From Podarcis pityusensis (taxonomy: Eukaryota): a stretch of 64,000 bases of DNA. Location: the NCBI GenBank assembly GCA_964106645.2, contig OZ067044.1. The stretch is one strand, 5' to 3'. Below the pieces are notes generated by a model that did no database searches, had not been told where the DNA came from, and saw only the letters and a list, made by a program, of their open reading frames with translations. Of this stretch, positions 1 to 64,000 are shown one piece after another. Both the position numbers and the translations under genes were made by a program. Within the stretch, counting starts at the first letter, position 1; the number at the start of each line of letters is the position of its first letter.

Positions 1-2067
1 GAGGTCTGACGAAGGCTCTACAGGAGCTGAGATGCTGCTAAGGTCTGAGAGGATTGCAGGGATGGTGTCAGCCAGCACCACAGTCAGAGTGGCTGAAGCA
101 GAGAGAGGTGGCTGCCCATTGTCCTTCACTAAAACCACCAGGCTTTGCTTGAGAGCATCTTTCTCCAGAAAGAAGCGGGCCGTCCTGATCTCTCCCGTGT
201 GGAGCCCCAGAGTGAAGAGCCCCGGCTCGGTGGCCTTGATCAGCTGGTAGGAGAGCCAGGCATTCTGGCCAGAGTCCACATCCACGGCCACCACCTTAGT
301 GACCAGGTAGCCTGGCTCAGAGGAGCGAGGGGCCAGCTCTATCCCTGTGGAACCATCAGTGGGAGGGGAGGGGTACAGGATTTGGGGAGCATTGTCATTC
401 TGGTCCAGGATGAAGAGAGTCACTGAGACATTGGAGCTGAGTGGTGGAGAACCTCCATCCTGAGCCTTTACACGGAATCTAATGTCTCGAAAGTCTTCAT
501 AATCAAAGGAGGTCAGAGCATATATAACCCCCGTCTCAGAGTTAATGGAGAGGTAGGAGGAGAGGCGGGAGTCACTTCTTTGGTCATCAGTGATGGAATA
601 TGTTATTCTGGCATTTTCTTCCCAGTCAAGATCATTTGCTCTTATAGAAGAGACCATCGCTCCTCTTTGGTTATTCTCAACAAAATAGAAAGTATAGTCT
701 GTTTTTTCAAAGAGGGGTGGGTTGTCATTTGTGTCTAAAACATGAAGTGTGATAACTGTGACTGCAGAAAGAGGGGGGACTCCATGGTCAGTAACTGTGA
801 CAGTAATATTGAAGACTGACACCTGTTCCCTGTCAAGGGCACCATCAGTCACCAAACTGTAAAATTTATCCATGGACTTCTTTAGCTGGAAAGGGAGGTT
901 GCTAGGGATTGAACATGTGATTTCCCCATTGATTCCTGAATCTCGGTCTTGGACATTTAAAATGGCAATTACCGATTGGGACGGTGAGCTTTCAAGTATG
1001 GTGTTGGTGGCAAAGGTAACTGATAATTCAGGTGCATTGTCATTCAGATCCGTAACTGATATCACAACTTTTGATCTGTCACTCAGGCCTCCTCCATCTT
1101 TGGCTTGTATCTCAAATGCATATAAAGATGATTCCTCATAATCAAGATTCCCAATAAGGATGATTTCACCTGTTGTGGAATTTAACAGAAACATTTGGGT
1201 GTCTTGCTTTGTAATTTCTTGGAAAGAGTATTTAATGTCTCCATTGATTCCTTCATCCATATCAGTTGCTCTCACTGTCAAAAGTATGGACCACTTGGGA
1301 ATATTCTCATTGATACTCACTTCATAGAGAGGTTGGCTGAAAACTGGTGCATTGTCATTTGCATCAATAACAACAATGTGGATTTGTAATGTGCCAGACC
1401 TGATAGGATCACCTCCATCAGTAGCTGTGAGAAGGAAATCGTAAGCTGATTCTTCCTCTCTGTCCAGTGACTTTTCCAACACAAGTTCAACAAGTCTGGC
1501 ACCATTTTCTTCTGTTTGCACATGCAAAGCAAAATGGCTACTGCCTGTGAGTTGATAGCTCTGCACGGAATTTATCCCCCAATCTGGATCTTGAGCTTTG
1601 GGTAGAGGGATCTGGAATCCAGGTATAGATGCCTCACTGATTTTCAGCTCCTGTTCCCATAGAGGGAAGTGGGGAGCATTATCATTTATATCTGTAATTT
1701 CCACTTCAATTCCATAAAGCTTCAGTTTGCTTTCAACAAGAACCTGAAACTTTAACATACATTTCTCTGCCTCTCTGCAGATTTTCTCTCTATCTATTCT
1801 CTCAGATATTTGCAAATGGCCATTGTTGGCATTCAAAGAAAAGTACTGAATCATACCTACAGGGTAAACAATGCGGAGTCCATGGTCTGGGAGCTGCTTG
1901 CCATCCATTCCCAGGTCCTTTGCAACATTCCCCACGGAAGAGCCTTTGTGCAACTCTTCTGGAATGGAGTAGTGGATCTGCCCAGAAACTGCCTTCCAAG
2001 AAAACATCATGAAAAGGCACTGGAAGATTCCCTTTCTGCAATTCCACAGCCTCTGAGTTCCTTCCAT
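1..2067 (-). CDS. PCDHGA: Protocadherin gamma-A-type variable exon (5' part; runs off the window start just before the TM)
   Basis: ATG at 2067 ([13 protein letters not shown]). Colinear with no net indel against the intact paralog at 39674-42097 (position 1 corresponds to 40031). Absent from the ORF track only because its stop lies outside the window. Symbol is subfamily level only. Confidence 0.9.
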
Positions 2068-2252
2068 CCTTGCAGCAGGTGAAAGGCTCTTATGTTCTGG
2101 TTCAAATGATGCTGTATCCAATTTTTTTAAGAAAAATGCACTTCCATTTCTTCTTTACACTGACAAGCAGCTTGTTCCTTCAGATATTTTGTGCTTATGT
2201 TTAACGGAAAGGCAACTTCAATTGGGCAGGATTTCTCATTTCTCCTCCATTC

Positions 2253-2292
2253 TGGTGAACAGTGACACCCAGAGGATCAAGCCCAAACTGCA
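2253..2292 (-). promoter_or_regulatory. Pcdh CSE / CTCF site (CACT variant)
   Basis: Minus strand TGCAGTTTGGGCTTGATCCTCTGGGTGTCACTGTTCACCA: upstream TGCAG module plus CTCF-like core plus the CSE tail, about 190 bp upstream of the ATG. Confidence 0.85.
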
Positions 2293-4629
2293 AAAACTTC
2301 ACTTTTGAAAATTAAATAAACACCATTTCACTGTACTACTGCAGCTATAGCTAGGATAACTTTATTCTTTTCCCTTAGAATTTACCCACTAAGGATAAAT
2401 AAGAGTGACAACTTTTGTTGCTGTAATCAAATTGAAAAGGAGCAGGAAAGACAAGTGTGTTTAGGGTTCCTGCCCTACCCCATTACTGGAAATTCTGGAA
2501 TAAATGTTATGGATCTTTCTCAGCAATGTTTTCGGCTGGCTTTTCTAAGGAAATATTCAATAGATTTTTTCTTGATGGAGAAACAACACTAGTAAACCAC
2601 AGTACATCCTTGTTACCTCTGGCACTTCACTCCTCTCAGCTCCTATTTGTAAATTCACATCTCTAGGCTGTTCATCTTCAAATTGAATTTTTATTTTTAG
2701 GAACGTGTTACATAAGCCCTACTTGGGCATACACTGTCCGTACATGAGCAAACACCCGAGGAGAAATATGGAGTGCTTCTTAGTTCTTTCCTGTCCAGCA
2801 TTTCATCTGTACACAATCTAGATCCCTCCATGAATTTGAGGACCAAGGTGTGAGGTGGGGAGCTTACTCTACTTGTAGGGGCCCCACACATGATTTAGAA
2901 TTTTGCACCATCATGTTTTCTTTGCTTACACTTGAGGAGATTGTTCAAATAAGGCTGTACTGGGTAGGAGATGCACATCATGAATGCCCCAGTTCAAATC
3001 AAACTTCAACCATGAGCTCATTAGTTGTCCTTGGGCAAGACTCCCTTCCTCCTCTCTCTCTGGTTGAGTTCACACAGCAGTTTCCTCCATTTTCCTGATG
3101 TTTCCCTAACTATTAATTTCTGCATCATATTCAAGTTTTCACATGGCATGAAAGCCACTTCATTTCCATGTTATTTAATAGCAGAAAAAATCCATTTGCT
3201 GCTCCCTTAAACCGGAAAATAGCAGGAGTAAAGTGATGAAATTTGGGGCCGTATACATGGAGGAATGAATACATGCACAGCTATGAGTGGAATAGTGGCA
3301 TTGTTATCCAATGATGTTCATTGTTGCATCACACCACACACACTGGTGTGAATGAAATTTAGTGGAACACGATATATTGCTCATATATTGATATGCTGAT
3401 ATATTGGTCAAAAATAAACACATAACACAACTGGTACTGCAGTGTGAAAGGATCACTGGAAAACAGAATAGAAGCACTAGCGTTCTAGTCAGGAAAACTA
3501 ATGCAATACTTGCCACATCTAAATGCATCCTCTCTCCATCTCATCCACAACATGAGGAAAATAATGCTGATCTATCTTTCTGGGTTATTGAAGAGTTACA
3601 AGGGAATGTATATCAACCATTTTCTGCACCAAAGTGCTCTATAAAAACCAAGTATGACTGTAAAGTGCAAAGAAGGCCATGTCCTCCTTAATTTATTGCT
3701 CACATTGTGCCTAGAAGAAAATAAAGCCAAGACGAATGCTATTAAAGCCAATTATTATTACCACACCACTTCACATTACAGAGATAAAAAGAAGCAGGAA
3801 GAGATTGGTGGCACATGCAATGGGGTGGAGCTGTGGAGTGACCCTCCAACACTAGTGTTGTTGCTGGGACTTACCTGGTCAGGGCTGGGCTGACACAACT
3901 GTGTGGTTGGGGCTGGGCAGGTGCACCAGCAGCCATGCTAGATGTTCCCACAGTTAAAAGCACATGACTCCAGCCTCACTGCTGCCCCATCCAGGTAGGC
4001 AACTGTGCGTGGGGGTGGGGGGTGAATTTACCAGCTGCCCACCACCATGCATGTCACTACTGTAGGAGGATAACTTTCAATGGCAGTTTATGCGCTCATG
4101 TATGACAAGCAGGGGTAGATGGTTCTCAGTCATCTTTCTTGGAGATCTTGATGCTCTTCTGCTTCTTGTTCTACAAAATCAGCAGGACTCCTAAAACTGC
4201 TATACTGAATTTGCTGAATGCTTTCCCCCAGAAGACAGAAAATCAAGCATCCAGTCCACTAAGCAATGCCATAAAAGTTTCTTTAAAAATTAGTCTTATG
4301 ACTCAATAGACATTTGTCACCTATGTTACTACAGCATGGAAGCATGACTGGAGATGGTATAGGGTAGAAATACTAGCCACATGCACACTCACCTACATCC
4401 ATACTGTTGGCCACAACTGTTCCAACTGGTCATAATTTCTAATCATACATTGCAAATGCTCTTAGCTGTTCTGACTGTTAAGCAAAGGGGGAAGGAGATT
4501 TTGGGTTCATGATGCACACATATTTGGGTCGGTATATAGGTCAGTACAGGGACCACTGTTTTTCCCTATTGCTCATTGCCTGTGTTTTGTCTTTCTAGTA
4601 TATGCTTTTGGAGATGGGGGATTGATGCA

Positions 4630-5090
4630 TTTTATTTATTTATTTATTTATTTAAAATAATTATATAGTCCCTGTCCCACACTCAAAGAGTATCTAGGTT
4701 GTGTATAATATTAATTTAAGACCATATAAGCACCAGTTCAATGCAATAATACGCATAATAAAGTACAGTATATAATACTGTTGTCAGCAACTTAGTGGAG
4801 TTGAACACCAATGGCCAGCAAATACTTGGTCACATAGATACGTCTTTAAATGTTGATGAAAACACTGCACTGTACATTACTATTGAATTCAAAAGGGCAG
4901 ACTGTTCCACCACAGAGAATGCCATCCTCATGATTCCAGAGTATGTACTGATACAGGTAATGAGACCACCAGGAATGCCTCCACTGAAGATCTTGGTGAA
5001 CAGATGAATTGATATGAGAACAAGCATGATCTTGAACAATCTTGTGCTAAGTTGTTTTAGAAAGGATGAGGTAACATGTTGGAGAATTTA
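4630..5090 (-). mobile_element. Degenerate L2-like LINE 3' fragment (second copy at about 18320-18780)
   Basis: (TTTA)n tail at 4630 and a minus-strand 'AFSVV..LLNS' remnant resembling the L2 RAFSVxxPxLWNSLP motif. Confidence 0.4.
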
Positions 5091-5121
5091 GGAGTGCTTC
5101 ATTAATCTTTTGTGATATATT

Positions 5122-5284
5122 GGGACAGTCTCCTTTGGGAAGTTGTGGACTCTCCTTCCTTGGAGGTTTTTTTTAGCAGAGGTTGGATGGCCATCTGCCA
5201 TGGATGCTCTAGCTGAGATTCCTGCATTGCAGGGGGTTGGACCAGATGACCCTTGGGTCCCTTGCAACTCTATGATTCCATGAG
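5122..5284 (+). mobile_element. CR1 LINE 3' end fragment
   Basis: Typical CR1 3' sequence: tctccttccttggaggtttt...ggttggaccagatgacc...caactctatgattccatga. Confidence 0.8.
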
Positions 5285-6318
5285 AGACAGACTGCTTGCT
5301 CCACTCATTGATCAAACAAAGGCTGTGCATGAGCTCTATTCATTCTGCAACCAGGAATAACCAGTCACAGGACCTGAGGAGTGTTTTACAACTGACAGCT
5401 TCCATCAATGCTTCACCATAACATACACTGTGCTTTTCCAATCAGACCCAACTGTGTATGAGTTTTAATTTGTTTTAATCTATTCTGCTGTGATTTAAAC
5501 TTTCTGTGTGCTTTAAATTATGGTTGTCATTTTTAAATATTATTTTTATTCATTTTTAATAATATAACAGTTTAACAATGTAGAACATTTATATATGCTC
5601 AATCTGAAAAATACAAAAACACAGATCTCCATTGTTCGTATAAAACTTTCTTATCTCAAACCACAAAATAGGCATTTTGTTCTGCCTTCAACCCTTTAAT
5701 GTTCAATTTCCCTTCCCTTCTTCTTGAAGCCAAAAAGCAGCTCACACATTGAATGTAAATTATCACCAGCTGATGGACAAATCTCCCTCGGTTATAAATT
5801 ATAACTGTCCCAAAAATAATTAAGAAAGGGAGGCTTTTGCAGATCCCATACCCATCACGGCTCTTTCATGGCTTTGGCGCAAGATGTAAATTCCTCAGCT
5901 CTCAAGTTGCTTAACCCCCATCCAAGTTCCTAGGAGCTGACTGCTTCTTGGTCTCTTGAACACAGAAAACAGCTTTTTCAAAGCACCAGAGATTAATCTC
6001 TTGTTCACTCTTTTTTCCAAAATGAATATGGGAACCAAGACTTATGTCTGGCTATCATCAATCACCATGTAATTATCCCTGCTGGCAGACTGTCAACAAA
6101 AGATGTTCAACCCGCTATTTCCTTCCCCACGACACATAAAAAACTCCCCACAAACTCCCTAATATTTAGTTTAATAATAAGGAGAAGTTGGCCAATAAAT
6201 AGAAAATTTTCAAACTTCTTGAAGAATATACACTGTAATATTTTTTGATGTCTGTTTTTCTGGGGGTTTTTAAGACAGAACATTAAAATAGCTACATATT
6301 CAATCTTAGTCTTACTAT

Positions 6319-6364
6319 GAAGGAAGGAAGGAAGGAAGGAAGGAAGGAAGGAAGGAAGGAAGGA
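6319..6364 (+). repeat. (GGAA)n microsatellite
   Basis: Seen directly. Confidence 0.95.
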
Positions 6365-6687
6365 TAAGCACTGTCTCCACTCAAACATGCTATGCCATCC
6401 TGTGGTCCGAGATTCTCACCGTAAGTCAGCATGCAAATGTGCATCTGCATAATTCTAACTGAGGCTCCCCCCAACTTGCAATTTTGCCCTTCAACAACTG
6501 CTAGAAGGCCCATTCCATTAGCTTGATCTGCAGCAGTAGCAGCTCAGTACTACCCCATACCTACTTCCCTGGTGACATGGCATGAATTGTCTGGAGTGCC
6601 AGTTTGATAACATCCACTCTTTACAAATAAACTCTCAAACAAGTGACAACACCAAATTCCCTATAAGGAACATGAAATATAACTCAC

Positions 6688-9117
6688 CGTGCTGTCATTT
6701 TCCTTTTCAGAAATTAAATTGCCTCCACTGACCATCAAGGAAATGTCAGGGTTGCCATTGCAAAGGATGTTCTCTGCTATTTGGACAGTGGGCTGCAGGA
6801 ATGTCAACTCATTCCTCCTGGATTCAGAGGACAGACAGACCTGGTAGGAATAAGGCAAAGTTCCGTCCTCATAATTGGGTGGGAATATGGCACCAGCCTT
6901 TGAATGGGGGTCAGGAATAAAGCACTGAAGGAAAGTGGGACTCCTTGACCTTCGAAGCTTCATCAGAATGGTCAGAATCACCGTCACCAGGAACAGGAAG
7001 GACACCAAGGTCAAGGCCAATACCAAATAAAACTGTAGATCAGACTGATACTCTGAGTCATTTGGTTGGGAGTTCATTTCTGGAAGAGCCTCCTGGAAGT
7101 TCTCAGCAAACACCAGGCTCAAAGTTGTGGTGGCTGAGAGAGGAGGATGCCCATTGTCCTTCACCAGGATGACCAGCCTCTGCTTCACTGCATCTCTCTC
7201 AAGTAATGCTCGGACTGTTTGCACCTCTCCTGTGTGGGAGCCAATGCTGAAGAGTGAGGGCTCTGTGGCCTGCAGGAGATGGAAGGAGAGCCAGGCATTG
7301 TGTCCCGAATCGGAGTCCACAGCCACCACCTTCGTCACCAGATAACCCGACTCAGCTGACCGAGGCACCATCTCAAAGAAAGGGGAGCCCTCGGTTGATT
7401 GTGAGGGGTACAGGATCTGCGGAGCGTTATCATTTCGATCCAAAACACATACTGTCACTGTGGCACTGCTATTGAGTGGTGGAGAACCTCCATCTTGGGC
7501 CTTCACTTGAATCTGAAACTCTCTGAATTGCTCATAGTCAAAGGAGCGTTGGGCATAGATGATCCCAGTCTCAGAGTTAATGGAGAAATAGGAGGAGAGA
7601 GGCAGGTCCTTGATGTTGCTGTTAAGGATGGAGTAAGTGATTCTGGCATTGCGATCCAGATCTGGGTCAGAGGCTTTGATGTGGAAAATTGAAGCTCCAG
7701 ATGGGTTGTTCTCTGGAATGTAAGCAGTGTAGGAAGATTTTTCAAAGGCTGGTGGGTTATCATTGATATCTGAGATCTGTATTGATATGGATTTGTGTGT
7801 GGAGAGTGGAGGGGTGCCTTTGTCTGTGGCTGTGATTGTAATATTATACTCTGGAGTCCTTTCTCTGTCAAGGGCACCATCTATGAGGAGCTTGAAATAA
7901 TTATCTGAAGATGAAACTATCTGGAAAGGTACAAGTTCCTTCAGTTGACAGGTGACTTCTCCATTATCCCCAGAATCCCTGTCCTGAACTTTAATGAGAG
8001 CAATCACAGCTCCAGATGTGATATCTTCTGGAACTGGGCTGGACACGGATGTAAGGATCACATCCGGTGCATTGTCATTCTCATCAAGAACCTCAATCTC
8101 CACTTTGCAATGTGACGCCAACCCTCCTCCATCACTTGCCTGAATTATCATCACATAATATTGAATTTCTTCAAAATCAACACTTTCTATGAGTGTAATT
8201 GTTCCGTCTCTGGGATCCAGATGAAACTTCTGTTTGGCTGTTTTTGGGATGTCACTGAAAGTGTAAGTGATCTCAGCATATGACCCTTCATCACTGTCAG
8301 ATGCTTTGACTTGAAGCACAGAGGTTCCTTTGGGTGCACTCTCCTTCAGGCTCACTTTATAGATTGCCTGGGTGAAAACAGGGGCATTGTCATTAATATC
8401 AATAACTGTTACCAATATTTTGGCTGTTCCGGTTTTTGGAGGTTCTCCACCATCCATGGCTGTAAGGACCATGTTATGCATCTGTTCTTTTTCCCTGTCC
8501 AGTTGTTTCTGTAATATTAATTCTGCATATTTGGCACCATCATCGCCAGCTTGAATTTCTAGTTTGAAATATGGAGTTGAGCTCAACTGATAATTCTGGA
8601 GGGAGTTCATTCCGATATCATCATCTTCAGCATTTCCAAGAGTAAATCGAGTTCCCGGCAGAGTAGATTCACTAAATTTAAGCTCAATATTTTCATTCTG
8701 GAAATGTGGGGCATTATCATTGATGTCCTGGATAAAAATATTTACGTGGAAAATATTCAAAGGATTGTGTGCCACAACTTCTAATTTGAGGACACAAGTA
8801 GATGATTTACCACAAATCTCTTCCCGGTCTATCCTCTCATTCACATACAGGTTGCCACTTTGTTCATTCAAATCAAAGAATTGTTTTTCTGAAGAAATAC
8901 CAAGCTTGCGCTTTGACAGCTCTCTGACATCCAACCCCAGATCTTTAACAAGGTTCCCCACAAAGGAGCCCTGCTCTGCTTCCTCTGGAACCGAATACTG
9001 AACCTTCTCAGACACTACCTGGCAGCAGAACACAGACCAGAATATGAACAAAAACAGTACTTGCCTCTTGGTGATCTCCCTTGTTCTCTCTGCTTGCTTT
9101 ACTTCCATCACATCCAT
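6688..9117 (-). CDS. PCDHGB: Protocadherin gamma-B-type variable exon (810 codons to the splice donor; unspliced ORF reads to the stop at 6661)
   Basis: 818-aa ORF with signal peptide (RQVLFLF), six cadherin repeats (DxNDN, LDRE, AxDGG), TM and the gammaB-type GTLPYSY motif. Donor ACG|GTGAGT at 6688/6687, phase 0. Confidence 0.95.
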
Positions 9118-9348
9118 TGCATTTCCTGATTTCTTCCTTCTTTCAGTATAGTTTGCAAGAGTCCCAGTACACTTAAGTGAGATAGTACCAATACTGTTCT
9201 TTTGAGCTGATTCTTGGGAAACTGAGAGTTTTCCTTTCTTGCACAGCTTTTAAAATAAAAGCTTTTCCTTTCTGCTCAGCTGATGTGTTAAGAGAGAGAG
9301 AGACTGCTCCAAGAGTCTCAGAAATGCTGAGCCATGGCTGCTCCCACG

Positions 9349-9390
9349 TTGTCCAACAGTGACACTCTGAGTCCACATGGGGAACTGTAT
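9349..9390 (-). promoter_or_regulatory. Pcdh CSE / CTCF site (CACT variant)
   Basis: Minus strand TACAGTTCCCCATGTGGACTCAGAGTGTCACTGTTGGACAA, about 230 bp upstream of the ATG. Confidence 0.82.
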
Positions 9391-12300
9391 TTGCCATTTC
9401 AATAATGGTACATAGTATATAATTTCTAATGTAGAGAACTGCTTTTAATTTACCCTTTACCATTGTTTTCAAGTTGTACCCCCCCCCCCCAATGGATTGT
9501 TGATCAGACCTTATACTTATTCACTCCATTAAGAGCTCTTTTCAGTATGCGGGTCAATGAGACCAGAGTTCCAAACTTCTTTCTTCCATGTTTAATGTGC
9601 ATTAAAAAAATCTAAATAATATTAGGAAATTATCACAAGTGAATTTTTAATATGTATTCCCGTCAGAGGTTCAGCTTGTGATAATTTTACGTTGACCCAC
9701 ACAGTGATGTGTTTTCAGCCAGTACATTTAAACAAAATATATTTGTGAATAGGAAAATAGGGATGGGCCTTATACTAGTTCATATTTATTTTCCATTTAG
9801 CCCTGTATTGTTTACTTCAACAGGCGGAGCCTTTCTCTACTACTGATTAGAGAGGTGCTCAAAGGCAACTTCCAGTGTAATATTTTAAAATATAGTTATA
9901 TTTTGTTAAATCATGTGCTACTTTGCAATGCCTTGGGCTTGAAAAAGAAATCAATACTGCATTTGTTTTGCAAGATATTTTTATATGATGCTTAATGTGA
10001 TCATCCAGTAATCTCCTGTCAAGAAGAGATGATATGTTTTTGCTACAATTTGAGGGCAGTAGTTGTGGGTGAGGAATATATATTTTCTACATCTTCTAAA
10101 TTGGAAAGGTTTCCATAGGTAGACAAATGGTAGTATCCAGTTGGTTCAATTCAAAAGCCGTTCTTACTTTCTTTTTTTTAGCTTTCCTTGAAATCCCCAA
10201 CCCGAACAACTCAAGAGTTTTTCTGAGAACATAAAAAGTATGTATTAGGAAAGTGCAGACCTGTCAGTTTCAGTTCTCTCTGTTTCTCTGTTTTCTAGTC
10301 TTAAATTCAGTTCTTGACATCTCTTCAGCAATTTGTGGTTTAAAAAGAAGCAACCTGGTGAAAATTAGGCAGAATACTATTTCCCAGGGAAAGCTCACGA
10401 GCTGGATTTTACTTGAGCTGTCAGCAAACAACTACTGTATTCTCTATAGTTGGTGGATGGACTATTGTGGGATATTTGCTCAAGGTGGGATGGAAAGTCT
10501 CCTCACAGCCAGACTCCTGCCAGGCAGAGCCTGGCCACATCAATTATACCACTGTGTATTCACTTCTGTCCTCATGGAACACCTGTCATCCCATGATGAT
10601 TGCTGTTCTACCATGCATAGTTCTCTTCATACAAACAATCAGCAACACAGAGTGGGAGACGGTGCTGATTTCCCCCCTACATCATACACAAGAAGGGACA
10701 TGTGAGACAAGTATTTTATGTATGATGCCTTCTTTAAGGAAATGTCCCCCTTTTTCAGAAGGCAAGAATTATGCAAATAAACCCATGGCATGCATAGTCC
10801 TCACAGTGGAGGATCTGCAACACACTTTTCCTTACGTTCATGTTGGAAAGGATGGGACAAAATCTTTTCATTGCAACTTTCATCACCAGCATAGACGATG
10901 TGCCCTTAAGATACCTAAGATGAATGTTGGCTAAATTCATTGCCCTCTGAAACAATTAACTTGCTGCTGCTCTCTGCTGCCGACACTATATATATAATAG
11001 GAAAGGTAAAGATCTACTGTTGAATATGTTTCCTATTCTGTATGGAAAGAGTCAACAAGGTTTCCCTTAGGACCTGGACTAAAACAAGTTGCACTATTTA
11101 TAAAACAAATTATGTTTAATAACTATTAAGAGTACAATATATTACATTATCTGCAATGTGCCTTGTATCCATAGTACAAAAATCTCTACGTGTGTGCATT
11201 ATTCTTTTAAATATTTTCTTTTTGTAACAGAAAAAACATTGAAAGCCCAAAACAAACAGATGTGCATTTTATTAATGTGATCAAGAGGATTTACCACTTG
11301 CATTTACAATAATGAAAAGTAACTACTGTTAGCACTATTTTTGTCTGGTGTTCCAATAATCTCTAAATAATTCCCACTTGCTCTTAAACGTCAAACAATT
11401 TTGTGGGAATCCAAGCATCCTCCCAGCATACTTTTCATTGTCCAATTCACACATTAGTAGAACTTCAGGATAGTCCTTCTAGGACATTGTCAGAAATGGT
11501 CACACAAAAAACTTCCCCAAATTTCAGCTAGTTACCATTCATTGTTTTCCTTACAGGAACAGCAACAAAAAAACCCCCACATGCCTCATAAAATGTCCCC
11601 CAAATGCATCAATTCTTGCCACTGTAGTGTGTTTACAACTCCAACCATGACAGCATATTTTTAATAGAAAAATACAAGCGACATGTCACCAAAGAGCACT
11701 GGAATCAAAACAGCTTACAGTCATGTGACAGAGGAGTAAATAAACTTGCAGTCACACTTCCAGTGTGGCACCCATTGTAGCAGTGTGGAACTACCTAGAA
11801 GAACACACCTTCGGCTGAAGCTGTTTTCATTCATATTACAGGGAGAAGGCAACACACGACACCTTCTCTGGGGTTCAAAATTCTACTCCTACCTTACACT
11901 GGAAATCTCATTAAAATAAAAAATACCCCCCCACCCCGTTTGTGTGTTGCTGCTGTAGTTCAATAGCAGATGAAGATTGCAAATTACAACGAGCATTATG
12001 CAACCAATCTTACAATACAATTGCTTGTAAATTTCTTCCCAGTGTCCCCTCACCATTAAATCTCCTCATTTCATCATGCTAAAATATACCAACAGCCAAA
12101 ATAACTCAGCCAATAAAAGGGTTAAGTAAATTCATTATTACTTTAAAAAAAATAAGTCTTGTAGCAATGAGAATCTCAGTATCAGCTTACTGGTGGGCAG
12201 TTGGGTATGTAGTGGAAAGAGGTTATTGGTTGAAAGATGTGAATGAACACTTATTTGTCATAGGATACTTGGCCCTAGTTTTCACGGAGGCAGCATAACT

Positions 12301-12829
12301 ACAACTTACCAGTAGCAAGGCAGGTGAGGGCTCACATTTATATACTTATTTATTGATAGAGGTTTTTTAAACCACCCACTATTTGGAAGTGTACTAAAAA
12401 TATGAAATAAAAGCCAAATACAACATACTAAGTTAAAACAATTAAGAATGCATTAAATCAGGAACTCACCTGCTGCACATGAAAATAGGATGAGCCTAGC
12501 CTTCTCCCTATCTCCTTTACATGATAGTTTCAATATGTAGTGAACTATGTTTTTTTATAGATGTGCACAAGATTCTGTGAGCCTCCACCAGCAGTCCAAA
12601 GTAAGAGACAAAGACAGATCATCTGATGCATTAAGATTAAGATTTGTTGAAAGAAGATACTTCACAGAAGGATCACATATAAAGTAATAACTAAAAGAAG
12701 GGGGAGCTGAAAGTAATAGAAAGAAGACTGACATAGTTGTGAATATAATGAAAAAGCAGAGGCAGACGAGAAATATATTCTGATATTAGCAAAACAAAAA
12801 ATCATGTTAATCTAAAATTATTTGCTCAC

Positions 12830-15232
12830 CTGGACTACGATTAAGCCTTCATTGTTCAAGTTTAAATCTTCACCAGGTAGGATTGGATCCTTTGCCTCAC
12901 AAGCCTCTTTATTGTTCAGAGTATTGGAATAATTTGCCTTTCTAGAGTCTGTAGTGAGAGAAACCTCCTGGCAGTAGGAGTGCAGAAATGCTCGGACTCC
13001 ATCGATCCCCACAAACTGTGAGATAGGAGCGCCACTGAAATTCACACTCCCTGACTCAAGCAGCTGAGAATTTCTCCACCTGTGCAACTTGATGGCCAGT
13101 AACACAAGGAGGAAGATGAGGAACAAGCAGGAGACAAAAGCCACTGCAAGGACCAGGTAGAAGGTGAGGTCAGACGAAGGTGCTACAGGAGCTGAGATGC
13201 TGCTCAGGTCTGAGAGGATTGCAGGGATGGTGTCAGCCAGCACCACAGTCAGAGTGGCTGAAGCAGAGAGAGGTGGCTGCCCATTGTCCTTCACTAAAAC
13301 CACCAGGCTTTGCTTGAGAGCATCTTTCTCCAGAAAGAAGCGGGCCGTCCTGATCTCTCCCGTGTGGAGCCCCAGAGTGAAGAGCCCTGGCTCGGTGGCC
13401 TTGATCAGCTGGTAGGAGAGCCAGGCATTCTGGCCAGAGTCCGCATCCACGGCCACCACCTTAGTGACCAGGTAGCCTGGCTCTGAGGAGCGAGGGGCCA
13501 GCTCTATCCCTGTGGAGCCGTCGGTGGGAGGGGAGGGGTACAGGATTTGGGGAGCATTGTCATTCTGGTCCAGGATGAAGAGAGTCACTGAGACATTGGA
13601 GCTGAGTGGTGGAGAACCTCCATCCTGAGCCTTTACACGGAACCGAATGTCTCGAAAGTCTTCATAATCAAAGGAGGTCAGAGCATATATAACCCCCGTC
13701 TCAGAGTTAATGGAGAGGTAGGAGGAGAGGCGGGAGTCACTTCTTTGGTCATCAGTGATGGAATATGTTATTCTGGCATTTTCTTCCCAGTCAAGATCAT
13801 TTGCTCTTAAGGAAGAGACCATCGCTCCTCTTTGGTTATTCTCAACAAAATAGAAAGTATAGTCTGTTTTTTCAAAGAGGGGTGGGTTGTCATTTGTGTC
13901 TAAAACATGAAGTGTGATAACTGTGACTGTAGAAAGAGGGGGGACTCCATGGTCAGTAACAGTGACAGTAATATTGAAGACTGACACCTGTTCCCTATCA
14001 AGGGCACCATCAGTCACCAAACTGTAAAAGTTATCCATGGACTTCTTTAGCTGGAAAGGGAGGTTTTTAGGGATTGAACATGTGATTTCCCCATTGATTC
14101 CTGAATCTCGGTCTTGGACATTTAATATGGCAATTACCGTTTGGCATGGTGAACTTTCAAGTATGGTGTTGGTGGCAAAGGTAACTGATAGTTGAGGTGC
14201 ATTGTCATTCAGATCTGTAACTGATATCACAACTTTTGATCTGTCACTCAGGCCTCCTCCATCTTTGGCTTGTATCTCAAATGCATATAAAGATGATTCC
14301 TCATAATCAAGATTCCCAATAAGGATGATTTCCCCTGTTGTGGAATTTAACAGAAACATTTGGGAGTTGCGCTTTGTAATTTCTTGGAAAGAGTATTTAA
14401 TGTCTCCATTGATTCCTTCATCCATATCAGTTGCTCTCACTGTCAAAAGTGTGGACCACTTGGGAATATTCTCATTGATACTCACTTCATAGAGAGGTTG
14501 GCTGAAAACTGGTGCATTGTCATTTGCATCAATAACAACAATGTGGATTTGTAATGTGCCAGACCTGATAGGATCACCTCCATCAGTAGCTGTGAGAAGC
14601 AAATCGTAAGCTGATTGTTCCTCTCGGTCCAGTGACTTTTCCAACACAAGTTCAACAAATCTGGCACCATTTTCTTTTGTTTGCACATGCAAAGCAAAAT
14701 TGCTACTGCCTGTGAGTTGGTAGCTCTGCACGGAATTTATCCCCCAATCTGGATCTTGAGCTTTGGGTAGAGGGATCTGGAATCCAGGCATAGATGCCTC
14801 ATTGATTTCCAGCTCCTGTTCCCATAGAGGGAAGTGGGGAGCATTATCATTTATATCCGTAATTTCCACTTCAATTCCATAAAGCTTCAATTTGCTTTCA
14901 ACAAGAACCTGAAACTTTAACATACATTTCTCTGCCTCTCTGCAGATTTCCTCTCTATCTATTCTCTCAGATATCTGCAAATGGCCATTGTTGGCATTCA
15001 AAGAAAAGTACTGAATCATACCTACAGGGGAAACAATTCGGAGTCCATGGTCTGGGAGTTGCTTGCCATCCATTCCCAGGTCCTTTGCAATATTCCCCAC
15101 GGAAGAGCCTTTGTGCATCTCTTCTGGAATGGAGTAGTGGATCTGCCCAGAAACTGCCTTCCAAGAAAACATCATGAAAAGGCACTGGAAGATTCCCTTT
15201 CTGCAATTCCACAGCCTCTGAATTCCTTTCAT
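12830..15232 (-). CDS. PCDHGA: Protocadherin gamma-A-type variable exon (801 codons; unspliced stop at 12818)
   Basis: The true ATG is at 15232 (MKGIQRLW); the track start at 15277 is a TTG. Six EC repeats, gammaA motifs [14 protein letters not shown] and [15 protein letters not shown]. Donor CAG|GTGAGC at 12830. Confidence 0.95.
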
Positions 15233-15426
15233 CCTTGCAGCAGGATAAAGACTAAAGACCCTTAGATTCTGGTTCAAATGATGCTGTATCCAACTCTATT
15301 CTAAGGAAAATGTACATCCATTTCTTCTTTACACAGACAAGTAGCTTGTTCCTGCAGATATTTTGTGTTTGTGTTTAACGGAAAGGCAACTTCAATTGGG
15401 CAGGATTTCACATTTCTGCTCCGTTC

Positions 15427-15466
15427 TGGTCAACAGTGACACCCAGAGGATCAAGTGCAAACTGCA
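15427..15466 (-). promoter_or_regulatory. Pcdh CSE / CTCF site (CACT variant)
   Basis: Minus strand TGCAGTTTGCACTTGATCCTCTGGGTGTCACTGTTGACCA. Confidence 0.85.
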
Positions 15467-15843
15467 AAAACTTCAGATATAGCTAGGATAACTATTCTTT
15501 TTCCTTAGAATTTACCCACTAAGGATAAATAAGAGTGACGACTTTTGTTGCTGTAATCAAATTGAAAAGGAGCAGGAAAGACAAGTGTGTTTAGGGTTCC
15601 TGCCCTGCCCCATTACTGGAATTTCTGGAATAAATGTTATGGATCTTTCTCAGCAATGTTTTCTGCTCGCTTTTCTAAGGGAATATTCAATAGATTTTTT
15701 CTTGATGTAGAAACAACACTAGTAAACCACCAGTACATCTAGCACTTCACTCCTCTCAGCTCCTATTTGTTCATTCACATCTCTAGGCTGTTCATCTTCA
15801 AACTGAATTTTTATTTTTTGGTACGTGTTACATAAGGCCTACT

Positions 15844-16166
15844 GCAATAAGATCAAACGTATCCATTCTTCAGGAAATCAGCCCTGAGTGCTCGCTGGAA
15901 GGACAGATCCTGAAGCTGAGACTCCAATACTTTGGCCACCTCATGAGAAGAGAAGACTCCCTGGAAAAGACCCTGATGTTGGGAAAGATTGAGGACACAA
16001 GGAGAAGGGGACGACAGAGGATGAGATGGTTGGATGGTGTTCTCGAAGCTACCAGCATGAGTTTGACCAAACTGCGGGAGGCAGTGGAAGACGGAAGTGC
16101 CTGGTGTGCTCTGGTCCATGGGGTCACGAAGAGTCGGACACGACTAAACGACTAAACAACAACAAC
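15844..16166 (+). mobile_element. 5'-truncated BovB/RTE LINE insertion with a 14-bp target-site duplication
   Basis: Encodes the RTE C-terminus (EDSLEKTLMLGKIEDTRRRGRQRMRWLDG) and ends in a (CAA)n tail. TSD acataaggcctact at 15830-15843 and acataagccctatt at 16167-16180. Empty site in the paralog at about 2710-2723. Confidence 0.92.
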
Positions 16167-18814
16167 ACATAAGCCCTATTTGGGCATACACTGTCCATAC
16201 ATGAGCAAACACCTGAGGAGAAATATGCAGTTCTTCTTAGTCCTTTCCTGTCCAGCATTTCATCTGTACACAATCTAGATCCCTCCATGAATTTGAGGAC
16301 CAAGGTCTGAGGTGGGGAGCTTACTCTACTTGTAGGGGCCCCACCCATGATTTAGAACTTTGCACAATCATGTTTTCTTTGCTTACACTTGAGGAGATTG
16401 TTCAAATAAGGCTGTACTGGGTAGGAGATGCATATCAGGAATGCCCCAGTTCAAATCAAACTTCAACCATGAGCTCATTAGTTGTCCTTGGGCAAGACTC
16501 CCTTCCTCTTCTCTCTCTGGTTGAGTTCACACAGCAGTGTCCTCCATTTCCCTGACGTTTTCCTAACTATAAATTTCTGCATTATATTCAAGTTTTCACA
16601 TGGCATGAAAGCCACTTCATTTCCATGTTATTTAATAGCAGAAAAAATCCATTTGCTGCTCCCTTAAACCGGAAAATAGCAGGAGTAAAGTGATGAAATT
16701 TGGGGCCGTATACATGGGGGAATGAATACATGCACAGCTATGGGTGGAATACTGGCATTGTTATCCAATGATGTTCATTGTTGCGTCACTCCACGCACAC
16801 TGGTGTGAATGAAATTTAGTGGAACACGATAATTGCTCATATATTGATATGCTGATATATTGGTCAAAAAATAAACACATAACACAACTGGTACTGCAGT
16901 GTGAAAGGATCACTGGAAAACAGAATAGAAGCACTAGCGTTCTAGTCAGGAAAACTAATGCAATACTTGCCACATCTAAATGCATCCTCTCTCCATCTCA
17001 TCCACAACATGAGGAAAATAATGCTGATCTATCTTTCTGGGTTATTGAAGAGTTAGAAGGGAATGTATATCAACCATTTTCTACACTAAGGTGCTCTATA
17101 AACACCATGTATGACTGTAAAGTGCAAAGAAGGCCATGTCCACCTTCATTTATTGCTCACATTGTGCCTAGAAGACAATAAAGCCAAGACGAATGCTATT
17201 AAAGCCAATTATTATTACTACACCACATCTCATTACATAGATAAAAAGAAACAGGAAGAGATTAGTGGCACATGCAATGGGGTGGAGCTGTGGAGCCACC
17301 CTCCAACACTAGTGTTGTTGCTGGGACTTACCTGGTCAGGGCTGGGCTGACACAACTGTGTGGTTGGGGCTGGGCAGGTGCACCAGCAGCCGTGCTAGAT
17401 GTTCCCACAGTTAAAAGCACATGACTCCAGCCTCACTGCTGCCCCATCCAGGTAGGCAACAGTGTAAGGGGGTGGGGTGAATTCACCAGCTGCCCATCAC
17501 CATGCATGTCACTACTGCAGGTGGGTAACTTTCAATGGCAGCTTATGAGCTTATGTGTGACAATCAGTTGTCAAGCTCAGAACAAGCATTATAAAAAACT
17601 AGCATGTGATGACCTGTTAAACAGCAGAGGTAGATGGTTTTCAGTCATCTTTCTTGGAGAGTGTGATGCTCTTCTGCTTCTTGTTCTACAAAATCAGCAG
17701 GACTACTAAAACTGCTATACTGAATTTGCTGAATGCTTTCCCCCAGAAGACAGAAAATCAAGCATTCAGTCCACTAAACAATGCCATAAAAGTTTCTTTC
17801 AAAATTAGTCTTCATCTTTCACTACAGAATATGCACTGGCAACAAACTTTTTGACACATTAGGCACAATCCAGCATTAATGTATATGAAGCAGCAGATAC
17901 AGGGGTGTGCAGCTGTATGTCCTGGCCAGATTGCCTTTCCATGGGAAAGCATTCCCAGCCAAAGAGGTGAGAGGGCATCTAACATTGTTATGACTCAATA
18001 GACATTTGACACCTATGTTACTACATTATGGAAGCATGACTGGAGATGGTATAGGGTAGAAATACTAGCCACATGCACACTCAGCTACATACATACTGTT
18101 GGCCACAACTGTTCCAACTGGTCATAATTTCTAATCATACATTGCAAATGCTCTTAGCTGTTCTGACTGTGGAGCAAAGGGGGAAGGAGATTTTGGGTTC
18201 ATGATGCACACATATTTGGGTCGGTATATAGGTCAGTACAGGGACCACTGTTTTTCCCTATTGCTCATTGCCTGTGTTTTGTCTTTCTAGTATATGGTTT
18301 TTGGAAATGGGGGATTGATGCATTTTATTTGTTTATATATTTATTTAAAATAATTATATAGTCCCTGTCCCACACTCAAAGAGTATCTAGGTTGTGTATA
18401 ATATTAATTTAAGACCATATAAGCACCGGTTCAATGCAATAATATGCATAATAAAGTACAGTATATAATACTGTTGTCAGCAACTTAGTGGAGTTGAACA
18501 CCAATGGCCAGCAAATACTTGGTCACATAGATACGTCTTTAAATGTTGATGAAAACACTGCACTGTACATTACTATTGAATTCAAAAGGGCACACTGTTC
18601 CACCACAGAGAATGCCATCCTCATGATTCCAGAACATGTACTGATACAGGTAACGAGACCACCAGGAATGCCTCCACTGAAGATCTTGGTGAACAGATGA
18701 ATTGATATGAGAACAAGCATGATCTTGAACAATCTTGTGCTAAGTTGTTTTAGAAAGGATGAGGTAACATGTTGGAGAATTTAGGAGTGCTTCATTAATC
18801 TTTTGTGATATATT

Positions 18815-18977
18815 GGGACAGTCTCCTTTGGGAAGTTGTGGACTCTCCTTCCTTGGAGGTTTTTTTTAGCAGAGGTTGGATGGCCATCTGCCATGGATGC
18901 TCTAGCTGAGATTCCTGCATTGCAGGGGGTTGGACCAGATGACCCTTGGGTCCCTTGCAACTCTATGATTCCATGAG
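18815..18977 (+). mobile_element. CR1 LINE 3' end fragment (duplicate of 5122-5284)
   Basis: Same CR1 tail sequence, located inside the duplication. Confidence 0.8.
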
Positions 18978-20008
18978 AGACAGACTGCTTGCTCCACTCA
19001 TTGATCAAACAAAGGCTGTGCATGAGCTCTATTCATTCTGCAACCAGGAATAACCAGTCACAGGACCTGAGGAGTGTTTTACAACTGACAGCTTCCATCA
19101 ATGCTTCACCATAACATACACTGTGCTTTTCCAATCAGACCCAACTGTGTATGAGTTTTAATTTGTTTTAATCTATTCTGCTGTGATTTAAACTTTCTGT
19201 GTGCTTTAAATTATGGTTGTCATTTTTAAATATTATTTTTATTCATTTTTAATAATATAACAGTTTAACAATGTAGAACATTTATATACGCTCAATCTGA
19301 AAAATACAAAAACACAGATCTCCATTGTTCGTATAAAACTTTCTTATCTCAAACCACAAAATAGGCATTTTGTTCTGCCTTCAACCCTTTAATGTTCAAT
19401 TTCCCTTCCCTTCTTCTTGAAGCCAAAAAGCAGCTCACACATTGAATGTAAATTATCACCAGCTGATGGACAAATCTCCCTCGGTTATAAATTATAACTG
19501 TCCCAAAAATAATTAAGAAAGGGAGGCTTTTGCAGATCCCATACCCATCACGGCTCTTTCATGGCTTTGGGGCAAGATGTAAATTCCTTAGCTCTCAAGT
19601 TGCTTAACCCCCATCCAAGTTCCTAGGAGCTGACTGCTTCTTGGTCTCTTGAACACAGAAAACAGCTTTTTCAAAGCACCAGAGATTAATCTCTTGTTCA
19701 CTCTTTTTTCCAAAATGAATATGAGAACCAAGACTTATGTCTGGCTATCATCAATCACCGTGTAATTATCTCTGTTGGCAGACCGCCAACAAAAGATGTT
19801 CAACCCGCTATTTCCTTCCCCACGACACATAAAAAACTCCCCACAAACTCCCTAATATTTAGTTTAACAATAAGAAGTTGGCCAATAAATAGAAAATTTT
19901 CAAACTTCTTGAAGAATATACAATGTAATATTTTTTGATGTCTGTTTTTCTGGGGGTTTTTAAGACAGAACATTAAAATAGCTACATATTCAATTTTAGT
20001 CATACTAC

Positions 20009-20080
20009 GAAGGAAGGAAAGAAGGAAAGAAGGAAGGAAGGAAGGAAGGAAGGAAGGAAGGAAGGAAGGAAGGAAGGAAG
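20009..20080 (+). repeat. (GGAA)n microsatellite
   Basis: Seen directly; paralogous to 6319-6364 and longer. Confidence 0.95.
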
Positions 20081-20405
20081 AATAAGCACTGTCTCCACTC
20101 AAACATGCTATGCCATCCTGTGGTCCGAGATTCTCACCCTAAGTCAGCATGCAAATGTGCATCTGCATAATTCTAACTGAGGCTCCCCCCAACTTGCAAT
20201 TTTGCCCTTCAACAACTGCTAGAAGGCCCATTCCATTAGCTTGATCTGCAGCAGTAGCAGCTCAGTACTACCCCATACCTACTTCCATGGTGACATGGCA
20301 TAAATTGTCTGGAGTGCCAGTTTGATAACACCCACTGTTTGCAAATAAACTCTCAAACAAGTGACAACACCAAATTCCCTATAAGGAACATGAAATATAA
20401 CTCAC

Positions 20406-22834
20406 CGTGCTGTCATTTTCCTTTTCAGAAATTAAATTGCCTCCACTGACCATCAAAGAAATGTCAGAGTTGCCATTGCAAAGGATGTTCTCTCCTATTT
20501 GGACAGTGGGCTGCAGGAATGTCAACTCATTCCTCCTGGATTCAGAGGACAGACAGACCTGGTAGGAATAAGGCAAAGTTCCGTCCTCATAATTGGGTGG
20601 GAATATGGCACCAGCCTTTGAATGCGGGTCAGGAATAAAGCACTGAAGGAAAGTAGGGTTCCTTGACCTTCGAAGCTTCATCAGAATGGTCAATATCACG
20701 GTCACCAGGAACAGGAAGGACACCAAGGTCAAGGCCAATACCAAATAAAACTGTAGATCAGACTGATACTCTGAGTCATTTGGTTGGGAGTTCATTTCTG
20801 GAAGAGCCTCCTGGAAGTTCTCAGCAAACACCAGGCTCAAAGTTGTGGTGGCTGAGAGAGGAGGGTGCCCATTGTCCTTCACCAGGATGACCAGCCTCTG
20901 CTTCACTGCATCTCTCTCAAGTAATGCTCGGACTGTTTGCACCTCTCCTGTGTGGGAGCCAATGCTGAAGAGTAGGGCTCTGTGGCCTGCAGGAGATGGA
21001 AGGAGAGCCAGGCATTGTGTCCCGAATCGGAGTCCACGGCCACCACCTTCGTCACCAGATAACCCGACTCAGCTGACCGAGGCACCATCTCAAAGAAAGG
21101 GGAGCCCTCTGCTGATTGTGAGGGGTACAGGATCTGCGGAGCGTTATCATTTCGATCCAAAACACATACTGTCACTGTGGCACTGCTATTGAGTGGTGGA
21201 GAACCTCCATCTTGGGCCTTCACTTGAATCTGAAACTCCCTGAATTGCTCATAGTCAAAGGAGCGTTGGGCATAGATGATTCCAGTCTCAGAGTTAATGG
21301 AGACATAGGAGGAGAGAGGCAGATTCTTGATGTTGCTGTTAAGGATGGAGTAAGTGATTCGAGCATTGCGATCCAGATCTGGGTCAGAAGCCTTGACGTG
21401 GTAAATTGAAGCTCCAGATGGGTTGTTTTCTGGAACGTAGGCAGTGTAGGAAGATTTTTCAAAGGCTGGTGGGTTATCATTGATATCTGAGATCTGTATT
21501 GATATGGTTTTGTGTGTGGAGAGTGGAGGTGTGCCTTTGTCTGTGGCTGTGATTGTAATATTATAATCTGCACTCCTTTCCCTGTCAAGGGCACCATCTA
21601 TGAGGAGCTTGAAGTAATTATCCAAAGATGAGACTATCAGGAAAGGTACAAACTCCTTCAGGTGACAGGTGACTTCTCCATTATTCCCAGAATCCCTGTC
21701 CTGAACTTTAATGAGAGCAATCACAGCTCCAGATGTAGCATCTTCAGGAACTGGGCTGGACACGGATGTAAGGATCACATCTGGAGCATTGTCATTCTCA
21801 TCAAGAACCTCAATCTCCACATTACAATGTGCCACCAATCCTCCGCCATCACTTGCCTGAATTATCATCACATATTTTTGTCTGTCCTCAAAATCAACAC
21901 TTTCTATGAGTGTGATTGTTCCGTCTCTGGGATCTAGATGAAACTTCTGTTTGGCTGTTTTTGGGATGTCACTGAAAGTATAAGTGATCTCAGCATTTGA
22001 CCCTTCATCACTGTCAGATGCTTTGACTTGAAGCACAGAGGTTCCTTTGGGTGCACTCTCCTTCAGGCTCACTTTATAGATTGACTGGGTGAAAACAGGA
22101 ACATTGTCATTATTATCAATAACTGCAACCAATATTTTGGCTGTTCCGGTTTTTGGAGGTTCTCCCCCATCCATGGCTGTAAGGACCATGTTATGCACCT
22201 GTTCCTTTTCCCTGTCCAGTTGTTTCTGCAAAATTAATTCAGCATATTTACCACCATCATTGCTGTTTTTAATTTCTAGTTTGAAATATGGAGTTGAGCT
22301 CAACTGATAATTCTGGAGGGAGTTTATTCCAATATCATCATCTTCAGCATTTCCAAGAGCAAATCGAGTTCCCGGCAGAGTAGACTCACTCAATTTAAGC
22401 TCAATATTTTCATTCTGGAAATGTGGAGCATTATCATTAATGTCCTGGATAAAAATATTTACGTGGAAAATATTCAAAGGATTGTGTGCCACAACTTCTA
22501 ATTTGAGGACACAAGTGGATGATTCCCCACAGATCTCTTCCCGGTCTATCCTCTCATTCACATACAGGTTGCCATTTTGTTCATTCAAATCAAAGAATTG
22601 CTTTTCTGAAGAAATACCAAGCTTGCGCTTTGACAGCTCTCTGACATCCAACCCCAGATCTTTAGCAAGGTTCCCCACAAAGGAGCCCTGCTCTGCTTCC
22701 TCTGGAACTGAATATTGAACCTGCTCAGACACTACCTGGCAGCAGAACACAGACCAGAATATGAACAGAAACAGTACTTGCCTCTTGGTGATCTCCCTTG
22801 TTCTCTCTGCCTGCTTTACTTCAATCACATCCAT
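20406..22834 (-). pseudogene. PCDHGB: Protocadherin gamma-B-type variable exon with a 1-nt deletion frameshift in EC6 (pseudogene or consensus error)
   Basis: 2429 nt from ATG to donor, against 2430 in all three paralogs. Reads agtagggctc at 20971-20980 where paralogs read agtgagggctc. The ORF stops at 20903 (643 aa) and the remainder continues in another frame (20379-20942). Confidence 0.8.
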
Positions 22835-24585
22835 TGTTGTTTCTGATTTCCTCCTTCTTTCACTTCAATTTTCAAGACTCCCAGTACACTGATGTCAGAT
22901 AATAGAAATATTGTTCTTTTGAGCTGCTCTTTGGGAAACCGAGAGCTTTCCTTTCTTGAGCAGCTTTTAATATAAAAGCTTTTCCTTTCTGCTCGGCTGA
23001 AGTGTTAAGAGAGAGAGACTACTCCAAGAGTCTCAGAAATGCTGAGCCATGGCTGCTCCCACATTGTCCAACAGTGACACTCTGAGTCCATACGATGAAC
23101 TGCTTTTACTATTTCTAGAATTCTACATGGAATTTTGTTTCTTAAGTAGGGAATTGTTTGTAATATAAGTACACCTTTAAATGCAATCTGAAACATATTT
23201 CTTCTCCATCACTTGTGTGCATCCTTTTCGCTTCCCAGTCCCTCACTATTCAGCATCATTGCTTTATTTTCTTTCTTTAAAAAGTGGAAAAAAAAACAAG
23301 AAAACCCATAGGTATAGTAGAGAGGGGATGCCTGTTGGTGAGGAGGGCTTTGTTTCCAGAGGCTTCTAAAGAAATTGTGGTCTTCTAGATCATTTAAATA
23401 GTGTAATTCCTTGTCAGGGTACACATGGTTTGTCAATGTCTCCTTTATTGGATCAGGAGGCAGAGGGATCTACATTTGACATGCTCCCTGGCAGGAAGTT
23501 CCAGTTCTGTGCATGTTCAGGAACATCATTTCTGGTTTGAGGTTAGATAGGACTCTCCTACCTCTGCCCACTGACAATTACCACCAGCACCCCACACCTT
23601 TTTAAGGGTGATTTTATTTTTACTTGATAAAGGGAAGAAATGGCAGGGAGGTTTAGCTAATGGTACTGGTGAAACCCATTTTATGCTTGAAATTAATTCA
23701 AAGAAAACTGGGTCCTCGCTGAATTAAAGTGATTAAAAAAGATGGGAGAGCTTATATTTAAAATCTTCTCATAGGACCTGGACTAAAGCTAGCTGCACTC
23801 TTTATAAAAGAGACAACATGTAATACATTATTACGTTATTTGCTATCTGTCTTTCACCCAGTTTAAACATAGCATTAATATCTCTATACTTTTGCATAAT
23901 TCCATTTAAAAAGTTTCTGTAAAGGAATAAAATACTGAAAGACCAAACTAACCAATGTACATTTGATTAATGTGATCAAAATATTTTACCACATGTATTT
24001 ACAATAATGTAATGCAACTATTTCAAGCACCATTTCCCCCCAAGTGTTCCCAATATTAAATCATTTCCAGTTTCTCTTTAACCGTCATACAATTTTGTGT
24101 GAATCAAAGCATTCCCACCCCACCTGCTCCAATGCAGTTTTGATTCTGCAATGAACGTAGTTCCAGGACATTATCACAAATGGTCACCTCTACAATATCT
24201 TCAAAGTTCAGCCCCTACCAGCTACAGCTGTGTCAATAACTTGGCACAAACCATATAATGTTGTTTGGGGACATCTCTCTATCCCATGACAGTTTTCTTG
24301 TGAGTTTCTTAATAGGGTCAGAAACACATCCCACAAATAAGTGTTTTCCGGCTTGGGATGTTTGGACATTGTCAAGCACTCTTCTTCTGACACCACAGAC
24401 ACATATATTTTCTGGGATTCAAAATTCTACCCTCACCTTATATTGGAAATCGCATTGGGGTAGAAACCCCCCCCCCCCAAAAAAAAAAAAATTAGTGTGT
24501 TGCTGTTGTTTTCTGACACAGGGTAAAGGTTCCAAGTTATAAGGAGCATAATGCAATCAATCTTACATATGATTGCTTGCATTTT
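22835..24585. repeat. About 5.5 kb gammaB tandem duplication: upstream spacer copy of 28363-30050
   Basis: High identity to 28363-30050. At about 24585 the sequence switches to a paralog of 5461-6660 / 19155-20378. Confidence 0.88.
23064..23104 (-). promoter_or_regulatory. Pcdh CSE / CTCF site (CACT variant)
   Basis: Plus strand ttgtccaacagtgacactctgagtccatacgatgaactgc. Confidence 0.82.
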
Positions 24586-24612
24586 TAATTTGCTTTAACT
24601 TGTATTAATCTA

Positions 24613-24854
24613 CAGTGGTACCTCGGGTTACATACGCTTCAGGTTACATACGTTTCAGGTTACAGACTCTGCTAACCCAGAAATAGTACCTCGGGTTAAG
24701 AACTTTGCTTCAGGATGAGAACAAAAATCGTGCTCTGACGGCGAGGCGGCCGCGGGAAGCCCCATTAGCTAAAGTAGTGCTTCAGGTTAAGAACAGTTTC
24801 CGGTTAAGAACGGACCTCAGGAATGAATTAAGTACTTAACCCAAGGTACCACTG
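24613..24854. mobile_element. Tc1/mariner Tigger-like MITE
   Basis: TIRs cagtggtacctcgggtta...taacccaaggtaccactg flanked by TA. Empty 'aatc-TA-ttctg' site in paralogs at about 5481 and 19174. Confidence 0.9.
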
Positions 24855-25567
24855 TATTCTGTTGTGATTTTAACTTTCTGTGTGCTTTAAATTATGGTTG
24901 TCATTTTTAAAATATTATTTTTATTCATTTTTAATAATATAAAAGTTTAACAATGTAGAACATTTTATACTCTCAATCTAAAAAATACAAATATACCAAT
25001 TTCCATTGTTAAAACTGGACAAATCTCCATCAGTTATAAATTATAACTGTCCCAAAAATAATTAAGAAAGGGAGACTTTTGCAGATCCCATACCCATCTC
25101 GGCTCTTACATGGCTTTAGGGCAAGATGTAAATTCCTCAGCTCTCAAGTCACTTAACCCCCATCCGAGTTCCTAGGAGCTGACTGCTTCTTGGTCTCTTG
25201 ACAACAGAAAACAGCCTTTTCAAAGCACCAGGGATTAATCTCTCGTTCACTCTTTTCCCCAAAATGAATATGGGAGCCAAAACTTATGTCTGGCTATCAT
25301 CAATCACCATGTAATTATCCCTGCTGGCAGACTGTCAACAAAAGATGTTCAATCTGCTATTTCCTTCCCCATAACACATAAAAAACTCTCCACAAACTTC
25401 GTAATATTTAGTTTGATAATAAGGAGAATTTTGCCAATAACTAAAAAATTGCAAACTTCTTGAAGCATATACAATGTAGGATGTTTTTGTGTTTTTTCTT
25501 GCATATACTGTATCTTCTTAAAGAGAGAACATTAAAATAGCTACTTATTTAAATTTAGTCATGCCGC

Positions 25568-25568
25568 A

Positions 25569-25608
<40 letters not shown>

Positions 25609-25610
25609 AA
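25568..25610 (+). repeat. (GAAA)n microsatellite
   Basis: Seen directly. Confidence 0.95.
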
Positions 25611-25932
25611 ACAATTTAGCACTGTCTCCACTCAAACATACTATACTATGGTCCCAGATCATCACCCTAAGTCAGCATGAAGATAGGCATCTAGATAATT
25701 CAGACTGAGGCTTCCACAATTTGCAGTTTTCTCCCTCAACAACTGCTGAAAAATCCATCCCATTAGGTTGCTCTGCAGCAGTAGCAGCTCAGTATTACTC
25801 TCTACCTACCTTCCTGGTAACATGGCATGAATTGTCTGGAGTGCCAGTTTGATAACATCCACTGCTTACAAATAAACTCTCAAACAAGTGATAACACCAA
25901 ATTCCCTATAAGGAACATGAAATATAACTCAC

Positions 25933-28362
25933 CATGCTGTCATTTTCCTTTTCAGAAATTAAATTACCTCCACTGACCATCAAAGAAATGTCAGAGTTGC
26001 CATTGCAAAGGATGTTCTCTCCTATTTGGACAGTGGGCTGCAGGAATGTCAACTCATTCCTTCTGGATTCAGAGGACAGACAGACCTGGTAGGAATAAGG
26101 CAAAGTTCCGTCCTCATAATTGGGTGGGAATATGGCACCAGCCTTTGAATGGGGGTCAGGAATAAAGCACTGAAGGAAAGTAGGGTTCCTTGACCTTCGA
26201 AGCTTCATCAGAATGGTCAATATCACCGTCACCAGGAACAGGAAGGACACCAAGGTCAAGGCCAATACCAAATAAAACTGTAGATCAGACTGATACTCTG
26301 AGTCATTTGGTTGGGAGTTCATTTCTGGAAGAGCCTCCTGGAAGTTCTCAGCAAACACCAGGCTCAAAGTCGTGGTGGCTGAGAGAGGAGGATGCCCATT
26401 GTCCTTCACCAGAATGACCAGCCTCTGCTTCACTGCATCTCTCTCAAGTAGTGCTCGGACTGTTTGCACCTCTCCTGTGTGGGAGCCAATACTGAAGAGT
26501 GAGGGCTCTGTGGCCTGCAGGAGATGGAAGGAGAGCCAGGCATTGTGTCCCGAATCAGAGTCCACGGCCACCACCTTCGTCACCAGATAACCCGACTCAG
26601 CTGACCGAGGCACCATCTCAAAGAAAGGGGAGCCCTCTGTTGATTGTGAGGGGTACAGGATCTGCGGAGCGTTATCATTTCGATCCAAAACACATACTGT
26701 CACTGTGGCACTGCTATTGAGTGGTGGAGAACCTCCATCTTGGGCCTTCACTTGAATCTGAAACTCCCTGAATTGCTCATAGTCAAAGGAGCGTTGGGCA
26801 TAGATGATCCCAGTCTCAGAGTTAATGGAGACATAGGAAGAGAGAGGCAGGTCGTTGATGTTGCTGTTAAGGATGGAGTAAGTGATTCTGGCATTGCGAT
26901 CCAGATCTGGGTCAGAGGCCTTGATATGGAAAATTGAAGCTCCAGACGGGTTGTTTTCTGGAACGTAGGCAGTGTAGGAAGATTTTTCAAAGGCTGGTGG
27001 GTTATCATTGATATCTGAGATCTGTATTGATATGGTTTTGTGTGTGGAGAGTGGAGGTGTGCCTTTGTCTGTGGCTGTGATTGTAATATTATACTCGGGA
27101 GTCCTTTCTCTGTCAAGGGCACCATCTATCAGGAGCTTGAAGTAATTACTCGAAGATGAGACTATCAGGAAAGGTACAAGTTCCTTCAGGTGACAGGTGA
27201 CTTCTCCGTTATCCCCAGAATCCCTGTCCTGAACTTTAATGAGAGCAATCACAGCTCCAGATGTGACATCTTCTGGAACTGGGCTGGACACGGAGGTAAG
27301 GATCACATCTGGAGCATTGTCATTCTCATCAAGAACCTCAATCTCCACATTGCAATGTGCTGCCAATCCTCCGCCATCACTTGCCTGAATTTTCATCATA
27401 TATTTTTGTCTGTCCTCAAAATCAACACTTTCTATGAGTGTGATTGTTCCGTCTCTGGGATCCAGATGAAACTTCTGTTTGGCTGTTTTTGGGATGTCAC
27501 TGAAAGTGTAAGTGATCTCAGCATTTGACCCTTCATCATTATCAGATGCTTTGACTTGAAGCACAGAGGTTCCTTTGGGTGCACTCTCCTTCAGGCTCAC
27601 TTTATAGTTTGTCTGGGTGAAAACAGGGACATTGTCATTAATATCAATAACTGTTACCAATATTTTGGCTGTTCCGGTTTTTGGAGGTTCTCCACCATCC
27701 ATGGCTGTAAGGACCATGTTATGCACCTGTTCCTTTTCCCTGTCCAGTTGTTTCTGCAAAATTAATTCAGCATATTTACCACCATCATTGCTGTTTTGAA
27801 TTTCTAGTTTGAAATATGGAGTTGAGCTCAACTGATAATTCTGGAGGGAGTTCATTCCGATATCATCATCTTCAGCATTTCCAAGAGCAAATCGAGTTCC
27901 TGGCAGAGTAGATTCACTAAATTTAAGCTCAATATTTTCATTCTGGAAATGTGGGGCATTATCATTGATGTCCTGGATAAAAATATTTACGTGGAAAATA
28001 TTCAAAGGATTGTGTGCCACAATTTCTAATTCGAGGACACAAGTGGATGATTCCCCACAGATCTCTTCCCGGTCTATTCTCTCATTCACATACAGGTTGC
28101 CATTTTGTTCATTCAAATCAAAGAATTGCTTTTCTGAAGAAATACCAAGCTTGCGCTTTGACAGCTCTCTGACATCCAACCCCAGATCTTTAGCAAGGTT
28201 CCCCACAAAGGAGCCCTGCTCTGCTTCCTCTGGAACTGAATACTGAACCTGCTCAGACACTACCTGGCAGCAGAACACAGACCAGAATATGAACAGAAAC
28301 AGTACTTGCCTCTTGGTGATCTCCCTTGTTCTCTCTGCCTGCTTTATTTCCATCACATCCAT
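25933..28362 (-). CDS. PCDHGB: Protocadherin gamma-B-type variable exon (810 codons; unspliced stop at 25906)
   Basis: Intact 818-aa ORF. Donor ATG|GTGAGT at 25933. Confidence 0.95.
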
Positions 28363-28563
28363 TGTTGTTTATGATTTCCTCCTTCTTTATTATGTCAGAT
28401 AATAGAAATATTGTTCTTTTGAGCTGCTCTTTGGGAAACTGAGAGCTTTCCTTTCTTGAGCAGCTTTTAAAATAAAAGCTTTTCCTTTCTGCTTGGCTGA
28501 AGTGTTAAGAGAGAGAGACTACTCCAAGAGTCTCAGAAATGCTGAGCCATGGCTTCTCCCACG

Positions 28564-28604
28564 TTGTCCAACAGTGACACTCTGAGTCCACATGGGGAAC
28601 TGTT
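28564..28604 (-). promoter_or_regulatory. Pcdh CSE / CTCF site (CACT variant)
   Basis: Plus strand ttgtccaacagtgacactctgagtccacatggggaactg. Confidence 0.82.
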
Positions 28605-29249
28605 TTTGCTATTTCTGTAATTCTACATGGAATTTTATCTCTAAAGTAGGGAAATGCTTGTAATATAAGTTCACATTTAAATTCAATCAGAAACAAATTT
28701 CTTCTCCATCACTTGTGTGCACCCTCTTCGCTTCCCAGTGCCTCACCATTCAGCATCATTGATGGTTTCTTTCTTTAAAAAGGAAAAAAAAAAAACAAGA
28801 AAAACCATAGGAATAGTAGAGAGGGGATGCCTGTTGGTGAGGAGGGCTTTGTTTCCAGAGGCTTCTAAAGAAATTGTGGTCTTCTAGATCATTTAGATAG
28901 TGTAATTCCTTGTCAGGGTACACAAGGTTTGTCAATGTCTCCTTTATTGGATCAGGAGGCAGAGGGAACTACACTTTACATCCTCTCTGGCAGGAAATTC
29001 CACTTCTGTGCATACTTAGGAACATCATTTCTGGTTCAAGGTTAGGACTTTCCTACCTCTGCCCATTGACAGTTACTACCAGCACCCCACACAAAGGTGA
29101 TTTTTTTTTTCTTGAAAAAGGGAAGAAATGGCAGGGAGGTTTAGCTAACGGTACTGATGAACCCCATTTATACTTGAAATTAATTCAAAGAAAACTGGGT
29201 CCTCGCTGAATTAAAGTGATTAAAAAAGATGGGAGAGCTTATATTTAAA

Positions 29250-31086
29250 ATCTTCTCATAGGACCTGGACTAAAGCTAGCTGCACTCTTTATAAAAGAGA
29301 TACCATGTAATACATTAGTATGTTATTTGCTATCTGTCTTTCACCCAGTTTAAACATAGCATTAATACCTCTATACTTTTGCATTATTCTGTTTAAAAGG
29401 TTTCTGTAAAGGAATAAAATACTGAAAGACCAAACTAACTAATGTGCATGTGATCAATGTGATCAAAATATTTTACCACTTTTATTTACAATAATGTAAA
29501 GCAACTATTTCTAGCACCATTTCCCCCGCAATGTTCCCAAGTAATAAATCATTTCCAGTTTCTCTCATACAATTTTGTGTGAATCAAAGCATCCCCACCT
29601 CCGCTCTAGTGTAGTTTTCATTCTGCAATGAATGGACTTCCAGGACATTGTCACAAATGGTCACCCCTACAATATCTCCAAAGTTCAGGCCCTACCACTT
29701 ACAGCTGTGTCAATAACTTGGCACAAGCCGTATAATGTTGTTTGGGGACATCTCTCTAACCAAGGACAGTTTTCTTGTGAGTTTCTTAATGGGGTCAGAA
29801 ACACATCCTACAAATAAGTGTTTTCCGGCTTGGGATTTTTGGATATTGTCAAGCACTCTTCTTCTGACACCACAGACACATATATTTTCTGGGATTCAAA
29901 ATTCTACCCTCACCTTATATTGGAAATCTAATTGGGGTAGAACCCCCCCCCCAAAAGTTAGTGTGTTGCTGTTGTTTTCTGACACAGGGTGAAGGTTCCA
30001 AGTTATAAGGAGCATAATGCAACCATCTTATATACAATTGCTTGCATTTTTTCTTTTTTATTCCCAGAGTCCCCTCCCCAATTAAGTCTCCTTATCTTAT
30101 CATTCTAAAATATACAAACATCAATAATATCTCTGTCAATAAAAGGCTAAGTAAAACCATAACTGCTTTTGGAAAATGACATAACAAGCCTTTTGGCAAT
30201 GGGAATATCAATATCAGCTTTCTGGAGGGAGTGTAGTGGAAAGGGGTTACGTACTATCAGAGAAGTCCCTATGAAGTACCATTGACATGCAAACAAGTGC
30301 ACCAAAGTTACTTGCTGACAGATGTTTGACTATCCTATCTGTCAATGCAGACCACAGTAGGTATTTGTAGTGTACAAGCTGCTTGAAAGAAAAAGAAAAA
30401 TGAATCAGTTTGCTTCCAGGTTAAGAGCTTGTCTGCCTGAATGACTGGAGTGGACACTGACTTGTCATAGGCCTCTAGTTTCTAGTGCTCACGGAGCTAG
30501 TAAACCTATGTCTTGCCAGTACCGAGATAGGTGGCTGCTCACATTTATTGATATACTAGCCGTCTATCCATCCATCCCAAAGTTTGGAAATATCATGCAG
30601 AAATGAGATAAAAACAAAATACAATAGTCAAAGCTAAAACAATTAAGAATGCACCAAATCCATCCATAAATTAAACAGGAACCCACATACTGAAGTCTTG
30701 ATCAATACTGGTCGGGAAATACACTTCCACATAAAAACTAGGTGAGAGGAATTAAATTAGGCTAATAACTGTCTCCCAGGCATGATTGTTTGCAATATGT
30801 AGGGAACTATGTTTTCTTATAGAGGAGCATTCTGTTTTATGAGCCCCCACCAGCAGTCCGAAGTAGCACGAATGAGGCAAAGATTGGTCACTTAATGCAT
30901 CAAGATAAAGATTTGATGAAAGAAGTTCCTTCACAGAAGGATCACATACCCAGTGATGACTAAAAGAAGGAAGAGCTGAACGGAATAAAAAGAAGACTGA
31001 CATAGTTCTGAATATAATGAGAAACCAGAGGCAAATGGGAAATATATTCTGATATTAATAAAACAAAACAAAAAAATCATGTTAAT
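29250..31086. repeat. Diverged paralog of spacer 11060-12817
   Basis: Shared blocks in the same order (taggacctggactaaa, ttcaaaattctac, cttcacagaaggatcacata, aaatcatgttaatctaaaatt). Confidence 0.8.
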
Positions 31087-31104
31087 CTAAAATTGTTTGC
31101 TCAC

Positions 31105-33507
31105 CTGGAGTACAATTAAGCCTTCACTGTTCAAGTTTAAATCTTCACCAGGTAGGATTGGATCCTTTGCCTCACAAGCCTCTTTATTGTTCAGAGTATT
31201 GGAATAATTTGCCTTTCTAGAGTCTGTAGTGAGAGAAACCTCCTGGCAGTAGGAGTGCAGAAATGCTCGGACTCCGTCGATCCCCACAAACTGTGAGATA
31301 GGAGCGCCACTGAAATTCACACTCCCCGACTCAAACAGCTGAGAATTTCTCCACTTGTGCAACCTGACAGCCAGTAACACAAGGAGGAAAGTGAAGAACA
31401 AGCAGGAGACAAAAGCCACTGCAAGGACCAGGTAGAAGGTGAGGTCAGACGGAGGCTCCACAGGAGCTGAGATGCTGCTCAGGTCTGAGAGGACTGCAGG
31501 GATGGTGTCAGCCAGCACCACAGTCAGAGTGGCTGAAGCAGAGAGAGGTGGCTGCCCATTGTCCTTGACTAAAACCACCAGGCTTTGCTTGAGGGCATCT
31601 TTCTCCAGAAAGAAGCGGGCCGTCCTGATCTCTCCTGTGTGGAGCCCCAGAGTGAAGAGCCCTGGCTCGGTGGCCTTGATCAGCTGGTAGGAGAGCCAGG
31701 CATTCTGGCCAGAGTCCGCATCCACGGCCACCACCTTAGTGACCAGGTAGCCTGGCTCTGAGGAGCGAGGGGCCAGCTCTATCCCCGTGGAGCCGTCGGT
31801 GGGAGGGGAGGGGTACAGGATTTGGGGAGCGTTGTCATTCTGATCGAGGACGAAGAGTGTCACTGAGACATTGGAGCTGAGTGGTGGAGCACCTCCGTCC
31901 TGAGCCTTTACACGGAACCGAATGTCTCGAAACTCTTCATAATCAAAGGAGGTCAGAGCATATATAACCCCCGTCTCAGAGTTAATGGAGAGGTAGGAGG
32001 AGAGGCGGGAGTCACTTCCTTGGTCATCAGTGATGGAATATGTTAGTCTGGCATTTTCTTCCCAGTCTGGATCACTTGCTTTCAGGGAAAAGACTGAGGC
32101 TCCTCTTGGATTATTTTCTAGAAGATAAGAGGTGTAGGCTGACTGTAAAAAGAATGGGGGGTTATCATTTGTGTCTAACAGCTGCAGTGAAATAATTGCA
32201 GAGGTTGATAATGTTGGAGTCCCATTATCAGTTGCTGTAACAGGGATATCATAGGTCGCCACTTGTTCCCTGTCAAGGGCTCTGTCTGTCACTAAAGTGT
32301 AAAAGTTGTCCATTGTTTTCTTTAGTTGGAAAGGAAGGCTATTGGGAATTGAGCACATAACCTCCCCATTGACTCCTGAATCTCTGTCTTGGACATTTAA
32401 AATGGCAATGACAGTTCCAGTTGGTGTGTTCTCAGACACAGAGTTGAGTACAAAGGTTATTGCTATTTCAGGTGCGTTATCATTTAAGTCTTTTACAAAG
32501 ATAACAACCTTTGATCTGTTACTTAGACCACCACCATCAATGGCTTGCACCTCAAATTCATATAAAGATGATATTTCAAAATCAAGGCTTCCTGCAAGGG
32601 TAATGTCTCCTGTTGTTGAATTCAGTAGAAACATTTTAGAATTTTTCTCTGTGTTTTTTTCAAAGGAGTATTTTACCTCTCCATTGGTTCCTTCATCTAT
32701 ATCGGTAGCTCTCACTGTGCACACTATCGACCCTTTAGGAATATTTTCATTCATGCTTCCTTCAAAGATCTGTTGCGTGAAAATCGGTGCATTGTCATTT
32801 GCATCTAGAACAATCACATGAATTTGAGCAGTACCAGATCTCACTGGATCACCCCCATCAGTAGCTGTGAAGATTAGATCATAATCTGGCTGCTCTTCCC
32901 TGTCCAGAAGTTTCTCCAGCACCAGCTCAGCATGTCTTGCCCCATTTTCTCCTGTCTGCACATGCAGAGAAAAATGGCGACTGCCTGCAAGTTGATAATC
33001 TTGTATAGAATTTATCCCTAGATCTGGATCCTGAGCTTTGGGTAGAAGAAACCTGTCTCTGAGTGTTGATGTCTCACTGATTTTCATTTTCCATTCCTTT
33101 GGTAGAAACCAGGGTGCATTGTCATTTATATCTGTAATTTCCACTTCAATACCATAAAGTTTTAATTTACTTTCAATAAAAACCTGCAACTTCAATATGC
33201 ATTTGTCTGCCTCTCCACAGATTTCCTCTCTATCTATTCTCTCAGAAATCTGTAAATGGCCATTGTTGACATTCAAAGCAAAATACTGAACCATACCTAC
33301 ACTGGAAACAATGCGGAGTCCATGGTCTGAAAGCTGCTTCCCATCCATTCCCAAGTCCTTTGCAACATTCCCCACAAAAGAGCCTTTCTGCATCTCCTCA
33401 GGAATGGAATAGCGGATCTGCCCAGAAATTAGCTTCCAGATTGTCACCATGACAAGGCACTGAAGGATTCCTTTTCTGCAACTCCCGAGTCTGTGGGTTT
33501 CTTCCAT
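31105..33507 (-). CDS. PCDHGA: Protocadherin gamma-A-type variable exon (801 codons; unspliced stop at 31087)
   Basis: Intact 806-aa ORF with gammaA motifs. Donor CAG|GTGAGC at 31105. Confidence 0.95.
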
Positions 33508-33739
33508 GATTTTGTACCAGGAGAAAAAATGCTGGTTCTGTTCAAAAGCTCTAATGATTGGTTTCTGGTGTTCCCTTTGTTCTGCTCCTAGATCCAGTTC
33601 AAAATAGCCAAATTGTTTTTAAGCAAAACTTACTTCAGTTTTGCTTTCTGTACTGTCATGTTCAGCCTCTCCTCAGTTATTGTGTGCTGCACTGTAATAG
33701 CTAAGGTTGTGAGGCTGGATCTTTTACTTTTTTCCTTAT

Positions 33740-33780
33740 TGGTGAACAGCGACACCATGAGGCTCAATACAAAACTGCAG
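33740..33780 (-). promoter_or_regulatory. Pcdh CSE / CTCF site (canonical CGCT)
   Basis: Minus strand CTGCAGTTTTGTATTGAGCCTCATGGTGTCGCTGTTCACCA. Confidence 0.88.
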
Positions 33781-34016
33781 AAGCCTTATTTTGGAATCCT
33801 AAATATACATTTTCTTCCATAACTCCTTCTATTCTTTATGGTACTATCAGGAAATTTCAGTTGACTGATCTTTTTGTTCAATACATTAATAGATATATAG
33901 TTCATATAAACCAGTTTTGTCCTTAAAAAAAAATCACAACAGGTATTTTTTTCTCAGGTGTTCTCATGTTTACTCCCAGTCTTAGTTGTACCTGAATATT
34001 GAATATTATAAGAATA

Positions 34017-34239
34017 CAGTGGTACCTCTAGTTACGAACTTAATTCATTCCAGAGGTCCGTTTTTAACCTGAAACTGTTCTTAACTAGAGGCCTGCTTTC
34101 ACTAATGGGGCCTCTTGCTGCCGGCACATGATTTCCGTTCTCATCCTGGGGCCACGTTCTCAACTCGAGGTAACTCTTAGTGAAGTTTGTAACCTGAAGC
34201 ATTTGTAACCTGAGGCGTTTGTAACTTGAGGTACCACTG
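34017..34239. mobile_element. Tigger-like MITE (same family as 24613, opposite orientation)
   Basis: TA-cagtggtacct...aggtaccactg-TA, with internal gtaacctga repeats. Confidence 0.88.
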
Positions 34240-35746
34240 TATAACCAAGGATCTGGCAGGTGATTATACTATGATATGTGCAATTCAGTCCTGCTCATCT
34301 ATGTATGCTGATCTATCATGTGCAGCTTTCTTCCCTCCCTCTCCCATTTCCTTCTCAGAGTTAATTCTTTATTTGACCTTCACATGCAGTTACATTTGTG
34401 GGATTTTTTTCCTATGATGTGACTTTCTTGGGGGCTGCCTATGAATGACAGAACCAGATTTGCATATTGTGTGTGCAAAGTTCACGATCTTCCCTGTCCA
34501 CGTGGTTTTGTCTGTCACAGGCAGCTCTTAGATGCAGGGGATTGCATCATGGAAAGTCATCTTCCACGGGGCTGTGCTTGAAAAATAATCATGCATCCTC
34601 TTTCCTCTCCATCTTTCCCTCCTTCAGTAATCCCACGTGTCCAGCTTCTCTTTCTTCAGTTCCCATTTGATAGTTCCTCAGGCTCTTAGGCTGACTAACT
34701 TTGAGATGAGAAGTTTCCATTAAATCCAGTAAGTAGAACTACAGAGCCTTTTCAGTGAAAGCCAATAATCAGAACAAGATTAATGGAACTAAAATGTCCA
34801 ATAACTAAGACTTGCACCCTGCCCATCATGAGGATAGCTATTCATTCTAGTACCATAATAATCTGAAACTGGTGTTTTGAAACAAGAGATGTATTGAGGG
34901 AATCAAGAAGGCACTTTTGTTTTCACACCATTACATTCTGAGGTAGCAGATTTGAATCTTTTAAGTCTCCATTGTGGGGAAAACAATTTCAATAATCTAT
35001 CCCAGATACTTCCAGTTTGCTGCTGTATTCCATTATCCTCTTATGACTTTATCAATGACAGCTCTCCTTTTGGAGGCTTGCTTGTTCTCTGAAGTCAACT
35101 CAATTTGACTTTGGCCATCAACTCAGTCACTTCTTTGATTTATAGCTAACCAACAATATTCTCAAATGAACATACCCCACATCATGGCCACTGGGAGGTG
35201 TGACTACAAGTATCTGAAATCCCATCCGTGATTCCATAAGCACCCATATCTAGAAATGTGGTAACTTTACTGTGTAGTTGGAGGCTGCAGGTATTCAGAT
35301 GGCCTCTCATGAGGTATGCTTTTAAGTAGGCACCATGTAGAAGGTAAGATAATAAACACCAGTGTCTCCTCTACTTCCTGCTGAAGTGGGGACCTGAAAC
35401 ATCAGAAACAGAAGCCTAGCTGGATGCCGTTTGAGTTGTGGTGAAAGCTGGCGAAGCACAAGAAAACCGAGTGACTCAGAAGTCTTCTAAATAGCATGCC
35501 TCTTGCTTGGGAGCTGCTTTCCTCCAAACAGTCCCATGCAGCTGGAGAGTAATGAGTGAGCTGATCACGCAGGTCCCACCCACATAAACTGAACACACTC
35601 CTCTTGGATGAACTCAACCTTCATGGCTTCTCACTTAGAAGATCCTAACTGCATAGGGTCTATTAATGGAAAACAGCTCCCTCATGCCTAGCTAATAATC
35701 ATGACTGGATGCAGAAAGGGGACATTTTTAACAAAACAACTTTCAA

Positions 35747-36250
35747 TATGGACTACATGGAATTGGCGGAAATGACTGGCAGAATCCGAGACCAGGGAGA
35801 AGAGTCGGTGGAAGAAGATTGGAAGAAATTTAAAGACTATTTACAGAAATATTGTAAAATTAATGAATGTTAGAATGATGTCAGAATGAAGCTAAGTGGT
35901 TTAAGCAGCAGTGTTATAAAGGTGTATGTAAAAATGGATTGTTAACAGGTGAGAATCCAAAGTTATAATATATTATGTTAAAGGACTAAGATAAAAACAA
36001 AGAGGGAAAGAAATTGCTGAATTAACTAACTGAATTGGAATACAAAAAAGGGAGGCGTGAGGAGGTCAGGGAAACAAGAAAATGAATGTAAGGTATGGAA
36101 AGACTGATGTATCTTTTTAAGTGTTTTTTATCTTTTTTTGTATTTTGTATTTTTTCTTTTATTTTTTCTTTTGTTTTTCTTTTTCTTCTTTTTTTTTAAT
36201 TCATGTAATTCTTTTCTTTGAAACCTTAATAAATATCATTAAAAAAAAAC
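35747..36250 (+). mobile_element. 5'-truncated L1-clade LINE with polyA and a 12-bp TSD
   Basis: Short ORF end MDYMELAEMTGRIRDQGEESVEEDWKKFKDYLQKY resembles an L1 ORF2 C-terminus. T-rich 3'UTR, AATAAA at 36228 and an A-tail. TSD aacaactttcaa at 35735-35746 and 36251-36262. Confidence 0.8.
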
Positions 36251-36815
36251 AACAACTTTCAACAGAGATAAATTTAAATCTCTGCATTAGATAGGAAGAA
36301 TCAGGTGCACAAATCTAGGATGGGTGATACCATGACAGTTGTACATGTGAAAAGGATCTAGGGCTTTAGCGGACAACAAGGTAAAGATGAGCCAGCAGTG
36401 CAACGCAACAGCTAGAAAGGCTAATGCAGTTCTAGTTCACATTGACAGAAATACTGGGTCCAGCTTGTGAGAAGTAATGGTATATCTATATCCTGCTTTG
36501 GTCAGACAACCTCACCCAGAGTACTGTGCCCATTTCCATGCAGCACAGTTTAAGAAGAATATTGGCAAACTGGAATGCGTCCAAAAAGGGGAAACAAAAA
36601 AAGAATTCAAATTGCAATAAAAAGTATTTAGACTATTAGGAAGAACCTTTTGCAGGCATGAGCCGCTTGAAAGTGGATCAGACTGCATCCATAAATAGTG
36701 TACTCTTCTTCATTAGAAGTTCTAAACAGAGACTATCAGCAATGGTGAATTTCCTGCATTGGCAGATGGTTGGACTAGATGATTACTGAGGTAACTTTCA
36801 ACTCTATAATTCTAA
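36251..36815 (+). mobile_element. Old degenerate CR1 LINE 3' region
   Basis: CR1 ORF2 remnants (gaaaaggatcta, atgagccagcagtg, gagtactgtgcc) and the tail tggactagatgat...caactctataattcta. Confidence 0.75.
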
Positions 36816-38613
36816 TATATGGTGAGAACACATGTGTCTCCACTATGATAAAATGCAAGAATTTCACCTGCTAGAATAATCCATCATTCCATGATCCTTG
36901 TGCCTAGCCCTGCTTTGCATATTATACAGGAAGGAATAAATGTCACTCATACCTCTGTTTCCCTTTATTTTGAGCATGTGATACTCCCCTCAATCCATCC
37001 TAGAATTTGGAGTGGTAGTATTGCAGCAACAGTAAATAAATTGTCTTCTTTTTCTGTCATTTGCCCCCAAATATGTAAAGAAGAATTTGGCAGAGTTCTT
37101 TTGGAAGAATAAATCTGGACTCTGTACACTATGGTAATTTACCTCAGACTTTGCAGATAAAATAATAGTCACTTCAACGATCCTGCCATGGAGTCAGTGT
37201 GGATTTTTAAAAAAATGTCTATCTTTGAGATATAGTCAAGAATATTCAGCTTCAAGGCAGGATTAATGCCTATTGGAATAAAAAGGCCTGCAGCAGGCAG
37301 TGAAATGCCATCAGGAAGGAGGCCCAGAGGCAGGGAGTTCCACATCCCTTCCATGAATACCTGCCAAATATATCTCATAAAGTGGACCCCTGTGGCAGGG
37401 AGGCACATGGCAGCATGTCCACCAGAAGTATTGTACTGTAGTCTCCCCATCTAGGCAAAAATATAAATTCAGGTGGTCAGGGAACCAGTACAGCTTCACA
37501 TCATTTTATAAAGCCTCAGTCCCAAGGCCTGCTCATTTCTCCTCAGCAAGGAAGCGGGGGAGGTGGTTCTGCCAGGCTGAGGGCCTGCTCTTCACCTTTC
37601 CTCACTCTAGCTGCTGCCACCTCAGAAACCTGACAGTTTGCCTGTTTTACAATTACACCATTGGACCAGTGGTCACTTTTTTTAATTCTGAGAGAGTGCT
37701 GTGGGTGCAAGTCACAAAATGGCTGCCATGGGTGCATGGCATAATACAAAATGGCTGCTGTGGGGAGCATGGCATATCACAAAATTAGAGTGAGCACAGT
37801 CATGGTGAAACTTTTCCCGTAATTGTATTTCCATACTAGGTTGAGCCTTTCTTGAATTTCTGTCTGTCATACATCTGTTAAAGGCACAAGAACCCTGTTT
37901 TTCCCTAATGCCAACCCTAAACCAAAGCCTCGTCTGCCATCCTGTATCCATTAAGCACGTCTGAGTAGGTATGTATACCATGATACTGTAATTTAACTAT
38001 ACAGTGAATTCTTAATGATTGGCAGGTCTTTAGCCTCTTTGCAAAGTGTTCACATTTGCCTTTGGGTGAGTTTTTAACATCCATCCACATTTACTGTGTA
38101 GTAATATCTAGAGAAAATAACTTCTAGGGATTACTTCATCTCAGACAAACCCACCACAGGAACGACGCATCCCAGTTTCTAGGAACAAACAGCTCATATT
38201 CATGGCATTTAAGAACTTTTTATAAATCATATAATCAGGACTGTGCGCTCCAGCATTGCATATATACTGGATTTTTATTTATTTTTTAGCAAGGTTTAAT
38301 ATGAGGACTAGTAAGGGATTGAAGGTGCTTGCTTAATTGTGAGGGCAGTAGAAAAAGTATTCAGGAAAGATAATATTTTCCTCAGAAGAATGGGGGAGGA
38401 GCGCTGCCAGCACTTCTAAAACATAAAGGCTGCCACAGATACACACAGGAGATCAAAAAGAGTGAATAAGCATTCTCTAGAAGAGGCTCCACAGCAGAGA
38501 TTATGGTTTATCTGTCAGAAGAGAATTAATTACCATATTTAGTGACAGGAAAGTTCTGGTATATTTTCTCCAGGAATAGTTTTGTATGTAGCAAAAAGCC
38601 ACGCAGTGCTTGG

Positions 38614-38794
38614 CAAGGCCGGCCCAGTACATTTTGGCACCTGAGACAGACCCCAGAATGGCACCCCCTCCTCACCAGGCAAGATGGGGTGAGTGAAGAT
38701 CTATGTCAGGAACTGACATCAGGATCTGCTGCCCTGGAGGACTCTGCCGCCTAAGGTGGTCACCACACCTTCCCTCGTGGCTGGGCCGGCCCTG
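38614..38794. mobile_element. hAT-type MITE with a perfect 8-bp TSD
   Basis: TIR caaggccggccca...tgggccggccctg. TSD gtgcttgg at 38606-38613 and 38795-38802. Confidence 0.88.
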
Positions 38795-39673
38795 GTGCTT
38801 GGCCTTTCAAAGCCATTACAAGAAGCAGTTCTGTCTCTGCCGAGTCTTATGTGAGAGTCTTCCCTATCCACACACCTACCTCCCTGTCTTTGATCTAATT
38901 CCTTTTAGAGGTTTGGAAAGTGGTAGAGGTCCATCATATGGAAGATTCGCTTTAATCCTTGCATATGGGAGTGTTTTCTTCTGCCAGTTTACATCTTTGA
39001 TTTTCCTTCTGCCCTACCCATCCCGGCAGAGAACATGAGAATCCACATGACATTTACTAATGGAAAAGCCAGAAGATTCAGCCTAAAACTAATTGCACAA
39101 ATGCGCTAAATAATCTATCTTAATTAATATTCAGTTAGTATGTTATTTTCATTTTTCTCGATTCAGCAGATGCTAGAATATCAGTCAAACAAGTGTATAA
39201 GTATAACTCATGATTATTCTTACTATGCACACGTTATTCCAAAATACCCTACAACTATATGGTACATTTCGGCCAAAGAAAATCATTTCTGAGACCCAGT
39301 GATTTCTGGAGAAGGAACTTAAGCATGTGCTTATCTCTCCTATGGATGGTGCCCATAATATTGATGTTCATTAAAAAGCTGCATAGCATCAATTATATTT
39401 TTACATACCATAATATATACTTGGCAATGAGGATCAGAGAGTCATTTTACTACTGGGCAATATAACAGTAAAGATAAGAAATGTAACTGAGTAAAATAAT
39501 TTGTGTGAAACACAAATACTGAAAAAACAACTGTGGTGTTACTAATAAATATCAAACAAAGTGCTATGTATAATAATAGCCTCCAGTATAGTACTGCAGA
39601 TCAGCAGATAGATGTAAAATTCACCAAGATGAGTAAGTTCATATAAAATCAAAAGATAACCTGATTAACTCAC

Positions 39674-42097
39674 CAGGGCTATGACTGGATCACCATCATT
39701 AAAATTTAAATCTTCACCAGATATGATAGGATTCTTTACCTCACAAGTCTGTTGATTGCTCAGAGTATTGGAATAATTTGCCTTGGAAATACTAAATTGG
39801 CTTTTCTTAGAGCCTGAAGTCAGAGAAACCTCCTGGCAGTAGGAGTGCAGAAATGCTCGGACTCCGTCAATCCCCACAAACTGTGAGATAGGAGCACCAC
39901 TGAAATTCACACTCCCCGTCTCAAGCAGCTGAGAATTTCTCCACTTGTGCAACTTGATGGCCAGTAACACAAGGAGGAAAGTGAAGAACAAGCAAGAGAC
40001 AAAAGCCACTGCAAGGACCAGGTAGAAGGTGAGGTCAGACGGAGGATCTACAGGAGCTGAGATGCTGCTCAGGTCTGAGAGGATTGCAGGGATGGTGTCA
40101 GCCAGCACCACAGTCAGAGTGGCTGAAGCAGAGAGAGGTGGCTGCCCATTGTCCTTCACTAAAACCACCAGGCTTTGCTTGAGGGCATCTTTCTCCAGAA
40201 AGAAGCGGGCCGTCCTGATCTCTCCCGTGTGGAGCCCCATAGTGAAGAGCCCCGGCTCGGTGGCCTTGATCAGCTGGTAGGAGAGCCAGGCATTCTGGCC
40301 AGAGTCCGCATCCACGGCCACCACCTTAGTGACCAGGTAGCCTGGCTCAGAGGAGCGAGGGGCCAGCTCTATCCCTGTGGAACCATCAGTGGGAGGGGAG
40401 GGGTACAGGATTTGGGGAGCATTGTCATTCTGGTCCAGGATGAAGAGAGTCACTGAGACGTTGGAGCTGAGTGGTGGAGAACCTCCATCCTGAGCCTTTA
40501 CACGGAACCGAATGTCTCGAAAGTCTTCATAATCAAAGGAGGTCAGAGCATATATAACCCCCGTCTCAGAGTTAATGGAAAGGTAGGACGAGAGGCGGGA
40601 GTCACTTCTTTGGTCATCAGTGATGGAATATGTTATTCTGGCATTTTCTTCCCAGTCAAGATCATTTGCTCTTATAGAAGAGACCATGGCTCCTCTTTGG
40701 TTATTCTCAACAAAATAGAAAGTGTAGTCTGTTTTTTCAAAGAGGGGTGGGTTGTCATTTGTGTCTAAAACATGAAGTGTGACAACTGTGACTGTAGAAA
40801 GAGGGGGGACTCCATGGTCAGTAACAGTGACAGTAATATTGAAGACAGACACCTGTTCCCTGTCAAGAGCACCATCAGTCACCAAACTGTAAAAGTTATC
40901 CATGGACTTCTTTAGCTGAAAAGGGAGATTGCTAGGGATTGAACATGTGATTTCTCCATTGATTCCTGAATCTCGGTCTTGGACATTTAAAATGGCAATC
41001 ACCGTTTGGGATGGTGAACTTTCAAGTATGGTGTTGGTGGCAAAGGTAACTGATAATTGAGGTGCATTGTCATTCAGATCCATAACAGATATCACAACTT
41101 TTGACCTGTCACTCAGCCTTCCTCCATCTTTTGCTTGTATCTCAAATGCATATAAAGATGATTCCTCATAATCAAGATTCCCAATAAGGATGATTTCACC
41201 TGTTGTGGAATTTAACAGAAACATTTGGGAGTCCTTCTTTGTGATTTTTTGGAAAAAGTATTTAATGTCTCCATTGATTCCTTCATCCATATCAGTTGCT
41301 CTCACTGTCAAAAGTGTGGACCACTTGGGAATATTCTCATTCACACTCACTTCGTAGAGAGGTTGGCTGAAAACTGGTGCATTGTCATTTGCATCAAGGA
41401 CAGCGATGTGGATTTGTAATGTGCCAGATCTGATGGGATCACCTCCATCAGTAGCTATGAGAAGCAAATCGTAAGCTGATTGTTCCTCTCTGTCCAGTGA
41501 CTTTTCCAACACAAGTTCTGCAAGTCTGACACCATTTTCTTCTGTTTGCACATGCAAAGCAAAATGGCTACTGCCTGTGAGTTGGTAGCTCTGCACTGAA
41601 TTTATCCCCCAGTCTGGATCTTGAGCTTCAGGAAGAGGAACCTGGAATCCAGGTATAGATGCCTCACTGATTTCCAGCTCCTGTTCCCATAGAGGGAAGT
41701 GGGGAGCATTATCATTTATATCCGTAATTTCCACTTCAATTCCATAAAGCTTCAGTTTGCTTTCAACAAGAACCTGAAACTTCAACAAACATTTCTCTGC
41801 CTCTCCACAAATTTCCTCTCTATCTATTCTCTCAGATATCTGCAAATGGCCATTGTTGGCATTCAAAGAAAAGTACTGAATCATACCTACAGGAGAAACA
41901 ATGCGCAGTCCATGGTTTGGGAGCTGCTTGCCATCCATTCCCAGGTCCTTTGCAACATTCCCCACGGAAGAGCCTTTGTGCAACTCTTCTGGAATGGAGT
42001 AGTGGATCTGCCCAGAAACTGCCTTCCAAGAAAACATCATGAAAAGGCACTGGAAGATTCCCTTTCTGCAGTTCCACAGCCTCTGAGTTCCTTCCAT
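39674..42097 (-). CDS. PCDHGA: Protocadherin gamma-A-type variable exon (808 codons; unspliced stop at 39665)
   Basis: Intact 810-aa ORF. Donor CTG|GTGAGT at 39674. Confidence 0.95.
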
Positions 42098-42284
42098 CCT
42101 TGCAGCAGGTTAAAGGCCCTTCAATTCTGATTCAAATGCTGCTGTATCCAACTCTATTCTAAGGAAAATGTACATCCATTTCTTCTTTACACTGACAAGC
42201 AGCTTGTTCCTTCAGATATTTTGTGTTTGTGTTTAACGGAAAGGCAACTTTGATTGGGCAGGATTTCACATTTCTGCTCCATTC

Positions 42285-42324
42285 TGGTGAACAGTGACAC
42301 CCAGAGGATCAAGCCCAAACTGCA
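42285..42324 (-). promoter_or_regulatory. Pcdh CSE / CTCF site (CACT variant)
   Basis: Identical to the element at 2253. Confidence 0.85.
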
Positions 42325-43980
42325 AAAACTTCACTTTTGAAAATTAAATAAACACCATTTCACTGTACTATTATATTATAATATTATAAACATTATAAAT
42401 GAAGATATAGCTAGGATAACTATGTATATTTTTCTATATTCTTTATTTTTTTCCTTCAAATTTACCCACTATAGATAAAGAAGAGTGACAACTTTTGCTG
42501 TTGTAAACAAACTGAAATGGAGCAGGAAAGACAAGAGTGTTTAGGGTTCCTGCCCTACCCCATTACTGGAAATTCTGGAATGAATTGAATTCTGAAATAT
42601 TGAACTTTCTCAGCAATGTTATTTGCTGGATATTAAAAAGATTCATTTTGGATGCAGAAAAAAGAATAGTAAGCCTCTGGTACTTCTTATTTTCTTTGTG
42701 TCAGTGTAATGTTTGTAGTTGTAAAGTGAGGAAACTGATATGCTGACACACAGTTCTTTCCTGCTGTTTTCATGGGGAAACAGAGGCATCCATGTGCAAA
42801 AAGGCTGACAGAGTTGTGGCATTAGCCAATGACATTCATTGTTGTGTGATACCAAATACGCTGGTGTGCATGAAATTCAGCACAACTTGCTGGTATATCA
42901 GTCAAAAACCGCAGTTCCTTAGCACAGCAGGTACCACAGTGAAAAGAACAGGACAGAAATGCTGCCATTAAACGCAGGAAAAATAACTAATGCAATATTC
43001 CCCACAAATTTGAATGCAGCCTCTCCCCCTACCCCAATATCATAACATTGATCTACTTTTCTGGGTTATTGTAAGAGTTACACAGCACTATATGTGAAGC
43101 GCCTTGAACATTCTTAACACTAGGTATTACTGCACAGAGCAAAGAAGTAAAATGGCTACATTCTCTGTAATTTATTGCCACTGCTTATCTGGAAAGGGCT
43201 GGGCTTCAGTCACGGCAAGGTTAGGGCCATGCAGGTGCACCAGCAGGAATGCCAGATTGGTTGCTGACAGAAGCATACAGACCCGGCCACACTGCTGCCT
43301 CATCCACAGCTCCAGCTTATCACAAACACCACTACTGTGGATGGATAACAATGGTAGCTTAGAAGCACACATGTGAAAACTGGATGTCCAACTCAGAAGA
43401 GAGCTTTATTAAAAACTAGCATGTGAGGGCTTGTTAAACAGCAGAGGTAGGTGGGTTTCGGCCATCTTCTTTGGAGAGCTTGATGTTGTGCTTCTTATTC
43501 TACAAGATTAAACTGCTAAAACTGAATTTGGCCATTAGCAGGAGGGACAAGACACTGAATTATCCACTAGATAATGCCAACAAATGTTCTTTTAACATTA
43601 GTCTTCATCTTTCCTAATGGAATATACACTGGTGGTGAACATGACCCAGCTTTAAAGTACAGCAATTACAGGATGTGCAGATGTATGTCCTGGCCAGATT
43701 GACTCTCCATAAGAAAACATTCCATGCCAAAGAGTTAAAAGGGCATCTGCCATTGGTAGCTGTGACTCAATAGTCATTTGTCCCCTATATTTCTACAGTA
43801 TGGAAGCATGACTAGAGATGGTATAAGTAGAAATACTAACCACATGCTCCACATCCACACATCCTTACATACAAAGTGTTCACTACAACTGTTACAGTTT
43901 GTCATAATCTCTAATGCAAATGCCAAGGAAAGGAATGCCAGTACTTTGGGATTGCATCCGCACTGGACATCAGTAATATA

Positions 43981-44222
43981 CAGTGGTACCTCAGGTTAAG
44001 TACTTAATTCGTTCTGGAGGTCCGTTCTTAACCTGAAACTGTTCTTAACCTGAATCACCACTTTAGCTAATGGGACCTCCCGCTGCTGACGAGCCGCTGG
44101 AGCCCAATTTCTGTTCTTATCCTGAAGCAAAGTTCTTAACCTGAAGCACTATTTCTGGGTTAGCGGAGTGTGTAACCTGAAGCGTATGTAACCTGAAGTG
44201 TATGTAACCCGAGGTACCACTG
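43981..44222. mobile_element. Tigger-like MITE
   Basis: TA-cagtggtacctcaggtta...taacccgaggtaccactg-TA. Reverse-complement paralog of 24613-24854. Confidence 0.9.
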
Positions 44223-45287
44223 TATAAGAGAATACAGGACCTGGCCAGGGCAGGAGCCGGGGGGGGGGGCAGGGGATAGTTTCAGGTTCATGATACGGTC
44301 ATGTTTGGTTTAGGGTATTTGTAAATTCAGGGACCATTTCCAGTATATACATATCTTGGAAGCGGGGGGATATGTGCATATTATTTAATTTTTTATTTAA
44401 AATAATTCTATAGTCCCCCCATCACTACCCCCCCCAAAAGAGTGGTATACAACATCTCTAGAAATCATGCCAAGAGAAACTCCCTTTTGATGTCACTCTT
44501 CTACACAGGTTGTACATGAGCATTTTTCATTCTACAAACAGCATGCAGTCACAGGACCTAAGAAATGCTTGTACAACTGATAGCTTCCATAAGAGCTCCA
44601 CCACTTAATATGTTGTGCTATTCTCATCAGACCCAAATCCCAAGCTGTGTCTGTGACAGGAACACAATATCCAAATGCTATGTAAGATTATTTGTATATA
44701 TGAGAACCAAATAAAGTTATTCTAAAACGTTTAGTGATTAATTAATCCTTTACTCTCATTAAATAATCCAACCCATGAAAAGCTCCACAAACATTTCATA
44801 AAATTCAGTTGAAAAACTTTACCAATTACTAGGAAATTTACCAACTTATTTAAAGAATATTCTATGAAAGACTTTTTGGTATTTCTTCTTGTAAATTTCT
44901 TAAAGGACAGAATGTGAAAATAGCTACATATTCAATTGCATTTGTACTGCAAAGATAAGAAGAAGAAGAAAACATCATTCTGTCCACTCAGCCATGCTGC
45001 ACCACACTGTAATCTTGGCACGACACCAAGTTACCATGCAGATGTGTACCTGGACAATTCTGACAAAGCCTCCGCCATCCTGCTGTGCTGCCCCTCAATA
45101 GCTGCTGGAAGGTCCAATTAGCTGGCTCTACAGCAGTAGCAGCTCAATACTACTCCCTATCTACTTCCCTGATGACATGGTCTGAATTCTCTGGGATGCC
45201 AGTTTGATAACATCCACTGTTTACAATTAAACTCTCAAACAAGTGATAACACCAAATTCCCTATAAGGAACATGCAATATAACTCAC

Positions 45288-47717
45288 CGTGCTGTCATTT
45301 TCCTTCTCAGAAATTAAATTGCCTCCACTGACCATCAAAGAAATGTCAGAGTTGCCATTGCAAAGGATGTTCTCTGCTATTTGGACAGTGGGCTGCAGGA
45401 ATGTCAGCTCATTCCTCCTGGATTCAGAGGACAGACAGACCTGGTAGGAATAAGGCAAAGTTCCGTCCTCATAATTGGGTGGGAATATGGCACCAGCCTT
45501 TGAATGGGGGTCAGGAATAAAGCACTGAAGGAAAGTGGGGTTCCTTGACCTTCGAAGCTTCATCAGAATGGTCAGTATCACCGTCACCAGGAACAAGAAG
45601 GACACCAAGGTCAAGGCTAATACCAAATAAAACTGTAGATCAGACTGATACTCTGAGTCATTTGGTTGGGAGTTCATTTCTGGAAGAGCCTCCTGGAAGT
45701 TCTCAGCAAACACCAGGCTCAAAGTTGTGGTGGCTGAGAGAGGAGGATGCCCATTGTCCTTCACCAGAATGACCAGCCTCTGCTTCACTGCATCTCTCTC
45801 AAGTAATGCTCGGACTGTTTGCACCTCTCCTGTGTGGGAGCCAATGCTGAAGAGTGAGGGCTCTGTGGCCTGCAGGAGATGGAAGGAGAGCCAGGCATTG
45901 TGTCCCGAATCAGAGTCCACGGCCACCACCTTCGTCACCAGATAACCCGACTCAGCTGACCGAGGCACCATCTCAAAGAAAGGGGAGCCCTCTGTTGATT
46001 GTGAGGGGTACAGGATCTGCGGAGCGTTATCATTTTGATCCAAAACACATACTGTCACTGTGGCACTGCTATTGAGTGGTGGAGAACCTCCATCTTGGAC
46101 CTTCACTTGAATCTGAAACTCCCTGAATAGCTCATAGTCAAAGGAGCGTTGGGCATAGATGATCCCAGTCTCAGAGTTAATGGAGACATAGGAGGAAAGA
46201 GGCAGGTCCTTGATGTTGCTGTGAAGGATGGAGTAAGTGATTCTGGCATTGCGATCCAGATCTGGGTCAGAGGCCTTGATGTGGAAAATTGAAGCTCCAG
46301 ATGGGTTGTTCTCTGGAACATAGGCAGTGTAGGAAGATTTGTCAAAGGCTGGTGGGTTATCATTGATATCTGAGATCTGTATTGATATGGATTTGTGTGT
46401 GGAGAGTGGAGGTGTGCCTTTGTCTGTGGCTATGATTGTAATATTATACTCTGGAGTCCTTTCTCTGTCAAGCGCACCATCTATGAGGAGCTTGAAGTAA
46501 TTACTCGAAGATGAGACTATCAGGAAAGGTACAAGTTCCTTCAGGTGACAGATGACTTCTCCGTTATCCCCAGAATCCCTGTCCTGAACTTTAATGAGAG
46601 CAATCACAGCTCCAGATGTGACATCTTCTGGAACTGGGCTGGACACGGAGGTAAGGATCACATCTGGAGCATTGTCATTCTCATCAAGAACCTCAATCTC
46701 CACATTACAATGTGCCACCAATCCTCCTCCATCACTTGCCTGAATTATCATCACATATTTTTGCCTGTCCTCAAAATCAACACTTTCTATGAGTGTGATT
46801 GTTCCATCTCTGGGATCTAGATGAAACTTCTGTTTGGCTGTTTTTGGGATGTCACTGAAAGTGTAAGTGATCTCAGCATTTGACCCTTCATCACTGTCAG
46901 ATGCTTTGACTTGAAGCACAGAGGTTCCTTTGGGTGCACTCTCCTTCAGGCTCACTTTATAGATTGTCTGGGTGAAAACAGGGGCATTGTCATTAGCATC
47001 AAGAACTGTTACCAATATTTTGGCTGTTCCGGTTTTTGGAGGTTCTCCACCATCCATGGCTGTAAGGACCATGTGGTGCATCTCTTCTTTTTCCCTGTCC
47101 AGTTGTTTCTGCAGTATTAATTCTGCATATTTTCCGCCGTCATTGCTGTTTTGAATTTCTAGTTTGAAATATGGAGTTGAGCTCAACTGATAATTCTGGA
47201 GGGAGTTCATTCCGATATCATCATCTTCAGCATTTCCAAGAGCAAATCGAGTTCCCGGCAGAGTAGATTCACTAAATTTAAGCTCAATATTTTCATTCCG
47301 GAAATGTGGAGCATTGTCATTAGTATCCTGAATAAAAATATTTACGTGGAAAATATTCAAAGGATTTTGTGCTACAACTTCTAGTTTTATGACACAAGTA
47401 GATGATTCCCCACAAATCTCTTCCCGGTCTATCCTCTCATTCACATACAGGTTGCCATTTTGTTCATTCAGATCAAAGAATTGCTTTTCTGAAGAAATAC
47501 CAAGCTTGCGCTTTGACAGCTCTCTGACATCCAACCCCAGATCTTTAGCAAGATTCCCCACAAAGGAGCCCTGCTCTGCTTCCTCTGGAACTGAATACTG
47601 AACCTGCTCAGACACCACCTGGCAGAAGAACACAGACCAGAATATGAATAGAAACAGTACTTGCCTCCTGGTGATCTTCCTTGTTCTCTCTGCCTGCTTT
47701 ACTTCCATCACATCCAT
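45288..47717 (-). CDS. PCDHGB: Protocadherin gamma-B-type variable exon (810 codons; unspliced stop at 45261)
   Basis: Intact 818-aa ORF. Donor ACG|GTGAGT at 45288. Confidence 0.95.
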
Positions 47718-47942
47718 TGCCTTTCCTGATTTCTTCCTGCTTTCAGTACAGTTTTCAAGACTCCCAGTACACTTATTTGAGATAATAGAAATATTCTTCT
47801 TTTCAGCTGATCCTTGGGAAACTGAGAGCTTTCCTTTCTTGAGCAGCTTTTAAAATAAAAGCTTTTCCTTTCTGCTCAGCTGAAGTGTTAAGAGACACTG
47901 CTCTAAGAGTCTCGGAAATGCTGAGCCATGGCTGCTCCCATG

Positions 47943-47983
47943 TTGTCCAACAGTGACACTCTGAGTCCACATGGGGAACTGTA
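47943..47983 (-). promoter_or_regulatory. Pcdh CSE / CTCF site (CACT variant)
   Basis: Plus strand ttgtccaacagtgacactctgagtccacatggggaactgta. Confidence 0.82.
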
Positions 47984-48286
47984 TTTGCTTATTTTCATGT
48001 TTATAATTCTATATTGCTATTTCCCCCTGATATCTATGGAGAATTGTGAATGACTAAAAATTCTTTCACTGGTTGTCCAAATGTACTTTAGTATCGCTTG
48101 ATTAGAAGTCACATAAGCTTAATTCAGATTTGTTTTTCATTGCATACAAACTGTTATTTTAATATTTTTATTGTTTTTCCTGGTAGATGATAATGACACT
48201 TTAGGGTGTTTTTGATGGAGCATAAACACAAGCAGTTGCCAGCAGAAGAAAACCATGCAATAATTCAGAAAGCCTACATCCCTGCC

Positions 48287-48499
48287 TAGGGCTGCCATAC
48301 GTTCGGATTTCCCTGGACGTTACTAGGATTTCAAAGGCGGAATTGACATCTTGGGGGAATTTCCAAGAGTTGGCGCTTTGTCCTCGTTCTTATTCAAGTC
48401 AATCGCAAAATCATGGTTTTAGGGGTGTTTTTGTCTAGAAAAAGCTCAACAAGTTTCAGGTTTTCCTAAAAACAATTGTGGGATGCCCTGGCAACCCTA
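48287..48499. mobile_element. hAT-type MITE with a perfect 8-bp TSD
   Basis: TIR tagggctgcca...tggcaacccta. TSD tccctgcc at 48279-48286 and 48500-48507. Confidence 0.88.
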
Positions 48500-49239
48500 T
48501 CCCTGCCAGAATTCTGGTGATTTGGCCTTTATTTAATTATGAACTTGTTTAGCAAATTTAAATTTTGTATTTTGTTCTGTCTTTAAGATTTTGGTGCATT
48601 GTGTGCTTTATTTCTGTTCTATTGGCCATAATAAAATGCTGAAAAAGAAATTTAAATTCACTTTAGCACAGGATAACTCTTTCATTCTTTAGTCTTATGT
48701 ATATTCATTTGACATTTTTCTCATATGTTTGTAATCTTCCCTGTGGCATCTGGCTGACCACTGCTGCACTAGAGGAAGTTTTGGATGATACATCTTTCCT
48801 TACGATTCTGTGTGATGATTCCTAATTCCTTAGGTGGTGAATTATTCAATATTCTCCCTTTGACTTTTTTGGATGCTTTTCCATGGTATTTCCAAGAAGA
48901 CCCATATGATCCTTTTGAATAATTGGTTTTTCGTTTCTGTTTTCATAGTATTGGTACTTAATTCTATTCAACCTTTGTAGTAAAATTTTATTACAGTTTT
49001 TACATTGCAATCCTATACCAACTTACCTGGGTATAAACTCCATTGAAGTCAATGAGACAAAAGTTTTGTTAGATGTATTGCGTTTTTGGATTGCTTTGGC
49101 ACATGTGGAAGTTTACTGTAATTAATCAGGAATGTTTATGACATGAAGAAAAAGCTTCTACACAAGTGCATTCAAAGTGTGCACTACTCTGTCAGAATTT
49201 CAATTTGTCAGACTGTAAACTGAAATGTAATAATTAATC

Positions 49240-49273
49240 GTAGTAGTAGTAGTAGTAGTAGTAACAGTAGTAG
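49240..49273 (+). repeat. (TAG)n microsatellite
   Basis: Seen directly. Confidence 0.9.
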
Positions 49274-49663
49274 TTTTGAACTGAGAACTTTCGTTTCTGC
49301 CATTATTGTATCAGTGCAGAGCCATTCAGCAGAGAGGATTTGAGTGATGAGAAACTTTCTTTAGGGGGTCTAAGATATATCCAGAACTGCTTGTATCCAC
49401 TCTTGACTTGAATGCAATCATAGATTCAGAATGATTTTCTAGCATTCTATGGGTCTTATTGTTGATATTAATTTGATAGGTTAAATTCTTATTGCCTGAA
49501 AACGTGGAGTTATCAGTGAATAGTAACACCATTGTTCAGTGAAGAAAGATTAGCCAAATGCATAGACTAAAACACAATGCATACACATAGCAAAATGAAT
49601 CTATATTTGACTAATGACTCAGTCCAGCAAGGTAGATTAGAGGATGGATGCCTCCTTCTAGCA

Positions 49664-49784
49664 CAGGCATCCGCAAACTCGGCCCTCCAGATGTTTTGGG
49701 ACTACAACTCCCATCATCCTTAGCTAGCAGGACCAGTGGTCAGGGATGATGGGAATTGTAGTCCTAAAACATTTGGAGGGCCTG
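49664..49784. mobile_element. Palindromic URR1-like hAT MITE
   Basis: Long inverted arms ggccctccagatgttttgggactacaactcccatcatcc / ggatgatgggaattgtagtcctaaaacatttggagggcc. TSD ttctagca / ttccagca (7/8 match). Confidence 0.82.
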
Positions 49785-50034
49785 TTCCAGCACATGGCTC
49801 CTGGTTTGGGATTGGGAACTGTAATGCAGGCAGGATAGGGCAGCTATTTCAGCATGCAATTCCCATCAGCACTCAAAGTGCATATAGCAACACCACCTTT
49901 CCTTCCAGGCTTAGAGGTACTTTATGCCTACTGTGAGCAATATTTACTTGCACTTAACTAGGCACAAGTTACACCTATTTAAGAATAGTGGTCGGCAAAG
50001 AGAACCAGAAGATCATGTTACCACAGGAAAATGT

Positions 50035-50330
50035 ATTTATTTGTTCAAAATAGGTTCATCTCAGCTTTTAGTCCAGGGACTTCCAAAGCAGATCACAACT
50101 TGAATGAAAACAATTAATCAACCAACAGGGAGGTGGAAGAAATAATTGACAGTGTAATTGAACACAGAGGTATTCACAGCCTGTCAGTTAATGAGGGGGG
50201 CAATCAGACTTTCCAGGGGGGAGGCATTCCACAACAGAACAGAACAGAGGGCCAGAGGTAATCTGCCAGGGGCCGTATGCAGATGCTGGGCAAGACAAAA
50301 GCCAGTGGTGGACAGGGCTGAAGCCAAATG
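50035..50330 (-). mobile_element. Degenerate L2-like LINE 3' fragment
   Basis: tatttattt tail and a minus-strand LLWNASP remnant resembling the L2 LWNxLP motif. Confidence 0.45.
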
Positions 50331-50545
50331 TGGGCACAGTTGGGGGGAGGGGCCAAGACAAAAAAATAGGCCACCCCTTTCCCCCCCTCTTTCTGCTACC
50401 TTCTTTCCCCCTCTTTTCCCCTCCTTGCCACTCACCCACTGTGCCTTCTGGCTTGTGTCTCAGGCAATCAGACCTTCAGTTGCCATGTTTCAAACAGTGA
50501 AAACCCGGACAGAAAAGTTATTGGGCAAGATCGCAACTGCCAACA

Positions 50546-50652
50546 TGGGCTGCCATACGCCCGGATTTTCCCTAATTTTTTTCTGATTTCTGTCCAGATG
50601 ATGCTGACAAATTCTGGATATGTCTGGGAAATTCTGGACACATGGCAACCCA
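50546..50652. mobile_element. Short hAT MITE related to 48287-48499
   Basis: Termini tgggctgccatacg...tggcaaccca match the 48287 element. No clean TSD. Confidence 0.6.
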
Positions 50653-50983
50653 ACAGAACACAGAGCAAAGCCTAAGAAATAAATACAGTGGGCAGGCTGG
50701 TTTGTGTAGGTAGTTTGTTCAAATATCCTGCACAGAGCCAAACCACAATAAATTTCAAATATAAAATCCTTACTGTCATGTAAGCCCCAGTGGTTTAAGA
50801 AAACACAGATTGAAACCAATAAAGATTTCCCCACTAGTAAAATAAGATACTAGCTATAAGTGAAATAAAATAATTACCGACATGTCTCATTGCTTTGAAA
50901 AGGGTCAAGAAAAGAGATAAATGGGAAATTTATCTGTCAAGATTTGTAACTACATTTCCAATTAGAAGAAAAAGTTAGGACAC

Positions 50984-51351
50984 CTGGTCTCTGATTTCAT
51001 TTCCATTGTTCCAATCTAAATCCCCATTAGCAAAAATAGGATCCTTTACCTCCTAGGCCTGATCATTGGTCGCAGTATGGAAATAATTTGCCTTGGAAGT
51101 ATTAAACCTGTTTTTCCTAAAGGCAGTGTTAAGAGAAAGATCATCACAATAAGAGTAAAGAAATGTTTGGATTCCATCAATAGCCACAAACTGTGCGACA
51201 GGAGCACCACTGAAATTCACACTCCTTGACTCAAACAGTTGCAGTTTTCTCCATCCGTGCAACCTGATGGCCAGTAACACAAGGAGGAAAATGAAGAACA
51301 AGCAGGAAACAAAAGCCACTGCAGTCACCAGATAGATGAGATATGACTGAT
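50984..51351 (-). pseudogene. Relic of a gamma-A variable exon (TM + cytoplasmic part only)
   Basis: Translates as [26 protein letters not shown]...FSGAPVAQFVAIDG...SKANY, with an in-frame TAG at 51053 followed by EVKDPI. Degenerate donor CAG|GTGTCC at 50984. No EC domains or CSE upstream. Confidence 0.88.
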
Positions 51352-51789
51352 TCCCCACCCCACCCTGTCTCTGCTAGTGGTGTTTCTCTTTGGCAGGATC
51401 AGGAAGATATAGGCAGTTTGGGGGACTGCACTGACAGATGTGGAGGGTGCATGCAGCCCACTGGTTATCCACCTCTGTGCTACAGCCATGGAGAGAGAGC
51501 CCTGCTACCAAAAGTTCTGGTAAACCAAACTGTTCTAGAGACCTTGTTAATCATTATTAAACAATGGCACTAGCAGCCTTCAGGAATGCATCCTTAGCTT
51601 TAGCTAAACATGCAAAGGAGGGGCCTCGGGAAGAGATGTGCAATCTACACCATGCTGTGGTTCTTCTTAGTCTCCCATTCCTGGATGGTGATTGCCTGAG
51701 CCAGGAAACCTTTTGTACTCAGGAAAGTTTCCTATGCATTTTAGAATACTGGGAGATCGAATAGGAAGTACTGAAACTTATGTGCTCAC

Positions 51790-54216
51790 CTGATGGATTG
51801 CTGCCTCCTCCGTACCTGTGTTAGAATCACCTATGAGTAACACAGGGCCTGGCTTATCCGGAGCCTGTTGTGGTGTCAGAGTATTGGTACAGCTTCCGAT
51901 TGGAAAAAGAATCTGACTTTTCCGAGAGCCTGAAGTCAGTGAAACCTCATGGCAATAAGACTGAAGAAATGCCCGGACTCCATCAATCCCCACAAACTGG
52001 GAGATGGGAGCACCATCAAAATGCACACTTCCATTGTCACACAGCTGAGAATTTTTCCATCTGCGAAGTTTCAGTGCCAGTAACACAAGGAGGAAGGCAA
52101 GGAACAAGCAGGAGACAAAAGCCACTGCAGTCACCAAGTAGAAGGTGAGATCTGACTGTGGGTCTTCAGATACTGGGACGCTGCTCAGATCAGTCAGCAT
52201 GTCAGGGATGCTGTCTGCCAAGACCACAGTGACAGTGACTGATGCCGACATTGGAGGCTGCCCATTGTCCTTCACTAAAACCACCAGGCTTTGCTTGAGA
52301 GCATCTTTCTCCAGAAAGAAGCGGGCCGTCCTGATCTCTCCCGTGTGGAGCCCCAGAGTGAAGAGCCCTGGCTCGGTGGCCTTGGTCAGCTGGTAGGAGA
52401 GCCAGGCATTCTGGCCAGAGTCCGCATCCACGGCCACCACCTTAGTGACCAGGTAGCCTGGCTCAGAGGAGCGAGGGGCCAGCTCTATCCCCGTGGAGCC
52501 ATCAGTGGGAGGGGAGGGGTACAGGATTTGGGGAGCATTGTCATTCTGGTCCAGGATGAAGAGAGTCACTGAGACGTTGGAGCTGAGTGGTGGAGAACCT
52601 CCATCCTGAGCCTTAACCAGGAACTTAATCTCCCTGATCTCTTCATAGTCAAAAGAACTCAGAGCATAGATGACCCCTGTCTCTGAGTTAATGGAGAGGT
52701 ATGAGGAGAGAGGGGAGCCAGTCACTTGACTTTCTATGATGGAATAAGTTATTCTGGAGTTCTCTTCCCAGTCTGGATCATTTGCATTTAGAGAAAAGAT
52801 GGATGCTCCTCTCTGATTATTTTCCATGAAAAATGACTTGTAATCTGATCTTGCAAAGTGAGGTGGGTTATCATTTGTGTCTAAAATGTGCAGAGCTATG
52901 ATGGTGGCTGTAGAAAGAGAAGGCATTCCATGATCAGTTACTGTGATGGTGATGTTGTAGTTTGCCACTTGTTCTCTGTCAAGGGGGCCATCTGTCACCA
53001 AACTATAAAAGTTGTCTATGGATTGTTTTAGCTGAAACGGGAGGTTTCTGGGAATTGTGCATGTGACCTCACTATTGATTCCAGAATCGTGATCTTCTAC
53101 ATTTATAATAGCAATAACTGTTCCGGTTGATGAGTTCTCCTGAATGGAGTTGGTCAGAAAGGTCACAGTTAATTCTGGCGCATTGTCATTCAGATCTGTG
53201 ACCATGATCACAACCTTTGACCTGTCACTTAGACCACCCCCATCCATGGCTTGCACCTCAAATTCATAGAAGGATGATGTCTCAAAGTCCAAGTTTCCCA
53301 TGAGGGTTATTATGCCAGTTGTTGAATTTAAAAGAAACATTTGTGAATCCTTTTTTGTGGTTTTTTTGAAGGAGTATTTCACCTCTCCGTTGATTCCTTC
53401 ATCCAGATCAGTGGCTTTGACTGCACAGAGTATGGACCCTTTGGGAATGTTCTCCTCAATGCTGATTTCATAGACTGGTTGGCTAAAAATTGGTGCGTTG
53501 TCATTTACATCTAAAACAATGACTTGAATTTGGGCAGTGCCAGTCCTGACAGGATCACCCCCATCCATAGCCATAATAATTAGATCATAAACTGGCTGTT
53601 CCTCTCTGTCCAAAGATTTTTCCAGCACCAGCTCAGCATGTTTGGGACCATTTTCTCCTGTTTGAACATCCAGAGAAAAATGCACGCTGCCTGTGAGTTG
53701 GTAATTCTGAACAGAATTTATCCCCAGATCTGGATCAGTAGCATCAGGCAGAGGAAACCGAGACCCTTTCATAGATATTTCATTAATTTTCACCTCCAGT
53801 TGTCCTGGAGGAAAGTGGGGAGCATTATCGTTTATATCAGTAACTTCCACTTCAACTCCATAAAGTTTTCTTTTACTCTCAACAATAACCTGAAAATTTA
53901 ATTTGCACTTCTCTGCCCATGCACAAATTTCTTCTCTGTCAATTCTCTCAGTGGTTTGTAAATGACCACTGTTGTAGTTCAAAGTAAAATACTGAATCAT
54001 ACCTGTTCTGGTAAGAATCCGGAGCTCGCGGTTTGAAAGATTATTTCCATCCATTCCTAGATCCTTTGCAATATTTCCCACAAAAGAGCCTTTCTGCATC
54101 TCCTCTGGAATGGAATAATGAAGTTGTGCAGAAACTGTCTTCAAAATGAGCATCAATATGAGGCATTGCAACAAGATTGTCTCTTTACAGCTCCATTGCT
54201 TCTGGTTTCCTCCCAT
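51790..54216 (-). CDS. PCDHGA: Protocadherin gamma-A-type variable exon (809 codons; unspliced stop at 51778)
   Basis: Intact 812-aa ORF with [26 protein letters not shown]. Donor CAG|GTGAGC at 51790. Confidence 0.95.
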
Positions 54217-54408
54217 TTTCTTGCAACAGGATAAATGCCACTTATTCTGGCTCAGACGTTTTTGAGTATGAAATAAATGCTGTTATTTTTTATTTAAAGT
54301 TGCTCCTATTACACTCCCTGCAATGTGTGTGCAAGTATGGTCATGCAGATATTTTCTGTTTATACAGTAGAGAATTTATGGAACTCCCAGTGTGTTCTGT
54401 AGCCAAAT

Positions 54409-54448
54409 TGGTGAACAGCGACACCCAGAGGCTCAACTGAAAACTATA
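54409..54448 (-). promoter_or_regulatory. Pcdh CSE / CTCF site (canonical CGCT)
   Basis: Minus strand ...GAGCCTCTGGGTGTCGCTGTTCACCA. Confidence 0.88.
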
Positions 54449-55432
54449 GATCGTTTAAACATAATCTTACTTTCATATTAGACAATCTGAGTCAGGGATG
54501 TGATGGACTGAAAATTCCACATCCTGTTTAATAGACCCAAGTGATATGGCGAGGCAATCTCATAATCTTCATCTGGAGTACTTTAAAAAGTTGATGCTTT
54601 TTTCTTGTGCTTGTAATGTGCATTAATATATGGGGTGTTAATTGCATTAGGAGGATTGCATTCATTATCTATTAATATAGTCATGTAAGTAGGGTTTATT
54701 GCATGTTTTATAAAGCACCCCAGGCTTATCTGCACTTAGGGTAGCAAGGTGCTCACTCAGAGAGGCTGCTTTAAATGTTTCAACAGTGCATGTGCTTATT
54801 CATAAGATAACTGCACTGTGTAGAGGGCCGTGGCCTCAGGCACCCAGCAGACCTGTTCTATGCTCTGGTGAGTGAATTTTAAAGTGGAAAGGATGGCGGG
54901 TGAGACGATTGGGGCTGGGGTGTAGCTTTTTTGGGGTGATGAGGGCTTGCTGCTGTTGTTGCTGTTGGTTTTTTGTATCTTTATTTTAGATCTTGTGATT
55001 TATGTAGAAACTGTTCAGTTTGGTTGTGTTTCATGTTTTATTATCAGTTCCATGTTTTATTTATTGTTTATGACTACTTTTGTTATGTTGTAGTTATGTA
55101 TTTTTTTATATCGTAAGCTACCTTGAGTATGGTCTGAACTGTGGAAAAGAGGCATACAAATAAAATAATGTATGTATGTGTGTGTTGGTAGAGGAAGACA
55201 TCAGAAGGCACAGCGGTTTCAGTCTCCCTCAGTATCTCAAGAGCATTTAAGAGGTCTGAGCACTTCATGGTAAATTATTTAAATATATAGGAAACAAAGC
55301 CCTGAACAACTCAGGACCTTGTTTTCTGAAAGAACTCCTGTCCCTATATACACCTGGTGGATCACTGAGATCTATTCAAAAAAGAATAAACAAAATTATC
55401 AAGGAGTACTGTACAAGCAACCCCTTCTATGA

Positions 55433-55863
55433 AGAATCATAGAATCATAGAGTTGGAAGAGACCACAAGAGCCATCAAGTCCAACCCCCTGCCAAGCAGG
55501 AAACACCATCAGAGCACTCCTGACATATGGTTGTCAAGCCTCTGCTTAAAGACCTCCAAAGAAGGAGACTCCACCACACTCCTTGGCAGCAAATTCCACT
55601 GTCGAACAGCTCTTACTGTCAGGAAGTTCTTCCTAATGTTTAGGTGGAATCTTCTTTCTTGTAGTTTGGATCCATTGCTCCGTGTCCGCTTCTCTGGAGC
55701 AGCAGAAAACAACCTTTCTCCCTCCTCTATGTGACATCCTTTTATATATTTGAACATGGCTATCATATCACCCCTTAACCTCCTCTTCTCCAGGCTAAAC
55801 ATGCCCAGCTCCCTTAGCCGTTCCTCGTAAGGCATCGTTTCCAGGCCTTTGACCATTTTGGTC
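55433..55863 (-). mobile_element. Young 5'-truncated CR1 LINE
   Basis: Open ORF2 C-terminus ([22 protein letters not shown]...[22 protein letters not shown]) and a (ATTCTATG)-type tail. Confidence 0.92.
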
Positions 55864-55864
55864 A

Positions 55865-56360
55865 AAGAAAACTTGCAGCTCTTGGGAATTTGTAGTTTAA
55901 AGAATAGCTGGGTAAGAGGTAACATGATAGAAGTTTATATAATTATGCAAAACACTAGAACGCAGGGACATCCAGTGAAGCTGAACGCTGGGAGATTCAG
56001 AACAGATAAAAGGAACTAAGTCTTCAAGCAGTGCATAGTTAAATGAAGGAACGCAAGCCCACAGGAAGCAGTGATGACAAATCGGATGGCTTTAAAAGAG
56101 GATTAGACAAATTCATGGAGGAAAGGGCTATTGAAGGCTATTACCCATAATGGTTATGCTCTGCCTCCACAGCTAGAGGCAGTAATGCTTTTGAATACCA
56201 GTTGCTGGAATCCACGGGATGCGAGGGTGCTTTTGAGCTCAGGTCCTATTTGTAGGTTTCCCACAGGTGTCTGGTTGACCACTCAGCCAGGATGCTGAAC
56301 TGCATGGGCTATTGGCCTCATCCAGCAGGTTCTTCTTATGAAATCATATTATGTTCTTAT
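55865..56360 (+). mobile_element. Older CR1 LINE 3' region (continues 5' at about 55375-55432, split by the young CR1)
   Basis: Degenerate ORF2 (aagaggtaacatgatagaagtttata, ggattagacaaattcatggagga) and the tail tcttatg...gttcttat. Confidence 0.78.
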
Positions 56361-57309
56361 AAAGTCAGAATGTTTTGCTGCTGATTCAGGGCTTGGAAAG
56401 GGTGTCGTGGACCACTATGGAACATACACTGAGTCAAGAGTCTATGTGTTGGTTATCTTTTCACTTAACAAGTCCTAGATTACTTACCTAATCTTTTCTT
56501 GTTCTCTAACCATAGGATCTGGAAATAATGGTTCTCAAAATTTGCCACTCCGATATCACTTATGATGCTTTTAATCTGCCATCCATTATTTTTTTAATGA
56601 AGATAGAATAACAATATTTGGACAGTGGGAACAGGTGTGGCTTTTTTGGCTCTAATATTTTTATACAGGTCAGCAACCCCTTACAACACCTGAGAGTCAG
56701 CAGAAAACTGACAATACAAATGATCCAAATACATGCGTTACTCCCACACTATGTCCACTTATAATCCATGCGGTAAAATACTTCTTTCACAAATCTACAG
56801 AGTATTAAACTCTCAAATGCTGCTACCATTCACAACTCTAAAGGCATGATGGGGAGGAAATCAGGAAATCAGATGATACTTTATGGGAAGAAGTGATGAG
56901 CAACTATCAGCTCTTCAAGGCAGGAGGAGGAAGCGAACACTCAACTCAGTCTTGACACTCATTCCTACCTGAATGGCACATTCCAATACTTGAGATGTGC
57001 TTGAAATTGAGAATGGCAATTTCTAAAAGGAGAGATTGTCATTCTACACCCACTTTCACCTTTTCTCGGGTGGCCGTCCTTGGCTTGGAGCCACATAGCA
57101 ATTCATGTCTTTCTGCTTCACAGCACCCACCCACCCAATGGTGTTCTGAGGAAGGGCTGGTTGTGTTGTCACATCCTGCCAGTGCAGCACCACATGGTGC
57201 AATTAAGTAGGTAGAGAGATAACTTTTAATCTTGTTGGGAATCATCACCATCAGGAGCAGGAGCAGCTCATTGTGTATATGGGCTTTAATAAAGGGAAGA
57301 TTAGTGTTT

Positions 57310-57559
57310 GAGAGTCAGTGTGGTGTAGTGGTTAAGAGCGGTAGTCTCGTAATCTGGGGAACCGGGTTCGCTTCCCCACTCCTCCACATGCAGCTGCTGG
57401 GTGACTTTGGGCCAGTCACACTTCTCTGAAGTCTCTCAGCCCCACTCACCTCACAGAATGTTTGTTGTGGGGGAGGAAGGGAAAGGAGAATGTTAGCCGC
57501 TTTGAGATTCCTTTAAGGGAGTGAAAGGCGGGATATCAAATCCAAACTCTTCTTCTTCT
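57310..57559 (+). mobile_element. tRNA-derived SINE (Squam3-like) with an L2-type tail
   Basis: A box tggtgtagtggtt, B box gggttcgcttccc, 3' gttagccgctttgag...gaaaggcgggatat and a (CTT)n end. Confidence 0.82.
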
Positions 57560-58526
57560 TTGCTATTGTTTTTTCATTCCTACCATTTGTTCATTCAAAA
57601 ATTTCCAAACTGATTTTCTCCCCCTATCTGTCCATGAATGAGAACCAGGGAGGCTTGTTTTCAGCAAACAGCAGGAAGAGAAAGAGGCAGTAGTCCTTTG
57701 CACTTCCAGTTACAACCTCCGAGTCTGCTTTTTGAGTTAAGAGAAAAAGCTCACCTGAAGATTGTTGTTGTGTATTATCTCCTGTACAATAACTAGGCTG
57801 ACTGTTACTGAAGTCTTGTTTCCCCAAAATACTATAGTGTTTTATCTAATATGATATTTTGCAGCCAAGATTATGGTGTCCTTTGGTGTTAGTTGATATT
57901 ACATATTTTCTAGTATTTGGGGGGGGTTCTCTGTACCAATATTCATAGAATCATAGAGCTGGAAGGGACCATGGCCCTGAGATTAAGAGTCTCAAGCTCT
58001 TCTAAGATATAATGACAATCATTGTCACTGAAAATGCCATGTTTTACAGCATTTCCCCATGTTTAGCCAATTAGTCAAAGCTAAAAGTTGTGATGCATGC
58101 TATCTATAATATTTTAGTATTCTTGATACCTTTGGCCTGAATCTGTTCCATTGTATTACTTCTAATTCCTGCTTCTCCTCCCCACCCCAAAATTAATTAA
58201 ATTTATATATTATTTAAGTATTGAATTAGAACTGTTAGGGGAGAAGGGAAAGATAACCCTGGTTACACATTCCTTTAATAATGCAACTTTACCAAATCAA
58301 CATGGAGTTCATTAGGACCAGGTTTCTGAATTCTTATTAATTTTGTGTGTGTGTAAGGGTTGGTAACTGTCTTTAATAACTCACTGAAATTAGAAGAAGT
58401 ATTTTAAAATATATATAATTAATTCTCCTTTGTTTCCAGGGGGTAGGATTTAGTTATCATTTCATCTTCTTTACTAGATGTGTAGTCTGACCCATAATTT
58501 TGGAACTTCGTCTCCACCCCCATCAT

Positions 58527-58826
58527 TCTGCCTGAACACTGAGGTCCAGCACCAAGGGCCTTCTGGCGGTTCCCTCACTGCGAGAAGTGAGGTTACAGGG
58601 AACCAGGCAGAGGGCCTTCTTGGTAGTGGCCCCTGCCTGTGGAACGCCCTCCCATCAGATGTCAAGGCAATAAGCGACTATCTTACTTTTAAAAGACATC
58701 TGAAGGCAGCTCTTTTTAGGGAAGTTTTTAATGTTTGATGCTGTATTGTGTTTTTAATATTCAGTTGGGAGCCACCCAGAGTGGCTGGGGAAAGCCAGTC
58801 AGATGGGCGGGGTATAAATAATATAT
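58527..58826 (+). mobile_element. L2 LINE 3' end
   Basis: ORF remnant CLWNALPSDVKAISDYLTFKRHLKAALFREVF and the tail gggagccacccagagtggctgggg...gggcggggtataaataa. Confidence 0.82.
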
Positions 58827-58859
<33 letters not shown>

Positions 58860-58884
58860 CAGCAGCAGCAGCAGCAGCAGTAGT
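58827..58884 (+). repeat. Compound (TAG)n(CAG)n microsatellite at the L2 tail
   Basis: Seen directly. Confidence 0.92.
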
Positions 58885-59585
58885 ATTATATCTAGATTTT
58901 TTCACTATACCTTTATTTGCCTGAAGGATAGTATTAGTTTAGACAATGAGATAACAATGCCATTAGTCTATAATAGTATTTATGCTCCATATTCCCAAAT
59001 CTAGTACCAAATGTCCCAGGATTTAGCCTTAGTGTTAGGCACAGAATATGGATAGGATTAAAGATAAATGTACCCCTGCCTCCCTTGCTCTCTTAGATAC
59101 AGGCGGATGGCTAGGGCAGCTCAGAAGGGCCCTTGCACAAACGCACACTCATGCAATGGTAGAAGGCTGGCGGGACAGCTTAAAGTCCACTGCTGCTACA
59201 CAGCAGACGGATTGAAGAAAAGGAAGTACGAATTAGTCCTGTAGTTAAGTCCTAACCTTGACCAATCATGGCTAAGAGCGGCTAGGAGCTGGGTGAAATC
59301 ATAGATCTTTAAAAAGTGTAGACACACTGGGGAGCTTCCATTTTGACTTGAAATGTTAGTTTGGGTGCTTCTCAGAAATATGTAAAGGCATGAAGTGGGG
59401 GGGGGGCAACCCACAATGGCGCCCACCTGAGAGGTGCCAGAACTGCACTCCAGCTGAAAAAAAGCACTGGATATCATTAACAATTAATGAAAGTAAAAAC
59501 TACACATTTTATGTTCCCTGTTACAACAATTTTTGGATATAGAGCTATTGCTGATTTGTTTTACTAATGTTATTTCATATATATG

Positions 59586-59770
59586 NNNNNNNNNNNNNNN
59601 NNNNNNNNNNNNNNNNNNNNNNNNNNNNNNNNNNNNNNNNNNNNNNNNNNNNNNNNNNNNNNNNNNNNNNNNNNNNNNNNNNNNNNNNNNNNNNNNNNNN
59701 NNNNNNNNNNNNNNNNNNNNNNNNNNNNNNNNNNNNNNNNNNNNNNNNNNNNNNNNNNNNNNNNNNNNNN
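59586..59770. other. Assembly gap (185 N)
   Basis: Run of N. Confidence 1.
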
Positions 59771-60208
59771 TAAAAGACAAAAACAAGATAAATATAGCAT
59801 TTACGTTGACCAGCACCATTGTGGCAAAGAACTGAAGCCTGAATGTATTTGATGAAAAGGGGAGCATCAATTTATAATCCCACATAAAATTGTTGACAAA
59901 AAGGGAGCATTGCATCTACAGGCATTCAGAAGGTCAACAATGGAACGTTTTCAAAAGGCAAATTTCATTGTGCACATGGTAGAGACGTACTACAGAATAT
60001 GCAAGATGACTTCACCTGGCATCAGCACTACAAGACATACCACCAAGACATAGAGTAAGAAAGACAACCTATCTGTTCTAGAGATCATTATACATTGTTA
60101 AACAATGGCAGTAGCAGCATTCAGAAAATCTTTATACTCAGGAAAGTTTCCTATGCATTTTAGAATACTGGAAGATCAAATGGGAAGTCTTGACATTTAT
60201 GTGCTCAC

Positions 60209-62632
60209 CTGATGGGTTGCTGCCTCCTCCGTAACTGTGTTAGAATCACCTATGAGTAACACAGGGCCGGGCTTATCCGGAGCCTGTTGTGGTGTCAGAG
60301 TATTGGTACAGCTTCCGATTGGAAAAAGAATCTGACTTTTCCGAGAGCCTGAAGTCAGTGAAACCTCATGGCAATAAGACTGAAGAAATGCCCGGACTCC
60401 GTCAATCCCCACAAACTGGGAGATGGGAGCACCATCAAAATGCACACTTCCATTGTCACATAGCTGAGAATTTTTCCACCTGCGAAGTTTGAGTGCCAGT
60501 AACACGAGGAGGAAGGCGAGGAACAAGCAGGAGACAAAAGCCACTGCAGTCACCAAGTAGAAGGTGAGATCTGACTGTGGGTCTTCAGATACTGGGACGC
60601 TGCTCAGATCAGTCAGCATGTCAGGGATGCTGTCAGCCAAGACCACAGTGACAGTGACTGATGCCGACATTGGAGGCTGCCCATTGTCCTTCACTAAAAC
60701 CACCAGGCTTTGCTTGAGGGCATCTTTCTCCAGAAAGAAGCGGGCCGTCCTGATCTCTCCCGTGTGGAGCCCCAGAGTGAAGAGCCCTGGCTCGGTGGCC
60801 TTGATCAGCTGGTAGGAGAGCCAGGCATTCTGGCCAGAGTCCGCATCCACGGCCACCACCTTAGTGACCAGGTAGCCTGGCTCAGAGGAGCGAGGGGCCA
60901 GTTCTATCCCCGTGGAGCCATCAGTGGGAGGAGAGGGGTACAGGATTTGGGGAGCATTGTCATTCTGGTCCAGGATGAAGAGAGTCACTGAGACGTTGGA
61001 GCTGAGTGGTGGAGAACCTCCGTCCTGGGCCTTGACCAGGAACCTCAGCTCCCTGATCTCTTCATAGTCAAAAGAACTCAGAGCATAGATGACCCCTGTC
61101 TCAGAGTTAATGGAGAGGTAGGAGGTAATAAGGAATTTGTCCATGTTCCCTTCAGTTATGGAATAACTTATTCTGGCATTTTCCTCCCAGTCTGGATCGT
61201 TTGCTTTTAAGGAAAATACTTGAGCTCCTCTTGGATTGTTCTCTGTAAAATAAGCCAAGTAAGATGGTTCTGCAAAAACAGGAGGGCTGTCATTTGTGTC
61301 TTGGATTTGAAGTAGGATAAAAGTTGACACAGAAAGTGGTGGAATTCCATGGTCAGTAGCTGTGATAGTGATGTTGTAGTCTGCTTTGTTCTCTCTGTCA
61401 AGGTTGCTTTGTGTCACCAAACTATAAAAGTTATCAAAAGACTGTTTTAGTTGGAAAGGGAGCTTACTGGGAATTGAACATGTGACCTCCCCATTGACCC
61501 CTGAATCTTCATCTTGTACATTTAGAAGGGCAATAACTGTTCCTATTGGTGAATTCTCAGAAATGGTATTGATGAAAAAGGTTATTGATAGTTCAGGTGC
61601 ATTGTCATTAACATCCGTAACAATTATCACAACTTTTGACCAGTCACTCAGCCCTCCTCCATCCTCAGCCTTCACCTCAAAGTCATAGGAGGATGATTCC
61701 TCATAATCAAGGTTTCCCATTAAGGTAATTGTACCAGTCGTTGAGTTTAAAATAAACATTTTGGAATCCTTCTTTGTGATTTTTTTGAATGAATATTTTA
61801 TCTCTCCGTTTTGTCCTTCATCCAGATCAGTAGCACTAACTGTAGCAATGCTGGACCCGTTCAGAATGTTCTCCTTGATGCTCATTTCATAGATTGGTTT
61901 GCTGAAAACAGGTGCATTGTCATTTGCATCTAAAACAATGACTTGGATGTTAGCAGTGCTGGACCTGACTGGATCGCCTCCATCAGTAGCTGTGAGGATC
62001 AGATTGAAAACAGATTGCTCTTCCCGGTCCAGATTTTTCCCCAACACCAGCTCAGCAGATTTGGCACCATTTTCTTCAACTTGCACCTCCAGAGAAAAAT
62101 GGCTACTGCCTGTGAGTTGGTAGGTCTGTATAGAATTTATCCCTAGGTCTGGATCCTGAGCTTCAGGCAGAGGGAACCGGGATCCAGCAGTAGATGCCTC
62201 ACTGATTTTCAGTTCCTGTTTCCCCGATGAGAACTGGGGAGCATTATCGTTTATATCAATAATTTCCACTTGAACCCCATAGATCTCTATTTTGCTCTCA
62301 ACTATAACATCAAAACTTAAAACACACCTTTCTGCCCTTCCACAGACTTCCTCTCTGTCTATTCTCTGAGAGGTTTGTAAATGGCCACTGTTGTAATTCA
62401 AAGCAAAATACTGACTCGTACCTGACCTGGTAACAATCCGTAGTCCGTGGTCTGAAAGATGATTTCCATCCACGCCTAGATCCTTTGCAATATTCCCCAC
62501 AAAAGAGCCTTTCTGCATCTCCTCAGGAATGGAATAATGAATCTTCCCAGAAACTATCTTCCAAGCAAGCACAATTATGAGGCATCGTAAGACCCTTTCT
62601 TTGCAGATCCACAGCTTTTGATTTTCTTCCAT
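60209..62632 (-). CDS. PCDHGA: Protocadherin gamma-A-type variable exon (808 codons; unspliced stop at 60197)
   Basis: Intact 811-aa ORF. Donor CAG|GTGAGC at 60209. Confidence 0.95.
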
Positions 62633-62824
62633 TATCTTGCAACACTATCTAGGACTCAGGAGCTTCTGGGTTTTAAATTAGTGGTTTTTAAAAAAATAAA
62701 AAATAGAAGTCTCTCTTAACAGTGCCTACAATATCTGTGCAAGTTTGATGCATCAGATATTTTGTGCTTGTGTTTAAGAATACTGTGGCTGGGTTAGCTG
62801 AATATCTGTCTTCCTGTGCCAGAT

Positions 62825-62864
62825 TAGTAAACAGCGACACTCAGAGGCTCAACTGAAAACTGGA
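62825..62864 (-). promoter_or_regulatory. Pcdh CSE / CTCF site (canonical CGCT)
   Basis: Minus strand TCCAGTTTTCAGTTGAGCCTCTGAGTGTCGCTGTTTACTA. Confidence 0.86.
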
Positions 62865-63658
62865 GATTATTTTTCCTACATTGGTAGTCCTGTATTTGCC
62901 ATTATGAAACAATTATTTTGCTTTAAGAATGGGCATAACACGAGTATAAATTTTTATAAATAAAAAATTGCCCTAAAGAAACAACATCAAACATTTAGAC
63001 TTCAGATAAATTTGTACTGGTGGTTGTTGTCGGCTATTACAATTTTTTTAAAAAATAGACTGGTGTTTTAGGCATTTATTGACAACTCTGTATAAAATAG
63101 TGCGTATAAGAGATTATTCACTTATTTTAATAAAATAGGACTAAATTCCATGCATGAACACCAATGTTAATTCATTGGCTTCAATCTTCAAAAGTCAGGC
63201 ATCAGAGCCTTGAGAGCTATTTATTCTGATGCTCCACATTAGAATATCCTTCTATCATAGTTCACTAGATGGAATTACTATCTATTAAAGCATATAGAAT
63301 TTTTGTCACTGATCTGATGTTTCCATCAGATTTGCCCAGTCTGTAGCCTAGCGACAAAGAAATAAAGGTTACTTTAAAATATGTAGAATTAGATGTGGGT
63401 CTTTTCTTCCTTAGCCTATGTAAATGTAGTTACGGTAGTTATGCTTAAACCCTTTCAGTGTAGAAATAGTTATGTCCATGGTGGAAGGAAGAAGTTTGTG
63501 TTCCAAGCTATACTGAAGGAATGGGTTTCTGTGTAGTAAGTTTAAAAACTGACTCAACCCTCCCCCCTTTTGTTCTTTCAAAAGAGAGCACTTTTAAATG
63601 CGTAAAACTTGAACTGTTGAGCAAAACCATAATAAGGACACAACTGCATAAACAGTTC

Positions 63659-64000
63659 TGTCCTTTATCAGGACAGGCAAGGGATGGCCTTGGCTCCCCA
63701 GGGGAACAACGAAAACACATCAGAACTTTATCTTATGTGCTGACCACAAAGACGCGCAGACCCACGTCTGGGAATAACGCCAGAGTGTGTTCTTGGAAAT
63801 GGTGACCTCTGCGTCCCAGATAAGAGTAGGAAGAGGAAGATCCTTTTATGGTCAGAAGTACAGGAAGGAAGATCCTTTTATGGTTGAGAGTACCAGAGCA
63901 GGAACATATGTGATGTCAACCTGTGTACGTAGGCCGACGTGGTTGGGCTCCTAGGGGAGGAGTGAGAGGGTGCCTGGAGGATATATAAACTGCATGAAAC
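63659..64000 (+). mobile_element. Possible LTR (U3 part), truncated by the window end
   Basis: Abrupt GC/CpG rise starting at TG, an internal direct repeat ggaagatccttttatgg (two copies) and a TATATAAA near 63982. Confidence 0.35.

Follow-up and report, generated by a model that had tools for sequence, protein, structure and literature searches.

Methylation of the CTCF site in the promoter is central, in the mammalian model, to the choice of a protocadherin isoform by a neuron, whereas according to structural and quantitative work the CpG of the CGCT box barely affects CTCF. The protocadherin cluster of Podarcis pityusensis brings this question to the fore, as seven of ten CSE cores in a stretch of 64,000 nucleotides (contig OZ067044.1, assembly GCA_964106645.2; hereafter the window) read CACT and the three others CGCT. 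According to the original prediction, the CpG had been lost in exactly the recently amplified promoters, possibly creating methylation-gated and methylation-insensitive classes, with neutral deamination before amplification as the null explanation. Does the missing CpG define a second class of promoters, or is it a tolerated variant copied by duplication?

The CACT-form core GTGTCACTGTT occurs seven times and the CGCT-form core GTGTCGCTGTT three times in the window, all on the minus strand, and the CACT form precedes both gammaA-like and gammaB-like exons, in agreement with the counts first announced. All ten protocadherin exons have a co-oriented element, as had also been claimed; the distance from the element to the first ATG downstream is 201-248 bp (10/10). 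The elements and exons are distributed as follows:

2260..2275, minus strand: CSE and predicted CTCF core, CACT, of a gammaA-like cassette promoter (motif start 2268)
2264 and 2263, minus strand: core bases C12 and A13, respectively, of this first element
1..2067, minus strand: gammaA-like variable exon of the amplified lineage A, running off the window
9357..9372, minus strand: CSE, CACT, of a gammaB-like cassette promoter (motif start 9365)
6661..9117, minus strand: gammaB-like variable exon of the amplified lineage B
15434..15449, minus strand: CSE, CACT, lineage A (motif start 15442)
12818..15232, minus strand: gammaA-like variable exon, lineage A
23072..23087, minus strand: CSE, CACT, lineage B (motif start 23080)
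20903..22834, minus strand: gammaB-like variable exon, lineage B, with a frameshift close to residue 620 (643 aa), the remainder of the exon lying in another frame
28572..28587, minus strand: CSE, CACT, lineage B (motif start 28580)
25906..28362, minus strand: gammaB-like variable exon, lineage B
33747..33762, minus strand: CSE, CGCT, of a single-copy gammaA-like promoter (motif start 33755)
31087..33507, minus strand: single-copy gammaA-like variable exon (nearest EC1-3 identity 0.74)
42292..42307, minus strand: CSE, CACT, lineage A (motif start 42300)
39665..42097, minus strand: gammaA-like variable exon, lineage A
47951..47966, minus strand: CSE, CACT, lineage B (motif start 47959)
45261..47717, minus strand: gammaB-like variable exon, lineage B
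54416..54431, minus strand: CSE, CGCT, of a single-copy gammaA-like promoter (motif start 54424)
51778..54216, minus strand: single-copy gammaA-like variable exon (nearest EC1-3 identity 0.73)
62832..62847, minus strand: CSE, CGCT, of a single-copy gammaA-like promoter (motif start 62840)
60197..62632, minus strand: single-copy gammaA-like variable exon (nearest EC1-3 identity 0.73)

The assignment of these elements to gammaA and gammaB promoters, as predicted CSE/CTCF sites in forward orientation, is supported by the exons themselves. Compared with EC1-5 structures, exon 39665-42097 scores higher with gammaA9 (617 bits) than with gammaB2 (467), and exon 45261-47717 higher with gammaB2 (598 bits) than with gammaA9 (567). 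The layout of the cluster also places the elements upstream of clustered gammaA/gammaB variable exons, and the best CSE site lies 286-414 bp before the EC1 anchor in all 71 alpha, beta and gamma genes scored.

The base that distinguishes the two forms occupies core position 13 of the CTCF motif, which is known to accept A or G, and is the sole difference between the lineage A core, as at 42292-42307 (CACT), and the core at 54416-54431 (CGCT). In the reports on the CTCF core motif (PMC11514455, PMC5694663, PMC10325916), CACT and CGCT are the two standard states of positions 12-15, and both are abundant at the canonical motifs of this genome. CTCF accommodates CpG, methyl-CpG and CpA at positions 12-13, and methylation inhibits binding at position 2 and slightly enhances it at position 12 (PMC11514455); a CACT-containing site serves as the reference site in PMC5694663, which describes no strongly methylation-sensitive position besides 2-3 and notes divergences for low-affinity sites. 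Genome-wide, the canonical motif is matched more often in the CA form (1406) than in the CG form (1145), the reversed controls giving 31 and 27 matches, respectively; the TG form is also enriched (585 vs 120 in the control). A looser genome-wide CSE pattern yielded 2169 matches, below its control (3531), and is hence uninformative. At positions 3, 6 and 11, the gamma CSEs of this cluster do not match the canonical core, and they may therefore be weaker sites. Methylation effects are less well resolved for weaker CTCF sites.

The seven CACT genes belong to two families, one of three gammaA-like and one of four gammaB-like copies that are nearly identical, with a protein identity of 90-96% within each family and ~47-50% between them. 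Since seven promoters thus represent two lineages, the appropriate comparison within the window is 2/2 vs 0/3 (Fisher p=0.10) and not 7/7 vs 0/3 by gene (p=0.008). The idea that lineages A and B inherited CACT from a common source was rejected, the flanks following the gammaA/gammaB types and the clades being separate.

When the cores are tabulated throughout the cluster, the CpG is missing from 28/44 gamma, 6/11 alpha and 16/16 beta CSEs; it is kept in 20 of the 70 alternate promoters and gone in 50, CA being the majority state in this genome. The alpha genes concerned are old (nearest EC1-3 identity 0.66-0.81), with the CA form in 5/11 promoters. Among the gamma elements, C2, G10, C12, T15 and G16 are invariant (44/44), 16 elements have G13 and 28 have A13, and no TG occurs at positions 12-13 in any of the 44; the CGCT box is found in 3/10 window and 16/44 gamma elements, the remainder being CACT or CAGT. 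Twelve of the 16 beta CSEs exhibit T12, and C12 is thus not always required. A CpG at core positions 2-3 is found in none of the 44 gamma CSEs, where the base after position 2 is T in 43 and A in one, and is present in 2/11 alpha and 1/16 beta elements. Among the 40 of 927 differences listed against contigs of four related organisms over 42150-54550, none affects CSE positions 12-13.

With respect to amplification, the CSE CpG is missing in 22/22 genes of four amplified gamma lineages vs 6/22 other gamma genes (Fisher p=0.014 by lineage, 0.026 when stratified by gammaA/gammaB). The predicted restriction to exactly the amplified promoters accordingly holds inside the window and fails cluster-wide, where those six non-amplified genes also lack the CpG; the link runs one way only. 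This association was identified post hoc, and neutral tree simulations give p values of 0.005-0.074 for CpG loss in all four lineages. Two of these lineages, located outside the window, are an out-of-sample success for the original prediction, albeit a weak one because 5/11 non-amplified gammaB genes are also CA.

The 44 gamma promoters call for a minimum of 8 CG/CA changes on the EC1-3 protein tree, and of 6 on a promoter tree in which the position-13 base was masked; the one-direction binomial p is 0.004-0.016 if the changes are independent CpG losses. The 6-12 losses are spread over ~10.3 third-position substitutions per site of CG-state branches, for which the ordinary G-to-A rate predicts 8.3 losses and the local CpG rate 23, a count of 12 or fewer being improbable under the latter (Poisson p=0.008). 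Loss of the CSE CpG has proceeded at roughly the pace of ordinary G-to-A change, and more slowly than that of the other CpGs of the locus. Plain CpG hypermutation was rejected as a null, the losses being too few against the local CpG rate, in simulations as well. The deamination-before-amplification explanation consequently survives in its timing, loss in the founders before amplification being supported, and not in its rate.

Taken together, two copied founders and the recurrence of the change across the cluster make a tolerated variant likely, rather than a second, methylation-proof class. Probably, CACT is a near-neutral G-to-A change at the flexible position 13, with a single origin in each of two founder promoters and a subsequent spread by tandem duplication to seven promoters. 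In this scheme, each of the ten elements would act as a forward-facing CTCF site of a gamma promoter, and purifying selection for CTCF binding would retain C12, so that the CpG could decay only towards CA; the T12 of most beta CSEs and the enriched TG form of the canonical motif count against this. Both forms would bind CTCF and anchor enhancer loops; the T opposite position 13, which resembles the methyl group contacted by Ser364 of CTCF, may introduce a difference of affinity that would be quantitative and would not amount to a second gating class.

Relaxed selection in redundant copies offers another, though unlikely, explanation: multi-copy promoters would no longer purge G-to-A changes, G13 being weakly favoured, or shielded by CTCF from germline methylation, in single-copy promoters, and unequal crossover or gene conversion would carry A through the array. 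It finds some support in the retention of CG in 16/22 non-amplified gamma promoters despite a background CG/(CG+CA) of 0.11, in simulations at the local CpG rate, where an outcome of 6 or fewer CA singles is rare (p=0.002), in the CA state of all four amplified lineages, and in the visible homogenisation of 3' exon halves between neighbours. However, none of the four amplified promoter clades contains a CG copy, an observation that loss before amplification explains equally well or better; CA or CAGT already occurs among the non-amplified relatives of one amplified lineage (lineage Y), a trio of genes at 90-92% EC1-3 identity keeps CG in 2/3, and amplified genes are not poorer in other CpGs.

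That CGCT promoters are methylation-gated and CACT promoters ungated, with a steadier CTCF binding and a bias of choice accompanying amplification, appears improbable. The literature disagrees on its premise: according to the mammalian reviews (PMC7811963, PMC6881428), CTCF cannot bind CSEs whose CGCT box is methylated, whereas in-vitro quantitative work finds little effect and no block at positions 12-13. In its favour, the thymine on the opposite strand reproduces the methyl geometry of the 5mC that stimulates binding through Ser364 (PMC10325916), CpG loss is associated with amplification, and C11 occurs only alongside G13 (7/16 CG vs 0/28 CA gamma CSEs), a hint of coupled evolution. Against it, CSE methylation is reported to be mosaic in active and inactive alpha promoters alike (PMC3333863), and CA occurs sporadically among the old alpha and the single-copy gamma promoters, the beta CSEs all lacking the CpG. 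The changed base is moreover a degenerate purine of the CTCF motif, in-vitro sensitivity to methylation lies mainly at position 2, which is not part of a CpG in any gamma CSE, and CACT and CGCT promoters are equally poor in other CpGs (3.0 vs 3.3, p=0.73). The two-class model of the original prediction is not established by these data. Lastly, a false duplication of the cassette by the assembly, with the seven as over-counted copies, is highly improbable, for although tandem arrays are hard to assemble and one copy is frameshifted, the copies differ by 4-10% in protein and by promoter indels, and collapsed gammaB-exon contigs reach ~3-5x the flanking depth, a rough sign, in the runs of 4/4 related organisms.

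The sequence change alone is ordinary, with a known degenerate base and a precedent in fish and frog; the wider pattern of 70 promoters devoid of CpG islands, with 20 CSE CpGs among them, is more interesting than the CACT/CGCT split. All 70 alternate promoters contain 0-7 CpG per ~520 bp and none carries a CpG island, while the delta, alpha-c1, alpha-c2 and last CSE-bearing gamma promoters contain 30-66. A general excess of CpG decay in amplified genes was discarded, other CpGs being no scarcer there. A neuronal barcode drawn largely without gating by DNA methylation in this lineage is conceivable, if doubtful; this reading relies on the island-free alternate promoters, on the 50 CSEs without CpG, and on CA as a permanent mimic of the CTCF-stimulating methyl mark of the opposite strand, in all four amplified lineages. 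If it were true, stochastic choice would depend on loop extrusion and on chromatin marks of another kind, and this array of mixed CG and CA promoters would constitute a natural experiment on mammalian CSE methylation. Near-isogenic promoter pairs in a CpG-poor array thus allow a direct test of the disagreement on methylation.

With mammals (PMC7811963, PMC3333863, PMC6881428), the cluster shares a single forward element ~200-250 bp before the ATG, the register of the CTCF core with C12, the lack of a CSE in most C-type genes, and the interspersion of gammaA and gammaB exons. It differs in that the CGCT box, described as highly conserved in mammals, is limited to 20/70 alternate promoters, and in the lack of the prominent CpG islands that flank mammalian alternate promoters (PMC10463633). 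The alpha CSEs of zebrafish and Xenopus also lack CGCT, which is less conserved in Xenopus gamma (PMC4978886); the CSE persisting without CGCT in non-mammalian vertebrates, CpG loss has a precedent. Unlike in these species, both states coexist here within alpha and within gamma of one genome, all beta CSEs lack the CpG, and the amplified gamma lineages are all CpG-free. The cluster of the green anole (PMC2764143) resembles that of P. pityusensis by its delta-alpha-beta-gamma order, its 15-16 or so beta genes, its gammaB expansion and its interspersed gammaA/gammaB genes duplicated as blocks, two more recent cassette amplifications distinguishing the latter. The green anole paper does not mention CpG, and a search mostly confined to literature outside subscription found no account of the core states of CSEs, or of the CpG content, in a reptile cluster.

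Expression was surveyed in one related organism from 6-12% of the reads of three raw RNA runs (tissue unstated), with an exon depth mostly <3.5, too low for a comparison of the two classes. At this depth, the unique 5' half of the CGCT exon is covered by no reads in run X24 and by a few in X23. Run X24 exhibits sense reads over both CACT-type exons, again mostly at <3.5, the cassette depth summing 4-6 copies.

The window, which lies at G000:C7:86,118,001-86,182,000, contains ten open reading frames (ORFs) of 643-818 aa on the minus strand, all of them clustered protocadherin variable exons. The gammaA and gammaB types were assigned by comparison with solved structures for two of the ten exons, the other eight being placed by tree. 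The element upstream of each exon (CSE), a predicted CTCF site, has the orientation of the genes in all ten cases, with the first ATG located 201-248 bp downstream of the motif; seven elements read GTGTCACTGTT, the CACT form devoid of CpG, and three read GTGTCGCTGTT, the CGCT form. Other features of the window and its surroundings are as follows.

1-2067: variable exon extending past the window edge.
20903-22834: gammaB copy whose reading frame shifts near residue 620, either a pseudogene or an assembly error.
G000:C7:86,209,258 and 86,273,935: further broken exons.
31087-32300, 51778-52900 and 60197-61300: 3' exon halves nearly identical between gammaA genes that are distant elsewhere, which points to gene conversion.
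~43978-44225, 49664-49780, 34000-34240 and 35748-35900: short intergenic repeats of very high copy number (read pile-ups), likely non-autonomous transposons.

The cluster was located by protein search (150 of 157 candidates scored) and examined over 600 kb around the window, except for 78 kb inside this span for which the protein search listed no exon. Of its 79 cadherin ORFs, eight were not counted: delta, alpha-c1, alpha-c2, the second fragment of a broken gamma gene and four C-like genes at the 3' end that lack a clear CSE. The genes counted are 11 alpha, 16 beta and 44 gamma, class names beyond the two structure-searched exons being given by position and sequence likeness. This delta-alpha-beta-gamma layout, with 16 beta genes here, is similar to that of the anole cluster, as outlined in the available portion of PMC2764143, and suggests a reptile. 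A second amplified cassette occurs 85-160 kb beyond the low end of the window and comprises two more lineages of six genes each, with CACT and CAGT cores; it consists of a two-gene gammaB unit (G000:C7:85,958,000-86,034,000), two pairs of which are 99-100% identical over EC1-3.

The original prediction held that the CpG was lost in exactly the seven amplified promoters of the window. Its counts stand, but the seven promoters form two clades, A (4 copies cluster-wide) and B (6 copies), fully supported both in the EC1-3 tree and in a promoter tree with position 13 masked, so that the window offers a comparison of 2/2 versus 0/3 (p=0.10) rather than 7/7 versus 0/3. Gamma cores (n=44) comprise 16 CGCT, 21 CACT and 7 CAGT; alpha cores (n=11) 5 CG, two of them lower-scoring calls, 5 CA and 1 AG; and beta cores (n=16; G000:C7:86,221,041-86,312,444) 8 TG, 4 TA, 4 CA and no CG. 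The CSE CpG is thus kept in 20 of the 70 alternate promoters, a set that omits the gamma gene at 85,930,292, where a CpG island is present. A CpG-less CSE occurs in 22/22 genes of the four amplified gamma lineages, but also in 6/22 other gamma, 6/11 alpha and 16/16 beta genes, and the loss is therefore not limited to the amplified cassette. The nearest EC1-3 identity of the alpha genes is 0.66-0.81. In the beta CSEs, position 12 is T in 12/16, and the upstream half of the motif matches better.

The association of CpG loss with amplification (p=0.014 by lineage, 0.026 stratified by class and 0.005-0.074 over five neutral tree simulations) was tested post hoc, prompted by half of the lineages, and its four lineages derive from two cassette amplifications; a weak link remains. 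A trio with 90-92% identity keeps CG in two of its three members.

In the CTCF register, aligned here to sites in the available text of PMC5694663, position 12 corresponds to the first C of CGCT and position 13 to the base that changes. Residues C2, G10, C12, T15 and G16 are invariant in all 44 gamma CSEs, position 13 being G or A. Across the genome, a canonical CTCF pattern occurs 1145 times with CG, 1406 with CA and 585 with TG (reversed controls 27, 31 and 120), and the abundance of the CA form makes it a normal state of the motif; strong sites tolerate TG as well, as do the beta CSEs of this cluster. The decay products of CpG are balanced in this region (TCACT 874, TTGCT 877); the CpG of gamma CSEs has decayed only to CA (p 0.004-0.016 for 6-8 events), which suggests that selection for CTCF binding would retain C12 and tolerate A13, and implies that the CACT elements are predicted to be still working sites. 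For the 44 gamma promoters, the protein tree demands at least 8 CG/CA changes and the promoter tree at least 6; the number is 12 when only losses are counted. The CG-state branches sum to ~10.3 third-position substitutions per site, a length over which the ordinary G-to-A rate predicts 8.3 losses and the local CpG rate (2.8-fold, from recent copies, probably an underestimate) predicts 23. With 6-12 losses seen, decay is slower at the CSE CpG than at the other CpGs of this locus. This would be accounted for if bound CTCF shields the site from methylation in the germline, or if G is weakly favoured by selection.

Descent and the flexibility known for the CTCF motif account for most of the window observation: in the most probable explanation, a tolerated, near-neutral G-to-A change at position 13 arose once per founder promoter and was copied by tandem duplication. 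Relaxed selection in redundant copies, which would yield the same amplification pattern without any new function, is rather unlikely. Two functional promoter classes, methylation-gated and methylation-insensitive, appear somewhat less likely still. All four amplified lineages, two of them outside the window, are CpG-less, and methylation of the CGCT box precludes CTCF binding at mammalian CSEs according to the consulted parts of PMC7811963 and PMC6881428, which cite primary papers; however, 5/11 non-amplified gammaB genes also carry CA. The sources disagree on this gating. In the excerpts available, PMC11514455 and PMC6222495 report that methylation inhibits CTCF at position 2 and slightly enhances it at position 12, positions 12-13 accommodating CpG, methyl-CpG and CpA, and PMC5694663, echoed by PMC10287918, describes a reference site containing CACT, no strongly sensitive position beyond 2-3 and some divergence at low-affinity sites. 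The accessible sections of PMC10325916 attribute to Ser364 the stimulation of binding by opposite-strand methylation, a thymine there having the same geometry, and those of PMC3333863 cite mosaic CSE methylation in active and inactive promoters alike. The position 2 CpG is absent from all gamma CSEs (0/44). Few RNA reads fall on CG- and CA-type exons. An assembly artefact is highly improbable; contigs of four related organisms have 3-5-fold depth over the gammaB exon, a rough indication of a genuine amplification that these organisms share.

More interesting than the CACT/CGCT split of the window is the erosion of CpGs throughout the cluster. The CpG observed/expected ratio is 0.23 in the gamma region and 0.21 in the window, and all 70 alternate promoters contain 0-7 CpG per ~520 bp, versus 30-66 in delta, alpha-c1, alpha-c2 and the last CSE-bearing gamma promoter. 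Neither the alternate promoters nor the 5' halves of the exons have a CpG island anywhere in the cluster; the only islands are those of delta, alpha-c1, alpha-c2 and the gene at 85,930,292, and one within the last C-like gene's exon. CG and CA genes (15 versus 28) do not differ in their other promoter CpGs (3.0 versus 3.3, p=0.73), nor do the two groups in those of the first exon kb (10.4 versus 9.3, p=0.52). Mammalian variable promoters, in contrast, have prominent flanking CpG islands according to the text available from PMC10463633, and the part of PMC4978886 consulted had already reported loss of the CGCT box in alpha protocadherins of zebrafish and Xenopus. A literature search found no paper on these CSE/CpG states in reptiles. 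In cold-blooded vertebrates, promoters can be unmethylated and yet poor in CpG, so low CpG content alone shows neither methylation nor its absence.

In several separate clades, C11 occurs only alongside G13 (7/16 CG and 0/28 CA gamma CSEs), which may reflect coupling of the two positions, gene conversion or an influence of sequence context on methylation. A second CpG (9-10) occurs in just two gamma CSEs, one of them within a CpG island; the other 42 carry T9 next to the invariant G10, possibly a mirror-image decay towards TG.
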